Shown: positions 1 through 64,000 of the stretch, one piece after another
Numbering within the stretch: position 1 is the first letter of the stretch
Layout of the letters: each line of letters opens with the position of its first letter
Source of the DNA: a bacterium
Lineage (GTDB): Bacteria > Zhuqueibacterota > Zhuqueibacteria > Oceanimicrobiales > Oceanimicrobiaceae
Direction of reading: 5' to 3'
Assembly: GCA_037446635.1 (NCBI GenBank)
Contig: JBBIIG010000001.1
Coordinates: 149,638-213,637 of the forward strand
Length of the DNA stretch: 64,000 nt
Translations under genes and position numbers: made by a program
Notes under the pieces: generated by a model
Seen by the model: only the letters and a program-made list of their open reading frames with translations
Told to the model about the DNA's origin: nothing
Databases searched by the model: none

Positions 1-1
1 G

Positions 2-829
2 CTTTTCTAATTTCTTCACTTTCGCGATCGCGGCGTTAATTTCCGCTTGCAGCGCGTGATTTTGTTGCATCGCGATGACGGCGTGCAACGAATCCAACTG
101 CGCGTTCAGCTTTTCCTGCGCAATGGCCAATTCATCGGCAAAGTTCTGCTGCCAGGCCAGCAGACGTTTTTCCTCCAACTTATTCAGCTCCTGCTTCCAG
201 AGCCAAAAATTTTGCGAGTTGAGCTCATGCTTGAGATCGGGATCGGCGTTCAAGCGAATGCCGTCGGAGATTTCATAGCGCAGGTTGCGGACGAACGTGC
301 GCTGTTTCGCCGGGTCGGCGTCGCAACTGCTTTTAATTTTTGAATTAAAAACGCACACCATTTCCAGTTTCTTTCCCACTTCTTGCAACCGTTGCTGCAA
401 AACTTTCTGGCTTATTTTATGCGCACGAACTTTCGCCGGTGGAGTTGCCGCGACGCCTTCGTGCCCGGCGATTGCCGGCAGTAGATTGGCGTCGTGGTAG
501 GCGAGATTCAAAATGATTTCCGCATCCGCGACGCTGATTTGAGTGTCGAGGTTGCTGGCGTTGAGGATTCCCACCGCAATCCGTTCGACCTGCTCCGGCT
601 GGATTTCGCCGCGGTGGGCGCGTTCAACAATTGTCTGCCATTTGTTGGCTATGATCTCCCGCTCTGCGCCCGCCGGCAGCAGAGCAAGAAACTGCTGGCC
701 AAGCAACTGCAGCGAACGGTCAAAAACGTTGTCACGGAATTGTTGATTGTCGGACACGACAAAATAAATGATCGCCGATAACAGCAGCACACCGGCAATC
801 ACTGCAATATTTTTGAAAATGCCTGCCAA
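2..829 (-). CDS. Hypothetical protein with N-terminal membrane anchor (partial, runs off window start)
   Basis: GGGAGG RBS then TTG at 829; reads (M)AGIFKNIAVIAGVLLLSAIIYFVVSDNQQFRDNVFDRSLQLLG...; not in the ORF track because it is truncated. Confidence 0.65.
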   Translation of the reverse strand, partial: MAGIFKNIAVIAGVLLLSAIIYFVVSDNQQFRDNVFDRSLQLLGQQFLALLPAGAEREIIANKWQTIVERAHRGEIQPEQVERIAVGILNASNLDTQISVADAEIILNLAYHDANLLPAIAGHEGVAATPPAKVRAHKISQKVLQQRLQEVGKKLEMVCVFNSKIKSSCDADPAKQRTFVRNLRYEISDGIRLNADPDLKHELNSQNFWLWKQELNKLEEKRLLAWQQNFADELAIAQEKLNAQLDSLHAVIAMQQNHALQAEINAAIAKVKKLEK

Positions 830-903
830 GGCTACCTCCCGATTTATTTGAAATGAAATCAGCTTAAAATACTTTGCGGCGAAAGAAAAGGTTCCACGCC
901 ATT

Positions 904-2676
904 TCAGTGGCGGCGGAAGCGGCGATCGAGCTCGTCGAGCGACAGAGTGATGATCACCGGGCGGCCGTGCGGGCAAAAATAGGGCTCGCGGGTGGCGAAA
1001 AGCTGATCTATGAGAGCGTTCATGGCGTCCAGGGTGAGCGGGTCGCCGGCGCGAATGGCAGAATGGCAGGCAAACGACTTGGCGACGTTGTCGCGAATAT
1101 CGGCGCTGTCTTTTTTTTCGCGCTTGAAGTCGTCCAAAATATCGAGCAGCATTTTTTCATCGTTGTAAATGCGCAGTCCGGAGGGCACGCCCTCTACCAC
1201 CACGGTATTTTTTCCAAACGCTTTAATGATAAAGCCGATGCGCTCCAAAAACGGGATGATATCCAGCAACAGCGAGTAATCTTCCGCCGAAAGCTCGACG
1301 ACTTGCGGAAACAGCAATTGCTGCGAAGCCGGCTGGCGGCGCTCGAAATGGTCCAGCGCCTGCTCGTACAAAATGCGCTCGTGCGCCACGTGCTGGTCGA
1401 TGATGATCAACCCGCTTTTGATTTGCGAGACGATATACTTGTTGTGAATTTGCCAAACGTTGGTGCGCTCAAAAATTTCTTTGCTGCGTTGCGTTGCAGG
1501 AACCACCGTCGCTCGCGGTTGCTCTTGGTGATGAAGAAACGACGGCGGCGCCCAAATTTTTTCCGCCTCTTTGTTCACACTGGCCGCGCTAAAATCGAAT
1601 TTATTTTGACGCGGCTCTACATTCACGGCGGAGGCAAACGCCGGATTCTCGAGATTTTGAAATTTGGACAACTCCGGCGCGACCGCGTGAGAAGTCAGCG
1701 CGCGCTTGATGGCGCCGCGCACCGTGCTGAACACCAGCGCCTCGTTGGCAAATTTGATCTCCATTTTGGTGGGATGAACGTTGACGTCGGCGTGGTCGGG
1801 CGGCATCGCAATAAAAATCAAGTACACTGGAAAATAGCCGCGCGGCAGGATGTCGCCGTACGCCGAAATGGCGGCGTAGTTGAGACTTTTGTTGGAAAAA
1901 TAACGGCGATTGAAAAACAGATATTGATCGCCGCGCGAGCTGCGCATCGTGTCCTGGTTGCCGATGAAACCGCTAATCGAAATTTCTCCTCCGTTGGAAA
2001 TAGGAATGAGATTTTTTTGAATGCGCGCTCCCAGCACTGCGCCCACTCGTTCTTCGAGGGATTGCGGCTTCAGCTCCCAAACCAGCTCGCCTTCATTTAC
2101 TAAAGTAAATTGAATTTCCGGGTAGGCCAGGTAAAAGCGGTTCAGCACTGTGAGAATCTGGCGGTATTCGGTGCTGGTGGCGCGCAAAAATTTTCGGCGC
2201 GCCGGCGTGTTGTAAAAAAGATGTTTGACCGAAATGGCCGTGCCCGGCTGGCCCGCGGCCGCGGCTATCTCCTGCATCACGCCGCCCTCGATGTTGAGGG
2301 CGTAACCGGACGATTCGCCCGGCAGCACCGACTTCGCTTCCACGTGCGCCACCGAGGCGATGCTCGCCAGCGCCTCCCCGCGAAATCCCAAAGTTTGAAT
2401 GTTGACGAGATCGTCGTAGCTGAAAATTTTGCTGGTGGCGTGACGCTGAAACGCCAGCAGCAGATCGGCCTGGCTCATCCCGCTGCCGTTGTCCACCACC
2501 TGAATGAGCGCCTTACCGCCCTCTTTGATGATGATGGTGATTTCCGTGGCGCCGGCGTCGATGGCGTTTTCCACCAACTCCTTCACCACCGAGGCCGGTC
2601 GATCCACCACCTCGCCGGCGGCGATCTTGTTGGTGAGATCTTCGGGAAGGATTTTGATTTTGTTATTCTGATTCAT
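904..2676 (-). CDS. mutL: DNA mismatch repair endonuclease MutL
   Basis: IAAGEVVDRPASVVKELVENAIDAG, GFRGEALASI, DVNVHPTK; C-terminal DQHVAHERILYE and CPHGRP endonuclease motifs. Confidence 0.98.
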   Translation of the reverse strand: MNQNNKIKILPEDLTNKIAAGEVVDRPASVVKELVENAIDAGATEITIIIKEGGKALIQVVDNGSGMSQADLLLAFQRHATSKIFSYDDLVNIQTLGFRGEALASIASVAHVEAKSVLPGESSGYALNIEGGVMQEIAAAAGQPGTAISVKHLFYNTPARRKFLRATSTEYRQILTVLNRFYLAYPEIQFTLVNEGELVWELKPQSLEERVGAVLGARIQKNLIPISNGGEISISGFIGNQDTMRSSRGDQYLFFNRRYFSNKSLNYAAISAYGDILPRGYFPVYLIFIAMPPDHADVNVHPTKMEIKFANEALVFSTVRGAIKRALTSHAVAPELSKFQNLENPAFASAVNVEPRQNKFDFSAASVNKEAEKIWAPPSFLHHQEQPRATVVPATQRSKEIFERTNVWQIHNKYIVSQIKSGLIIIDQHVAHERILYEQALDHFERRQPASQQLLFPQVVELSAEDYSLLLDIIPFLERIGFIIKAFGKNTVVVEGVPSGLRIYNDEKMLLDILDDFKREKKDSADIRDNVAKSFACHSAIRAGDPLTLDAMNALIDQLFATREPYFCPHGRPVIITLSLDELDRRFRRH

Positions 2677-2679
2677 ATC

Positions 2680-3369
2680 CTACAACATGCCCGAATCCGC
2701 AAAACTGAAATAACCTTTATCGCCGATGATCACGTGATCCAGCACATTCACTCCTACCACCTGGCACGCCGATTTGAGCAATTTAGTCACGCGCTTGTCC
2801 TCCTCGCTGGGCTCCGGATTGCCGGAGGGGTGGTTGTGAATGAACACCACCGCAGCCGCGGCGTGATTGATGGCCTCTTTGATCACCTCGCGCGGGCTGA
2901 CGATACTTTCCATCAAGCTGCCTTCAAAAAGTGTTTTCTCCGCGATGAGCGTGTTGCGGCTGGTGAGCAGCATCACTTTGAAAACCTCGCGGCTTAAATT
3001 TTTTAGATGCGGGCTGGCGATCTTATACACGTCGTCGCTGCCGTCAATCTTTTCTTTGACACGAACGCTCTCCAGAAAAAATCGTTTCCCTAATTCCAAC
3101 GCGGCTTTGATTTGCGCGGCTTTGGCCTCGCCGATGCCGTTGACCTGGCACAGCTCCGCCACCGAGCGTGCGTCGATGCCGTGGAAGCCGCCAAAGTCCT
3201 GCAGCAGCTTGCGGGCAAGATCGATGGCGGTGGTATCCTGATTGCCCACCCGCAAAAGGATGGCGAGGATTTCGGCGTCGGAGAGCTTGTCGGCGCCAAA
3301 TTTAATCAGACGCTCGCGGGGCCGCTCGTCTTCCGGCCACTCGGGAATTTTGGGTGAATAGCGTGCCAT
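2680..3369 (-). CDS. radC: RadC family JAB-domain protein
   Basis: ERPRERL N-terminus, GIGEAKA HhH, HNHPSGNPEPSEED and LDHVII. Confidence 0.96.
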   Translation of the reverse strand: MARYSPKIPEWPEDERPRERLIKFGADKLSDAEILAILLRVGNQDTTAIDLARKLLQDFGGFHGIDARSVAELCQVNGIGEAKAAQIKAALELGKRFFLESVRVKEKIDGSDDVYKIASPHLKNLSREVFKVMLLTSRNTLIAEKTLFEGSLMESIVSPREVIKEAINHAAAAVVFIHNHPSGNPEPSEEDKRVTKLLKSACQVVGVNVLDHVIIGDKGYFSFADSGML

Positions 3370-3376
3370 CGGAAAT

Positions 3377-3406
3377 TAAAAAGCCGCAGTCGTTGGCCGC
3401 GGCTTT
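3377..3406 (-). terminator. Rho-independent terminator-like hairpin after the secreted-protein pair, directly upstream of radC
   Basis: Minus strand AAAGCCGCGGCCAACGACTGCGGCTTTTT. Confidence 0.6.
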
Positions 3407-3424
3407 GTCAAATATTTTTTGGGA

Positions 3425-3502
3425 TTTGAAAAATGAAAATGCAAACCTCAAAGTCAAAATTTGAAATTCTCACTTTGCATTTTTCAATTTTCATTCTGCA
3501 TT
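3425..3502. repeat. Degenerate short AT-rich tandem/inverted repeats (AAATG(A/C)A ... T(G/T)CATTT)
   Basis: tttgaaaaatgaaaatgcaaa ... tttgcatttttcaattttcattctgcatt. Confidence 0.45.
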
Positions 3503-3513
3503 GATTTTACGAT

Positions 3514-5457
3514 TTATTGCACCAGCGCCATCTTCCGCGTCGCCACCAAGCGTCCGGATTGCAACCGATAAACATAAATCCCCGAAGACAACTTTTGCCC
3601 GTCGTCGCCGGTGCCATCCCACGTGACCCGATAAAATCCCGGCGGCTGCTCGTCGTTCACCAGCGTTTTCACTTCGTTGCCGAGAACATTGTAGATTTTC
3701 AAAACCGTCCGTTCCCCGGCTGAACTGGCTGGTAATTGATACTGAATTTCAGTGATGGGATTGAATGGGTTGGGAAAATTCTGCGCCAGCATAAACGTTT
3801 CCGGCAAACCAATAGTCGCGGTTACGATGTTGGAGTACTCGAATGCGCCGTCGGTATCGATTTGCCGCAAACGGTAGTCGTACTCGCCTGCCTGCAAATT
3901 GCGATCAACAAATTCATAGCGCGACGGAGACGTGGTGGTGCCGCTGCCAGCGACGAACCCCAACGTGATCCATTCACTCTCGCGAGGTCGGCGCTCGACT
4001 TCAAAACCAAAATTGTTGGTTTCGGTGGCCGTGAGCCATTCGAGATAAACATTTTGCTCCACCACCGTGGCATTGAACGCCACCAGCTCGACTGGCACCG
4101 AGCCAAAGTCCTGCGGCGCAAATTCCAATTGCAGCGGGTTCTGTTCGTTCAAAGCGATCTGGCTGCCGATGCTGCTGTCATATTCCTTCCCCAAAAAATA
4201 TCCCTGGTAGCTCAATGTGAACGGCGGGGTGATGCCGTCGGTAATGTTGATGCCCACGTCGCCGTACGATTTCTTGTCGCCGGTATCGCCGTTGTCGTTC
4301 GCGCTGTTATCTTTGAAATAGAGCTCGCGTTTGCCGCCGACGGTTGGTTGCAGCGGAAAAAGATGAACCGCGGTACCGGGGTTGCCGTTGACATAAATCC
4401 AGTTGCCGCCGGGCAAAACGTTATCCACGGTGCGATTGAGGGTGGTTTCATTGGCCACGCCGTCAATGGCGAACCCGGGTTCCGGATTGTTGGCGCTCAC
4501 GAACTTCATGCCGACGGCGCTGGCGTTGAGATCGAAAGACATTCTCCCGCTCGAGACCGAGGCGTCGCCTAAATCCGGAATTGCGATGCTGACGTTTGCG
4601 GAGTATGGGTAATAAAATATCGGCGGGGTGCTAAAGTTAAGGTTCTGATCTGGAAAAGGAAATGGCACGTCAACATGAAGTGTAGCATCCAATTCGCGAA
4701 TCACCCGGACTCGCCCTTCCTTGAAGCGCACAGAGTCGGATCGCGATGCTTGAAATTGGATATCATCTTCGTCGATATTGACGCCCACCACCAGCGTCGC
4801 CCGAGAGCGAAACTTCAGTCGGTCGAGCAGATCGACGCCGCTGCCGCCGGCGGCAACCGGGATCATCAAATCTTCAGGGAAGCCATTTTTGCCGTTGGTC
4901 AATTCATAAAATTGCGAGACGATTTTATCCCTCGCAATATCCGCGCTGGTGGATTTGAAATATTGAATGTAATCGGCGAGATTTGGAGAAAGGCTCAGCG
5001 TGCGCGAGCGATATAAATAGACCCAGGCGGTTTTGCCGGAAAGAGGATCGATCAGCTTGATTTCATAGCGCACGAAGCCCCGCGAATCGAGATCGTCGAT
5101 CCACGAGAACGTGTTGCGGTCGCCGGCGTCTTTGGCCATGAACACCAATTCGTCGTTATCGTCTAGCCCCGCCACTTCATCGATGTTGGGATTGAAGTAT
5201 TTGCCGGCGCTATTTTTTTCATCGAACTGAAACGGGATGGGTTCCCAGAGGTTTGCGCCGCTGCGGTAGGCAAAAAGGAATAGTTCCTCGTCGGGCGTCA
5301 CCGCTGCGCCGACAAACTCCGGAAAAACTTCGCCGGAGATGATCACTGGCTCAAAATTTCTGTCGAGGGTTTTGAGCTGCGCCATCGTGGGGGCAGCGCA
5401 GAGAAACAACACCAAGCCGCCAGCGAAGGCATGAATTCGCATCGCGATCGGGTACAT
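3514..5457 (-). CDS. Secreted protein: unknown N-terminal domain plus C-terminal T9SS-type-A/FlgD-Ig-like sorting domain (paralog 1)
   Basis: Signal peptide; PVELVAF, ETNNFGFEVER, YRLRQIDTDG, LAQNFPNPFNP, WDGTGDDGQKLSSGIYVYRL. Confidence 0.85.
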   Translation of the reverse strand: MYPIAMRIHAFAGGLVLFLCAAPTMAQLKTLDRNFEPVIISGEVFPEFVGAAVTPDEELFLFAYRSGANLWEPIPFQFDEKNSAGKYFNPNIDEVAGLDDNDELVFMAKDAGDRNTFSWIDDLDSRGFVRYEIKLIDPLSGKTAWVYLYRSRTLSLSPNLADYIQYFKSTSADIARDKIVSQFYELTNGKNGFPEDLMIPVAAGGSGVDLLDRLKFRSRATLVVGVNIDEDDIQFQASRSDSVRFKEGRVRVIRELDATLHVDVPFPFPDQNLNFSTPPIFYYPYSANVSIAIPDLGDASVSSGRMSFDLNASAVGMKFVSANNPEPGFAIDGVANETTLNRTVDNVLPGGNWIYVNGNPGTAVHLFPLQPTVGGKRELYFKDNSANDNGDTGDKKSYGDVGINITDGITPPFTLSYQGYFLGKEYDSSIGSQIALNEQNPLQLEFAPQDFGSVPVELVAFNATVVEQNVYLEWLTATETNNFGFEVERRPRESEWITLGFVAGSGTTTSPSRYEFVDRNLQAGEYDYRLRQIDTDGAFEYSNIVTATIGLPETFMLAQNFPNPFNPITEIQYQLPASSAGERTVLKIYNVLGNEVKTLVNDEQPPGFYRVTWDGTGDDGQKLSSGIYVYRLQSGRLVATRKMALVQ

Positions 5458-5517
5458 GATCCCCTCCCTTGCTGAGATGCTAAGATGTGAAGCGGTTTTG
5501 CGGGCAGGCGAAAGATT

Positions 5518-7425
5518 TTACTGCACGAAAACCATTTTCCTGGTTTCGACAAAATGCCCAGACTGGAGGCGATAGATGTAAATACCCGAAGATGCGGTGC
5601 GGCCCGATTTGTCTTTTCCGTCCCAGGTGACAGAGTAATAACCGGGCGCCTCTTCCTTGTCAACTAAGGTGCGAATCTCCTCTCCCAGGAGATTATAAAT
5701 TTTTAGAACGGTGCGCGCCGAGCCGGAAGCTTGCCCCGCAACAGCGGCGATTTGATATTGAATTTCCGTCGATGGATTGAACGGATTAGGAAAATTTTGC
5801 AGCAGCGCAAACGTCTCCGGCAAGCCGACGGCGGCGCTAATGATGTCGCTGTATTCAAACGAGCCGTCGAGATCGAGCATCTTCAAACGATAGTCGTAGC
5901 TGCCGGCCGCCAACCCGCGGTCTTCAAAACGATAGCTGCTGACAGTGCGGCTGGTGCCGCTTCCTGGCACAAAAGCGAGGCTCTGCCATTCGCGGACACT
6001 GTGGGCGCGCCGCTCGATTTCAAAGCCGGCGTTGTTGACTTCGCTGGCAGTAACCCAGTTTAAAACGACGCTGTTTTTTTCCACTGAGAGGGAAAAGGAG
6101 GTGAGGGCCACCGCACCGAAGATGAATGGCTGCGCCGTGGTGTTCACGTCGAATGGGCTGCGCTCGAACGCGGCGATTTGCGCGCCGACGCTGCTGGGTT
6201 GATCGCTGCTTAGGAAGTAGCCAATATATTTAAAAGTCGCGGGCGGTGTGATTCCTCCGGAGATATCGTTGCCGATGTCGCCGTAAGACAAGCTATCGCC
6301 GGTATCGGATGTGTTCGGCGTCTTATCATCTTTATAGTAAAGCATACGGGCGTTGCCAACTGATTTTGATAGCGGAAAGAGATGCACAATCGTGCCCTGC
6401 GGCGAACCGCTGATGTACATCCAGTTGTTGTTAGGCAGCACGCTGTCGATCTCTTTGTTAGGACTATCTGGTACACCGTCGATGGTGAAACCGGGTTCCG
6501 GGTTGTTGGCGCTAACGAATTTCATGCCGGTGGCGTTGGCGTTGAGGTCGAAGGACATGCGGCCGGAGTCAACGGTTATTCCAACATCGGGAACGTCGAG
6601 CTGAACTACGGTCGAATAGGGATAATAAAAAAATGGTGGAGTGACATAATCAAACGTAAATACAAAAACTGTAATGGTAACATCCACCGCTCGGATAACG
6701 CGGATTAATCCCTCCTTGCGAAAAACATCGTCGCCCTGTTGGGCGTTGACGTTAAAATTATTCTCAGTAATATCACTGCCAAAAGCGCGCGAGCGGAATT
6801 TTAATACGTCCAACAAATCCTCGTTATTCCCCCCGCCCGCGTTTGTGATCTTTAAATCTTTCGGAAAACCGTTGGTGGAGTGGGCGATTTCGTAATACAA
6901 AGAACGAACCGTGTCCTGTCCGGCGTTGCCAGTGGTTGATGAGAAATAGGAAACGTAATCGGTGAGATTGGGATCGAGAATCAACGAGTTGGAGCGATAG
7001 AGATACACCCAGGCCTGGCCGCCGGCCGCGAGGGTATCCGCGACTTCGATTTCATAGCGAATGAAGTTAAGAGAATTGCCGTCATCAATCCAGTTGCTGC
7101 CATCGGCGCGGTCGCCGGCGTCGCGGGCCATGAAGACCAGTTCGTCATTGGCGTCCAGCCCTGTCACCTGATCGGCGATAAAATAACTGCCCGAGGTATC
7201 GCGCTCGTCAAATTGAAACGGAATTTGCTGCCAAAGGCCGTCGCGAAAAGCGAATAAAAATAACTCCCCCAGATTCGCGCCGGTGAAATCGGTTAATTTT
7301 TCGCCCGCCACCACCACCGGCTCGAGGTTTCGTTCAAGAGATTTGGGTTGGCTGAACGCGCCGGCTGAGTAGATTAAAAAGAGCGAAGTGAAAACAATAC
7401 GGGCATAGCATCTCCTTGAGAACAT
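5518..7425 (-). CDS. Secreted protein with the same architecture (paralog 2)
   Basis: Shares IPFQFDE, DELVFMA.DAGD and MKFVSANNPEPGF.IDG with paralog 1; LLQNFPNPFNP C-terminal domain. Confidence 0.85.
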   Translation of the reverse strand: MFSRRCYARIVFTSLFLIYSAGAFSQPKSLERNLEPVVVAGEKLTDFTGANLGELFLFAFRDGLWQQIPFQFDERDTSGSYFIADQVTGLDANDELVFMARDAGDRADGSNWIDDGNSLNFIRYEIEVADTLAAGGQAWVYLYRSNSLILDPNLTDYVSYFSSTTGNAGQDTVRSLYYEIAHSTNGFPKDLKITNAGGGNNEDLLDVLKFRSRAFGSDITENNFNVNAQQGDDVFRKEGLIRVIRAVDVTITVFVFTFDYVTPPFFYYPYSTVVQLDVPDVGITVDSGRMSFDLNANATGMKFVSANNPEPGFTIDGVPDSPNKEIDSVLPNNNWMYISGSPQGTIVHLFPLSKSVGNARMLYYKDDKTPNTSDTGDSLSYGDIGNDISGGITPPATFKYIGYFLSSDQPSSVGAQIAAFERSPFDVNTTAQPFIFGAVALTSFSLSVEKNSVVLNWVTASEVNNAGFEIERRAHSVREWQSLAFVPGSGTSRTVSSYRFEDRGLAAGSYDYRLKMLDLDGSFEYSDIISAAVGLPETFALLQNFPNPFNPSTEIQYQIAAVAGQASGSARTVLKIYNLLGEEIRTLVDKEEAPGYYSVTWDGKDKSGRTASSGIYIYRLQSGHFVETRKMVFVQ

Positions 7426-7479
7426 CTTTCCACCTTACCCCTTTCTAAAAAATTGACCAAAAACTGTAAACGGAGGGAA

Positions 7480-7818
7480 CTACTTAAAGCTTGCGATCGC
7501 CTCTTCGACGCTGTCGAAGGTTTCAAAAATGGTGATGAGTTTGGTAATCATAAACAGGCTTTGAACCTTGTCGGTGACGTTCGTCAACTTCAATTCGCCG
7601 CCGGCCGATTTCGTGGTGGTCAGCGACCCCATCAACGCGCCCAAGCCGGAGCTGTTCATCCACTTCACCTTCCCCAAATCGACCACGATTTTTTTAATAT
7701 TCTTGCCCACCAACTCCTTGACCTTTTCGTGAACTTCCATGGTCTCCGGACCACCCATCAGTTTTCCCGACAGCGTCAGTATCCCCACGTCACCTTGAAT
7801 CTTTTCTCTGATTGCCAT
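7480..7818 (-). CDS. STAS-domain anti-sigma factor antagonist
   Basis: VVDLGKVKWMNSSGLGAL motif; start taken at MAIREK after an AGGAGG RBS. Confidence 0.92.
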   Translation of the reverse strand: MAIREKIQGDVGILTLSGKLMGGPETMEVHEKVKELVGKNIKKIVVDLGKVKWMNSSGLGALMGSLTTTKSAGGELKLTNVTDKVQSLFMITKLITIFETFDSVEEAIASFK

Positions 7819-7880
7819 ACGATTTTTCCTCCTGCTCTCCCTTATGATAAACACCATTTTGGGTGGAAAATTTTAAGGCC

Positions 7881-7909
7881 AATGTAACATTATTTTAGAA
7901 GGATGTCAA
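7881..7909 (-). promoter_or_regulatory. Sigma70-type promoter for the STAS gene
   Basis: TTGACA-N17-TACATT with extended TG. Confidence 0.65.
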
Positions 7910-7959
7910 CAGAATTTTTTCGCTTGATTTTTTTTGAGTTTTGACGATAAGGTTATAAA

Positions 7960-8016
7960 CGGATTTCATGTTCTCCCTCCTCCGCGGTCGCCAGTGAAAG
8001 CTGGCGGCCGTTTTTA
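7960..8016 (+). ncRNA. Putative small RNA with a C-rich anti-Shine-Dalgarno-like tract and intrinsic terminator
   Basis: TTCTCCCTCCTCC, then a CGGTCGCCAG/CTGGCGGCCG stem and a T-run on the plus strand, where no plus-strand CDS lies upstream. Confidence 0.4.
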
Positions 8017-8064
8017 TTTTACCACTCTTCCTCGGAGATCATTAGTAAGGTTGATCAAATAAGA

Positions 8065-8104
8065 TGGAGTATTGGAGTATTGGAGTATTGGAGTATTGGA
8101 GTAT
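8065..8104. repeat. Perfect tandem octamer (TGGAGTAT)x5
   Basis: Read directly. Confidence 0.95.
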
Positions 8105-8153
8105 TGTAAACAACTGAGACTTTTTTATAACAGTAATGGTCAGACTTCAAAAA

Positions 8154-10271
8154 TTAGGAATGATTCAAACGGAGCCGCATCCTCGCGTCCACGCCTTTGC
8201 AGCGGCTGCGCTCGGAGAAGGCCATCATCGGGTTGATCTCCATCTCCAAAATTTCCGGGAAATCTTGCGCAAGCTGCGACAGCCGCAGTAACATCTCTTT
8301 GAGAAATTCGAGATCCACGGCCGGCTCGCCGCGCACGCCCCGCAGCAGGGCGTAGCCTTTTATTTCGGCGAGCATGTCCTCCACATCCACATCGGTGACC
8401 GGCGTGATGCGAAACGCCACGTCCTGCAAAACTTCCACGTAAGCGCCGCCCAAGCCAAACATGATGAGCGTCCCAAAGCCCGGCGCCGAATGCAAACCCA
8501 TGATCACCTCCTTGCCGCCGGCCACCATTTCCTGCACAACGAACGCAGCCCGCTCGACATTCACCCCCCTGCTTTTCAGGGCATCCATGATTCCGCGATA
8601 GGCCGCTTCCAGATCTTTGGCGCTGGCCAGATTCAACCTGACGCCGCCCACTTCGGTTTTGTGGATCACTTCCGCCGCCGAAACTTTGAGCGCCAGCGGG
8701 AAGCTCATTTTTTTTGCGGCCGTTAAAATTTCCCCTAAATTTTTGCTGCGCTGCATGTTCGCAAATGGAATTTCGTAGCACGCTAAAATTTCCGCGACCT
8801 CCGGGGCCGTCAAAAACTCGCGATTTTCTTTTTGGGCCCGCTGAATAATTTCTTTCGCCCGCTTTTTATCAACCGCAAATTCGGGTACCCTTCCCTCTCG
8901 TTTTTCCAGCCACGCGCTGTACCGCCCCATCGCGGCCAAGGCACGCGCCGCCGATTCCGGGAAAGGATAGGCCGGCAGTTTGCGGCGGTGCAGCTCCTCC
9001 ACGCCGGTGGCCACCCCCTGCACGCCCATAAAACATCCCAGCACCGGCTTGTCAAATTTCTCCGCCACTTCTGCGATCTTGAGCGCCACCTGAATCGGAT
9101 CGGTGATGATTGGCGCCACGAAAATCACCATCGCCGAATCGACATTTTTATCATTGAGAACTTCGTTGAGGGCGAATTGAAATTCCGCCGGCTGCGCGCC
9201 CGCCAGTAAATCCACCGGATTATTGACGCTGGCGTCCGGCGCTAATTTTAGTTTGAGAGCGGCGCGGGTGGTTTCCTGCAATTCCACGACCGTTAGCCCC
9301 ACGCTTTCGCAAGCGTCCGCCGCCATGATGCCCGGGCCGCCGGCATTAGTGATGATGGCCACTCGATTACCCCTGGGCAGCGGCACGTTCGCCAGCCCCA
9401 TGGCAACGTCGAACATCTCGTCGATGGTGGCGGCGCGGATGACGCCGGATTGCTTGAACAGCGCGTCGAAGGCGCGATCCATGCCGGCCAGCGCGCCGGT
9501 GTGCGACGTGGCCGCCCGCGCCCCGGAGGTGGTGCGCCCGGATTTGACGATCACAATCGGCTTCTGGCGGCTGACCTCTTTCGCCAGCTTGATGAATTTT
9601 TGCGGATTGCCAAAACTTTCGAGGTACATCAAAATCACTTCCACCGACGGGTCGTCGCGCCAGTATTCCAAAAGATCGTTGCCGGAAACATCAGCTTTAT
9701 TTCCCACGGAGACAAACATCGACACGCCGAGATTGAGCTTTTTAGCGTGCTCGAGAATGGTTTGGCCCAACGCCCCACTTTGTGAAACCAACCCGATGTT
9801 CCCCGGCGGCGGCACCACCGGCGCGAAGGTAGCGTCCAAGCGCACGTCCGGATCCGTGTTGATCACGCCCATGCAGTTGGGGCCAATCATCCGCATGTGG
9901 TTGGCCTTCACGATGGCGGCGAGCTCGCGCTCCAACTCCGCTCCCTTCGGGCCGGTTTCTTTGAAGCCAGCGGTAATCACGATTAAACCCTTCACCCCAC
10001 ATTGGGCGCATTCCTTCACCACTTCCAAAACAAAATCTTTGCGAACGACAATGACCGCTAAATCAACTCGTTCGGGAAGCGCCGAAACCCTAGGGTAGGC
10101 TTTCACCGAATGAATGTATTCCGCCGTTGGATGAATAGGATAAACCGGGCCATTAAATTCGCTGTTCAAAAGTTTGTCGAAGATTTCCCGCCCCAGCGTG
10201 CCGCGCTGGGTTGACGCGCCCACCACGGCGACGGACTTCGGGCGAAAGATGGCGTCGAGCGAGTGATTCAT
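8154..10271 (-). CDS. ADP-forming acetate/acyl-CoA ligase family, alpha-beta fusion
   Basis: CoA-binding N-terminus, IGPNCMG, SQSGAL, SHTGALAG phospho-His, TNAGGPG, ATP-grasp HKTEVGGV and EINP. Confidence 0.92.
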   Translation of the reverse strand: MNHSLDAIFRPKSVAVVGASTQRGTLGREIFDKLLNSEFNGPVYPIHPTAEYIHSVKAYPRVSALPERVDLAVIVVRKDFVLEVVKECAQCGVKGLIVITAGFKETGPKGAELERELAAIVKANHMRMIGPNCMGVINTDPDVRLDATFAPVVPPPGNIGLVSQSGALGQTILEHAKKLNLGVSMFVSVGNKADVSGNDLLEYWRDDPSVEVILMYLESFGNPQKFIKLAKEVSRQKPIVIVKSGRTTSGARAATSHTGALAGMDRAFDALFKQSGVIRAATIDEMFDVAMGLANVPLPRGNRVAIITNAGGPGIMAADACESVGLTVVELQETTRAALKLKLAPDASVNNPVDLLAGAQPAEFQFALNEVLNDKNVDSAMVIFVAPIITDPIQVALKIAEVAEKFDKPVLGCFMGVQGVATGVEELHRRKLPAYPFPESAARALAAMGRYSAWLEKREGRVPEFAVDKKRAKEIIQRAQKENREFLTAPEVAEILACYEIPFANMQRSKNLGEILTAAKKMSFPLALKVSAAEVIHKTEVGGVRLNLASAKDLEAAYRGIMDALKSRGVNVERAAFVVQEMVAGGKEVIMGLHSAPGFGTLIMFGLGGAYVEVLQDVAFRITPVTDVDVEDMLAEIKGYALLRGVRGEPAVDLEFLKEMLLRLSQLAQDFPEILEMEINPMMAFSERSRCKGVDARMRLRLNHS

Positions 10272-10350
10272 AAAATGAACTTTTGAGATATTTCTCTGTT
10301 AAACTTTCAAAAGAAATTAAAGAACGCAATTCTCAACGGCAAGTAAAAAC

Positions 10351-10379
10351 TTGACAAAGATGTCTCACCAATTTAAATT
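10351..10379 (+). promoter_or_regulatory. Sigma70-type promoter
   Basis: TTGACA-N17-TAAATT. Confidence 0.6.
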
Positions 10380-10394
10380 GCAGGAAAATCAATT

Positions 10395-10883
10395 ATGATT
10401 GTTGGAATATTGAGAACCTCTGCCCACTCAATATCGCAAGCAACAACCGACAACCACCAGCCCTTCAGCACGTCGGTTGTTTTTTACGATGGCGTCTGCG
10501 CCCTCTGCAGCCGGGCGGTGCAGTATCTGTTGGAAAAGGATCGCCACCACGTGCTGAAGTTCGCCCCGCTGCAGGGTCAAACCGCGCGGCCGCTTTTGGA
10601 ACGATTTCCTGAGTTGGCATACAAAAAAAATTTGAAAAGCGTCATCTACATCCGCGAATTCAATTCTCCGGACGAGCAGATTTTTTTGCGCGCCGACGCG
10701 GTTCTGCAAATTCTTTCGGACCTTGAAGTCCAAAGTCCGTGGATCACCGGCATGTCTTTTTTCCCTCGATTTTTGCGAAATCTGATCTACAATGTCGTGG
10801 CGAAATTTCGCTACCGCTGGTTTGGAAAATATAGAGAATGTTGGCTGCCGGATTTCAAATGGCGTGAACGCTTTTTGCCGTGA
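10395..10883 (+). CDS. DCC1-like (DUF393) thiol-disulfide oxidoreductase
   Basis: VVFYDGVCALCS, FAPLQG, YNVVAKFRYRWFG. Confidence 0.9.
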   Translation: MIVGILRTSAHSISQATTDNHQPFSTSVVFYDGVCALCSRAVQYLLEKDRHHVLKFAPLQGQTARPLLERFPELAYKKNLKSVIYIREFNSPDEQIFLRADAVLQILSDLEVQSPWITGMSFFPRFLRNLIYNVVAKFRYRWFGKYRECWLPDFKWRERFLP

Positions 10884-10910
10884 GGGGAAGGAAGACCTCC
10901 ACTGCCCATC

Positions 10911-10940
10911 CCGTAGGGCAATTCATGAATTGCCCTACGG
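10911..10940. repeat. Perfect 30-bp palindrome, GTAG-type REP-like
   Basis: CCGTAGGGCAATTCA|TGAATTGCCCTACGG. Confidence 0.85.
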
Positions 10941-11005
10941 AATTCGACCGAACCAAATCGACGAAGTTTGTTTTAACCGCATTTCAGATTAGGAGGCAAA
11001 AGCCT

Positions 11006-11458
11006 ATGAAACTTTCCAGTCCGGCTTTCAAAGACGGCGCGGCGATTCCTCGTGTGCACACCTGCGATGACCGCGACATTTCGCCGGCGTTAAAATGGGA
11101 AGGGGCGCCGCAAGGCGTGAAAAGCTTCGCCCTCATCTGCGACGATCCCGACGCGCCGCGGGGAACCTGGGTGCACTGGGTGATTTTCAACATTCCCCCG
11201 GACAAACAGGAGTTACCGGAAAACCTGCCAACAAAAGACTCGCTGACGGATGGTACGAAGCAGGGCAAAAACGATTTTGGGAACATCGGCTACGGCGGAC
11301 CTTGTCCGCCTGGCGGCACCCACCGCTATTTTTTCAAACTCTACGCCCTCGACGCGTCAGTCCAGTTGCAAGCCGGTTGCACCAAAGCCCAGTTGCTCGA
11401 CGCCATGAAGGGACACATTTTGGCGGAAGCGCAGTTGATGGCAACCTACAAACGCTGA
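11006..11458 (+). CDS. YbhB/YbcL (PEBP) family protein
   Basis: DDPDAPRGTWVHWV, GYGGPCPP, HRYFFKLYALD; AGGAGG upstream of MKLSS. Confidence 0.93.
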   Translation: MKLSSPAFKDGAAIPRVHTCDDRDISPALKWEGAPQGVKSFALICDDPDAPRGTWVHWVIFNIPPDKQELPENLPTKDSLTDGTKQGKNDFGNIGYGGPCPPGGTHRYFFKLYALDASVQLQAGCTKAQLLDAMKGHILAEAQLMATYKR

Positions 11459-11462
11459 GCCG

Positions 11463-12461
11463 ATGCGCGCGCAAATTCTGAACGAACCTGGCCCGATTGA
11501 CTCCCGCCCGCTTCGCCTTTCGGAGGCGCCCCCACCCGAACCCAGCGACGGCGATCTGCTGATTCGAGTTTCGGTGTGCGGAGTGTGTCACACCGACCTG
11601 CACATCGCGGAGGGCGAACTTCCCCCCAAAAAATCAAGCCTCATTCCCGGGCATCAAATTGTCGGAGTGGTTGAGCGCGCCGGAAAAAATGTTAGGCGTT
11701 TCGCGCGCGGCGACCGCGTTGGAGTGACGTGGCTCTATTCGAGTTGCGGGAGTTGTGAATATTGCAAAACCGGTAAAGAAAATCTTTGCGATGACGCCCG
11801 CTTCACCGGCTACCACCACGACGGCGGCTACGCCGAATACGCGGTGGTTCCCGCTGAGTTCGCCCAAGCGATTCCTGCCAATTTTCCGGATTCGCAAGCC
11901 GCGCCGCTGCTGTGCGCCGGCGTCATTGGCTACCGTTCGTTGAAGCTTTGCGAGATTCAACCCGGCCAACGGCTGGGACTTTACGGCTTCGGCGCCTCGG
12001 CGCACGTGGCCATTCAAGTGGCGCGCCGCTGGGGCTGCGAGGTTTACGTGTTCACTCGCAGCGCGCAACATCGCGAGCACGCGCTCGAACTGGGCGCGAA
12101 ATGGGCCGGCTCCGCTTCGGAATTCCCGCCGCAAAAAATGGCTGGCAGCGTCATTTTTGCGCCGGCGGGAGAACTGGTGCCGCAGGCGCTGCAGCATTTG
12201 CAAAAAGGCGGCGTGTTGGCCATCAACGCCGTGCACATGAGTCCCATCCCGCAATTCGATTATTCTCTCATTTACTTTGAACGCACCGTGCGCAGCGTCG
12301 CCAATTGCACTCGCCGCGACGCCGAGGAACTCCTGAAGCTGGCGGCCGAGATCCCCATCCAAACGGACGTGGAAATGTATCCCCTCGAACAAGCCAACGA
12401 AGTTTTGCAGCGGCTAAAGCGCGCGGAGATCCGCGGCGCGGCGGTGCTGAAGATCTTGTAA
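11463..12461 (+). CDS. Zinc-dependent alcohol dehydrogenase family protein
   Basis: CGVCHTD, PGHQIVG, CGSCEYC...ENLC, APLLCAG, GLYGFG. Confidence 0.93.
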   Translation: MRAQILNEPGPIDSRPLRLSEAPPPEPSDGDLLIRVSVCGVCHTDLHIAEGELPPKKSSLIPGHQIVGVVERAGKNVRRFARGDRVGVTWLYSSCGSCEYCKTGKENLCDDARFTGYHHDGGYAEYAVVPAEFAQAIPANFPDSQAAPLLCAGVIGYRSLKLCEIQPGQRLGLYGFGASAHVAIQVARRWGCEVYVFTRSAQHREHALELGAKWAGSASEFPPQKMAGSVIFAPAGELVPQALQHLQKGGVLAINAVHMSPIPQFDYSLIYFERTVRSVANCTRRDAEELLKLAAEIPIQTDVEMYPLEQANEVLQRLKRAEIRGAAVLKIL

Positions 12462-12504
12462 CGCAAACTTCTGGTTTGCGACTCAAAGCAGAGCTTTGAG
12501 TTAC
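12458..12504. repeat. Double-hairpin REP-like element bounded by GTAAC...GTTAC
   Basis: CGCAAAC-TTCTG-GTTTGCG and CTCAAAGC-AGA-GCTTTGAG. Confidence 0.6.
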
Positions 12505-12531
12505 GTTTACCATTTGTGAAAGGACAACCAA

Positions 12532-12960
12532 ATGCGGCCCAAACTGATTCTCCCCCATCAATTCTCGTTTGCCACCGAAATGCGCGTGCGCGTCAGCGAC
12601 ATCAATTATGCCGGCCACCTCAGCAACGACCGCGTACTGTCGCTCCTGCACGAAGCGCGCGTCCGCTTCCTCAATCAATTCGGTTTTACGGAAATGGATG
12701 TCGATGGCGCCGGCACCATCATGACCCATGCCGTGCTCATTTATAAATCCGAAGCGTTCCACGGCGATCTGCTTGTGATCGAAGTGGCGGTGGGAGAGTT
12801 TCACAAATTCGGCTGCGATTTTTTTTACAAGATTACCAATCGCGACAAAAACAAAGAAGTGGCGCGGGGTAAAACCGGCCACGTGTTTTTCAATTACGAG
12901 ACGCACACCATGATGCCGGTTCCGCAAAAATTTCTCAAGTTGTGTGCTCCAAAATCATAA
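12532..12960 (+). CDS. Hotdog-fold (4HBT-like) thioesterase
   Basis: VRVSDINYAGHLSND...HEAR. Confidence 0.88.
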   Translation: MRPKLILPHQFSFATEMRVRVSDINYAGHLSNDRVLSLLHEARVRFLNQFGFTEMDVDGAGTIMTHAVLIYKSEAFHGDLLVIEVAVGEFHKFGCDFFYKITNRDKNKEVARGKTGHVFFNYETHTMMPVPQKFLKLCAPKS

Positions 12961-13099
12961 TGAATCTGGAAAATCAAATACCGCGAAAAGATGAAAGCAC
13001 GGACGGGCGTTTGCGGGATCGGGAGGTTTATTGAAGGCACGAGCGCTGACGAGCTCGGGGCACTGTGAACATTTTTGGAGACGCTTGAGAAAAGCGCGA

Positions 13100-14383
13100 C
13101 TAATTTTTGGTGTTCAACACCGCGGTTATTTCATCCCAGTAACCGTAGCGTTCAATGGAGCTGTTGTCATAAACATACAATCCGTTGGCGAGGTTCAGCA
13201 CGGTAGTGAGAGCGCTTTTGAATTTTTCGCCATCGGATTTAAAAAGCTCCGCGAGGATGGCGGCATAGACCGGACAGCTATTGTCAATGACATCCATCGC
13301 CATCATGGCTGAGCCCTCCACGCTCATCCACCACTCTGCGCCTAAAGCTTCCGAATCGCTGGCGGTCAGGCGGGGAAAATAGCAGCCGACAATCATGTAA
13401 TTGACCAGTTCGGCAATCGCCGTTTTATTATATTCATCGGAAGCCCACTCTTCTTGCGGCTGATTGTTTTCTGCCGCCCAATTGACGCCGTACTCATAGT
13501 ACGTCGGGTACCAGGCGCCCACGAAGTTCCCAATCGGCAAAGTCGGATCGATGTTCCTGATTTGTTTGGTCAGTTTCTCCATGAAGCTGCGAATAGCTTG
13601 GGCGCGGAATTCAATCCATTCTTTATAATACATACCGGGGACAATTGTCCACTCCTCATTTTGGCGCTGCCATTGCAAAACATCGTCCGGCCACCATTGC
13701 AAACGTCGGCCGGTTTTGGCAAGATAGCCTTCAAACAGGCCGCGGCTAAACTCGGAGAAATCCGCCTCGATTCCAGAAAAACGCGCCTTATCAAAAATAA
13801 TTCCGTCAACCGAATATTGTTCTAAAAATTCTTTCACGACCGCAATTTCATACTCCTGCACTTCGCTCAACAACGGGTTGGCAAATGCGATGGGCCCCTG
13901 CGCCCATCGCGTAATTGGGACAACTTTCGGCTGCTCTTCTTCGACCACATAAACCTGCGTTTGCCAGTTGGGGAGGCGATCGTAAATCGGGCCGCGCCGT
14001 TCCAAAACATGTCCTTCTGCAAAAACCGAGAACACCGCATAAATCTGAATGTGTCGGCGTTTGCCTTCATCCAGAAATGCCTTAATGGGATCGAAGTCGA
14101 TGGGCACGGAATATCCGTCCCACTGCAAAAGTCGCGGTGCGAATTTGCTGGGATAAATCACTTCGCCGCTGATGGCTTTGACGCCCAGCGCGATGGCGCC
14201 AAATCCCGCACCTTCGGCATTATTGATGATATTCGCGACGCCGGTGCGGCTGGTGATATCGCGGATGTTCAGCAGCGGATCGCACCACAACACGGCAAGC
14301 TTCTCGCCTTGAGGATAAGCGTCCGCCGGCAACGAAGCGATCAAAAGAACGAGCAGAAAAATTCGCGGAAGATATTTTTTCAT
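13100..14383 (-). CDS. Secreted glycoside-hydrolase-like TIM-barrel protein (GHL10/DUF187-like)
   Basis: Signal peptide; FANPLLSEVQEYEIAVVKEFLEQYSVDGIIFD; YVGAW-like FVGAWYPTYYEYGVNWA. Confidence 0.7.
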   Translation of the reverse strand: MKKYLPRIFLLVLLIASLPADAYPQGEKLAVLWCDPLLNIRDITSRTGVANIINNAEGAGFGAIALGVKAISGEVIYPSKFAPRLLQWDGYSVPIDFDPIKAFLDEGKRRHIQIYAVFSVFAEGHVLERRGPIYDRLPNWQTQVYVVEEEQPKVVPITRWAQGPIAFANPLLSEVQEYEIAVVKEFLEQYSVDGIIFDKARFSGIEADFSEFSRGLFEGYLAKTGRRLQWWPDDVLQWQRQNEEWTIVPGMYYKEWIEFRAQAIRSFMEKLTKQIRNIDPTLPIGNFVGAWYPTYYEYGVNWAAENNQPQEEWASDEYNKTAIAELVNYMIVGCYFPRLTASDSEALGAEWWMSVEGSAMMAMDVIDNSCPVYAAILAELFKSDGEKFKSALTTVLNLANGLYVYDNSSIERYGYWDEITAVLNTKN

Positions 14384-14384
14384 G

Positions 14385-14618
14385 TCAGATCAAAAATTTG
14401 CTGAATGCAATACAGAGGGCGCCAGCGACGAATAATGCCAGCCCAAGCCAAAGCTTTTCTTTTTTGAGTGCCAACGAAATACCAACGGAGAGGAGCAGCA
14501 GCCCGGCAAATACCGAAAAGCGGTAGGCGCTCAACCCCACTAACAGACAAAAGACGGCCCAGATAATCCATTTTTCTGCTGCGGTAAATCCGCGCTGGCT
14601 TTTTGCCTCGGTCGGCAC
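14385..14618 (-). CDS. Small integral membrane hypothetical protein
   Basis: GGAGG RBS then GTG; three hydrophobic segments. Confidence 0.55.
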   Translation of the reverse strand: MPTEAKSQRGFTAAEKWIIWAVFCLLVGLSAYRFSVFAGLLLLSVGISLALKKEKLWLGLALFVAGALCIAFSKFLI

Positions 14619-14731
14619 AACTTTATCCTCCAAATAATAAAGAAAATGGCAGGCTGAAGAACCACCTGCCATCATTGCATATTTGATCTAATTCACCACA
14701 AAGAGCACGAAGTTTTAAGGAACTTCAAATC

Positions 14732-15232
14732 TTAGTTGAGAACGACGTCAAAAAAATCGTTGAGCAGTTTCACTAACAACTCTTCGGTGAAGTGCATTGG
14801 CGTCGCGCTTCGGAGTTGGCTCTCCCGATCGTGCTTGTATCTTCGCAAGGAAATTCGGCCGTCGCTGCTCAGCAGGATTTCATAGAAAGACAAATAGCGA
14901 TCGTCTTTTTGCGGCGCCTGGCTTCGCAATTGCACTTGTCCGCTGTGGCTGTCCATTTCCACCAGATGAAAATCTTCTAAAAGATAAGTGACTTTGCTAA
15001 TCAAGCGATCGGCGCGCTGCTTAAGCTGCTCAACGGCAAAATGGTTATTCGAACTTTGCAGCACGATTTCTTCGATCATAAAACTCAGCCGGTCAAAATC
15101 GCTTATTTTGAGATGCAAAGCGATTTTTTCAATGACCGTTTCGAAATGGTAGGGGGCTACCCCCCGCTTGCTATCTTTTTCGGGCAACAGAAAATCCCGA
15201 AGTTGCTGCACAAGCGATTGACCGAGACTCAT
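14732..15232 (-). CDS. Hypothetical protein, fourth gene of the prkA-DUF444-spoVR operon
   Basis: 24 bp after spoVR with a GGGGAGG RBS; VTYLLE...QLRSQAP...YEILL. Confidence 0.8.
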   Translation of the reverse strand: MSLGQSLVQQLRDFLLPEKDSKRGVAPYHFETVIEKIALHLKISDFDRLSFMIEEIVLQSSNNHFAVEQLKQRADRLISKVTYLLEDFHLVEMDSHSGQVQLRSQAPQKDDRYLSFYEILLSSDGRISLRRYKHDRESQLRSATPMHFTEELLVKLLNDFFDVVLN

Positions 15233-15256
15233 TGTAGTGGCCTCCCCTGAATAAAG

Positions 15257-16744
15257 TTAGTCGATTTCATATTCGTCATGCTCTTGACCGTCGAAACTGA
15301 GGACCGTTGTTACTTCATCGATCACGGTTTGCAGGTGGACGGTGCGCGTCCAGATTTTATACAAGTTGGTTAAGGTTTCTTTAGCCTCGTCAATTTTGAG
15401 ATCGACCCCATCGTGGTCGTGAATCAAATACAGCTCGCCGCGGTTTTCGTAATTGGCGTCTTCCACGTGAATAAACGGCTGCCCAAAATTGGTGAGGCTG
15501 AACAGAAGTCTCTCTTTGACCGCTTTAAAATCGCGATCGGAAATTTCATAAAAGTCGGTGCGGTCGTTATAATCGTAAACGAACAGCTTGTGCTCTCGGC
15601 AAAATTCCGGCGTCAGAAACGCGTCAATGAACGTCAGGTCATTATACAACTTCCGCACCTCGAAAATTTTTTGCTGGCCAAGGCCAAGTTTCTTATCCCA
15701 GTTTTTGCGGGCCAGCCAATCGTCGCAGTCCTCGAAATCTTTGCCGAACTTGCCTTTATTCCAACGGTCCTCGATATCGCGAAACAACTCTACGCCTAAC
15801 TTATAGGGGTTGAGGCGGCCGTTGCCGGTAAGCAAGGTTCCGGAGTGATGATCGGCGTAATCGATCACTTCGGCGTCGGTGAGGCATTTTTCGGTCATGA
15901 TTTTTGAATGCCAATAGGTGGCCCAGCCTTCATTCATGATTTTGGTTTGGCCTTGCGGCGCGAAATAGTAGGCCTCCTCGCGCACGATGGAGAGCACGTC
16001 CGCCTGCCAGCGATCCAGCGGGGCGTGCTCAATCAAAAATTGCAGCACGTCGCGCTCGGGTATCTCGGGGAATTTTCGTTTCCTCTGTTTCTGCTTTTGT
16101 TCGGAAAGTTTTCGCTGTTCTTCGAGAAAATCCGCTGGGTTGATGTAGGCATCCATGTAATTTTTGCTTTTCAATTTCACCGGTGCGGTCGGTAGTGGCT
16201 CGTCTTCTACGATTTTTTGGGATGCCTGCGGCTTGCGCTGAATATAGGGCGAATGCAGGTCAATGAGATTCTCCAGCGACAAACAGACTTCGATAAAATC
16301 TTCGACGACCTCTTCGCCGTACTTTTCGCAGTAGCGGCGGATCTGGGTGGCGTGATTGGCCATTTCGTCCATCATTTTGCGATTGGTGTGGTTGAACCAG
16401 AGGTTGTTTTTGAAAAAATCGCAGTGGCCGTAAACGTGCGCCATCACTAATTTCTGATCCACCAGGTTATTGCATTTCATGAGATAGGCGTAGCAGGGAT
16501 CGTTGTTGATGACCAGCTCGTAAATTTTTTGCAAGCCGTAGGTGTAACCCTTCGACAGCTCTTCGTATTCCATGCCGAAACGCCAGTGGGGGTAGCGGGT
16601 GGGAAAGCCGCCGTAACTGGCAATTTCATTCAATTCATCGAATTCAACGATCTCAAAAATCGTCTCGAAAAAATTGAGATTATAATCTTCAGCGTATCGC
16701 CGAATCTCGTCTTTGATTTTGGCTAAGTCAGTTGGTAAATTCAT
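15257..16744 (-). CDS. spoVR: SpoVR/YcgB family protein
   Basis: [50 protein letters not shown]. Confidence 0.95.
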
Positions 16745-16760
16745 CGCCCGCTCGCGTTCT

Positions 16761-17864
16761 TTATCTACCTTTTCCTAAAAACTCTCGGATGGAATCGTAT
16801 ATTTCCTCTTTGTCGGCAATTTCAGACAGCACGACTTTTTCTTCGTCTTGGAAATTGTCATCCAAATCGCGGATGAATTGGCCGCTGCCGTAGGGGCTTT
16901 CCACCTGGCCGTAGCAAAAAAGATTGATCCTGTCCAGCAGATCGTTTGCAAGAATGGTAATACATTCTTCGGTGTCGATCTCACCCCAGTTGTCGCCGTC
17001 GGAAAAATGAAAGAGGTAAATGTTCCATTCGCTGTGATCGTAATCCTCATTGATGATCTTACTGGCTAATTTATAAGCTGACGAAATGATCGTGCCGCCG
17101 CTTTCGCGAGTGTGATAAAACGTCTCCTGATCCACTTCGCGCGCTACAGCATCGTGAATGATGTAACGGGTTGCGATGTTTTTATACTGATAGCGCAGCC
17201 AGGTATCGATCCAAAACGACTCTATGCGCACAATCTCTTTCTGCTCATCGCCCATCGAGCCGGAGACGTCCATCATATAAATGATGACCGCGTTGCTTTC
17301 GGGCTCGAGGGTGACTTTCCAGGAGCGGTAGCGGCGATCCTCGCGCACCGGGATGATCACCGGATCTTTGGGATTATAAGTTTGCGTGATGATCTGCCGT
17401 CTTAAAGCCTGCTTGTACGTGCGCTTGAAATGACGCAGCGATTCCGGCCCAGTGTGGCTGATGCCAGTGTATTTGTCTTTTTGGGTCGTAATATTTTTTT
17501 TGCCTTTGGGAAGGATGTTGGGAAGCTCAAGCTCCTCTCCCAAGATTTGCGCCAGTTCTTGCAGCGGGATATCCACTTCAAGAATGTGATCGCCGGGAGA
17601 ATCGCCGGCGCCGCCTTCCGCATCGCCGGCGCCGCGGCCGATGGGAGTGCCGATCTCGCCGCCCCCCTGTCCCACCCCGCCGGCCTTTTTATGGTCATAA
17701 CGAAAATGCGGGATATTGATTTGCGGAATGGGGATGCTGACAAAATCACTGCCCTTTTTGCCAATCAGCTCGCCGCGGGTGATGTACTTGCGCAGGTTGC
17801 GCTTGACCTTGCCGCGAACAATCTGGTGGAAGCGCGCCAGATCTTTTTCAATCTTTTTGACCAT
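16761..17864 (-). CDS. DUF444 (YeaH/YhbH) vWA-like protein
   Basis: [22 protein letters not shown]. Confidence 0.93.
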
Positions 17865-17865
17865 G

Positions 17866-19962
<2,097 letters not shown>

Positions 19963-20007
19963 GGGGTTACACCTCCGGGAATTCTTGAAAAGCTATTCTC
20001 TAAATTT

Positions 20008-20022
20008 ACAAATTCTATGCCA
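20008..20022 (-). promoter_or_regulatory. Possible sigma54 (-24/-12) promoter of the prkA operon
   Basis: TGGCATAGAATTTGT, imperfect at -12, ~45 bp upstream of the ATG. Confidence 0.3.
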
Positions 20023-20377
20023 CTATATTTCAGTGCAATGATTCGAACCTTTTTCTCTCATTAAACTGTCCATTAAAAATCAGCCCGTGCCATTGTGAAA
20101 CGAGCAGATACAAAAAAGTCGAAATAAAAATCTATTTCGACATTTTATTGAAAGTTTCAAAGAACTTGGAAAGTTTTATAAACTTTGATGAATTAGGTTC
20201 GCAATCCTTTGACCTTTCGTTACCTTTCGGAATTACTTTTGAATTTATAACAACCGAATTAAAAGTCAAGACATTTTTTAAACTTGCTGCACGAGATTTG
20301 ATAAATACTTTTTACGTTGTCTAATTTTAGAAATTACTACTGCCATCACTCCGATTCTGTTCCAGACTATTTTTTAT

Positions 20378-20406
20378 TTGACTAATATTGTCGCTTTCGC
20401 TATTAT
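20378..20406 (+). promoter_or_regulatory. Sigma70-type promoter of comM
   Basis: TTGACT-N17-TATTAT. Confidence 0.65.
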
Positions 20407-20444
20407 CAAAACACTTCACTAACAAAATCATAAACTAACTTTTT

Positions 20445-21986
20445 ATGTTCGCAAAAGCGTTGGGCGCCGCGGTATTAGGAATCGATGCCTACCTGGTTGA
20501 GGTAGAGGCTCACCTCGAGAGCCAGCTTCCATACTTCGCGACGGTTGGTTTACCAGAGGGCGCGGTAAAAGAGTCGAAAGAGCGTGTATCCGCTGCTATA
20601 AAAAATTGCGGTTTCAAATTTCCACAAAAGCGCATCACCATCAACCTGGCGCCAGCGGATATTAAAAAAGAGGGCTCGGCGTTCGATCTTCCCATCGCTA
20701 TCGGAATTCTTGCGGCGATGGGACAGGTGTCGCCTGACCATCTTAATGATTTCGTCATCCTCGGGGAACTGTCGCTCGATGGCAGCCTGCGCCCCATTCG
20801 CGGCGCCCTACCCATCTCATTGGCGGCAAAAAAGGGCGGTAAAAAAGGAATTCTCCTACCAAAGCCCAACGCCAAGGAAGCCGCCATCACCACCGGCATC
20901 GATGTTTTTCCGATGAGCAATCTCGCGGAGACAGTCGATTTCTTAAACAGTGCGCTCACAGCCCAACCGTTCAGACTGAATGTGCTGGAAATTTTTTCGC
21001 AAAGCCGAAATTATGTGATTGACTTTGCGGACGTGAAAGGCCAGGAGCACGTGAAACGTGCGTTGGAAATCGCGGCCGCGGGCGGGCATAATCTGATCAT
21101 GATCGGCCCTCCTGGCTCCGGTAAAACCATGTTGGCAAAACGACTGCCCTCCATTCTGCCGGATTTGACTCTTGACGAGGCTCTGGAGACAACGAAGATC
21201 CACTCGGTTGCGGGGCTACTTCCGCCGGACACGGCTTTGATTGCTACGCGTCCGTTCCGTAACCCGCACCACACCATCAGCGACGCCGGACTCATCGGCG
21301 GCGGCAAGGTTCCCAAACCCGGCGAAGTCAGTTTGGCAAATCACGGCGTTCTCTTTTTGGATGAATTGCCGGAATTCAAAAAAAATGTACTTGAGGTCAT
21401 GCGGCAGCCGCTTGAAGATGGCAAAGTCACCATTTCGCGCGCATTGCTTTCGCTCACATATCCGGCTGAAATCATGTTAGTCGCCGCAATGAACCCCTGC
21501 CCGTGCGGTTTCAATGGCGATCCCAACAACCAGTGCTCATGCACGCCACCGCAAATTCAAAAATATTTGGCCAAAGTTTCCGGACCGTTGTTAGACCGCA
21601 TCGACATTCATATTGAAGTACCGGCTGTACGCTACAAAGAATTGTCCAGCGAAATTTCCGGAGAAAATTCCGCAACGATTCGTGAGCGCGTTAAACGCGC
21701 CAGAGAGATTCAACTCCAGCGCTTTCACGCAAGGAAGAATCTATTTTGCAACGCCCGCATGGAATCGAAAGAAATTCGTCATTACTGCAAAATTGATGAA
21801 CAGGGCCACGAATTGTTGAAAATGGCGATCACAAAATTAGGTTTGTCAGCGCGCGCTTATGATCGAATCTTGAAAGTCTCTCGCACTATCGCGGATCTGG
21901 AGGGCTCAGAAGAGATTCGTCCAGAATTCGTCAGCGAAGCGATTCAATACCGCAGTTTGGATCGAGAATTGAGGACGGGATTTTAG
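20445..21986 (+). CDS. comM: ComM/YifB Mg-chelatase-like AAA+ ATPase (intact)
   Basis: [74 protein letters not shown]. Confidence 0.97.
21489..21986 (+). repeat. Left copy of the 498-bp comM 3' direct repeat
   Basis: Colinear and gap-free with 47545-48042 by manual codon alignment. Confidence 0.95.
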
Positions 21987-22079
21987 TGAACACGGGTCAA
22001 AAGCTCCAGACGTTCCTTTTTGGGGACTCGACGGCGATACTCGGGATCGTTGTGTTCTCCAGCGGTCAAGAGCGGGCAC

Positions 22080-24041
22080 TCATCGTGACCGCTCCAGCAC
22101 GACGACGGACCGTGGTGCGACCTCATAATGCAACCCATCGACGGCCCGCGTTGCTAAATCCTGGCGGCTGGTATCCACGACACAGTTCCAAGGGCCAGGC
22201 TGCTGGATTTGGAATTGCACCGGCTCCCAGAAGGCGTTGATCATGACGTAAAGGTCGCTCACGCCACGCAAACAATAAGCCAGACAGCGCGAATTATAAT
22301 CCACCGGGCCGGTCGCGCCGTACCAGTTCACCGCCTCGCGCCAAAACCGGCCGGAGGCGATTTCCGGGTGAGCTTTGCGGAACGCAATCATGCGTTGAAA
22401 AAACTGAAAGATGTCCCGGTTTTTTTCCAACAGCAACCAATCCAGCCATGTCGTCTCGTTGTCCTGGTTGTATGGGTTGTTGTTACCGCGTTGCGTGTTG
22501 AGAAATTCGTCGCCCGCGCAGAACATCGGTGTGCCGTTCGACAACATCAGCAGACAGAAGAAGTTCTTCACCTGTTGCCGGCGCAATGCGATCACCTCGG
22601 CGGGCGTGCCCGCATCGCCTTCCCAACCACAGTTCCAGCTCACATTGTTGTCCGTGCCATCCGTGTTGTTGTGTCCATTGGCGGCGTTGTGTTTTTGGTT
22701 GTAGGCGACGAGATCGTAGAGACAGAAGCCGTCGTGGGCCGTGATGAAGTTGACGCTCTGATAGGGCCGATAAACATCGCCGGGGCCGTCGGGAAACAAA
22801 TCATCGCTCCCGTACAATCGCTGCATCAGCGTGCCGACTTTGCCAGCATCGCCACGGATAAAGGCGCGCACATCATCCCGGTATTGGCCGTTCCACTGCC
22901 CCCAGAGCCAGCCCGGATAACTTCGGCCTAACAGATTCACCCCGATGTCCCACGCTTCGGCCACGACTCGGAAATCCCCCGCGATTGCGAGGGCGGTGAT
23001 CTCGCTAACGAGCGCAGCCTCCTCGGTCTGCGCTTGTCCGTGAATGTCGCGAGCCATGACCGACGCCAAATCGAAACGAAAACCATCCACGCCGAGATTC
23101 GCCCAATGACGCAGGCTTTGCAAGATCAGCGCCCGTGTGCCGTCGTGAGCGCACCGCAACGTGTTGCCGCAGCCGGTATCGTTCCAGTAGTGTCCGTCCG
23201 GTCCGAGCAGGTAGTAACTGCTGTTGTCAATCCCGCGCCACGAATAGGTCGGGCCAGTATGATCGCCTTCGCATGTATGATTGTACACCACGTCGAGCCA
23301 GCCCTCGATTCCCGCTGCGTGAAATGCCCGGACCATCTGGCGAAACTCGGCCACCGCATCGCGCACCGCGTAACCTTGATGCGGCGCAAAAAAGTTCAAC
23401 GTCATGTAGCCCCAGTAGTTGCCCTCCTGCGGATCAAACTGATGGACCGGCAACAACTCGACGACGGTCACGCCGAGCTTTTTTAGGTAAGGAATCTTCT
23501 CGATCAATCCGAGAAACGTCCCGCGCCTTTCCTTAGTCACGCCGGAGTTCGCACGCGCCGTGAAACCTTTGACATGCAACTCATAAATCACAATCTCGTG
23601 CCACGCACGCCGGGGCCGCGAGCTTTTTTCAGGCACCAGCTTCCTCATGGGCAACACCCCAAGCGGCGCGCGTCCATCGTTCGCGCCCGGCTGCATCGCG
23701 GTCGCACGCGAAAATTCCGGCGGAAAGAACACTTCTGTGGCAAACGGGTCGAGCAACACCTTTTGCGCGTCAAACCGGTGCATCGCCCCGGTTGGGCCTT
23801 CGACCCGGTAGGCGTAGTATCGTGCCCCTGACGCCGCTGACTGCAACACGAAGCAATGCCAGATCCGTCCTGTTTTGTTCTGGAATGGATCGAGCCGAAG
23901 TTCGAATATTGGCTTTACGAAATCGTTGCGGTCGTACAACAGCAACGTTACGCGGGTGGCGTGTCGAGAGTACAACGTGAAGTTCCATCCATCGCCCGTC
24001 CATGTTGCTCCTGCCGGAACCGGTTGACCTTCGGTGTTCAT
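22080..24041 (-). CDS. glgX: Glycogen debranching enzyme/isoamylase (GH13)
   Basis: IYELHVKGFT, NYWGY, DVVYNHT, DGFRFDLA, AEAWD, NFITAHDGF; start overlaps the pfk stop (ATGA). Confidence 0.93.
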   Translation of the reverse strand: MNTEGQPVPAGATWTGDGWNFTLYSRHATRVTLLLYDRNDFVKPIFELRLDPFQNKTGRIWHCFVLQSAASGARYYAYRVEGPTGAMHRFDAQKVLLDPFATEVFFPPEFSRATAMQPGANDGRAPLGVLPMRKLVPEKSSRPRRAWHEIVIYELHVKGFTARANSGVTKERRGTFLGLIEKIPYLKKLGVTVVELLPVHQFDPQEGNYWGYMTLNFFAPHQGYAVRDAVAEFRQMVRAFHAAGIEGWLDVVYNHTCEGDHTGPTYSWRGIDNSSYYLLGPDGHYWNDTGCGNTLRCAHDGTRALILQSLRHWANLGVDGFRFDLASVMARDIHGQAQTEEAALVSEITALAIAGDFRVVAEAWDIGVNLLGRSYPGWLWGQWNGQYRDDVRAFIRGDAGKVGTLMQRLYGSDDLFPDGPGDVYRPYQSVNFITAHDGFCLYDLVAYNQKHNAANGHNNTDGTDNNVSWNCGWEGDAGTPAEVIALRRQQVKNFFCLLMLSNGTPMFCAGDEFLNTQRGNNNPYNQDNETTWLDWLLLEKNRDIFQFFQRMIAFRKAHPEIASGRFWREAVNWYGATGPVDYNSRCLAYCLRGVSDLYVMINAFWEPVQFQIQQPGPWNCVVDTSRQDLATRAVDGLHYEVAPRSVVVLERSR

Positions 24042-25291
24042 AATTCCTCCGGTTGGCCAGTGGCGGCCAGTGTCCCGCTCCATACGGGGCCGGCGGGGTC
24101 AACGGATTTCTTGCGGCTGGCGAGCAATTCGATAGGGAGGTGAATGAACTCGTCATGCAGGAATCCAATTACCAGCCCGGTTTTGCCGGCCATGGCGGCG
24201 TGGACGGCGTTGCGGGCGAACAAATCGCAAAGGATCGAGTCTTCGCTGTTCGCTGGGCAGCTGCGCACGTGGTAACTCGGGTCGAAGTAGCGCATCACGA
24301 TGGGAATCTTCTCCGCTTTGAAATACGCCTCTATCTGACCACGTAGGAAAGATCCGATATCGCCGAGTTTCACATTTCCGGAGGCATCGCGCTCCGCTCC
24401 CACGTTGCCTAACCAGTCCTGCCCAACGCCCTCGGACACGACAATCACGGCGTGCGCGCGCTTCAGAATCCGCTCCTTCAATGCCGCCAGAAAATTGTCG
24501 AGCTTAAACGGCACTTCCGGGATGAGGCAGAAGTTTACCTCTTGGCTTGCCACCGTCGCACCAACGGCGATGAAGCCGGCGTGACGCCCCATCACTTTCA
24601 CCAATGCGATGCCGTTGTGCACGCTGCGGGCCTCCGCGTGCGCGCGGTCGAGCACAGACGCCGCCTCCTGGACCGCAGTCAGATAACCAAAAGTACGTGC
24701 CACGAACGCCACGTCGTTGTCTACGGTTTTGGGGATTCCGACCACCGCCAGCGCGTGACCACGCTGCTGGGCCAATTGAAAAAGCTCGTTGCCACCCCGC
24801 TGCGTGCCGTCGCCGCCGACGGTGAAGAGGATGTTCACTCCAATCCGCGCGAGGTTTTCGACGGCAGCTACCGTGTTCACCGGCCCGCGCGAAGTGCCAA
24901 GCACTGTACCTCCGCGGCGATGAATATCGTTGACGAACTCGGGCGTCAGCCGAATCGGTGTTTGTCCGTTCTCCGGATCGAGTCCGGGATAGCCGCCGCG
25001 AAAACCGAGTACCTCTTTCACACCATAAGCGTGGTGCAGTTCGTTGAACAACGACCGGATGACGTTGTTCAGGCCAGGACACAGCCCACCGCAGGTGACA
25101 ATTCCCGCCCGCGTCCGTGCTGGATTGAAGAACAATTTGGCGCGCGGCCCGGCCATCTCGAATTCCCACTCCTGCCCCGACCTCGGCTGGCCGTGAATGA
25201 TCAGCTCAGGCACGGACAATTCGTCGCTAACGAAACGGCTCAATGGCGAGGGATAGCGAGGTTCTCCCAAGGTTGTTATTCGATGAAGCAT
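24038..25291 (-). CDS. pfkA: 6-phosphofructokinase, ATP-type GGDG motif
   Basis: TCGGLCPGLN, GGTVLGTSRG, GGDGT, PKTVDND, MGRHAG. Confidence 0.92.
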   Translation of the reverse strand: MLHRITTLGEPRYPSPLSRFVSDELSVPELIIHGQPRSGQEWEFEMAGPRAKLFFNPARTRAGIVTCGGLCPGLNNVIRSLFNELHHAYGVKEVLGFRGGYPGLDPENGQTPIRLTPEFVNDIHRRGGTVLGTSRGPVNTVAAVENLARIGVNILFTVGGDGTQRGGNELFQLAQQRGHALAVVGIPKTVDNDVAFVARTFGYLTAVQEAASVLDRAHAEARSVHNGIALVKVMGRHAGFIAVGATVASQEVNFCLIPEVPFKLDNFLAALKERILKRAHAVIVVSEGVGQDWLGNVGAERDASGNVKLGDIGSFLRGQIEAYFKAEKIPIVMRYFDPSYHVRSCPANSEDSILCDLFARNAVHAAMAGKTGLVIGFLHDEFIHLPIELLASRKKSVDPAGPVWSGTLAATGQPEEL

Positions 25292-25317
25292 GGTTCAGCT
25301 CCTTGTGGATTATAGCG

Positions 25318-26493
25318 TTATCGCTCCTGGAGTACGGCGACGCCTGGGAGTTCTTTCCCCTCGAGAAACTCCAACGACGCACCGCCGCCGGTCGAAATAT
25401 GCGTCATCTGCTTCGCCATTCCCGCTTGCTCGACCGCAGCCGCGGAATCACCGCCGCCAATAATCGTCGTCGCTCCTGACAGTTCAGCCAGCGCACTGGC
25501 AATCGCAAACGTTCCGGCAGCGAAAGGCTCCAATTCGAAGACTCCCATTGGTCCGTTCCACACGACGGTTTTCGCCTCGCGCAGATGTTGTGTGAAGAGC
25601 TCCACCGTCTGCGGTCCGATGTCGAGGATGCGCCAGCCGGTTGGGACAGCCTCTACACTGACCACACGCATTTGCGCCTTGGCATCCAGGCTATCCGCAA
25701 CTACGACATCCACCGGCAGGATTAGCTTGGAGCCGCCGTCGCGCAGCAATGTTCTGGCCTCCTCAAGTTTGTCATTCTCCACCAATGACTCTCCCACTGC
25801 TTTGCCCTGCGCTTTTAGAAAGGTGTTGGCCATGCCACCCCCAATGAGCAACGAATCCACTTTCCCCAGCAGGTTGTGAATCACCGCGATCTTGTCGGAC
25901 ACCTTCGCGCCTCCCAGCACGGAGACGAACGGTCGCGCTGGTGCCGCAAGAGCCTTCCCAAGGAAGGCCAGCTCTTTCTCCATCAAAAACCCTGAGACTG
26001 CCGGCAGGTACGAAGTTACACCAACCGTTGAGGCGTGGGCACGGTGGGCAGAGCCGAAGGCGTCGTTTACGTAAATATCTGCCAACGAAGCAAGTGCCTG
26101 GGCAAACCGGGCGTCATTGGCCTCTTCCTCTGCATGAAACCGAAGGTTCTCGAGGAGCAAAACACCGCCGCGCGGCAGCTTTTTCGTCATGCCCTCTACT
26201 ACCGGTCCAATACAGTCGGGAGCCATCTGCACTGGACGATTGAGAAGTTGGCCGAGTCGCTCAGCCACGGGCCTCAGACTGTATTTTGCCTCGGGTTTTC
26301 CTTTCGGCCTGCCAAGGTGAGAGCAAAGAATCAGTTGAGCGCCACAGCCGAGTATGTACATGATGGTTGGCAAAGCGGCGCGGATGCGCGTGTCATCACT
26401 GACCCGGCTCTTCTCTAACGGCACGTTAAAGTCCACACGGACGAGCACGCGCTTGCCGGCCATATCGATATCGCGGACCGTCTTCTTGTTCAT
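25318..26493 (-). CDS. pgk: Phosphoglycerate kinase
   Basis: [43 protein letters not shown]. Confidence 0.98.
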
Positions 26494-26565
26494 TGTTACA
26501 TTCTCCTTAAATTATGAAGCAATTTCCTTTTGTCAATAGTTGTCTCCCAGGTGATTAGGAGCCGC

Positions 26566-26721
26566 CTACCTGCCGACAAGACTGGGCAGGGAAATGGTGA
26601 CACGACGAACGCCAACCGCTGCCGGTGTGGGCAGGCGCCCCCGGCCATGCAAAATCGCATTGACGATGCGAGCCAGCGCGCTGCTGATGCCGTAATAGGT
26701 CGCGCCTCTGCCGCTGATCGT
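26566..26721 (-). pseudogene. ldh: Relic of an L-lactate dehydrogenase C-terminal region
   Basis: Reads ISGRGATYYGISSALARIVNAIL...VTISLPSLVGR, matching the LDH KGATYYGI..ALARI...IL...SLP motif; no N-terminus. Confidence 0.75.
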
Positions 26722-26744
26722 GCAAACCGTACCAAAAACAACTC

Positions 26745-27761
26745 TTAACGAGTACCCTTCGTTGCCACATACTGAATCAAGTCCGCTACGCGAACGGAAT
26801 AGCCCCATTCGTTGTCATACCACGACACGACCTTCGCCAGGTTGCCGCCGATTACCAGTGTGTCGAGGGCGCTGAAGATCGAGGAGTGCGCATCGCCTTT
26901 GAGATCGCTGGAAACCAGTGGCTCTTCGGAATAGGCCAGAATGCCTTGCATGGGGCCTTTGGCGTATTGTTTCATCGCTGCATTGATCTCTTCGACCGTT
27001 GCATTCTTCGACAGCACGGCGGTGAAGTCAATCACCGAGACGGTGGGAGTCGGCACGCGGAACGCCATGCCGGTGAACTTTCCTTTCAGTTGCGGAATCA
27101 CCAGTCCCACTGCTTTGGCCGCGCCGGTTTCGGAGGGGACGATGTTCATCGCTGCCGCACGGGCATCGCGCGGATCTTCGGCTTCGAGATCGAGTAGCCG
27201 CTGTGAGTTGGTGTAGGAATGCACCGTGGTCAGGATGCCTTTCTCGATGCCGAAATTGTCGAAAAGAACTTTGGCGACCGGAGCCAGTCCATTGGTAGTG
27301 CAGGAGGCGTTCGAAAGGATGTGATGTTTGGCGGGATCATACATCTTCTCGTTGACGCCCAGCACGATGGTCAAATCTTCCTCCTTAGCCGGCGCGGTGA
27401 TGATCACTTTCTTGGCGACGGCATTCAAGTGCAGCTGGGCCTTGTCCCGTTGCCGGAATAGGCCGGTGGATTCGACGACGATCTCAACACCCAGCTTGGC
27501 CCAAGGCAAGCGTGCCGGATCCCGTTCGGCCAGAATCTTGACCTCGTCGCCGTCGGCCACGAAGCTGTCTTCACGCGCCACCACTTCGCCTGGGAAACGC
27601 CCATAGTTCGTATCATACTTGAGCAGGTACGTCATGATTTTGATCCGGCCGATATCATTGACCGCAACGACGTCGATCTCTTTGTCGTAGCGCTCGCGGA
27701 TGGCTTTGTAAACTTGGCGGCCGATCCGTCCAAAGCCGTTGATTCCGATTCGAATTGACAT
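26745..27761 (-). CDS. gap: Type I glyceraldehyde-3-phosphate dehydrogenase
   Basis: [31 protein letters not shown]. Confidence 0.98.
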
Positions 27762-27921
27762 GGTTTCATCTCCTTAGTTTTTAAGTCCAAAATCGAGAGC
27801 CCAAAGAAAACACGAGCGTGAGGGCCACAATACCAGTCGCGATACAAATCGCAGCAAAGTATCGCGAGCGGATTTGCCGCTGCGATGCTTCAGAAGAGAG
27901 AATCATATTCAAAGTCCACAA

Positions 27922-28947
27922 TTACAGACACAGCGTGGTACCTGTTCCCCGCAACTCGCTGACAGCCTGCTTCACGCGCGCGGCCATGGCCGTTTCCGCC
28001 AGGGAGAGATAAGTGCGAGGATCGTACGCCTTTTTATTGCCAACCTCGCCATCCACCCGGAGAACACCGTCATAATTTTTGAAGAAATGATCCGCAACCG
28101 GCCGGCTGAAAGCATACTGCATGTCCGTGTCGATGTTCATCTTCACCACACCGTAGTCCACCGCTTCCTGAATCTCCTCGATGGTTGAGCCGGAGCCACC
28201 GTGAAAAACGAGATAGAAGCGGGCTTGCTCGCCGTATTTTTTCACCACCGCCTCCTGACAATCTCTAAGGACTTTTGGTTTCAGCTTGACCTGGCCGGGC
28301 TTGTAAACGCCATGAACATTGCCGAAGGTCGCTGCCAGCAGATACCGCGCTCCGGCAATGGCGTTGAGACGTTTCGCGACTTCCAGCGTGTCTTCCGGTG
28401 TCGTGTACAACTTATCCGCGGCATGGCCGGTAACACCGTCCTCCTCGCCGCCCACGACGCCCGTCTCGATTTCGAGGATAAGCTCATTCTTACGGAAGCG
28501 TTCGAGTAGTTTCACTGCAATGTCGAGATTCTCTTTCAGAGAAATGGTGCTGCCGTCGAACATATGGCTGTTGAACAGGTTCGGCTTGCCTGCCGCCCGC
28601 CGCCGTTCTGTCTCTTCCACTAACGGTATGACGAATTTGTCGAGCTTGTCGGCCAAGCAGTGGTCGGTGTGGAGGGCGACGTAGATCGGGTAACGTTCGG
28701 CAACACGATGAACATGTTCGGCCAATGAAATCGCACCGAGCGCCATGTCCTTGACCGACGATCCCGATGCAAACGCGCCACCGCCGGTCGAGAGTTGGAT
28801 AATGCCATCACTCTTGCTTTCAGCCAAGCCCCGCAGCACGGCATTGGCAGAGGTCAGGGAGCTAACGTTGATCGCGGGATAGGCAAAATGCTTCTCCCGC
28901 GCGTGTTCCAACATTTTGCAGTAGATTTCATAATTTGCAACTGGCAT
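27922..28947 (-). CDS. fbaA: Class II fructose-bisphosphate aldolase
   Basis: HTDHC, SHMFDG, GGEEDG, FGNVHGVY, FHGGSG, KMNIDTD. Confidence 0.96.
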   Translation of the reverse strand: MPVANYEIYCKMLEHAREKHFAYPAINVSSLTSANAVLRGLAESKSDGIIQLSTGGGAFASGSSVKDMALGAISLAEHVHRVAERYPIYVALHTDHCLADKLDKFVIPLVEETERRRAAGKPNLFNSHMFDGSTISLKENLDIAVKLLERFRKNELILEIETGVVGGEEDGVTGHAADKLYTTPEDTLEVAKRLNAIAGARYLLAATFGNVHGVYKPGQVKLKPKVLRDCQEAVVKKYGEQARFYLVFHGGSGSTIEEIQEAVDYGVVKMNIDTDMQYAFSRPVADHFFKNYDGVLRVDGEVGNKKAYDPRTYLSLAETAMAARVKQAVSELRGTGTTLCL

Positions 28948-29030
28948 ATTTTTTCTCCTGAGAAATTTTCATGCACGATCTTTCCGTATCGCGCCCAGGG
29001 CGGCGCTGAGCGCGACACAAAGCAATGCCA

Positions 29031-30707
29031 TCATTGAAACAGCACCAGCGCCAGAACCTGCGCGCACAGAATGCGCAGCAACGTCGTCAATGGATACACC
29101 GTCGCATAGGCCACCGTCGGGGCGTCCGACTTGGTGATGTTCGTCGCGAACGCGAGCGCGGGCGGATCGGTGACGCTGCCGGCGATCAATCCGGTCAACA
29201 TCGCGTAGTTCGTCTTCAATACGGCGCGCGCGAACAGGCCCATCAACATCAGCGGCAGAATCGTGACACACAGACCGACGCCCAACCAGAGCAGCCCATT
29301 GGAGCTGAATACGCTCGCAAAGAACCTCGGCCCGGCCGCCAGTCCGACCGCTGCGAAAAACAGCGCAATGCCAAACTCGCGGAATGCCAGGTTGGCATTC
29401 ACCGGCATGTGACAGGCAAGCTTGCCGATGCGGCCGATTCGCCCGAGCACCAGCGCAACCATCAGCGGACCACCGGCCAGTCCCAGCCGGACCGGTTGCG
29501 GCAGTCCGGGAAAAGCAATCGGTATGGTCCCGGCCACGATTCCAAGAAAGATCCCGATGAACAGCGGAATGAAATGGGTTTCATTGAGTTCCTTGACTGA
29601 GTTGCCCAGCAGCTTCGTCGTCTTCTCCAGACTGGCTTGGTCGCCCACCACCTGCACCATATCGCCGAACTGCAGGCGCAAATTGTCGACCGCGGCCAAA
29701 TCGATGTCGGCGCGCGTGACGCGGCTTACGACAGCGCCGTGGCGCGTGGCGAGCGCGAGTTCGCCGAGCGTCTTGCCAAGCACGTCCTTGTGGGTGACGA
29801 CCACTCGACGGAACGTCACGTTGCCAGGCGCCCGGCGCAAATCCTCGTCGCTGCGCCGGCCGACAACGCGCTGGAATTTGTCGAGCCCGGCGCACGTGCC
29901 GACCGCGACAATCGCATCTCCGGTTTGCAGCACTGTGTTGCCGGCCGCCACATGAACTTCAGTTTCGCCGGCGCGGCGATGGCGCGACACGGTCACGCCG
30001 GTTTCCACGCGCGATGGAATGTCGTCGATCATCACGCCGGCCAGATTCGGGTTCTCGACAACGAGCGTGCGGTTCTCCAGTGGCTCGACCCGCCCGCGTT
30101 GTTCTTCCGCGAATGCCACGGCCTCGCGCGGCGCGTCAATCCGAAATATAGCCTTCAACACGAGCAATGTGCCGATGATGCCCACAATCGCGCCGGGATA
30201 TGAAACCGCGTACGCCAAGGCCGGCAGCGTCAACCGGTCTTTGGCGATACCGGGGATCGTCGCGAGCGTCTGTTGCGCTGCGCCGAGCGATGGCGTATTC
30301 GTGGTCGCGCCGGACAACAAGCCCAGCACGGCAGCAAAATCCATCTTGAGCAGCCAACCCAATGCGAGCGCCAGTGCCGTGCCCGATAATACCCCCGCCG
30401 CGGCGATGAGATTGAGCGTCAGGCCCTGTCGTCGAAACGCGGCAAAGAAGCCCGGCCCGAGTTGCAGGCCGATGGTGAAGACGAAAAGAATCAACCCGAA
30501 CTCTTTCACGAACTCCAGCGTGTGGTGGTCAACCGGTTTGCCGAGATGGCCGGCGATGATTCCGGCAAACAGCACGCCCGCTGTGCCCAAGCCGACGCCG
30601 CGCACTTTGAGGCTGCCGAGCGCCATCCCAGAAAAACAAACCAGCGCGAGGACGGCAACCGCGTGCGCGACGGGGTTGATGGTGGGGAGTTGAAAAAGCC
30701 AATTCAT
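29031..30707 (-). CDS. AspT/YidE/YbjL-family transporter with two TrkA-C domains
   Basis: FGLILFVFTIGLQLGP, GATTNTPSLGA, GSVTDPPALAFA, YATVYPLT. Confidence 0.9.
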   Translation of the reverse strand: MNWLFQLPTINPVAHAVAVLALVCFSGMALGSLKVRGVGLGTAGVLFAGIIAGHLGKPVDHHTLEFVKEFGLILFVFTIGLQLGPGFFAAFRRQGLTLNLIAAAGVLSGTALALALGWLLKMDFAAVLGLLSGATTNTPSLGAAQQTLATIPGIAKDRLTLPALAYAVSYPGAIVGIIGTLLVLKAIFRIDAPREAVAFAEEQRGRVEPLENRTLVVENPNLAGVMIDDIPSRVETGVTVSRHRRAGETEVHVAAGNTVLQTGDAIVAVGTCAGLDKFQRVVGRRSDEDLRRAPGNVTFRRVVVTHKDVLGKTLGELALATRHGAVVSRVTRADIDLAAVDNLRLQFGDMVQVVGDQASLEKTTKLLGNSVKELNETHFIPLFIGIFLGIVAGTIPIAFPGLPQPVRLGLAGGPLMVALVLGRIGRIGKLACHMPVNANLAFREFGIALFFAAVGLAAGPRFFASVFSSNGLLWLGVGLCVTILPLMLMGLFARAVLKTNYAMLTGLIAGSVTDPPALAFATNITKSDAPTVAYATVYPLTTLLRILCAQVLALVLFQ

Positions 30708-32284
30708 ACCGGCCCCGCAGCTTTGACTTCCGCGCTGACACCAGCTTCGTAGGTCTTGAAGTTCTCTTTGAAGAGGCCGGCGAGTTTCCGGGCCACAGCG
30801 TCGTACGCAGTCTTGTCAGCCCACGCGTGGCGCGGAACGAGGATTTCCGACGGCACGTTCGGACATTCGGTGATGACGTCGAAGCCGAACGTGGCGTCGC
30901 GTTGTATTTTTGCCTTCGCCAACGCGCCACTGTGGATGGCATCGATGATCGCGCGAGTATGTTTGAGGCTGATGCGCTTGCCGGTGCCGTAAGCGCCGCC
31001 GCCCCAACCGGTGTTGACGAGCCAGATGCGGGCGTTGTGCTTTTTCATCTTCACCGCCAGCAGTTCGGCGTACTTGCTCGGGTGCCAGACCAGGAACGGG
31101 CCGCCGAAACAGGGGGAGAATGTCGCCTGGGGTTCGGTCACCCCCATCTCGGTGCCGGCAACTTTCGCGGTGTACCCGCTGATGAAGTGATACATCGCGT
31201 GTGCCGGTGAGAGCGAACTGACCGGCGGCAACACACCAAACGCATCGCACGTCAGGAAGATCACGTCGGTCGGATGCCCGGCAATGCAGGGGATTTTCGC
31301 ATTGCTGATGAACTCAATCGGATAGGCGCCGCGCGTGTTTTCCGTGATGCTGGTGTCGGCAAAGTCCACGGTGCGGTCTTCTTCGAGCACGACGTTTTCC
31401 AGCACCGCGCCGAAGCGTAAGGCCTGGAAGATGTCCGGCTCATTCTCCGGCGTGAGGTTGATGGCTTTGGCATAACAGCCGCCTTCGATGTTGAAAACGC
31501 CGTCGTCGCTCCAGCAATGCTCGTCGTCGCCGATGAGGTGCCGCTTCGGGTCGGCGGAGAGTGTGGTCTTGCCGGTGCCGCTGAGGCCGAACAGCAGCGA
31601 GGACCGGCCATTTTGGCGGTCCGCGGTGGCGGAGCAGTGCATCGACAGAATGCCGTGCTTCGGCGCCAGATAATTAGCAATGGTGAACACGCCCTTCTTC
31701 ATCTCGCCGGCGTATTCGGTGCCGAGGATGACGAGTTCCTTGGTTTCCAGGCTCAGGTCGATGCTCGTCGTCGAGCCCATGCCGGTGGTGAGCCGGTTGG
31801 CGGGGAATGCGCCAGCGTTGTAGATGGTGAAGTCCGGTTGGCCGAAGCCCGCCAACTCCTCCTTGGTCGGGCGGATCAGCATCGTGTGCATGAACAGTGC
31901 GTGATAGGGCCGCGAGCAGATGATGCGCACCTTGCGAGGGTACTTCGGGTCCCACCCGGCGAAGCCGTCAACGCAATAGAGCCGCTCGCGGGTGTTGAGG
32001 TAATCGAGGGCGCGCTGGCGGTTGATGGCGAACGTGCGCTCGTCACACGGAATGTTCACTGGCCCCCACCAGACGTCTTTCTCCGTGTCGGGATGTTTGA
32101 CGATGCGTTTGTCCTTCGGGGATCGGCCGGTCTTTGCCCCCGAGTAGGCCACCAGTGCGCCGTTCGCGGCGATGCTGGCGTCAGGATCATAACGGATGGC
32201 GTGTTCGTAGAGCGAACTCGGTGGAAGATTCCGGTGAACTTCGCTGACGGTCAGTTCATGGTTGTTGAGGTTGAATTGATTCAT
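30704..32284 (-). CDS. pckA: Phosphoenolpyruvate carboxykinase (ATP)
   Basis: TGRSPKDK, YAGEMKKG, FGLSGTGKTTLS, IGDDEH, NIEGGCYAK. Confidence 0.97.
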   Translation of the reverse strand: MNQFNLNNHELTVSEVHRNLPPSSLYEHAIRYDPDASIAANGALVAYSGAKTGRSPKDKRIVKHPDTEKDVWWGPVNIPCDERTFAINRQRALDYLNTRERLYCVDGFAGWDPKYPRKVRIICSRPYHALFMHTMLIRPTKEELAGFGQPDFTIYNAGAFPANRLTTGMGSTTSIDLSLETKELVILGTEYAGEMKKGVFTIANYLAPKHGILSMHCSATADRQNGRSSLLFGLSGTGKTTLSADPKRHLIGDDEHCWSDDGVFNIEGGCYAKAINLTPENEPDIFQALRFGAVLENVVLEEDRTVDFADTSITENTRGAYPIEFISNAKIPCIAGHPTDVIFLTCDAFGVLPPVSSLSPAHAMYHFISGYTAKVAGTEMGVTEPQATFSPCFGGPFLVWHPSKYAELLAVKMKKHNARIWLVNTGWGGGAYGTGKRISLKHTRAIIDAIHSGALAKAKIQRDATFGFDVITECPNVPSEILVPRHAWADKTAYDAVARKLAGLFKENFKTYEAGVSAEVKAAGPV

Positions 32285-32300
32285 ATTTTCACCTATTTTG

Positions 32301-34784
32301 TTATTCAATGGAGCATGGTGTGGCGTTCCAAATTTCCTTTGCGTACTCGGCAATCGTGCGGTCGCTGGAGAACCTACCGGAGGCGGCGATGTTCAAAATC
32401 GCTTTGCGAGTCCACGCCTCCGGGTTTGAGTACAACTCGCCCAAGCGTCGGTGCGCCTGAGCGTAACTGGTGAGGTCAGCCAGATGCCGGTATTGGTCGC
32501 CGTTGTTCAAGAGCGCATCGAGGATCGGCGTAAAAACGCCGGGTTCGTTTCGGCTGAAATGATTGCCGGCAATCAAGTCGAGCGCGGCACGCGTTTCCGG
32601 TTCATTGTCGTAGTGGTGGCGCGGGTTGTACCAACCGCGACTGCTCTCAACCTGCTCAGCAGTCAGGCCGAACAGGAAGAAGTTCTCCTCACCAGCGGCT
32701 TCCGCCATTTCGATGGTCGCGCCGTCGCGCGTGCCGATGGTCAGCGCGCCGTTCATCATGAATTTCATGTTGCTCGTGCCGCTGGCCTCGTAGCCGGCCG
32801 TCGAGATTTGCTCGGACACGTCACTGGCCGGAATCAAATACTCCGCGACCGAGACGCGGTAGTCCGGCACAAACACGATCTTCAACCGGCCTTTGGTGAT
32901 CGGATCACCGTCGAGCGTCACGGCCAGGTTGTTGATAAACTTGATGACGAGCTTGGCGAAGTGGTACGCGGGTGCGGCCTTGCCGCCGAAGAAAAAGGTG
33001 CGCGGCGGCAGGTCGAGGTTTGGATTTTCCCGCAGGCGGTTGTAGAGCACAACGATGTGGAGCGCATTCAACAGTTGCCGTTTGTATTCGTGGATGCGTT
33101 TGATTTGCGTGTCGAAAATCGTGTCGGGATCAATTCCTGGCATGTCTAGCCATCGGATGAAGCGCACCTTCGCGTCGCGTTTCGCCTTGCGGACAGCGGT
33201 GCAAAACTTTTTGTCGTCGGCGAGCGGTTTCAATTTCTCCAACTGCGCGAGGTCGGTGATCCAGCCGTCGCCGATGGCCTCGGTTATGACTCCCGCCAGC
33301 GATGGATTGGCCAGTAGCAGCCAGCGGCGCGGGGTAACGCCGTTGGTTTTGTTGTTGAAACGTTCCGGGAACATGGCCGAGAAGTCCGGCACGACGCGCT
33401 GTTTGAGCAGCTCCGAATGCAACGCGGCGACGCCGTTCGTGCTGTGCGAGCCGACGATGGCCAGATGCGCCATGCGAACTTGCCGGTTTGCGCCTTCCTC
33501 GATGAGGCTGACGCGCGCGATGCGGCCATCGTCGCCAGGATGGCGGGCGCGGACCTCGTCGAGGAATCGGCGATTGATTTCGTAAATGATTTCGAGATGG
33601 CGCGGCAGAAAATCCTGAAACCATTGGACCGGCCATTTCTCCAGGGCCTCTGGTAAGAGGGTGTGATTGGTATACGCCAGCGTGCGTTGCGTGAGATTCC
33701 AGGCGTCGTCCCAGCCGAGCTTCGCGTCATCAAGCAGCAGCCGCATCAACTCCGGCACGGCGAGCGTCGGATGGGTGTCGTTGAGTTGAATCGCAACTTT
33801 TTCCGGCAAGGCCGACCAATCATTCCCGGCCGCGCGGAAACGACGGACGAGATCGGCGAGCGAGCACGCGACCAGAAAGTACTCCTGGAGAAACCGCAGA
33901 CCTTTGCCCTCCGTCGTATGATCGTCGGGATACAAGACGCGCGTCACCGTTTCGGCGGTAAGTGTTTCAGCCAGTGCGCCGACGAAATCGCCGCTGCTGA
34001 ATTGAGCGAAGTCGAAGTCGTTCGACGCTTTGGCGGCCCACAAGCGCAGTGTATTGATCGTCCGGCCACCGTAGCCAACCACGGGCCGGTCAAACGGAAT
34101 GCCGATCAGCGAGGACGGCCGGCCTTCCACGACACGCAGGGTGCCGCCGCGAATCTTAAAAGACACGTTTAGTTTCACTTCGACGGCTTCGTTCGGTCGC
34201 GCCACCTCCCACGGGTCGCGCCGGGCGAGCCAGTGGTCCGGCTGTTCACTTTGCCAGCCGTCGCGAATGTGTTGCCGGAAGATCCCGTACTCGTAGCGCA
34301 AGCCATAGCCCATGCCCGGGATGCCTATTGTCGCCATCGAATCCAGAAAACACGCGGCCAACCGGCCGAGGCCGCCGTTGCCGAGGCCAGCATCCGGTTC
34401 CTGCTCAAAGATCTTGAGCGGATCGAGCCGGTGCTGCTTCGCGAACTGTTGCGCCTCTGCTTTGAGTTGGAGGTTCGTGATGTTGTTGGCGAGCATCCGG
34501 CCGAGCAGAAACTCCATCGAAAGATAGTACACGCGCTTGGTGTTGCGCTGCCGGTAGGTCTGTTCGGTTTTCAGCCAACGCTGCGACAGCACGTCCCTCA
34601 CGGAACGGGCGATGGCTTCGAATTTGTCGCGGTCGGTCGTCTCCGTGTCGGCGACGGCGTGATCGAAGGTTACGTGCCGCTCATACAGCGCGTTGGGATC
34701 GCCGGACAATTTGACCGGTCCGCAGTTGTAACGTGCGAGGGGATTCTCCTTTTCAATCGATCTTTTTTTCAGCCTTGTATTCAT
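32301..34784 (-). CDS. glgP: Glycogen/starch phosphorylase
   Basis: GLGNGGLGRLAACFLDS, QLNDTHP, KRIHEYKRQLLN, EASGTSNMKF. Confidence 0.97.
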   Translation of the reverse strand: MNTRLKKRSIEKENPLARYNCGPVKLSGDPNALYERHVTFDHAVADTETTDRDKFEAIARSVRDVLSQRWLKTEQTYRQRNTKRVYYLSMEFLLGRMLANNITNLQLKAEAQQFAKQHRLDPLKIFEQEPDAGLGNGGLGRLAACFLDSMATIGIPGMGYGLRYEYGIFRQHIRDGWQSEQPDHWLARRDPWEVARPNEAVEVKLNVSFKIRGGTLRVVEGRPSSLIGIPFDRPVVGYGGRTINTLRLWAAKASNDFDFAQFSSGDFVGALAETLTAETVTRVLYPDDHTTEGKGLRFLQEYFLVACSLADLVRRFRAAGNDWSALPEKVAIQLNDTHPTLAVPELMRLLLDDAKLGWDDAWNLTQRTLAYTNHTLLPEALEKWPVQWFQDFLPRHLEIIYEINRRFLDEVRARHPGDDGRIARVSLIEEGANRQVRMAHLAIVGSHSTNGVAALHSELLKQRVVPDFSAMFPERFNNKTNGVTPRRWLLLANPSLAGVITEAIGDGWITDLAQLEKLKPLADDKKFCTAVRKAKRDAKVRFIRWLDMPGIDPDTIFDTQIKRIHEYKRQLLNALHIVVLYNRLRENPNLDLPPRTFFFGGKAAPAYHFAKLVIKFINNLAVTLDGDPITKGRLKIVFVPDYRVSVAEYLIPASDVSEQISTAGYEASGTSNMKFMMNGALTIGTRDGATIEMAEAAGEENFFLFGLTAEQVESSRGWYNPRHHYDNEPETRAALDLIAGNHFSRNEPGVFTPILDALLNNGDQYRHLADLTSYAQAHRRLGELYSNPEAWTRKAILNIAASGRFSSDRTIAEYAKEIWNATPCSIE

Positions 34785-34882
34785 GTATTCACCTTTATAA
34801 TTGCACCATACTGAAGTCCTTTAGAAAACCCGACAGGCCAAGGCCTTTTGAGTCATGAGTGATCTGGCCGAGCAAGTCAGCT

Positions 34883-37800
34883 TCACCTTCTTTTCGCGAG
34901 GACTCCCTGGATTCGGTCGAGCTCGGCAAGGGCCAACTGGTATTGCAGCGAAGCCTGAAGCTGATTCGCTTCCGCCTTTTTCAGTGCCGCCACTGTCTCG
35001 GCGTGTTTGGCCGCGGTCACCGTCCCCGCCCGGGTTCCGTCTTCGCTGATCCGCACATTCTCCCTGGATAACGCCAGCGCCTCCCGGGCGACGTCGACCA
35101 TCTGTTTCGAGCGTTCCAGATTGCGGAACGCCTTGTCGATTTCGATCCCGATCCGTCTCTCTGTTTCCGCCAGCTTTTCTCGCGCCTGCGATCTTTGGGC
35201 GGCCCGCTGGCGGATTTCCCCCTTGCGCCTTCCCCAATCGAAAATGTTCCAGGTCAGTTCGGCGCCGAAGATGCCGATGTTCTCCTTCAGAAACGGCGCT
35301 CCGTCCTGGTAGCCGTGCCTGGCAAAGAGCGTTACGTCAGGGATATACTCATATTTGGCCGCCCGCACCGCATGCCGTGACTTCTCCAGTGTTTCGCGGG
35401 CTGCAATAAGTTCGCCGTTTTCGGCGAGGGCCTGCTCGTGGGCCTCTTCCCTTGATGGTTCCGCCAAATCCGGCAATCCGGACTCGGTCACTTCGAGGGT
35501 GTCGTCGCCTGGAAGACCCAGAAGGTCGTTGAGGTCGGCGGTGAGATCCGAAATCTGTTTCTCCGCGACGATCAGGGTCTGCCTGCGCTGAAGCAGATTA
35601 GCTCTGGCTCCAGTGACCGCCATTTCGAGAAGGTTCCCAGCCCGCACCCCCTCCTCCGCCTCGCGCAGGTACTCCTGCGCGGCAAGGAGCGACGCCTCGA
35701 CGGCCTCCTTGTCCTTGGTGGCGATCAACAGCGCGTAATAAAGTTGGTAGATCGAAAGAACGATTTCGTTTTCCGACCGTTTCAAATCCGCTACCACGAT
35801 GCTGCGATCAGCCCGGGCAATCTTATTGGCCTCATGGATCTTTAAGATCTGCGTCGTCGGCTGGGCCAGCGTGGTCTCGGTGTACAGAATAGTCGATGAA
35901 CTCTGGTTCACGCTGACGTCATGGTCCGGGAAGGGGCTTCCATTGATGTTCCCCAGACTGCCGGCCGGAATGGTCACAAGCTGCTTGTCCGACAGGGCCA
36001 TGTATTTGGTGTTGTTGTAAAGTTGCGGGAAATACTGGGACCGGGTGGAGACGATTTTCCCCTGGGTTTCCGATATTCTTTCCCGGGCGATTTTGACCGC
36101 GGCGTTCTGCTGCAGAGCCAGTTCCACCGCCTGAGGGAGGGTCAGGGAGCGCCTCACCGGCTGGGCGGAGGCCTCCCGCCCTCCGGCAAGGAGGGCACAG
36201 GCCGCGAGCACGACGGCGACCGCCACCCGATTCAGGGAGCGGGACTTGATGACCACGAAGAGGACGGGAATGACCAGCAGCGTGAAGAACATGGAGAAAA
36301 TAAGGCCGAAGGCGATGACGCTCGCCAGCGGGCTCCAGAGGCTCGATCCGGAGAGAATCATCGGCGTCACCCCCACGGCGGCGGCCATGGTGGTGAGGAA
36401 AATCGGACGCAGCCGCCGCGCCCCCGCCTCCCGAGCCGCCTGCTCCAGGGTTTCCCCCTCGGCGACTTTTTCGTTGCAGTAGTCGACGAGGATGATGCCG
36501 TTTCTCACGACGATCCCGCACAGGCTGATCATCCCCATGAAGGCGGTGAACCCGAACGGGTTATGCGTGATGAGCAACCCGAAGACCGCCCCGAAAAGCG
36601 TGAGCGGGATCGACGCCATGACCACGAGCGGATCCGAGATGCTTTTGAACTGGACGAGCAGGACGAGGAAGATCGCCAAGAGGCTGATCGCGAGTGCAAC
36701 GAGCATCTGGGGGAAGGTCTCGTTCTGATTGAATTCTTCTCCGCCGTATTCAATCCGGTAGCCCGCCGAGAGCTCCAGGGCCTCGAGCTGAGGCCTGGCC
36801 TGCTCCAGGATCTTCGAGGCGTAGATTCCCGGCTTCGCGAAGGCGCGGACCGTCAGGGTGCGCACGCCGTTTCGCCGGACGATTCTGCTGGTCTGCCACT
36901 CCGGCTCGAGCGTGGCGATGGCCCGGAGCGGAACCCTGGCACGGGTCAACTCAGAGTCTAAATAGGTATCCCAGATGTCCTCGAAGGAGGAACGTGAGGC
37001 CGGGTCGAGTCGCAGCTTGATGGTCACGGCGCGGTCGCCTTCCCAGAATGTACTCACCGCAGCTCCGTCGAACGCCCCGTAGAGGATCTGCGATACCGAG
37101 GCATTCCTTATGCCGAGGCGGTTTGCCAACTCGTCGTTGACCTTCACGTCCAACATGTACGAATCGTTGAAGTAGTCCCGGTGCACGTACTGGGAACCGG
37201 GGATGTCCTCCAGAATTTCCCGCACCTCTTCCCCCAGCCGCTTCAGCTCGTCGATGTCGTCGCCCGAGATGCGCACCTCGATCGGCGCTTCCACTTGGGC
37301 GCCCTGCTGGAGTTCCTTGACAATCACCATCGCTTCCGGCACCAGGGCGGCCAGGGAGGAGCGCAGCTCCTTCACCAGCCGACTGGTAGCCTCCACCGAG
37401 GCGGTATTGACGATGAACTGGCCGTAGGCGCCGTCGGGCTGCTGCGGATTGACGTTGTAGTAGAACCTCGGAGCGCTCTGACCTACGAAAGTTGCGTAAT
37501 GGGCGACTCCGTTGCTTGAACTCAGGGCCTTTTCGATTCGTTGCATGATGGCGTCGGTGGCCTCGATTCGCGTTCCCTGCGGCATCCACACGTCGATCAC
37601 GAACTGGTTGCGCTCCGCGGAAGGAAAGAACTGCTGCGGCACCAGGGTGAAGAGCATGACCCCGAAAGCGAAGGCGCCCCCACCGAGAACGAAAGCCAGC
37701 CCCTTCCGGTTCATGAAGAGGTTGATCAGCGTTCCATAGCCGCGCTGGAGCCGGTCGAGGAGGCTCACTTTCTCCTTGCCATCGCTCTTCACGGCTTCGT

Positions 37801-39292
37801 GGTCGTGCAGGCCTTTTTTGATGAATGTTCGGCAGAGCATGGGCGTCAGCAGGACCGCCACAAGGAAAGACACCGCCAGCGCGATCGCCACGCTCACGGG
37901 GAGCGCCGCGATGAACTCGCCGGCGGAGCCTGTGATGATCAAGAGCGGCAGAAACGAGCAGATGATCGTTACGGTCGCAGTGAGGACGGGGACCAGAACC
38001 TCGGTGGCGCATCTCCAAGCCGCCTCGCTTCTCGGGACCTTGTGGTCCAGAAGCTCGACGTAGTTGTCGGCGATCACGATGGCGTCGTCCACCACGATCC
38101 CGAGCACCACGATGAGGGCCGCGATGGAGACCTGATGTAGGGCGATCCCCAGGGCGTTCATGACGCCAAGAGTCCCGCACAGGGTGACCGGGATGGCCAG
38201 GGCCGCGATGAGAGCAACTCGAAACGGGAGAAGGAAAAGAGTGACGATGATGACCGAACCGATGGCCAGCAGGAACTCGTGCGATAGGTGCGTGATCCGC
38301 TCCTCGACGACTCCGGGCTGGTTGGCGACGAGATCCAACTGAACGTCAGGGGGAAGGAGCCCTCTGAGGTGGTGGAAGACCTTTTCGAGTTGCTCGCCGA
38401 GCTCAACGATGTTCTTTCCCTTCTGCATCTCGACGGAGAGGAGCAAGCAGGGCTCGCCGTCGTAGCGCACCAGGAAGTTCGGATCTTGGTATCGCCGCTC
38501 GACGTTGGCGAAGTCCTTGATGTAGGTCGGATGGCCCTCTCTGGAAACGTCCACAAGCACGTTACGTATTTCGTCTTCGGTATTGAAGATCCCGCTAGTC
38601 CTCATTGGGATCTTGGTCTGGTCCGCTTCGAAATTCCCTGCGCTCTGAATGGCGTTTCGCTGCATGAGCGCATTCGCCACCTGCCGCGGATTGGCGAAGT
38701 ACTGCGCCATCCTTTCCATGCTGCTGGTGACCCAGATCTCTTCTCCCTGCGTCCCGTACGTCACGAGCTTTCCCACTTCGCGCACCGTGCGCATTTCATC
38801 ATGGATCTTATCCGCGTAGTCCCGCAGTTCCCGGTAGCCGTAGCGCTTCCCGTGGATGGCGATCAGCATCGCCACCGTGTCGCCGAAATCGGAGTCAACC
38901 ACCGGCCCTCTGACGCCGTCGGGGAGCTCGGTGGCGCGTACCAGGTTCATTTCATGCCGCAGCTTCGCCCAGAACTGGTCGGAATTCTTGATGTTGTCCT
39001 CCAGCTCGACGTTGATGATGACGAGACCGGGACGGCTCGTCGAATAGGTCTTGTCCTTCCGCACCTCCGGAAACTTGAAGATGTGTTTTTCCAGGGTTTT
39101 CGTGACCTGCTTTTCCACCTGCTCGGAGGTCGCTCCCGGGTAAATCGCGGCGACAAGCCCGGTCCTGATGGTAATCGTCGGATCTTCCGTGCGCTGCATT
39201 TTCAGGAAGGCGTGAATGCCGATAGAGACCACCATGGCGGTCAGGATCAGCGTGACGGAGGGATAGCGAAGTGAAGATTTTATCGGAGTCAT
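34883..39292 (-). CDS. RND efflux permease fused to a C-terminal TolC/OEP-family domain
   Basis: GIVVDDAIV and RLRPIFLTT RND motifs, then a signal-like linker and LTLPQAVELALQQN...WNIFDWG OMF motifs in one 1469-aa frame. Confidence 0.9.
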   Translation of the reverse strand: MTPIKSSLRYPSVTLILTAMVVSIGIHAFLKMQRTEDPTITIRTGLVAAIYPGATSEQVEKQVTKTLEKHIFKFPEVRKDKTYSTSRPGLVIINVELEDNIKNSDQFWAKLRHEMNLVRATELPDGVRGPVVDSDFGDTVAMLIAIHGKRYGYRELRDYADKIHDEMRTVREVGKLVTYGTQGEEIWVTSSMERMAQYFANPRQVANALMQRNAIQSAGNFEADQTKIPMRTSGIFNTEDEIRNVLVDVSREGHPTYIKDFANVERRYQDPNFLVRYDGEPCLLLSVEMQKGKNIVELGEQLEKVFHHLRGLLPPDVQLDLVANQPGVVEERITHLSHEFLLAIGSVIIVTLFLLPFRVALIAALAIPVTLCGTLGVMNALGIALHQVSIAALIVVLGIVVDDAIVIADNYVELLDHKVPRSEAAWRCATEVLVPVLTATVTIICSFLPLLIITGSAGEFIAALPVSVAIALAVSFLVAVLLTPMLCRTFIKKGLHDHEAVKSDGKEKVSLLDRLQRGYGTLINLFMNRKGLAFVLGGGAFAFGVMLFTLVPQQFFPSAERNQFVIDVWMPQGTRIEATDAIMQRIEKALSSSNGVAHYATFVGQSAPRFYYNVNPQQPDGAYGQFIVNTASVEATSRLVKELRSSLAALVPEAMVIVKELQQGAQVEAPIEVRISGDDIDELKRLGEEVREILEDIPGSQYVHRDYFNDSYMLDVKVNDELANRLGIRNASVSQILYGAFDGAAVSTFWEGDRAVTIKLRLDPASRSSFEDIWDTYLDSELTRARVPLRAIATLEPEWQTSRIVRRNGVRTLTVRAFAKPGIYASKILEQARPQLEALELSAGYRIEYGGEEFNQNETFPQMLVALAISLLAIFLVLLVQFKSISDPLVVMASIPLTLFGAVFGLLITHNPFGFTAFMGMISLCGIVVRNGIILVDYCNEKVAEGETLEQAAREAGARRLRPIFLTTMAAAVGVTPMILSGSSLWSPLASVIAFGLIFSMFFTLLVIPVLFVVIKSRSLNRVAVAVVLAACALLAGGREASAQPVRRSLTLPQAVELALQQNAAVKIARERISETQGKIVSTRSQYFPQLYNNTKYMALSDKQLVTIPAGSLGNINGSPFPDHDVSVNQSSSTILYTETTLAQPTTQILKIHEANKIARADRSIVVADLKRSENEIVLSIYQLYYALLIATKDKEAVEASLLAAQEYLREAEEGVRAGNLLEMAVTGARANLLQRRQTLIVAEKQISDLTADLNDLLGLPGDDTLEVTESGLPDLAEPSREEAHEQALAENGELIAARETLEKSRHAVRAAKYEYIPDVTLFARHGYQDGAPFLKENIGIFGAELTWNIFDWGRRKGEIRQRAAQRSQAREKLAETERRIGIEIDKAFRNLERSKQMVDVAREALALSRENVRISEDGTRAGTVTAAKHAETVAALKKAEANQLQASLQYQLALAELDRIQGVLAKRR

Positions 39293-39317
39293 GACTCTGT
39301 TCCTTTTTAGGTTAAAT

Positions 39318-40430
39318 TCATCTGCTGGTCTGCTCTTCCGTTGCCGATACAGCCAGCCCGTCTCTGAGCTTTGTCTGTCCGGCCAGCACGATCAGTTCGT
39401 CACCGGAAAGCCCGCTTTTTATCTCGACGTCGTTGTCGATGAGCGCTCCGACGTCCACACGCTTGGCATACACCCGCTTCTGGTCGGGATAATAGACGAA
39501 GACCTGCGTCGCGCCTTGTGGATCACGGACCACCGCACCCCCCGGAAGCGTCACCATCGCTATCGTCCGGTCCCCGCGGATGGTTGCTTTCGCGACCATC
39601 CCAACACGCAAGAGGTGTTCGGGATTTGCCACGGTGATTCTGGTCATGTAGGTCCGGGTGTTGGGATCGGCTGAAACGTTGATGACGCGAACCGTGCCCC
39701 GGAAAGACTTTCCCGGGAGGGCGGGAACGGTGATATCCGCTTGTTGCCCGATCCTAACGCTGTGAACGTCCGTCTCCGGTACGCCAACATTCACCTCCAT
39801 CGGATCCATCTGGACGATCTCAAAGACGGGGTGTCCGGCAGCGGCGACGTCGCCGGGTTCAATCAACCTTTTGGCGATGTAGCCGCTGGCGGGGGCACGC
39901 AGGGTCCCATCCGTAAGACGCTTCCTGGACAGTTTCTCCGAGGCAACGGCGTGCTCGTGTTGCTGTACGGCGGCATCATACGCAGCCTTGTAGTTCAGAA
40001 AGTCGTTTGGAGCCAGGCTCTTCGAGTCGTAGAGCATCTTCATGCGCTGGAACTCGTCCTCTGCCCGCTCCAGGCGGACGCGGGCCTGATCTGCTTGCGC
40101 TTTGGCCGCCGCCAGGGCCAGATGGTAATCGGTCGAGTCAATTAAGGCAAGCACCTGCCCCTTCTTCACGAATTCCCCTTCCCGCGGCCCCACGAACACC
40201 ACCTTGCCGGATACGAGAAAACCCACCTGCGCAGGGGAGTTCGGCGTCGAAACCGTCCCGCTCACGGAGACGGTTTCCCTCTCCTGAACCTTTTGGACCC
40301 GTCCGACAATCACGGGGACGGCGACACTGTTCGATTCCTTGCTTTGTTTGTCACCTGTGCAGGCGGTCAGCGAGACCCCCAAAAAGGACAGGCAGACCGC
40401 TGCGACAACGGATGTAAGACTACTTTTCAT
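39318..40430 (-). CDS. RND periplasmic adaptor (MFP) lipoprotein
   Basis: LTAC lipobox, GEFVKKGQVLA, LRAPASG, ADPNTRTY, SGLSGDE. Confidence 0.92.
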   Translation of the reverse strand: MKSSLTSVVAAVCLSFLGVSLTACTGDKQSKESNSVAVPVIVGRVQKVQERETVSVSGTVSTPNSPAQVGFLVSGKVVFVGPREGEFVKKGQVLALIDSTDYHLALAAAKAQADQARVRLERAEDEFQRMKMLYDSKSLAPNDFLNYKAAYDAAVQQHEHAVASEKLSRKRLTDGTLRAPASGYIAKRLIEPGDVAAAGHPVFEIVQMDPMEVNVGVPETDVHSVRIGQQADITVPALPGKSFRGTVRVINVSADPNTRTYMTRITVANPEHLLRVGMVAKATIRGDRTIAMVTLPGGAVVRDPQGATQVFVYYPDQKRVYAKRVDVGALIDNDVEIKSGLSGDELIVLAGQTKLRDGLAVSATEEQTSR

Positions 40431-40477
40431 TTTATGGCGCTCCTTTACCTTAAATAAGAATGAACTGATTTGTCGGC

Positions 40478-40834
40478 TTAGTTGATTTTGTTTCGATTTA
40501 GAATTTTCTGGATGCAATAGTTGATAGCATCGTCATCCTGACTCCCCTGAATAATGTCGTCAGCAATCCACGAACGAAAATCATGTTGCATATCATCGTT
40601 ACCCCCCAGAAATAAAATCTTGACGCCCTTCAAATTGGGTGCTATTTGCACAACTTCATCGAGACTGTGCTCGTCCATGTCAACAACGAGCATATCCAAC
40701 TGTGATTTTGTTATCACTGCGGGAATTTGGTCGAGTGTGTCAGTGATAGAGACGGTGTGTCCTTGGCGCTGTAAAAGGGCAGTCAGCAAGCTGTTTCTTT
40801 GCGCGTCACTTTTAACTAGGATGATTCGAGACAT
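40478..40834 (-). CDS. Atypical single-domain receiver (CheY-like) protein
   Basis: IILVKSD...DMLVVD...ILFLGG pattern; acidic pocket and conserved Lys degenerate. Confidence 0.6.
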   Translation of the reverse strand: MSRIILVKSDAQRNSLLTALLQRQGHTVSITDTLDQIPAVITKSQLDMLVVDMDEHSLDEVVQIAPNLKGVKILFLGGNDDMQHDFRSWIADDIIQGSQDDDAINYCIQKILNRNKIN

Positions 40835-40925
40835 TTTGATTACTCCCTTCAAATTTGACCGTTCAATCAAAACAAGAATATTTGTTCTTGCCGCCATCGC
40901 CCCGGTCTCTCTACCCTTGCTATGG

Positions 40926-40957
40926 CATCTCCGGCTGGATCGCTCCAGCCGGAGATG
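40926..40957. other. 14-bp perfect hairpin in the leader of the receiver-MFP-RND operon
   Basis: CATCTCCGGCTGGA-TCGC-TCCAGCCGGAGATG. Confidence 0.8.
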
Positions 40958-41045
40958 AGGAGGAAGGGATGTTGGGGGCTCTGCTCAAAGCAACTCAGAT
41001 TATGATTTGCGCTGGCTGAACTGTTGTTTGCTCTGGCCATACTTT

Positions 41046-41061
41046 ACCAAGTGTCGTGCCA
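41046..41061 (-). promoter_or_regulatory. Sigma54-like -24/-12 promoter (copy A)
   Basis: TGGCACGACACTTGGT. Confidence 0.6.
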
Positions 41062-41169
41062 AGTGTATTTTGGCAGAATTTAGGTCTATGTAAGCGCTTT
41101 TTATATATGGAGTTATGTAGAATGATAAAAGAACGCGGTCAAGGCATGAAAAACGACGGGCTTTGTGAG

Positions 41170-41190
41170 ATATCAAAAGTTTTATGATAT
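41170..41190. promoter_or_regulatory. Candidate upstream activator site (copy A)
   Basis: ATATCAAAAGTTTTATGATAT, an imperfect dyad; 18/21 identical to 45168-45188. Confidence 0.6.
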
Positions 41191-41198
41191 ATCATAAT

Positions 41199-41348
41199 TC
41201 ATAAAAACATGAGACGAATTCCTAATTTTTTCATGCGGAAAGCAGGGTTCAGACAATTGATTCCGAGAATTTAGGCAGCACATCCAGACCGCTAACCCGG
41301 CGCGTGAAGTCGAGGGCTTTCAAATGTGCGGCGTTCCAATTCAGTCAA
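41199..41348 (-). pseudogene. Relic of the Fis-HTH 3' end of a sigma54 activator, paralogous to 45193-46614
   Basis: Across frameshifts reads LTELER / KALDFTRRVSG / AA*ILGIN...RMKKLGI, versus the intact LTEVER...[11 protein letters not shown]...AAQILGIN...RMKKLGI. Confidence 0.8.
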
Positions 41349-41377
41349 TTGGCACTACGAAGAAAATGGGCGGATCG

Positions 41378-41576
41378 TCATCGAGGGAAGAAACCAAAGT
41401 AATCATGGATGAATTTGAGCAAGTCATCGATGATGGCCTGCGCGGTGACTTCGCCTTTGTCGTAGCCGTATTATTAGTTGAGGAAACGATGCAGGAGCAA
41501 CCGGTGGAGACTCTTTGATTTAGATGATGACGTGTGGGAAAAGCCGGGTCCCATCTCGTGTTTGGTGCCGCGTCAT
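41378..41576 (-). pseudogene. Degraded gene fragment, tentatively a DUF1670-like N-terminus
   Basis: GGAG+ATG; KSKSLHRLLLHRFLN**YGYDKGEVTAQAIIDDLLKFIHDYF with in-frame stops; family call from recall only. Confidence 0.35.
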
Positions 41577-41665
41577 ATTTTTAACTCCATTTTGCTGCTT
41601 CTTTAGTATGAAACGCGGTAAAGTGACCGCTAACTAGCAGGCGCATGTGAAGCTAAACCTTTGCG

Positions 41666-42047
41666 TCAGTCCCAACTTTTAATCCGCAATGGAGCCAACT
41701 TCCAGCGTTCGTTTTCCACGAAGGCTGCCAAAGCGGTCAGAACGATGGTCATTGGCAGGGCGAAAAACTCACCACGAATGATATGGAGTATGGATGCGCT
41801 CGTCATAATGAACCCGAGGCCACCGGCAGCGACCGCTGTCAACTGTGGAAAAACCCCCGTGGCCGCTGGCACAATCAGTCCAATGGCAGCGAGCAACTCG
41901 CCGATGCCAATAAAACGCACCAATCCGGCCGGCACGTCGGCTACCCAGTGGATCGTCTTCGCCAGGAAGTCAAGTTGAAACGTCATCATGAAACCCGCTA
42001 TCAAGAAGAATCGCGAGGAAAGCCTGAGCAATCCACAAGAGCATATT
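41666..42047 (-). pseudogene. Frameshifted DoxX-like membrane protein
   Basis: NMLLWIAQAFLA in one frame continues as FFLIAGFM...LVRFIGIGELLAAIGLIVP in another. Confidence 0.7.
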
Positions 42048-42473
42048 CGAGTAGCTGCTGATTGGCAGATTGCTATCCTCAGAAATGAGTCTTACCTTAT
42101 CACCATCCTTAATTTTGGAGCCACCTCCGGTGACAATCAGGTCGCCTTCCTCAATCCCTTGCAGTATCCTCAAACCTTTTGAGGAAAAATCACTTATTTC
42201 GACGACTTGTCGTCGGGCAATTCCGAATCCCGGCTCGGTCGGTTCAATTAGGTACACGTAGGGGCCGCGGTAATCGGCATTAACTGCATGAGATGGAACA
42301 TAAATAGCTCCATCTTGCTCCTCGCTGGCAAATACTTTTTCATAATACACGGGATGAATGAGAGGTTGAGCCACCTTTTCCTCCTTCGTGCAAGAGCACA
42401 ATGTTACTGCTGTCAGGAAAGCCATAATGGCGGGCAGGAACCAAATACTATGGGATTGTAAATTCATTGTCAT
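41970..42473 (-). CDS. Internally deleted MFP-like lipoprotein running into the DoxX N-terminus (possibly a pseudogene)
   Basis: LCSC lipobox and PVYYEKV joined directly to IYVPSHAV...GIEEGDLIVTGG..KIKDGDKVRL. Confidence 0.6.
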   Translation of the reverse strand: MTMNLQSHSIWFLPAIMAFLTAVTLCSCTKEEKVAQPLIHPVYYEKVFASEEQDGAIYVPSHAVNADYRGPYVYLIEPTEPGFGIARRQVVEISDFSSKGLRILQGIEEGDLIVTGGGSKIKDGDKVRLISEDSNLPISSYSNMLLWIAQAFLAILLDSGFHDDVST

Positions 42474-42610
42474 TGTTGAGGTCCTCATTTTATTTTCTGT
42501 CATTAAACCTGGACGGCCAACTCTGATCTAGTCTTCCTCGTACCTTTTTTTGTATAAAACCATTGTCTCGTTGTGACTTTCTCAAAGAATGGCGCTGATA
42601 CCGGCCAGCG

Positions 42611-42802
42611 CTAATGTTTACTCACCAAGAAGCCGGACACAATAAATGCGATCACCACGAACATCAGGGCTTCATAGTGCGGGTTACTGAACCATGTGCA
42701 ACATCTGTCAAGCAGGCCCTGGAGTTTGCCATTTTGATCGAGCAAAGAGCGCATGATACCCATTACAATTGTCCAGCCAAACCAGCGTTTGATACTTCGC
42801 AT
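42611..42802 (-). CDS. Small membrane hypothetical protein
   Basis: AAGGAG upstream of MRSIKRW; C-terminal hydrophobic segment. Confidence 0.4.
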   Translation of the reverse strand: MRSIKRWFGWTIVMGIMRSLLDQNGKLQGLLDRCCTWFSNPHYEALMFVVIAFIVSGFLVSKH

Positions 42803-42873
42803 GTAAAATCTCCTTTCACTCAACTTTTGACATCAAGATTAATTCTCCACCCTTACGAAAGCCAGGATTCCAA

Positions 42874-43422
42874 TCAGATCGTCGGCGGAAACTTTGCGAG
42901 AATTTCGACAATGGCTTCATCGAGTTTTCTATTAAGCGCTTTGGCTGATGCGTTCGGATCGAGCGTTCCAATCGCGACGCCACGCCACACCAACTGTTTA
43001 GTACGGGCATCGATGATGTCGAGGATCAACGTCCCTTCTTTGAATTGATGGACATCAACGCGGTCGCCACCAAACCACCGGCCAAAGCGTCCATGACCAT
43101 ACCCCCAATCCGTGACATCGATCCTGTCTTGCGCGCCCACGTGATAAGCGACCAGGAAGTCCGGGCTGGTTGCATCCTTGGTGAATCCTTTGGCGGCCAA
43201 ATGGCGATCAGCGGATTGTTTGATGCGCTTGTCCAACAGGCTGTTACTCTGCAAGGCAGCTTCCACGCTGCCTGTGCCGTTGATTGGCGCAGACATCCAG
43301 GCGTAGGTTTTGAAGGCCGCAAAGTTGGCTTCACTGTCATAGTCATGCTTGACGCTCACGGGTGAACAACCGATGGCCAACGCCAGCAGACTTAGGGTCA
43401 GAGACAGAACTGTGGTTTTCAT
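42874..43422 (-). CDS. DUF4136 family lipoprotein
   Basis: IGC lipobox, DYDSEANFAAFKTYAW, EGTLILDIIDARTKQLVWRG. Confidence 0.88.
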   Translation of the reverse strand: MKTTVLSLTLSLLALAIGCSPVSVKHDYDSEANFAAFKTYAWMSAPINGTGSVEAALQSNSLLDKRIKQSADRHLAAKGFTKDATSPDFLVAYHVGAQDRIDVTDWGYGHGRFGRWFGGDRVDVHQFKEGTLILDIIDARTKQLVWRGVAIGTLDPNASAKALNRKLDEAIVEILAKFPPTI

Positions 43423-43438
43423 ATAAGACTCCCCTGTT

Positions 43439-43999
43439 TCAATGAATCGCCTGGCTTGCCGGAGGTGTGCGGTATTTAACCAGGCGGACTTGCGTTCCCT
43501 TTCTGCGTTCAGAGGCAAAGTAAACCTGATCCATCACTAAGATCATCAGTAGGACGCCGCAATCTCCTTGCTGCAGTCTTGAAAGAAGCCTCCTGGCGTT
43601 TCGCTTTTTGTACTGCTTGTGATAAAAGCCTTGACCTTGATCACTCACTGCCACCGTCAGCTTTTGATTGTCAATTGTTATCCGAAGGTGAAGACGCTTG
43701 CTCTCGTCTTTAGTCTGTAGGTGTTTAATCGCCTTCACGCAGGCCTGCTCAACCGCAACCTCAATATCTATCACCGCCGTTTCGTCAAAACCCGCTTTTT
43801 GAGAAATCGTGGCGACGAAGCTGCGAATTGGTTCCAGATTTTCGGTATGGCTCGGGATTGTCAGCTCATAAACGTCCCCCATATTGGCTAAGCCAGTCAC
43901 TGTCTTTGAGAGATCATTGGGCGCGCTCGCAAGAACATCTGTGGAAACGTCACTTGCATTCGCCACAAAGCCCCTGAGTGTAGTTTGATTTTGAAACAT
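43439..43999 (-). CDS. RsbW-like anti-sigma factor (HATPase_c), degenerate
   Basis: IRSFV...DIEVAVEQACVKAIKH, VSDQGQGF, G..LM...MDQV, GTQVRLVK. Confidence 0.75.
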   Translation of the reverse strand: MFQNQTTLRGFVANASDVSTDVLASAPNDLSKTVTGLANMGDVYELTIPSHTENLEPIRSFVATISQKAGFDETAVIDIEVAVEQACVKAIKHLQTKDESKRLHLRITIDNQKLTVAVSDQGQGFYHKQYKKRNARRLLSRLQQGDCGVLLMILVMDQVYFASERRKGTQVRLVKYRTPPASQAIH

Positions 44000-44141
44000 C
44001 GCTTTTTCCTTTCCAAGTACATAACTTGAGCGTAAACGGCCTGATAAGCAAAGCGGAAGATGAAGTTTGATTGCAGAACAGACGTCGGAATTACCGATCA
44101 TAGCAAATGTACCTCTGCTTGCCAGTCCGCCATATTGGGCG

Positions 44142-44606
44142 TCAAGTCCTTTCTTCTATCAGCCATTCCATTACTCCTTCTCTCCCTTGCACGCGCTGTA
44201 TGCGTTGCTCTGAATGTGCTTTCTGCCGTCCATCCAAGCTCAACGCGCCAGCGCCGAAGTAAGAGATGAGAAGCGCAGCACCCAACATAGAGAGATTCTT
44301 CATAAACATCACCTGATGCATCTGGGCCAACATGCTATCCTGTACAGCCCAGAAGTTGTGCATCATCACCGTGACCGGCAACAGGAACAATACCAGTAGC
44401 GACGCGCCCAATTTGGCTTTATAACCGAGGGCGATGCTGAGACCTCCCAAGAGTGCGATCACTCCGGAGAGCGGAACTGCCATCGAAGCCAATGGGATTC
44501 CCTGTGCTGCTGCATGTTCAATTGTCTGCTTCGAAAAAAGGCTGATGCCGGCCATCATGAAGATGAGCGAGAAGAAAATTCTTCCAATCAGTACTGTGTA
44601 CTTCAT
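44142..44606 (-). CDS. DoxX family membrane protein
   Basis: LIGRIFFSLIF, HNFW, MFMKNLSMLGAAL, GAGALSLD. Confidence 0.9.
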   Translation of the reverse strand: MKYTVLIGRIFFSLIFMMAGISLFSKQTIEHAAAQGIPLASMAVPLSGVIALLGGLSIALGYKAKLGASLLVLFLLPVTVMMHNFWAVQDSMLAQMHQVMFMKNLSMLGAALLISYFGAGALSLDGRQKAHSEQRIQRVQGREGVMEWLIEERT

Positions 44607-44622
44607 TGTTGTAATCTCCTTG

Positions 44623-44982
44623 TTAGCTTCTTGAAGGAGACAATCGGTCTCCTTCTTTTTTAGTGATCAGTTTCCGAATAATGCTTTCGACCTCAACGCG
44701 CGGAAACGTGCCCGCCAACGACTCAACCAGTTTTCCATCCCGGAAAAAAAGAATCGTCGGGCTAGTAAAAATTCGAAAGCGTTCGGCGGTTTTTGGGTTT
44801 TCACGCGTATTGATGCGGCAGAACTTCACCCGTTGGTTATACTGTTCGTCCAGTTTCACCAAACCCGGTTCGATGAGATAGCGGTTACTGAAATTCTCAT
44901 CGTAAAATATGACCAATACAATTCTGCCCGGAGCCACAAGCTCAGCATCAAAATTTCGGTCTGTCAATGCCTTCGAAGCCAT
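44623..44982 (-). CDS. Thioredoxin-fold protein lacking CXXC
   Basis: LTDRNFDAEL, VLVIFY, cis-Pro SPTILFFRDGK; the active-site position reads DENFSNR. Confidence 0.8.
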   Translation of the reverse strand: MASKALTDRNFDAELVAPGRIVLVIFYDENFSNRYLIEPGLVKLDEQYNQRVKFCRINTRENPKTAERFRIFTSPTILFFRDGKLVESLAGTFPRVEVESIIRKLITKKEGDRLSPSRS

Positions 44983-45043
44983 TCGAATCACCCCACGTTG
45001 GTTACCATCTGCTGACTTTTGTTAATCACTCGCCATATCAGAT

Positions 45044-45059
45044 ATCAATTGATGTGCCA
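45044..45059 (-). promoter_or_regulatory. Sigma54-like -24/-12 promoter (copy B)
   Basis: TGGCACATCAATTGAT. Confidence 0.6.
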
Positions 45060-45167
45060 ACGGTATTTTTGGGAGATTGTAGCCGATGTAAGTAGCTTTT
45101 CCTACATGATGTTGCGGGATAAATCAAAAAAGGGAAGCAAGGAGGGAAGACAGCAAGTTTTTATGAA

Positions 45168-45188
45168 ATATCAAAAATTTTATGACAC
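45168..45188. promoter_or_regulatory. Candidate upstream activator site (copy B)
   Basis: ATATCAAAAATTTTATGACAC; same 109-bp offset from the TGGCAC box as copy A. Confidence 0.6.
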
Positions 45189-45192
45189 CTCA

Positions 45193-46614
45193 TCATTCGT
45201 TTGATGCAACACGTTGAATCCCCAATTTCTTCATGCGGGAAACCAAAGTTTGGGGATTGATTCCGAGGATTTGAGCAGCGCCATTCGGACCACTGACACG
45301 CCAGCGTGTGGAATCCAGCACCTGCAAGATGTGAGCACGTTCCACTTCCGTCAAGGTGCGATGTCGCTTCTCATCTTCTCTCTGCGATTCGCCCCGAAAC
45401 CAATTGCCGATTTCGAGCCGATTGCCATGAGACAGTATCACGCCGCGTTCGATGATATTTTCCAACTCACGAATATTGCCGGGCCAATTGTAATTCTCCA
45501 AAGTAGACAAAACACTGCGGGGGATGACTTTGATTTCCCGTCCAATTTTCTTGGCGTATTTCCGGACAAAGTAATCCACCAGCAGCGGGATGTCTTCCCG
45601 TCTTTCGCAGAGCGGCGGGACATGGATGGGAAAAACGTTCAGGCGATAGAACAGATCTTCGCGGAAGGTCTTTTCGGCAACAGCCTTTTCCAGGTCGCGG
45701 TTGGTTGCCGCAATGATACGCACATCGGTGCTTAACGTTTGGGTGCCACCGAGACGTTCAAACTCACTGCTTTGGATTACCCGCAGTAATTTGACCTGCA
45801 TCTCAACCGGCAGTTCGCCGATTTCATCAAGAAAGATCGTGCCGCCGTTTGCCAGCTCGAAGCGCCCAACCTTGGATTTCAGCGCGCCAGTAAAAGCACC
45901 CTTTTCATGGCCGAAAAGCTCGCTTTCGATCAGGCTGGCTGGAAGCGCCGCACAGTTGACCTTAACCAAAGGGCGGTTATGACGCAAGCTAATGTTATGG
46001 ATGGCGCGCGCGATGAGCTCTTTGCCGGTGCCAGTTTCGCCCTGGATGAGAACGGTCGCGTCCGTCTCCGCGACGTGCTCGACCGCGTGCAGCACCTCTT
46101 GAATCCGACGGCTCTTACCGATAATCGCTTCAAAATTGTGCGTGAGCTTGATCTCCTGCTGCAAATAAACATTTTCCTCCTGCAGACGATTTTTTAACTG
46201 CTCTATTTCATTGAATGCTTTTTTTAGAGCTGCTTCAGCCTGGCGCCGTTCGGTGATGTCGCGCGCAAACCAGCAAACATATTCCTGGTTTTCGAATTCG
46301 ACCAGACTACCCGCGACTTCAACAGGAAGCTCCCGACCGTCCCTGGTCTCAATGGTTCGCTCGAATCGCACAGTACCATGCTGTCTCATATTCTCCCGAA
46401 GTTCCTCGACATAGGCGGGATCGAGTCCAAAGCCAAGTTCTGGCGGCTTTTTACCTACCATCTCCTCCGGCGCATAACCAACCATTCGGCAGGTTGCATC
46501 GTTGACGCGACGTATCGTATCTTCGGAGTCGATCCAGAGAATAGCGTCAGGATCTTTTTCGATGGTAAAGTGGGAAAGAAGTATGGTCCTTTCGAATTCT
46601 TTTGAGGCTTCCAT
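45193..46614 (-). CDS. PAS-domain sigma54-dependent transcriptional activator (FhlA/NtrC-type AAA+ with Fis HTH)
   Basis: PAS ending [45 protein letters not shown]. Confidence 0.95.
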
Positions 46615-47257
46615 AATTGGTTCCTACCTTCAAATTTTTTGGCAATTCTTACGGATTTCTGCGGTGCAACCTATGCCGTGGATGGTATGAGATCGTTTCT
46701 CCCGTCGCAACGAGAGATGTTCTCGCTATGATCAAATATACGAAAGCCGGTTCTCAAATCAAGCACATTTATTTAAATGGCAGGATAAGAACGACGGCCC
46801 AGGGCGAGTAACGTCATCCCACAATATTTTTGAGAAATCGAATCCGTTCTCTTGCCTTTTCCCAAAGCCCAGAACGCCTAAAATGCAGTCACTGGAAATG
46901 AGCAAAAGGATCCAAGCAACTTTGACTTCTGTCTTCTGACAACCCGTCTTGACATGAGCGCTGATTCTATTAGGTCAACAAAGTTTCCCAAGACGACTTT
47001 GCGTAGTAAAGCCCGCTACAGACTATTGGGAAATCGATCCAGGAAAGCCACACCGTGTTACTCGCCGAATCGTCGAGCAGATAAACCGGCTAAATACTTC
47101 GGCATCACCCTCCCAAGGCAGACAGAGGAACTCCCGCAGACTGGAGGGTCCGAGGGCAACAGATTGTTGACTTCTGACTGGAGGCACGACCGGTTACGCT
47201 CGGCGCCAGTTGCTACTGGTGGGGCTGAGTCTCCTAAAAATAGAAAGCCATAAATGT

Positions 47258-47458
47258 TCAGACACTATTGATGTTAGCCACTAACACCTTTTCATCTATC
47301 CCAACCACCTCGGCCAACTTACGCACATGTTTCCTCCTCGGCACCACCCTATCCAGTTCCCAATGGACGACGGACATTTCGTTGACGCCAAGAAGGTTCG
47401 CCAGTTGCACCTGGGAAAGGCCTTGTTCCTGACGGAATCTTTTGATATATTGCCCCAA
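47258..47458 (-). CDS. XRE-family helix-turn-helix protein (frame open upstream to 47566; true start uncertain)
   Basis: LGQYIKRFRQEQGLSQVQLANLLGVNEMSVVHWE. Confidence 0.8.
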   Translation of the reverse strand: MGQYIKRFRQEQGLSQVQLANLLGVNEMSVVHWELDRVVPRRKHVRKLAEVVGIDEKVLVANINSV

Positions 47459-47544
47459 TGTCTTTGCTTCGATAGGCTGAATGGGTTCGACCTTAGGAAT
47501 GCGGAAGCTGATTTTGAAGCACTTTTGGTATTTGTTAATGGGAG

Positions 47545-48042
47545 ATGAACGGGTGCCCGTGCGGGTTTAATGGCGATCCTCACAATGAATGCTCGTGCAC
47601 GCCGCCGCAGATCCAAAAATACCTGGCCAAAGTTTCCGGGCCGCTTTTGGATCGCATCGATATTCACATCGAGGTACCGGCGGTGCGGTATAAAGAACTG
47701 GCCAGCGACATTTCTGGGGAAAACTCTGCTACGATCCGTGAACGCGTCAAGCGGGCTCGAGAGCTCCAACTCAAACGCTTTCAGTCAAGGAAGAATCTCT
47801 TCTGCAACGCGCGGATGGAATCGAAAGAAATTCGTCATTACTGCAAAATTGATGAACAGGGCCACGAATTGTTGAAAATGGCGATCACGAAATTAGGGTT
47901 GTCGGCGCGCGCCTATGATCGCATTCTCAAAGTCTCGCGCACCATTGCCGATCTCGAAGGCTCCGAAGAAATACGCCCGGAGTGTGTCAGCGAGGCGATT
48001 CAGTATCGCAGTTTGGATCGAGAATTGAGGACGGGATTTTGA
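47545..48042 (+). pseudogene. comM: comM 3' fragment (165 codons, open frame); right copy of the direct repeat
   Basis: MNGCPCG...ELRTGF; 10 amino-acid differences from residues 349-513 of the intact gene by manual alignment. Confidence 0.93.
47549..47560. other. Putative att junction: 5-bp dyad around a central TG
   Basis: ACGGG-TG-CCCGT, versus ACCCC-TG-CCCGT in the intact comM. Confidence 0.6.
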
Positions 48043-48208
48043 AGCGCCAAACGTTTCCGCAAAAAGTTGGCTGGCACCGGGTAACCATTCCGGAGTAAAC
48101 CCAACCGAAATCTGCTAAGCTTAAGGGAATGAATCTCGACCCTGCTACCTATATTGCGCTTCAACGAGTTATTAAGTGGATTTAGTTGAATTTTTGCCAA
48201 CTGAAATA

Positions 48209-48238
48209 AAACAAGCCCTTTCAATGAAGGGCTTGTTT
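48209..48238. terminator. Probable bidirectional intrinsic terminator
   Basis: AAACAAGCCCTT-TCAATG-AAGGGCTTGTTT. Confidence 0.75.
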
Positions 48239-48521
48239 CGGGTGAATATCGCGATTGATGTGTCCGATCATTCCGCCGGGCTAATATAGCACGGGGCTTC
48301 CTCGCCTAACCAATATGGCTTCAGATCAGAAGGGATGATGCCTAACCTTCGTCATCACCATTATCGTCATCGCCATCATCGTCCTCGTCTTCTCCCGCAT
48401 CATCGCAGACCTGAAGGTTGCGCGTTCTGAATTCGTCGGCGCTTACCATCAGGAACCTTTGTTTCAGCCGTAAGTATTAGATCACAGCATATTACTCATT
48501 TAAAAAATGAAGGGGTGTCAA

Positions 48522-48707
48522 ATGATTGTTGTAAATGTGAAAAAGGGAGAATCGTTAGACCACGCTCTCAAACGCTTCAAGCAGCAGTGTCAACGAGCGG
48601 GCATTCAAAAAGATCTGAAAAAGGTGAGTTTCTATCTCAAGCCAAGCGAACGCAGAAAAATCGCGCGGCGTTTGGCGAGTCGTCGGCATCGCAAGAACGA
48701 GGATTAA
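48522..48707 (+). CDS. rpsU: 30S ribosomal protein bS21
   Basis: VKKGESLDHALKRFK, FYLKPSERR; basic, 61 aa. Confidence 0.9.
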   Translation: MIVVNVKKGESLDHALKRFKQQCQRAGIQKDLKKVSFYLKPSERRKIARRLASRRHRKNED

Positions 48708-48730
48708 CTGATTTACCGCGTTGATAAAAA

Positions 48731-48920
48731 TAAATCCCTGCATCTCAGTGTGGTGTGATCGAAAAGAACTCCGACCAACACGGTGGGCACCGCCTGAACG
48801 TTTTTTGCGTCCACTACCCTAAAGGGTGAGGCATGCAATACGCGCCCAGAGCTGAGTTCCCATATTAAAGGTGTTAGCTCTTTTTAATTAAAGGCCACAC
48901 CAAGTATGCAGGGATTTTCT
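48731..48920 (-). ncRNA. ssrS: 6S RNA-like long rod-shaped RNA
   Basis: Terminal 12-bp pairing AAATCCCTGCAT/ATGCAGGGATTT plus TGGTGTG/CACACCA; ~190 nt; A/U-rich bubble; GCGGTGCCCACC; dedicated promoter. Confidence 0.75.
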
Positions 48921-48927
48921 GAGGTGC

Positions 48928-48956
48928 ATGTTAATAAAATTCCCCAAAAAAGTCAA
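48928..48956 (-). promoter_or_regulatory. Sigma70-type promoter of the 6S-like RNA
   Basis: TTGACT-N17-TAACAT, placing +1 at ~48920. Confidence 0.7.
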
Positions 48957-49081
48957 GGGGAAAATCCCGCGATTTTTTCTCTCGAAAATATCTTAGTCGT
49001 CGGTTTTCACACTTCCGAAAAATAGTTGATTTTGATCCCACAAATCTTTAAGTTAGCTCGCATCTTGTTTGAAACAGGGCC

Positions 49082-50254
49082 ATGGGAAAAACCAAAATTC
49101 AACTCTTCACAAATATCTTTTCGTTCCTGATTATTTTGTACTCACCGCTAAATGCTCACGAAGCACGGCCGCGGGCCAGAGACATTGGCATCGAGGTCGG
49201 CATCTTTCGAACCGGAACCTGGAACGCCATCACTGATGTTGCTGGCGTAACAGTCGGGCACACTACGATCATAAAGCCCGATATCTGCACCGGCATAACC
49301 GCCATCTTACCTCACGGGGGAAATCTTTTTCAAATGAAAACGCCGGCCGCCATTTACGTCGGCAATGGCTTCGGCAAATTGAGCGGGGTTACACAAGTAG
49401 AGGAATTGGGCAACGTTGAAACGCCCATCCTCCTGACCAACACGCTTGGCGTGCCGCGCGTCGCCGACGCGGTGATCGAGTATATGCTGGCGCAAAAAGG
49501 CAACGACGACGTTCGCTCCATCAATCCGGTGGTTGGCGAAACCAACGACGGCTGGCTGAATGACATCCGCAAACAAGTGCTTGGAAAAGATGAGGTATTT
49601 AACGCCATCGATTCGGCGCGAACCGGCCCGGTGGAAGAAGGCTGCGTGGGCGCCGGCGCCGGTGTGATTTGCCTTGGGTTCAAAGGCGGGATTGGCACCT
49701 CATCGCGGCGGCTTCCAAAAAATTTGGGCGGATACACTGTCGGCGTTTTGGTGCAAACCAACTTCGGCGGCAGCCTCGAAATCAACGGCGCCCCGGTGGG
49801 AAGAGAACTCGGCCGCTACAGTTTCAAAAACGACCTCAAATATGAGGAGGGCGACGGCTCCTGCATGATCGTGGTCGCAACCGACGCCCCCCTATCATCG
49901 CGAAATCTGAAACGATTGGCGAAGCGCGCCTACTTAGCTCTGGCCAAAACCGGCGCGTTCTCTGCAAATGGCAGCGGCGATTACGTGATAGCTTTTTCAA
50001 ATTATCCAGCCAATCTAATTGATCACAGCCAGCAAAACAGCGTGAAAAAAATTGATGACCTCCAAAACGAAGCCCTCTCTCCCCTGTTTCTCGCGGTTGT
50101 CGAAGCCACTCAGGAGGCAATTTATAATTCACTTCTTAAAGCGACGACCACCACTGGCCGCGATGGACGCACCGTTGAAGCCATTCCTATCGATCAGGTT
50201 ATCGCCATTTGCAAAAAGTATAATGTCTTGAAAACCCTTTCGAGGTCCGAATAG
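49082..50254 (+). CDS. P1/S58 (DmpA-like) aminopeptidase with signal peptide
   Basis: NAITDVAGV.VGH, NGFGK, PVVGETNDG, FKGGIGTSSR, GS cleavage site before CMIVVATDAP. Confidence 0.92.
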   Translation: MGKTKIQLFTNIFSFLIILYSPLNAHEARPRARDIGIEVGIFRTGTWNAITDVAGVTVGHTTIIKPDICTGITAILPHGGNLFQMKTPAAIYVGNGFGKLSGVTQVEELGNVETPILLTNTLGVPRVADAVIEYMLAQKGNDDVRSINPVVGETNDGWLNDIRKQVLGKDEVFNAIDSARTGPVEEGCVGAGAGVICLGFKGGIGTSSRRLPKNLGGYTVGVLVQTNFGGSLEINGAPVGRELGRYSFKNDLKYEEGDGSCMIVVATDAPLSSRNLKRLAKRAYLALAKTGAFSANGSGDYVIAFSNYPANLIDHSQQNSVKKIDDLQNEALSPLFLAVVEATQEAIYNSLLKATTTTGRDGRTVEAIPIDQVIAICKKYNVLKTLSRSE

Positions 50255-50258
50255 TCGC

Positions 50259-50471
50259 ATGGATTCGTTTGGAAAAATTTTTATTCTGGTCGGCGCCCTC
50301 TTTCTTTTGATTGGCGGGGCATTGCTGCTCTTTAAACATATCCCATTTTTCGGAAAACTTCCCGGCGATATTCTGATTCAAAAGAAAAATTTTACTTTCT
50401 ATTTTCCACTGACAACATCGATACTGCTCAGCTTACTTTTGACGTTGATCTTGTATTTGTTCAAACGCTAA
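50259..50471 (+). CDS. DUF2905 family membrane protein
   Basis: GKLPGDI...FYFPLTTSILLS. Confidence 0.9.
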   Translation: MDSFGKIFILVGALFLLIGGALLLFKHIPFFGKLPGDILIQKKNFTFYFPLTTSILLSLLLTLILYLFKR

Positions 50472-50482
50472 CTCTGCCCTTT

Positions 50483-51814
50483 ATGAAAACGAATTTTAAA
50501 ACCTCCGGCATCTTTTTCAGAACGTTGCTTTTGTTTGCCATTGTCTTTATCAGCAGTGCGATGATACTCCAGGCCGAAGAAGACAAACCCATCGTGCACG
50601 TCATTGAAGTGGAAAGCATCATTGGTCCGGTCTCCGCTGAGTTCATCACCAAGTCCATCATCCGCGCCGAGGAAGAAAAAGCAGAGTGCCTGATCATTCA
50701 GTTGGACACGCCGGGCGGCTTGCTCTCCTCGACGCGCGACATCATCAAAAGCTTTCTTTCCGCTCACGTTCCGATTGTGGTGTATGTCTGGCCCTCGGGT
50801 GCGCACGCCGGTTCGGCCGGTGTTTTCATTTGTTATGCGGCGCATTTCGTGGCGATGGCGCCCAGCACCAACATCGGCTCGGCCACTCCCGTGGATATAG
50901 AAGGCAAATCTGACAGCCTGAGCGCGTTATCGCGCAAAATCACCAACGACGCCGTCGCCCAGATCAAAGGGCTGGCGGAAAAGCGCGGCCGCAACGTCGA
51001 GTGGGCAGAAAAGGCGGTGCGCGAAGCGGTGAACATCCCTGAAAGCGAAGCGCTTGCGCTCAACGTCATCAATTTTATCTCGCCGTCGTTGGACTCGCTG
51101 CTGGCACAGTTGCACGGCCGCGAAGCCGAGGTGGCGTCCGGGAAAGCCACCCTCAAAACCAAAAACGCGCACGTCATCCAGAAGCAGATGAACTTGCGCT
51201 ATCGCATCCTCGAAAAAATCTCCAACCCCAACGTCGCCTACATTTTGTTGATGTTGGGAATTTACGGCATCTTCTTCGAGCTCTCCAACCCCGGCGCGAT
51301 CTTCCCGGGCGTGGTGGGCGCGATTTTTTTGATTTTGGCGTTTTTTGCGCTGGAAACGCTGCCGGTGAATTACGCCGGTTTGCTGCTGATTTTATTGGCG
51401 ATCGTGCTGTTCATTTTAGAAGTCAAAATCACCAGCTTCGGACTATTAACCATTGGCGGAATCCTATCTATGATCCTCGGCTCACTCATGCTGATCGAAC
51501 AACCGCCGGACAATTTTCAACCGGTGGTCTCCATTTCTATAAGCTTGATTATTTCTGTCGTCATTATCACCGCGGCATTTTTTATTTTTGCTTTTGGAAT
51601 GGCCTTCAAAACTCATCGCAAAAAAGTGACCACCGGCGTCGAGGGCATGATTGGTGAAACCGGCCTGGCGCAAACGGCCATCAACCCCCATGGCACAGTA
51701 AAAGTTCACGGCGAAATTTGGAAGGCCGCGAGCTCGCAGCCCATTAAAAAAGGCGAGCGCATTCGTGTGGCGAGTGTAGATGGCCTGACGTTGGTCGTCG
51801 AAAAACTTAATTGA
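50483..51814 (+). CDS. nfeD: NfeD long-form membrane protease
   Basis: LDTPGG, AGSAG, MAPSTNIGSATP, RGRN, GEIWKA OB fold. Confidence 0.93.
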   Translation: MKTNFKTSGIFFRTLLLFAIVFISSAMILQAEEDKPIVHVIEVESIIGPVSAEFITKSIIRAEEEKAECLIIQLDTPGGLLSSTRDIIKSFLSAHVPIVVYVWPSGAHAGSAGVFICYAAHFVAMAPSTNIGSATPVDIEGKSDSLSALSRKITNDAVAQIKGLAEKRGRNVEWAEKAVREAVNIPESEALALNVINFISPSLDSLLAQLHGREAEVASGKATLKTKNAHVIQKQMNLRYRILEKISNPNVAYILLMLGIYGIFFELSNPGAIFPGVVGAIFLILAFFALETLPVNYAGLLLILLAIVLFILEVKITSFGLLTIGGILSMILGSLMLIEQPPDNFQPVVSISISLIISVVIITAAFFIFAFGMAFKTHRKKVTTGVEGMIGETGLAQTAINPHGTVKVHGEIWKAASSQPIKKGERIRVASVDGLTLVVEKLN

Positions 51815-51844
51815 GTTGCAAACACAAACTTCAGGAGGGAGATC

Positions 51845-52612
51845 ATGTCACTCTATTTAATTCTAATTCTTGGCTTAATGCTTCTTTCCAGCGCCGTACG
51901 GGTTCTGCGGGAGTACGAAAGAGGGGTGGTTTTCCGGCTCGGGCGGCTGGTGGGTTCCCGCGGCCCCGGATTGATTTTGCTCATCCCACTCATCGACCGC
52001 ATGGTTAAGGTCAGCCTGCGCACCGTGGCGATGGATATTCCGCCGCAGGATGTGATCACCAAAGACAACGTCTCGGTGAAAGTGAACGCGGTTCTCTATT
52101 TCCGCGTGATGGACCCATCGAAGGCGATCACTGAAGTTGAGGACTATTTGTATGCCACCTCGCAGTTGGCGCAAACTACTCTGCGCAGCGTGTTGGGCGG
52201 GCACGAATTAGATGAAATGCTCGCCGAGCGCGAAAAGATCAACAGCAACCTGCAAGAAATTATCGACAACCACAGCGATCCCTGGGGCGTGAAAGTCACG
52301 CTGGTGGAAATCAAACACGTCGATCTGCCGCAAGAAATGCAGCGCGCGATTGCCCGCCAGGCCGAAGCCGAGCGCGAGCGCCGCGCCAAAATCATCCACG
52401 CGGAGGGCGAATACCAGGCCTCGCAAAAATTGCGCGACGCCGCGGCCGTGATCAGCGATTACCCGCAGGCGCTGCAACTGCGCTTTTTGCAAACGCTGAC
52501 GGAAGTGGCGGCGGAAAACAATTCCACGATCGTCTTCCCGCTGCCTATCGATCTGTTGAAAAATTTTATGACCAGCGACGATTCCAAAAAAGTCCGCGCC
52601 CGCTCTAAATAA
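51845..52612 (+). CDS. Stomatin/SPFH (slipin) family protein
   Basis: [33 protein letters not shown]. Confidence 0.95.
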
Positions 52613-52640
52613 ATCGCTGGCGTGACTATTTCTGACTAAA

Positions 52641-53939
52641 ATGGATCTCCGAGACAAGCTGCGCCAAATTGAATCGGCGCGCCTCAAAAGGCCGGCCGCG
52701 AGCGGGCCCGAGGTGCGCAGTTTGTCTTATTCCGCCAATTTTGAAGTTGGCAGCGTCCTCACCGGCGATGAAATGCCAACCCCCTTCGGCGCCTTTTTCT
52801 GCTACCGAAAGGATTGCCCGGCAAATTATCGCCACGGCAGCATTGAAATTTCCACCCTTCTTTCCAAGCGCTCCGAGCTGCTGGGCGTGATCGGGCAAAA
52901 CCCGGCTCTCGCCAATCTCGATCTAAAAAAAATCCTTTTCTTTGACACAGAAACCACCGGCATTTCCGGCGGCGCTGGCATGTTGGCGTTTTTAATCGGG
53001 CTGGGATATTTCACGGACGACGGCTTCACGGTGGTGCAGTTTTTTTTAGACGAGGTCCAAGACGAGCGCGCCCTGCTTTACGAATTCAACAACCTGCTCG
53101 CAAACTGTGAGCTGGTGGTGAGCTACAACGGCAAATCGTTCGATGCGCCGCTGCTCGAAACCCGCAACATTTTTCACCGCCTCCATAACCGCTTAAGCCA
53201 GCTCCCCCACCTCGATCTTTTACATTGCGCCCGCAGACTGTGGCGGCAGGCGCTGCCGGACTGCGCCCTCACCACCATCGAAGCGCAAATTTTGAGGCAC
53301 CAACGTTTAGGCGACATCCCCAGCTTTTTGATCCCGCATCTCTATTTTGATTATCTGCGCGCCCGCGACGCCCGTCCGCTGCTGCCGGTTTTTTACCACA
53401 ATCAGCAGGACGTGCTGGCGATGGCGGCGCTGCTGGTTAAGCTGTGCAATTTGTTTGAAAACCCGTTTGAGGAAGCGGAGGCGCCAGCGGTGATTATATC
53501 GTTGGCAAAAATTTTTGAGAACCTCTTTCAGCACGAGCGCGCAATTGAATTGTACAACCAACTGCTGCAAACCCAACTCGAAACCAATCTGCGGCGGGAA
53601 GCGCTGATGCGCCTGGCCTTTGGTTACAAACGAATGGGGGATTGGCCGCAGGCGGCGCAGGCGTGGAAGCGCTATTTAAGCGGCGAATCCTTCCACCCGC
53701 TCCCCTATATCGAGTTGGCCAAATACTACGAACACCGGCAGCAGCGGCTCGACCAAGCGAAGACCTTGGTGGAAAAAGCGTTGACGGAGGTGCAGATCAT
53801 CGAAGGGTTGGGAAGAAAAAACGATTGGCTGGTTTACAAAGAAGATCTGGAATACCGCCGCAAACGGCTGATCAGAAAATTACACGCGCGCCGTCCATCC
53901 CCGGCCTGCGCGCCGCTGCTCGACGTTAGCAGCGAATAG
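52641..53939 (+). CDS. YprB/MrfB-like RNase H-fold exonuclease with C-terminal TPR
   Basis: FFDTETTG, SYNGKSFD, HLDLLH, YHNQQDV, ELAKYYEH. Confidence 0.88.
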   Translation: MDLRDKLRQIESARLKRPAASGPEVRSLSYSANFEVGSVLTGDEMPTPFGAFFCYRKDCPANYRHGSIEISTLLSKRSELLGVIGQNPALANLDLKKILFFDTETTGISGGAGMLAFLIGLGYFTDDGFTVVQFFLDEVQDERALLYEFNNLLANCELVVSYNGKSFDAPLLETRNIFHRLHNRLSQLPHLDLLHCARRLWRQALPDCALTTIEAQILRHQRLGDIPSFLIPHLYFDYLRARDARPLLPVFYHNQQDVLAMAALLVKLCNLFENPFEEAEAPAVIISLAKIFENLFQHERAIELYNQLLQTQLETNLRREALMRLAFGYKRMGDWPQAAQAWKRYLSGESFHPLPYIELAKYYEHRQQRLDQAKTLVEKALTEVQIIEGLGRKNDWLVYKEDLEYRRKRLIRKLHARRPSPACAPLLDVSSE

Positions 53940-53941
53940 CA

Positions 53942-55435
53942 TCAATTGCGTTCCGCGGCGCCATTGGTCATCACGCGATTTTTGCTCATCCCAATCTCAA
54001 GATCAACATACTCCCCTTTCCTCACTTTAACATTGGGAATGATTTTCGTGGCGTAGTCCGCGCTGCGAATTTCAACGGTATAACTTCCGGGGGAAACCAC
54101 CCGATAAAACCCTCCGAAGTCGGCGTCGGTCTTTCGAGAGGCGACGTAATCGGAGGCGTACTCCAGCACCTCAATCTCGGCGGCCAGCGGCGCCTTGGTT
54201 TTGGCGTCGAAGACGTGGCCGCGAATGCCGGTTTCCAGAACTCGGTCCAAAAGATAAAACGCGCCGTTCTGATTTTCCTGCACAATAAACGGGATGCTCT
54301 CTTCGGCGGGGAAATATTCGTTTCCCACTTCGATGATGAAATCGATCACCCGCAGTTGGCCGTACATCCAAATGGAGCTTTGCCCGACGCGCCCGTTGAG
54401 GGGCAAAATCGAATAGCGGCCGCGCCCGGATTGCCGACGAATGTTGGCCGCCATCTCGCTGGCAATGGTCACAATCAAATCGATATCTGGCGGACGCTTG
54501 TAGTTGCCCCACGGAAAAAGAATCGACTCGCCGTAGCTGTGGTAGGAGACGCCGAACACGAAATTTTCGCGAATGGCCAAATTCATAATCGCGCGGGTTT
54601 CGTTTTCCGAAAACGGCAGCCGGCCGCGATAAAACCAACTGCCGGGTTTGCCGTCGCCGCCGTCGCCCCAATTATAATCGTAATTGCGGTTCAAATCCAC
54701 GCCATCGACCAGCGGATTGAACACGCCATCGCCGTCGTTGTCGCGCAAATTTTTTCGCCACCACGGGAACGACAAATTGTTTTCCATCACATATTTGTAG
54801 CCGTCGGGGTTCACCACCGGCACAAACCAGATTTCGATGTTATCAACCCAGCGGGTGATTTGATCGTCGTGGCCATATTTTTCGCAAAGGGTGTTGATAA
54901 TTTTAAAGCAAATGTTGGCGCCAATGGGTTCGCGCGCGTGATGCACACCGGCAAAGAAAACTCGCGGCTCGTCTTCGCGCGTGCGGGCGTTATCAGATAT
55001 TTTGATGGCCCAGATGGGCAGGCGCAGCGTCGTGCTTTCCCCGATCTTCTCAACCAAAACCAGGTGCGGATATTTCGATTTGAGGGATTGGATATCGTCT
55101 TCGATTTCCAAGTGGGTTCTGTAGGAAGGTGGAATTGAAAAATTGCGCCGCGGCGAGTTGGAGTGCACCGTAACCAGAAAGCCGCTGTTTTTGATTCGCG
55201 CCAGCTCGTTTTCGGAAACAACGGCGTCGATATATTTTCCGCCATTACGGCTTTTAATTTTTAAATCGAATTTTTTTAGGCGCAGGGTATCGCGCGGACC
55301 GGGCGTAAAAATTCGCACATCAATCTCGTTCTCTCCGCTTCTTGCATAAAGCGTGGTCAATAAAATGTAGCCCGAAATGAGGGCCAGCAGACTTAAAAGA
55401 AACGTCCGCAACGAATGCAGTGCATGATCCTTCAT
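53942..55435 (-). CDS. Secreted M14 zinc carboxypeptidase
   Basis: HHAREP, VNPDG, WRKN, GVDLNRN, FSENE, SYHSY. Confidence 0.92.
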   Translation of the reverse strand: MKDHALHSLRTFLLSLLALISGYILLTTLYARSGENEIDVRIFTPGPRDTLRLKKFDLKIKSRNGGKYIDAVVSENELARIKNSGFLVTVHSNSPRRNFSIPPSYRTHLEIEDDIQSLKSKYPHLVLVEKIGESTTLRLPIWAIKISDNARTREDEPRVFFAGVHHAREPIGANICFKIINTLCEKYGHDDQITRWVDNIEIWFVPVVNPDGYKYVMENNLSFPWWRKNLRDNDGDGVFNPLVDGVDLNRNYDYNWGDGGDGKPGSWFYRGRLPFSENETRAIMNLAIRENFVFGVSYHSYGESILFPWGNYKRPPDIDLIVTIASEMAANIRRQSGRGRYSILPLNGRVGQSSIWMYGQLRVIDFIIEVGNEYFPAEESIPFIVQENQNGAFYLLDRVLETGIRGHVFDAKTKAPLAAEIEVLEYASDYVASRKTDADFGGFYRVVSPGSYTVEIRSADYATKIIPNVKVRKGEYVDLEIGMSKNRVMTNGAAERN

Positions 55436-55520
55436 ACAAGTCGTCTGGTTTGTTAATGAGGAAATTTCGTTTACTACTTTTTTAAACAACTCAGAGCTTT
55501 TACAAAATTCCGAAGAGAAA

Positions 55521-57044
55521 TTAGAGCATGTTAAAAATGCTGGCGGAATGGTTGCGCAAGAAATCGAACAACCAACGCCAATAGACGCCCAGCACCAGGG
55601 TAGGAATAACCAAAACCGAAAGCAGAACTACGTAATACGGAGATACTGCTATTTTTGAAGTTGTTTGGCCTTCCGAGCTTTCAAAAAACATTGCCTTCAA
55701 AATCCGCGCGTAGTAATAAAGTGAAATAACGCTGTTAATGATTCCAATCACAGCCAAAAAATAATGAAACGACTCACCACGTTGAACCAAAGATGCAAAC
55801 AGATAAAACTTGCCGACAAATCCACCCGTTGGCGGCAAACCAGTGAGAGAAAATAAAAATACCCCCATGGCGACAGCAGGAATCGGCGCGCGCCAGGCCA
55901 GACCTTTGTAATCGTTGATGCTTTCGCTGCGCAGCAAATCCTGGTTGATGATCACCACCAGAAACGCGCCGAGATTCATCAGGTAATATACCGTCAAATA
56001 AAACAGAGTTGCGGAAACGCCCAACTCACTGAGAACAACCACGCCCATGAGGGCGTAGCCGGCGTGGGCGATGCTGGAATACGCCAGCAGCCGCTTGACA
56101 TTGTTCTGCATGATGGCGATCAAATTCCCGAGCGTCATGGTGGCGGCGGAGATCATCGCCAGCAGTTGCGGCCAGTTCAAACCGGAGAGCGCAAACCAGG
56201 CTTCCGAGTCGCCGTTGGTTCCACTTTCGATTAGCGACACATTAAAGAAGCGCAGCAAAACCGCAAAGCCGGCGGCCTTCGGGCCCACCGAAAGCAGTGC
56301 CGTGATCGGAGTCGGCGCGCCTTCGTAAACATCGGGCGCCCAAAAGTGAAATGGCACGGCAGAAATTTTGTAACCGAATCCGGCCAGCATCAACAAAACT
56401 GCAATAAACAACGTTAACGGCTCGGGAGAAGTTGAATTGAGGATGCGGCTGATTTCATAAATGTTGAACGTCCCCGTCAAGCCGTAAATCAAAGACATTC
56501 CGTAGAGCATCAGGCCGGAAGAGAACGCTCCGTAGATGGCATATTTTAAGCCGGCCTCGCTGGAGCGGCGGCGGGTTTTCAAATAGGTGGCGAGGATGAA
56601 CGACACCACGCTCACCATTTCAATCGAGATAAAAATCGTCAAAAGATTGGTGGCCGATGCCATCAAAAACATGCCTAACGTCAGCGCAACAATCAACGTG
56701 AAATATTCGCCCACCGGACGGCCAGACAATTCCACCGAGCCAATCGAAAGGAAAATTGCAAACACGCTCGAGGCGAGAAAGAGTATCTTAAAAAAGAAGG
56801 CAAACGGATCCACCACTAACATGTCGCTGAAAATGGTACGACTGCCCATTTGGTACTGACCTAACACCGCCACGAACGCCGCGAGCAACCCCGCCAACGC
56901 AATGACCGACGTCCATGCCGAGCGCTCGCTCTTCAATAGCAAATCGGCGATGATCAAAACCAGAATCACGCCCGTGAGAATCAGCTCGGGCACAAAATAA
57001 CTCAGACTGCCGATGTTGTGTTGGATGATAGTCGAATAGTCCAT
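55521..57044 (-). CDS. nuoN: NADH-quinone oxidoreductase subunit N
   Basis: SSEAGLKY, KISAVPFHFWAPDVYEGAPTP, KRLLAYSSIAH. Confidence 0.95.
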   Translation of the reverse strand: MDYSTIIQHNIGSLSYFVPELILTGVILVLIIADLLLKSERSAWTSVIALAGLLAAFVAVLGQYQMGSRTIFSDMLVVDPFAFFFKILFLASSVFAIFLSIGSVELSGRPVGEYFTLIVALTLGMFLMASATNLLTIFISIEMVSVVSFILATYLKTRRRSSEAGLKYAIYGAFSSGLMLYGMSLIYGLTGTFNIYEISRILNSTSPEPLTLFIAVLLMLAGFGYKISAVPFHFWAPDVYEGAPTPITALLSVGPKAAGFAVLLRFFNVSLIESGTNGDSEAWFALSGLNWPQLLAMISAATMTLGNLIAIMQNNVKRLLAYSSIAHAGYALMGVVVLSELGVSATLFYLTVYYLMNLGAFLVVIINQDLLRSESINDYKGLAWRAPIPAVAMGVFLFSLTGLPPTGGFVGKFYLFASLVQRGESFHYFLAVIGIINSVISLYYYARILKAMFFESSEGQTTSKIAVSPYYVVLLSVLVIPTLVLGVYWRWLFDFLRNHSASIFNML

Positions 57045-57045
57045 G

Positions 57046-58620
57046 TTATTGCAAACCCAGCAAAGAACCGGTTCCTGTTGCGGCAACAACTTCAACCAGA
57101 TTATTCAACGAAACTTTGATCAAATTCAAAAGCGGCGCCGGATACACACCCAGAATGATAATGATCACCGCCAGCGGAATCAGCGTGAACAACTCGCGGC
57201 CATTGATCTCCGGCAGCTCCGCGTATTTGGGATTGAGCTGTCCGAGAAACATGCGCTGGAACGTCCACAGGAAATAGCCCGCGGTCAGCACGATTCCCAA
57301 AGTGGATACAATTGTGATGGCCTTGAGGTTGAACAGGGTCGAACCGAAGGCGCCGAGGAACGAAAACGCTTCGCTGATGAAACTGGAGAGTCCGGGCAAC
57401 CCGAGTCCGGCGAAGAACGCCACACTCACCACGGCGGCGTAAATCGGCATGCGCACCGCCAGCCCGCCGAAGCCGTCGATTTGCCGGTGGTGGGCGCGAT
57501 CGTAAATGACGCCTACCAAAAGGAATAACATTGCGGTGCCGGTGCCGTGATTAAACATCTGCATCACCGCACCGTTCATTCCCAGCGAAGTCAGGCCGGA
57601 CATGCCCAAGAGCACAATTCCCATGTGGCTGATACTGGAATACGCCACAAGCTTTTTCAGATCCTTTTGCGCCATGGCGCACAGCGCGCCATAGACGATG
57701 TTGATCAACCCTAAAATTGCCATACCGTAAGCGAAGTATTCGTACTTCATGGCGTCGGGCAGCATGGGGAAACTGATGCGCAGCATGCCGTAGGTTCCCA
57801 TCTTCAGCAGCACGCCGGCCAGAATCACGCTGATGGCGGTAGGAGCTTCGACGTGGGCATCCGGGAGCCACGTGTGGAACGGAAACACCGGCACTTTGAT
57901 CGCGAAGCCAATGAAGAGCGCAACGTAAATCAACAACCGAATATTGAACACGTTGAGCAGCCCGCCGTGATTATTCTGATCCATCATATGAAGCATGTTG
58001 AAAGTGTGGCCGCCGGTCACCGGATCGGTGACATTAAAATAAAACACCAGCATCGCCAGCAGCATCAGCACGCTGCCGAACAGCGTGTAGAGGAAGAACT
58101 TGATCGCCGCGTACGGGCCGCCGCGCACCATGCCGTCTTCATCTTTGCGCGAGGGGCTGCCCCAGATGCCGATGAGAAAATACATCGGCAGCAGCATCAC
58201 TTCCCAGAAAATATAGAACAGGAAAAAGTCCAGCGCGCAGAACACGCCCATCATGCCGGTGTCCAACAGCAGGAACATCGCGAAATAGCCCTTCACTCCT
58301 TTGTCGATGCCCCATGACGCGAAGATGCAGAGAAACGAAAGCAGCGCGGTGAGCAACACCATGGGCACGCTCAGACCGTCGATGCCCATGAAGTACTCAA
58401 TGTTAAAAGAAGGAATCCACTGGTACTGCTCGCGGAATTGAATGGCCGTGGTGCCGCGATCGAAATTCAAAAACAGCCAAACTGCCAGCAGCAATTGCAG
58501 GCCGGTGAAAACCGCCGCAATGATGCGAATGACATTTTTGTTTTCTTTCGGCACTGGAAGGATAAACAAAATACCGGCGATGGGCAAAAACGTAATCAGG
58601 GTTAAAACATGATTCTCCAT
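57046..58620 (-). CDS. nuoM: NADH-quinone oxidoreductase subunit M
   Basis: FYIFWE, KVPVFPFHTWLPDAHVEAPT, LLKMGTYG, AYSSISHMG. Confidence 0.96.
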   Translation of the reverse strand: MENHVLTLITFLPIAGILFILPVPKENKNVIRIIAAVFTGLQLLLAVWLFLNFDRGTTAIQFREQYQWIPSFNIEYFMGIDGLSVPMVLLTALLSFLCIFASWGIDKGVKGYFAMFLLLDTGMMGVFCALDFFLFYIFWEVMLLPMYFLIGIWGSPSRKDEDGMVRGGPYAAIKFFLYTLFGSVLMLLAMLVFYFNVTDPVTGGHTFNMLHMMDQNNHGGLLNVFNIRLLIYVALFIGFAIKVPVFPFHTWLPDAHVEAPTAISVILAGVLLKMGTYGMLRISFPMLPDAMKYEYFAYGMAILGLINIVYGALCAMAQKDLKKLVAYSSISHMGIVLLGMSGLTSLGMNGAVMQMFNHGTGTAMLFLLVGVIYDRAHHRQIDGFGGLAVRMPIYAAVVSVAFFAGLGLPGLSSFISEAFSFLGAFGSTLFNLKAITIVSTLGIVLTAGYFLWTFQRMFLGQLNPKYAELPEINGRELFTLIPLAVIIIILGVYPAPLLNLIKVSLNNLVEVVAATGTGSLLGLQ

Positions 58621-58647
58621 GTTTGAATTTCCTCTTTCCTAACGTGA

Positions 58648-58705
58648 AACTCTGACAGGGTTTTGAACTTCCAAAACTTTGACCGTCCTAAACCCTGTCA
58701 GAGTT
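58648..58705. repeat. 16-bp inverted repeat, REP-like, between nuoL and nuoM
   Basis: AACTCTGACAGGGTTT...AAACCCTGTCAGAGTT. Confidence 0.8.
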
Positions 58706-58712
58706 ATTGGTT

Positions 58713-60695
58713 TCATAACAGCTGAATGATCGAAATCACCACCACCACAAACAGCGCCATCAAGATGTAACTCTGCACGCGGCCAGTTTGCAACTCGCGC
58801 AATTGCGCCCCAAAGAATTGGATCGTCCGTCCAACCCAATTCACCAGGCCATCGACGATGCGCAGATCGTGCCAGCCGCCCGCAAACGAGAGCTTGGCGG
58901 TCCAACGCGCAACACCATTCACCACGCCATCGATGATACGCAAATCGAACCAACCGGAAACCCGGCTGAGGAGCAGCGTGCCGGCGATCGCCGTGGCGCT
59001 GTACATTTCGTCAAAATAGTATTTGTTCCAAAGTAAATTGTAAACCGGGCGCAGACGACTGCCCCATGCCTCGGCGGAAATTTTCTTCCAATAGTAAGTC
59101 GCGGTGGAAATCAGAATTCCCAAACCGGCGATCAGAATGGAAAGAATCAGCGCGAGGTTGTGAGCCGAATGCGCGACCTCGTGGCCGGCTTCGTGCGCCG
59201 GCTCGACCGCCGCTGCTACCGTCGCATACGCCGCTAAATCCGGCTTCGCCACCAAATGCTCGTACCAGCCCCACCAGATTGTGCCCACCGAGAAAACCGC
59301 CAGCACCGTCAACGGAATCGTCATCACTTTGGGCGACTCGTGGGCATGCTCGTATTTGTGATGATCGCGGGCTTCGCCAAAAAATGTCAAGTAAACTAAG
59401 CGGAACATGTAAAACGCCGTGATGCCCGCGGACAAAAACATGATCACAGGGATGATGAAATGACTCGGGTGCAGCATCCCGAATTCCAGCGTCGAGGCGA
59501 GGATGGCGTCTTTGCTCCAAAATCCGGACAGCGGCGGCACGCCGGAAATCGCCAGCGTGGCGATCAGAAATGTCCAGAAGGTAATAGGCATTTTCTTTTT
59601 GAGGCCGCCCATCTCGGTCATATCCTGCGTGTGCACGGCGTGGATGACGCTGCCGGAACCGAGGAACAACAGCGCTTTGAAAAATGCGTGAGTGGTGAGA
59701 TGAAAAAGTCCCGCGGTGTAGCCGCCGGTACCAAGTCCTACCATCATGTAGCCGAGCTGGCTGATGGTGGAATAGGCCAGCACGCGTTTGATGTCCGTTT
59801 GCACGATGGCGATGGTCGCGGCCATAAACGCGGTGATGGTGCCGATGTACGCGATGAACAGCAGCGCCTCCGCGGTGAAGAAAACGAAGATGCGGCCTAC
59901 GAGGTAAACGCCCGCGGCCACCATCGTCGCGGCGTGAATGAGCGCGCTGACGGGCGTGGGGCCTTCCATCGCGTCCGGCAGCCAAACGTGCAGCGGAAAT
60001 TGCGCGGACTTGCCGATGGCGCCGCCGAAGAGTAACAAGCCGGTTGCGGTCAACAGGCCGCCGGCGAGTTTGCCGTCAGCGACGCCGCGAAAGACGTCTT
60101 CGAATTTGAAGACACCAAGCGTTGTAAATAAAATCAAAATGCCGACGAACATGCAGATGTCGCCGATGCGATTGGTGATGAACGCTTTCTTGCCGGCATT
60201 CGCCGCGGAATCTTTTTCAAACCAGAAACCGATGAGCAGATAGGAACAAAGTCCGACCAATTCCCAGAAAACGTAGATGCCCAAAAAATTATCGACGAGG
60301 ACGAGGCCGAGCATGGAGAACGAAAACAACGCGAGGTAGGCGAAGTAGCGGCTGTAACGCGGGTCGCCGTGCATGTAGCCGATGGAGTAGAGATGAATCA
60401 GCGCGCTGATCAGAGTGACGACAATCAGCATCACGGAGGTGAGATTGTCGATGTGAATTCCGAACGAAACGACCACCGGCCCGAAGTTGATCCACTCCCA
60501 ACTGGCTTGGATTTTGAAATTGGGATCGTATGCTGAGAGTGATTGGAAGAAAATTGGCACCGCAAACAGGAAAGCGGCGAACATCGCGCCGGTGGGCAGC
60601 CACGCGCCCTGTTTCGGCAGCCGCTTGCCGATAAAAATCTGAATCGTGAAAGCCGCGAGCGGAAGAAGTAAAATGATGATGGCGTTGGTTATCAT
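58713..60695 (-). CDS. nuoL: NADH-quinone oxidoreductase subunit L
   Basis: GKSAQFPLHVWLPDAMEGPTPVSALIHAATMV, HAFFKALLFL. Confidence 0.97.
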   Translation of the reverse strand: MITNAIIILLLPLAAFTIQIFIGKRLPKQGAWLPTGAMFAAFLFAVPIFFQSLSAYDPNFKIQASWEWINFGPVVVSFGIHIDNLTSVMLIVVTLISALIHLYSIGYMHGDPRYSRYFAYLALFSFSMLGLVLVDNFLGIYVFWELVGLCSYLLIGFWFEKDSAANAGKKAFITNRIGDICMFVGILILFTTLGVFKFEDVFRGVADGKLAGGLLTATGLLLFGGAIGKSAQFPLHVWLPDAMEGPTPVSALIHAATMVAAGVYLVGRIFVFFTAEALLFIAYIGTITAFMAATIAIVQTDIKRVLAYSTISQLGYMMVGLGTGGYTAGLFHLTTHAFFKALLFLGSGSVIHAVHTQDMTEMGGLKKKMPITFWTFLIATLAISGVPPLSGFWSKDAILASTLEFGMLHPSHFIIPVIMFLSAGITAFYMFRLVYLTFFGEARDHHKYEHAHESPKVMTIPLTVLAVFSVGTIWWGWYEHLVAKPDLAAYATVAAAVEPAHEAGHEVAHSAHNLALILSILIAGLGILISTATYYWKKISAEAWGSRLRPVYNLLWNKYYFDEMYSATAIAGTLLLSRVSGWFDLRIIDGVVNGVARWTAKLSFAGGWHDLRIVDGLVNWVGRTIQFFGAQLRELQTGRVQSYILMALFVVVVISIIQLL

Positions 60696-60819
60696 ATTTT
60701 TCAGTATTGAAATCTCTTTTTAGTGCGTGTCGTTTCGAGCGAAGCGGAGTCGAGGAACCTGATGAAAGTGTATACCGCAAATCCGCTCATAACTATTTTT
60801 GCGTGATCCATTCATTGCC

Positions 60820-60904
60820 TCATTTCTCACCTCGACAAAAAACGTCGAGGTGAGAAATGACAAACTCACAGACGTTTACGAAACCTTGAAGGTTTAGTAA
60901 ACGT
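60820..60904. repeat. Two adjacent long hairpins (17 bp perfect; 16 bp with one mismatch) between nuoK and nuoL
   Basis: TCATTTCTCACCTCGAC/GTCGAGGTGAGAAATGA and ACGTTTACGAAACCTT/AAGGTTTAGTAAACGT. Confidence 0.8.
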
Positions 60905-60912
60905 GTCCTCTG

Positions 60913-61224
60913 CTATCTTGCCAGCGAATCGGCCTCATCCAAATTGATGGATTTGAGCCGCTCGTACAAATTCAACACAATCGCCAGCGCCACGGCTGCT
61001 GCTGCCGCTGCGGTAACGATCACAAATACCGCAAACACTTGGCCGTCGAGATCGGTATCTACGAAACGCGCGAAGGCGATGAAGTTGATGTTCGCCGCGT
61101 TCAAAATCAGCTCGATGCCCATGAGCACGGTGACGGCGTTTTTCTTGGTGATCACGCACAGCAGTCCCAGCGAAAACAGCACGGCGCTCAGCGCCAAATA
61201 ATGCGTCAAGCCAATCGAGCTCAT
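60913..61224 (-). CDS. nuoK: NADH-quinone oxidoreductase subunit K
   Basis: LFSLGL, VLMGIELILNAANINF, GQVFAVF. Confidence 0.95.
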   Translation of the reverse strand: MSSIGLTHYLALSAVLFSLGLLCVITKKNAVTVLMGIELILNAANINFIAFARFVDTDLDGQVFAVFVIVTAAAAAAVALAIVLNLYERLKSINLDEADSLAR

Positions 61225-61718
61225 CCTCTCTCCTTCCGCGCGATGAACGCCGCGCCAATCAACGCGGCGAGCAACAGCACCGAAACGATTTCAAACGGAA
61301 TCAAATAATCGGTCATAAAGTGTGTGCCCAATTTGGCGGAGGTGGGATTGAATTCCGCGGGCGCGTACGATGCCCACGGCGTTTTATACACCATCCGCAG
61401 CAGCACCGCCAGCACACCAGCCACCACCACCAAAGCCGGCAGCAGTTGCAGCGTGCCGGTGCGCATTTCGATGTTGGTGATGCGCTGCGTCAGCATTACG
61501 CCGAACACCAGAAGAATGAGAATCCCGCCAACATAAACCAGAATTTGCACCACCGCCACAAAATCCGCGGCCAGCAGAACATAAATTCCCGCCACCCCAA
61601 AAAACGCAAACAACAGCCCGACGGCCGAGTAAATGACGTTCCGCGAAAAAACCAGAACAAGTGCGGACACAACGGTCAACGCAGCCAGAGCGTAAAAAAA
61701 GAGGTCAAATAAGTTCAT
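61221..61718 (-). CDS. nuoJ: NADH-quinone oxidoreductase subunit J
   Basis: ADFVAVVQILVYVGGI, YLIPFEIVSVLLLAALIGA. Confidence 0.95.
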   Translation of the reverse strand: MNLFDLFFYALAALTVVSALVLVFSRNVIYSAVGLLFAFFGVAGIYVLLAADFVAVVQILVYVGGILILLVFGVMLTQRITNIEMRTGTLQLLPALVVVAGVLAVLLRMVYKTPWASYAPAEFNPTSAKLGTHFMTDYLIPFEIVSVLLLAALIGAAFIARKERG

Positions 61719-61741
61719 GGACTTAGCTTTTTTAAATGGAA

Positions 61742-61821
61742 TGGATCAATGGATCGTTGGATCAATGAATCAAAGTCAAGACTTGAGCATTGATCCATTA
61801 ATCCACTACTCCATTACTCCA
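61742..61821. repeat. Four octamers (TGGATCAA-like) facing four inverted octamers (TTGATCCA/TTACTCCA-like)
   Basis: Read directly; related to the TGGAGTAT array at 8065. Confidence 0.75.
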
Positions 61822-61881
61822 CGTTCTAAGCAACTGAGATTCCATTAACGTAAGCTTTTCAAACTTGCGAAATTATTCAGG

Positions 61882-62925
61882 TCAGAGTATCATATAGACT
61901 CCGACGCCCACAATCGCCACGAAGCCGAACGGCAGCAGTACCTTCCAGCACACGTACATCAATTGATCGACGCGCACCCGCGGCAAAGTCCAGCGCAGCC
62001 ACATTTGCACGAAGATCAAGAACGCGGCTTTAGCCACTATCCAGAAGATTTGAAACGGCCCCGAATTCAAGAAATTTCCAAACGGACTCGACCAGCCGCC
62101 GAGGAACAGGGTCGCGCCAATCACACCCACCAAAAACATATTGGCGTATTCCGCGAGAAAAAACATCGCCCATTTCATGCCGCTGTACTCGGTATGAAAG
62201 CCGGCTACGATTTCGGACTCGGCTTCGGGGATGTCGAATGGCGCGCGGTTGACTTCGGCCAGTGAAGCGACGAAATAAATAATGAACGCAATAAAATTGA
62301 ACGGGAAAAATTGCCACACCAGCCACTTGTGAAATCCCCCCACTTGATAACTCACAATGGCGCCCAGATTCATGCTGCCAACGGTCATAATCGCGGCAAG
62401 CACCGCCAGCGTGGCCGGCACCTCGAAGCTCACCACCTGCGCCGCGGAGCGCATCGCGCCTAACAGCGACCACTTGTTATTCGATGCCCAGCCGGCCAAA
62501 ATAATTCCCACCACCACAAACGAAGAGATGGCGATGACGTACAACACGCCCACGTTCAAATCGCTGGCAACGATGTTTTGACCAAAGGGCAAAACCGCAA
62601 ACGCGGCAAGGGTGGCAGCGAAGACGATGACCGGCGCCAACAGGTGCAGCTTTTTATCGGCGGCGGCGGGTACGATGTCTTCCTTCAGTAAAAGCTTGAT
62701 AGCATCCGCGAAGGTTTGCACCACCCCATGCCATCCGACGTACATCGGGCCGAGGCGGTTCTGCATGTGCGCGGAAACTTTGCGCTCGGCATAGACGCCC
62801 ACCAGTGCCAATACCGCAGCAAAAACAGTGAGCACCACCGCGCTCAACACCATGGCTAAAATAGTGAGAGTTGTAACGGAGAGGAACGACTGACGACTGG
62901 CTAACTCATTGATGAATTCTTGCAT
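61882..62925 (-). CDS. nuoH: NADH-quinone oxidoreductase subunit H
   Basis: [49 protein letters not shown]. Confidence 0.97.
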
Positions 62926-62953
62926 CCGCGCTTCGGTCTTCCTTTCCCCTCAG

Positions 62954-63379
62954 TTATGAGGCCAGTTCTTCGGAAAGAATTTTGTAAGATGGAATGAGTT
63001 TCGGGTCTGGAACGGCTTGAGGTTTATCCCACTCCAGATCTCCCTTCGCCCACACGTACGCCAGCCCAACCAGCAGAATGAAAACAAATATCATCATTTC
63101 CACTAAGGCAAAGGCGCCCAAATTTTTGAACACCTCCGCCCACGGAAAGAGGAACACAATTTCGACTTCAAAGATCAGAAACACCAACGCAATGACATAA
63201 AACCGGATATTGAATTGAATCCACGATTGGCCGACGGGGAGCTCGCCGCATTCATAGGTACTGATTTTGCCGGGGTGCGGGTTGCGCGTTTGGATGATTC
63301 GCGAAAGAATCACGTTCCCAACCACAAACAGCCCTCCGAAAATCAGGAAGACCAAAATCGTGGCGAAATCGAATAACAT
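62954..63379 (-). CDS. nuoA: NADH-quinone oxidoreductase subunit A
   Basis: KISTYECGE, FYVIALVFLIFEVEIVFLFPWA, KGDLEW. Confidence 0.96.
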   Translation of the reverse strand: MLFDFATILVFLIFGGLFVVGNVILSRIIQTRNPHPGKISTYECGELPVGQSWIQFNIRFYVIALVFLIFEVEIVFLFPWAEVFKNLGAFALVEMMIFVFILLVGLAYVWAKGDLEWDKPQAVPDPKLIPSYKILSEELAS

Positions 63380-63434
63380 AAAATTCCTTTTGAACGAAAC
63401 GGGGTAAGACGACTGGTGAAAATTCAACGGGCGT

Positions 63435-63463
63435 AGTATAATAAATTTTTGATTTTTAGTCAA
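63435..63463 (-). promoter_or_regulatory. Sigma70-type promoter of the nuo operon
   Basis: TTGACT-N17-TATACT. Confidence 0.75.
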
Positions 63464-63602
63464 GACATAAAAATAAAAAATCGCTTGGCAAGTACAGACA
63501 GGCAAACCAAAACAGCTGAAAATAAACACTTGCCCCTGTCTATTGAATGGTTTATATTCCAGCCATTAAAATCACTCCAATTAAAATGAAAGGGGACAGC
63601 CC

Positions 63603-64000
63603 ATGCCCATGAGACGAATGGTTCTCTGTTTTTTACTGCTACTCACCGCCAGCGCTTTAGCCCAACCGCTGCAATTGGATATGGAGGTGTTCGCCAAACG
63701 CCGCGCCGATTTCATGGAAAAAATGGAACCCAACAGCGTCGCCTTTTTTCCGTGCAAGCCGGTCTATCTGCGCAACCTTGACGTGGAATACGTCTATCGC
63801 CAGGAAAGCAATTTCTACTACCTCAGCGGCTTCGAGGAACCCGAATCGGTTCTGCTTATTAACCCCTCCCACCCAAAATATAAATTCGTGATGTTCGTCC
63901 GCAAACGGGATTTGCGCCGGGAGACGTACGACGGCCCCCGCGCCGGCATCGAAGGCGCCATGACCACCTTCCGCGCTGATACTGTTTTATATTATGATGA
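63603..64000 (+). CDS. pepP: Xaa-Pro aminopeptidase (aminopeptidase P) N-terminal domain with signal peptide (partial)
   Basis: FAKRR...RNLDVEYVYRQESNFYYLSGFEEPES...RETYDGPRAG. Confidence 0.88.
   Translation, partial: MPMRRMVLCFLLLLTASALAQPLQLDMEVFAKRRADFMEKMEPNSVAFFPCKPVYLRNLDVEYVYRQESNFYYLSGFEEPESVLLINPSHPKYKFVMFVRKRDLRRETYDGPRAGIEGAMTTFRADTVLYYD

Follow-up and report, generated by a model that had tools for sequence, protein, structure and literature searches.

Integration at comM in described systems

The insertion of mobile DNA into comM is usually taken as a way of turning down natural transformation. A different outcome is found with e14 and phage 21 at icd, where the target gene is intact, a displaced 3' fragment lies at the far end, and the element brings its own integrase, with a replacement arm inside attP. 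According to the available part of the survey by Durrant et al. (PMC10083194), the magnesium chelatase/ATP-dependent protease gene (comM/yifB) is the large serine recombinase (LSR) target of 12.4% of the predicted site-specific integrases, and other LSR elements at this gene include phage WO with sr1WO (PMC9203015) and alphaproteobacterial pipolins (10.1101/2024.05.22.595293).

The locus described here contains a cargo block of around 25.5 kb with sugar-metabolism and stress genes between an intact comM and a comM fragment. As far as the accessible parts of these papers go, it resembles the comM-targeting LSR elements in the target gene family and in a dinucleotide core with inverted arms, and sr1WO (PMC9203015) in having an XRE gene at the far end. 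Those elements split the gene and carry an LSR, whereas here comM is whole and its 3' third is present twice, with neither attL nor an LSR. Cis-mobilizable elements (CIMEs) and tandem accretion, as outlined in the part of PMC5704250 at hand, likewise involve integrase-less cargo between attachment sites that is stacked at a single target and can move together with a neighbour. However, a CIME keeps attL and attR, whereas the left site here is a regenerated attB inside a protein-coding target gene, of which about 500 nt come with each unit. Cargo at comM is also seen in the AbaR (Tn7-like) islands of Acinetobacter (available parts of PMC11472951 and PMC11441513), but there the mechanism is that of a transposon and comM is inactivated; no Tni/Tns transposition genes were found among the cargo ORFs scanned. 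The part of the literature that was searched yielded no description of comM-restored integrase-free remnants, and the available parts of PMC13626063 and PMC3146451 contain nothing on comM.

A complete comM and a second comM 3' end

The features at the borders of the block are listed below, with positions counted within the window, which is the whole stretch of 64,000 nt that was analysed.

20445..21986, + strand: intact comM/yifB, 513 aa (YifB/ComM, TIGR00368 665 bits, cut-off 362)
21489..21986, + strand: repeat copy 1, the 3' third of the intact comM; exact tracts common with copy 2 at 21759-21832 and 21951-21984
21492..21508, + strand: attB-type site in the intact comM, NP|CPCG codons, core TG at 21498-21499
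47258..47566, - strand: XRE helix-turn-helix frame (HTH_3 E 2e-9), reading away from attR
47530..47564, + strand: attR-type junction with the element arm (ending in AACGGG), the core TG (47554-47555) and the host arm
47545..48042, + strand: repeat copy 2, an orphan comM 3' third with an open frame of 165 aa
48208..48917: native flank with a terminator-like hairpin (48208-48239), rpsU (48522-48707, +) and 6S RNA (48731-48917, -)

The first-pass annotation of this DNA had reported the complete comM, an indel-free 498-bp copy of its 3' third from the MN codons onwards, the XRE gene and the rpsU region, all of which were recovered. The two copies align without gaps, their similarity begins at the MN codons and ends at the stop codon, 417/498 nt are the same (84%, blastn E 4e-156), and 156 of the 166 codons are translated alike. 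Given the divergence of 16%, which that annotation did not mention, the copies do not constitute a near-perfect repeat. The mismatches are distributed as 12/3/66 over the three codon positions, and dS and dN between the copies are 1.11 and 0.03, as compared to 1.71 and 0.05 for the 5' part against the congeneric G001. Considering that the copies are 84% identical and that the differences are nearly all synonymous, they come from two related lineages and not from an in-place duplication; both diverged while they were working genes. Within the alignment, two stretches of 74 and 34 nt are identical in both copies. The longer one was recovered in 0 of 20,000 codon shuffles, and the shorter one spans a tail that differs between genera. 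These tracts suggest past host recombination between the comM copies. Downstream of the fragment follow rpsU, 6S and an S58 peptidase gene, and the distance between comM and the S58 gene is 0.5-1.8 kb in G003, G004, G008, G018 and G019.

Attachment sites and the search for a recombinase

At the start of the fragment, the core TG and the element arm are those found in the attR of complete comM-splitting LSR elements from other phyla, and the NP|CPCG codons, at which such elements split comM, are found here as well. The adjacent XRE frame has no ATG; its first TTG is at 47458. In the elements compared, the core TG is common to attL and attR. No attL, i.e. a truncated comM 5' part plus the element right arm, was found at the left end, where a plain attB is located. 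In four out of five attL sites the right arm mirrors the element arm at 11-12/18, as opposed to 4-6/18 for host arms, and with a match of 6/18 to the inverted element arm, the right arm at the intact comM site is an ordinary host arm.

This value bears on a replacement of the e14/phage 21 type, which the locus resembles in its intact target gene and in the 3' fragment displaced to the far end. In that case the right arm of attP would continue as a spare comM 3' end, and integration would keep the gene whole. The intact gene arm indeed mirrors the element arm in the Omnitrophota G068 (11/18) and G074 (13/18), and also in G085 (10/18). Yet the arm in the window scores like host arms, values of 4-6 were obtained in six of the nine other comparisons and in G010, integration disrupts comM in all 19 split cases described below, and no LSR was found between an intact comM and its fragment in any genome with this layout on one contig, which makes this type of origin very unlikely here.

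The first-pass annotation had recognized no recombinase between the copies and had proposed a six-frame search of the interval; both the observation and the search came out in its favour. PF07508 (recombinase) and PF00239 (resolvase) gave no match above cut-off in the whole genome, and the three matches to PF00589 are all outside the window. An HMM built from nine comM-associated LSRs gave a best E of only 0.2 in the six frames of 21.9-47.6 kb, while a decayed LSR that served as control was detected at E 2e-22. An LSR gene (resolvase plus recombinase domains) is absent inside the element, no integration or transfer gene was seen among the cargo ORFs scanned, and the window contains no tRNA or tmRNA. 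The interval is probably an integrase-less remnant of an LSR element in comM, and the gene was probably restored by means of a 3' third from a related lineage. What remained would be the right attachment site, the XRE gene, the cargo and the displaced comM end. A grounded element that lost attL and integrase upon comM repair had been named before as the alternative reading of this locus, and it is favoured by the left edge of the fragment, where an LSR attR known from complete comM-splitting elements is located.

The same junction in other genomes

In GTDB, 93 of the 107 loci matching the junction pattern were comM 3' fragments that start at residues ~343-353, and an XRE gene was located beside the fragment in 15 of the 83 loci with enough flank. 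The 50 other genomes with the junction that we consider here are a chosen and not a random set. Split comM genes, with breaks at residues 347-368, were present in 19 of them, at least 11 of which have a convergent LSR next to attL, and G072 and G060 contain complete comM5'-LSR...XRE-comM3' elements. In line with the layout that the first-pass annotation had suggested to search for, an intact comM plus a fragment occurred in 16/50, spread over several bacterial phyla, and in none of the nine single-contig cases was there an LSR in between. More complex arrangements were found in G075, which has a split comM with LSR and one contig with four comM ends, three of them preceded by XRE, and in G078 and G085, where an intact comM is accompanied by several comM ends. 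The duplication ends roughly at the stop codon in G056, G078 and G075, and extends about 730 nt beyond it in G063, at 98.9% identity.

Closer to the host, no clearly split, LSR-flanked comM appeared among the matches listed for 167 genomes of the phylum (32 further matches are outside that list), and none of the LSRs of G003, G007, G013 and G039 is located beside comM. Among 41 relatives, the XRE search led to G009 and to a remnant without comM in G019, and to no other genome. The junction pattern was absent from the viral contigs and the genus-specific comM pattern from the metagenomes; a narrower junction pattern yielded three metagenomic loci, two with the G009 junction and one unrelated.

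The first-pass annotation had preferred a cassette without recombinase, which would loop out and enter comM alleles again via host homologous recombination over the 498-nt repeat. The two identical stretches (74 and 34 nt) do suggest host recombination, the fragment is open and free of indels, and the layout recurs, but the copies are only 84% identical, the fragment begins at an LSR attR set by a site-specific core, neither a circular form nor an empty allele came to light in this species, and the fragments of G006, G009, G010, G058 and G077 are decayed or truncated. Moreover, no class II aldolase other than that of the island was found in the genome, so that loss of the island may be costly. 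We regard this model as quite unlikely.

An assembly chimera of two strains is extremely improbable. The genome assembly consists of 110 contigs, and no contig bridging the left junction was present among the matches listed for four runs. However, copies with a divergence of 16% are not merged during assembly, contamination is 0.3%, runs X1-X3 contain flank and cargo at similar depth, and the layout recurs on single contigs of up to 4.8 Mb (G063). Runs X3 and X4, with small word shares, were left out of the habitat assessment.

How comM may have been rebuilt

With respect to the rebuilding of comM, we infer that partial excision from a two-unit composite may be the route, at slightly less than an even chance. 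The composite would have consisted of an LSR unit, an internal attR with a donor comM end, a cargo unit and XRE, and would have moved from a congeneric donor into the host comM. Excision between attL and the internal attR would then have taken out the front unit together with its LSR, leaving the host comM 5' part fused to the donor 3' part at the core TG. From then on, the island could move only if an LSR came back in trans or by re-integration at the regenerated site, and sporadic gene conversion by the host between the two copies would account for the exact tracts. The composite arrays of G075, G078 and G085 provide a precedent, and cis-mobilisation and complex excision of tandems are known for other islands (available part of PMC5704250). 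The route does need an earlier event that created the first internal comM end.

The evidence as to which 3' copy is native is mixed. GC3 is 0.60 in the comM 5' part, 0.60 in the fragment and 0.51 in the intact 3' end, which favours the fragment as the native copy as far as composition can tell, while codon usage, the 68-nt overlap with G001, the distances and the trees, as well as the informative sites in G055 and G078, show no clear lean. In the trees for G068 and G074 it is the intact 3' end that groups with the closest relatives of the host, the fragment being placed outside them, which is the reverse of the ancestry expected under partial excision; G009 leans the same way (distance correlation r 0.35 vs -0.20).

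Alternatively, and in our view rather unlikely, an element of the same LSR origin was followed by repair of comM through host recombination with transforming DNA from a relative. This would involve a crossover in the prkA-comM 5' region and an illegitimate join into the cargo near the stop codon, with deletion of attL and the LSR. Both comEC and dprA are present in the genome with open frames, the duplicate past the stop codon in G063 fits recombinational repair, and the fragments of G010 and G006 are decayed sisters of the genome's own intact end (91% and 80%, respectively), with branch lengths in G010 of 0.10 for the fragment and 0.013 for the intact end. On the other hand, the donor-host dS is 1.1, a divergence that makes a weak substrate for homologous recombination, and the duplication here ends exactly at the stop codon, and roughly so in G056, G078 and G075.

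In this genome and in 16 of the 50 chosen genomes with the same junction, the host ends up with the cargo and an undivided comM, and a further element would find the target site vacant. Should partial excision indeed be the route, it provides a concrete path for the domestication of integrase-free cargo at a recombination gene, and integrase-based island finders will miss such islands. The recovered attB/attP pairs can be tested directly with LSRs from the analysed genomes. More tentatively, and with considerable doubt, comM might be a cross-phylum cassette platform, where recombinase-free units of comM 3' end, cargo, XRE and attR stack behind an intact comM. The LSR elements that target comM would take such units from one species to another and leave them behind when excision is partial. 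Large metabolic cargo would thereby be delivered while transformation is spared, and the C-terminal third of ComM would be exchanged among lineages.

Composition of the cargo

The cargo had been described as located on the minus strand, which holds for all cargo genes that could be named.

22080..40897, - strand: module 1, 59% G+C over 22080-40517; glgX-like, pfk, pgk, gap, class II fba at 27922-28947, AspT/YidE transporter, pckA, glycogen phosphorylase, HlyD adaptor, receiver-like protein
34883-39292, - strand: RND permease fused to outer-membrane factor, in module 1
41048..41062, - strand: sigma-54-type -24/-12 promoter-like site upstream of module 1
41171..41350, - strand: C-terminal part of a second sigma-54 activator, left as a decayed remnant
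41666..46614, - strand: module 2, 49% G+C; DoxX proteins, DUF4136, RsbW-like anti-sigma factor, thioredoxin
45046-45060, - strand: promoter-like site of module 2
45193-46614, - strand: PAS/sigma-54 activator of module 2

The activator remnant marks a seam between the two modules. The -24/-12 motif, which we take to represent sigma-54-type promoters, had two matches in the window against 0.21 expected. With regard to the aldolase, G004 has no recognized aldolase either, so that being the only one is no proof of essentiality. PF00274 (class I aldolase) had no match anywhere, the controls being silent as well, which makes this result uninformative, and PF01950 was absent from all five genomes tested. 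Finally, G006 and G010 have a common cargo cluster behind comM, without raised 3' similarity.

The island and its insertion point

The 25.5 kb between an intact comM (yifB) and an orphaned copy of its 3' third is mostly explained as the grounded remnant of a known family of large serine recombinase (LSR) elements, in a configuration that spares comM and of which no description was found in the literature searched. The features that define the locus are:

20445-21986, comM/yifB, open frame
47258-47566, minus strand, XRE frame, abutting the comM 3' copy
47545-48042, comM 3' copy (the fragment), last 498 nt of comM, gap-free
3' of the fragment, rpsU and 6S RNA
after rpsU, S58 peptidase gene

The first-pass annotation had described a complete comM, around 25.5 kb of minus-strand cargo and an indel-free 498-bp comM 3' copy starting at the MN codons. 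Gene calls and alignment agree with this, and the island and comM duplication are real. The two 3' ends are identical at 417 of 498 nt in an ungapped alignment, with similarity confined to the stretch from the MN codons to the stop codon, and the mismatches are distributed 12/3/66 over the codon positions. Just past the intact comM stop, at the left junction (21987-22000), a CACGGG hexamer resembles the element arm (the element-side att sequence), possibly by chance.

The comM/rpsU-S58 locus serves as an insertion point. Among 41 genomes searched, five relatives (G003, G004, G008, G018 and G019) have their comM 0.5-1.8 kb away from the S58 gene. G001, the sole congener, is 74% complete; it matched the cargo to a small extent, its comM is cut off by a contig end and different genes lie upstream of rpsU. 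A whole comM with a separate 3' piece occurs in 4 of 21 family genomes (G000, G006, G009 and G010). In G009 and G010 this piece has 349 as its first residue, and its neighbour is an XRE or the remnant of one. The two comM ends of G010, on separate contigs, are connected via a cargo cluster collinear with that of G006. Over 167 genomes of the phylum, a tally that takes in two unpublished ones, the junction pattern was found in four (G115 and three that were examined more closely) and its reversed control in none, and comM is whole in nearly all matches listed.

Two side observations concern comM in related genomes. The intact genes of G005 and G006 (L040, L041) and the fragments L031 and L035, all from this family, read CLCG instead of CPCG within the LSR target site, a possible escape mutation. 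Furthermore, the comM 3' parts of L009/L075 (G011) and L033-L034 (G010) agree at 77% and the 5' parts at 70%, the largest such excess among 210 pairs and possibly an old 3' swap.

A putative attR and the comM-splitting elements

The junction pattern was built on three junctions of the family. It fits 107 loci in GTDB: 93 comM 3' fragments, 3 whole genes and 11 without an overlapping comM match. Of the 83 fragments with sufficient flank, 15 are accompanied by a similar XRE, and 5 have a site into which an LSR reads. Fifty pattern-matching genomes, picked for long contigs or informative neighbours, were searched with comM and PF07508; read by hand from the tables, they comprise 19 with a split comM, 16 with a whole comM plus fragment and 15 assigned to neither class. 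The cut falls at residues 347-368 in the split genomes, at least 11 of which have an opposite-strand LSR adjoining it among the matches listed. Complete elements, ordered comM5'-LSR...XRE-comM3', are present in G072 (22 kb) and G060 (73 kb). The core common to the left (attL) and right (attR) element ends is a TG, contributed by the codon for the first cysteine in NPCPCG. Four of the five attL right arms compared mirror the element left arm (11-12 of 18 positions, vs 4-6 for host arms). This core lies at 47554-55 in the window, with its counterpart in the intact comM at 21498-99. Judged by sequence, the left edge of the fragment is an LSR attR. LSRs targeting comM/yifB have been described before (PMC10083194, PMC9203015, 10.1101/2024.05.22.595293).

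The XRE frame lacks an ATG, and in many elements it reads open through the attR core; its start may be supplied across the attP of the excised circle, or XRE may be a directionality factor. LSRs also adjoin comM pieces in L208 (G088:C1) and L206 (G046), where the gene is cut at residues ~190-250, close to the P-loop region; this is a second target site in comM.

A profile search gave no serine recombinase above cut-off in the whole 97%-complete genome, and its three tyrosine recombinases each lie outside the window. A purpose-built LSR profile, which did detect a decayed control LSR, found no LSR remnant in the interval, confirming the earlier reading that no recombinase lies between the comM copies. 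The attR-like fragment edge and the lack of an LSR in the genome also support the alternative offered there, namely a grounded element that lost attL and integrase while comM was rebuilt.

This restored state is common. Going by title, the 16 genomes with whole comM plus fragment fall in the Chloroflexota, Omnitrophota, Acidobacteriota, Bacteroidota and Binatia. In the nine single-contig cases no LSR match was listed between the whole gene and the fragment. Several comM ends stand behind the whole gene in G078 and G085. G075 has a split comM with LSR on one contig and, on another, an array of four 3' ends (L198, G075:C2:1-18000, and L199), 71-89% alike, three of them preceded by XRE.

Origin of the two copies

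The 3' copies did not arise by duplication in place. They differ by a dS of 1.11 and a dN of 0.03; comparison with the G001 ortholog gives the same ratio (1.71 and 0.05), and the two copies form a supported clade (97/99). They evolved in related lineages, each as a functional gene. Since the fragment shows no excess decay, we infer that it was recently orphaned, is being refreshed by recombination or is still under selection. Two stretches, of 74 and 34 nt, match exactly and break up the divergence; the former was reached by none of 20,000 codon shuffles and the latter spans a tail that differs between genera. Both are read here as scars of gene conversion or crossover.

Elements of the e14 type bear a replacement arm for their target gene. 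Such an arm keeping comM whole is disfavoured in the window, because the intact gene has a plain target site with an arm match of 6 of 18. The preferred route, composite integration and partial excision, needs standard reactions only. A composite carrying an internal attR and a donor comM end would integrate into the host comM, and excision between attL and the internal attR would then take out the LSR unit, which adjoins attL in split elements. The product would be host 5' joined to donor 3', followed by cargo, XRE, attR and the host comM end before rpsU. PMC5704250 describes tandems in other systems that are mobilised in cis and show complex excision. Repair of comM by transforming DNA is a rival, and comEC and dprA are present in the genome. 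Repair is favoured by G063, whose duplicate continues for ~730 nt after the stop codon, and by G006 and G010, whose fragments are each a decayed sister of the resident comM. In G068 and G074 the intact end looks native and the fragment foreign, which counts against the excision route, and the intact genes show element-like arms. Several restoring routes probably operate. The idea that the first-pass annotation put first, an island that loops out and re-enters comM by host recombination, is possible but less likely.

The intact Omnitrophota comM genes of G068 (L190:3377-4909, comM strand) and G074 (L197), and also L227, have non-canonical codons directly after CPCG. These mirror the element arm at 11 (G068) and 13 (G074) of 18 positions, as though a functional gene had retained an attL scar in frame.

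Cargo

The cargo comprises two modules with a G+C of 59% and 49%, and a promoter-like site of the sigma-54 type precedes each (2 matches vs 0.21 expected). The right end carries a PAS/sigma-54 activator, and the module seam a second one that has decayed. The gap, pgk, pfk and pckA genes have further homologues elsewhere in the genome. The class II aldolase is its sole PF01116 match, is absent from four relatives tested and has relatives at 90-97% in other assemblies. Contigs from three read runs (X1-X3) cover flank as well as cargo, with none bridging the left junction among those listed. At 34883-39292 an RND permease and an outer-membrane efflux protein are fused in a single 1469-aa frame. 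Elsewhere in the window (4457-7174), two paralogous blocks ~2 kb apart, with repeats 71-84% identical, are probably a tandem gene pair.
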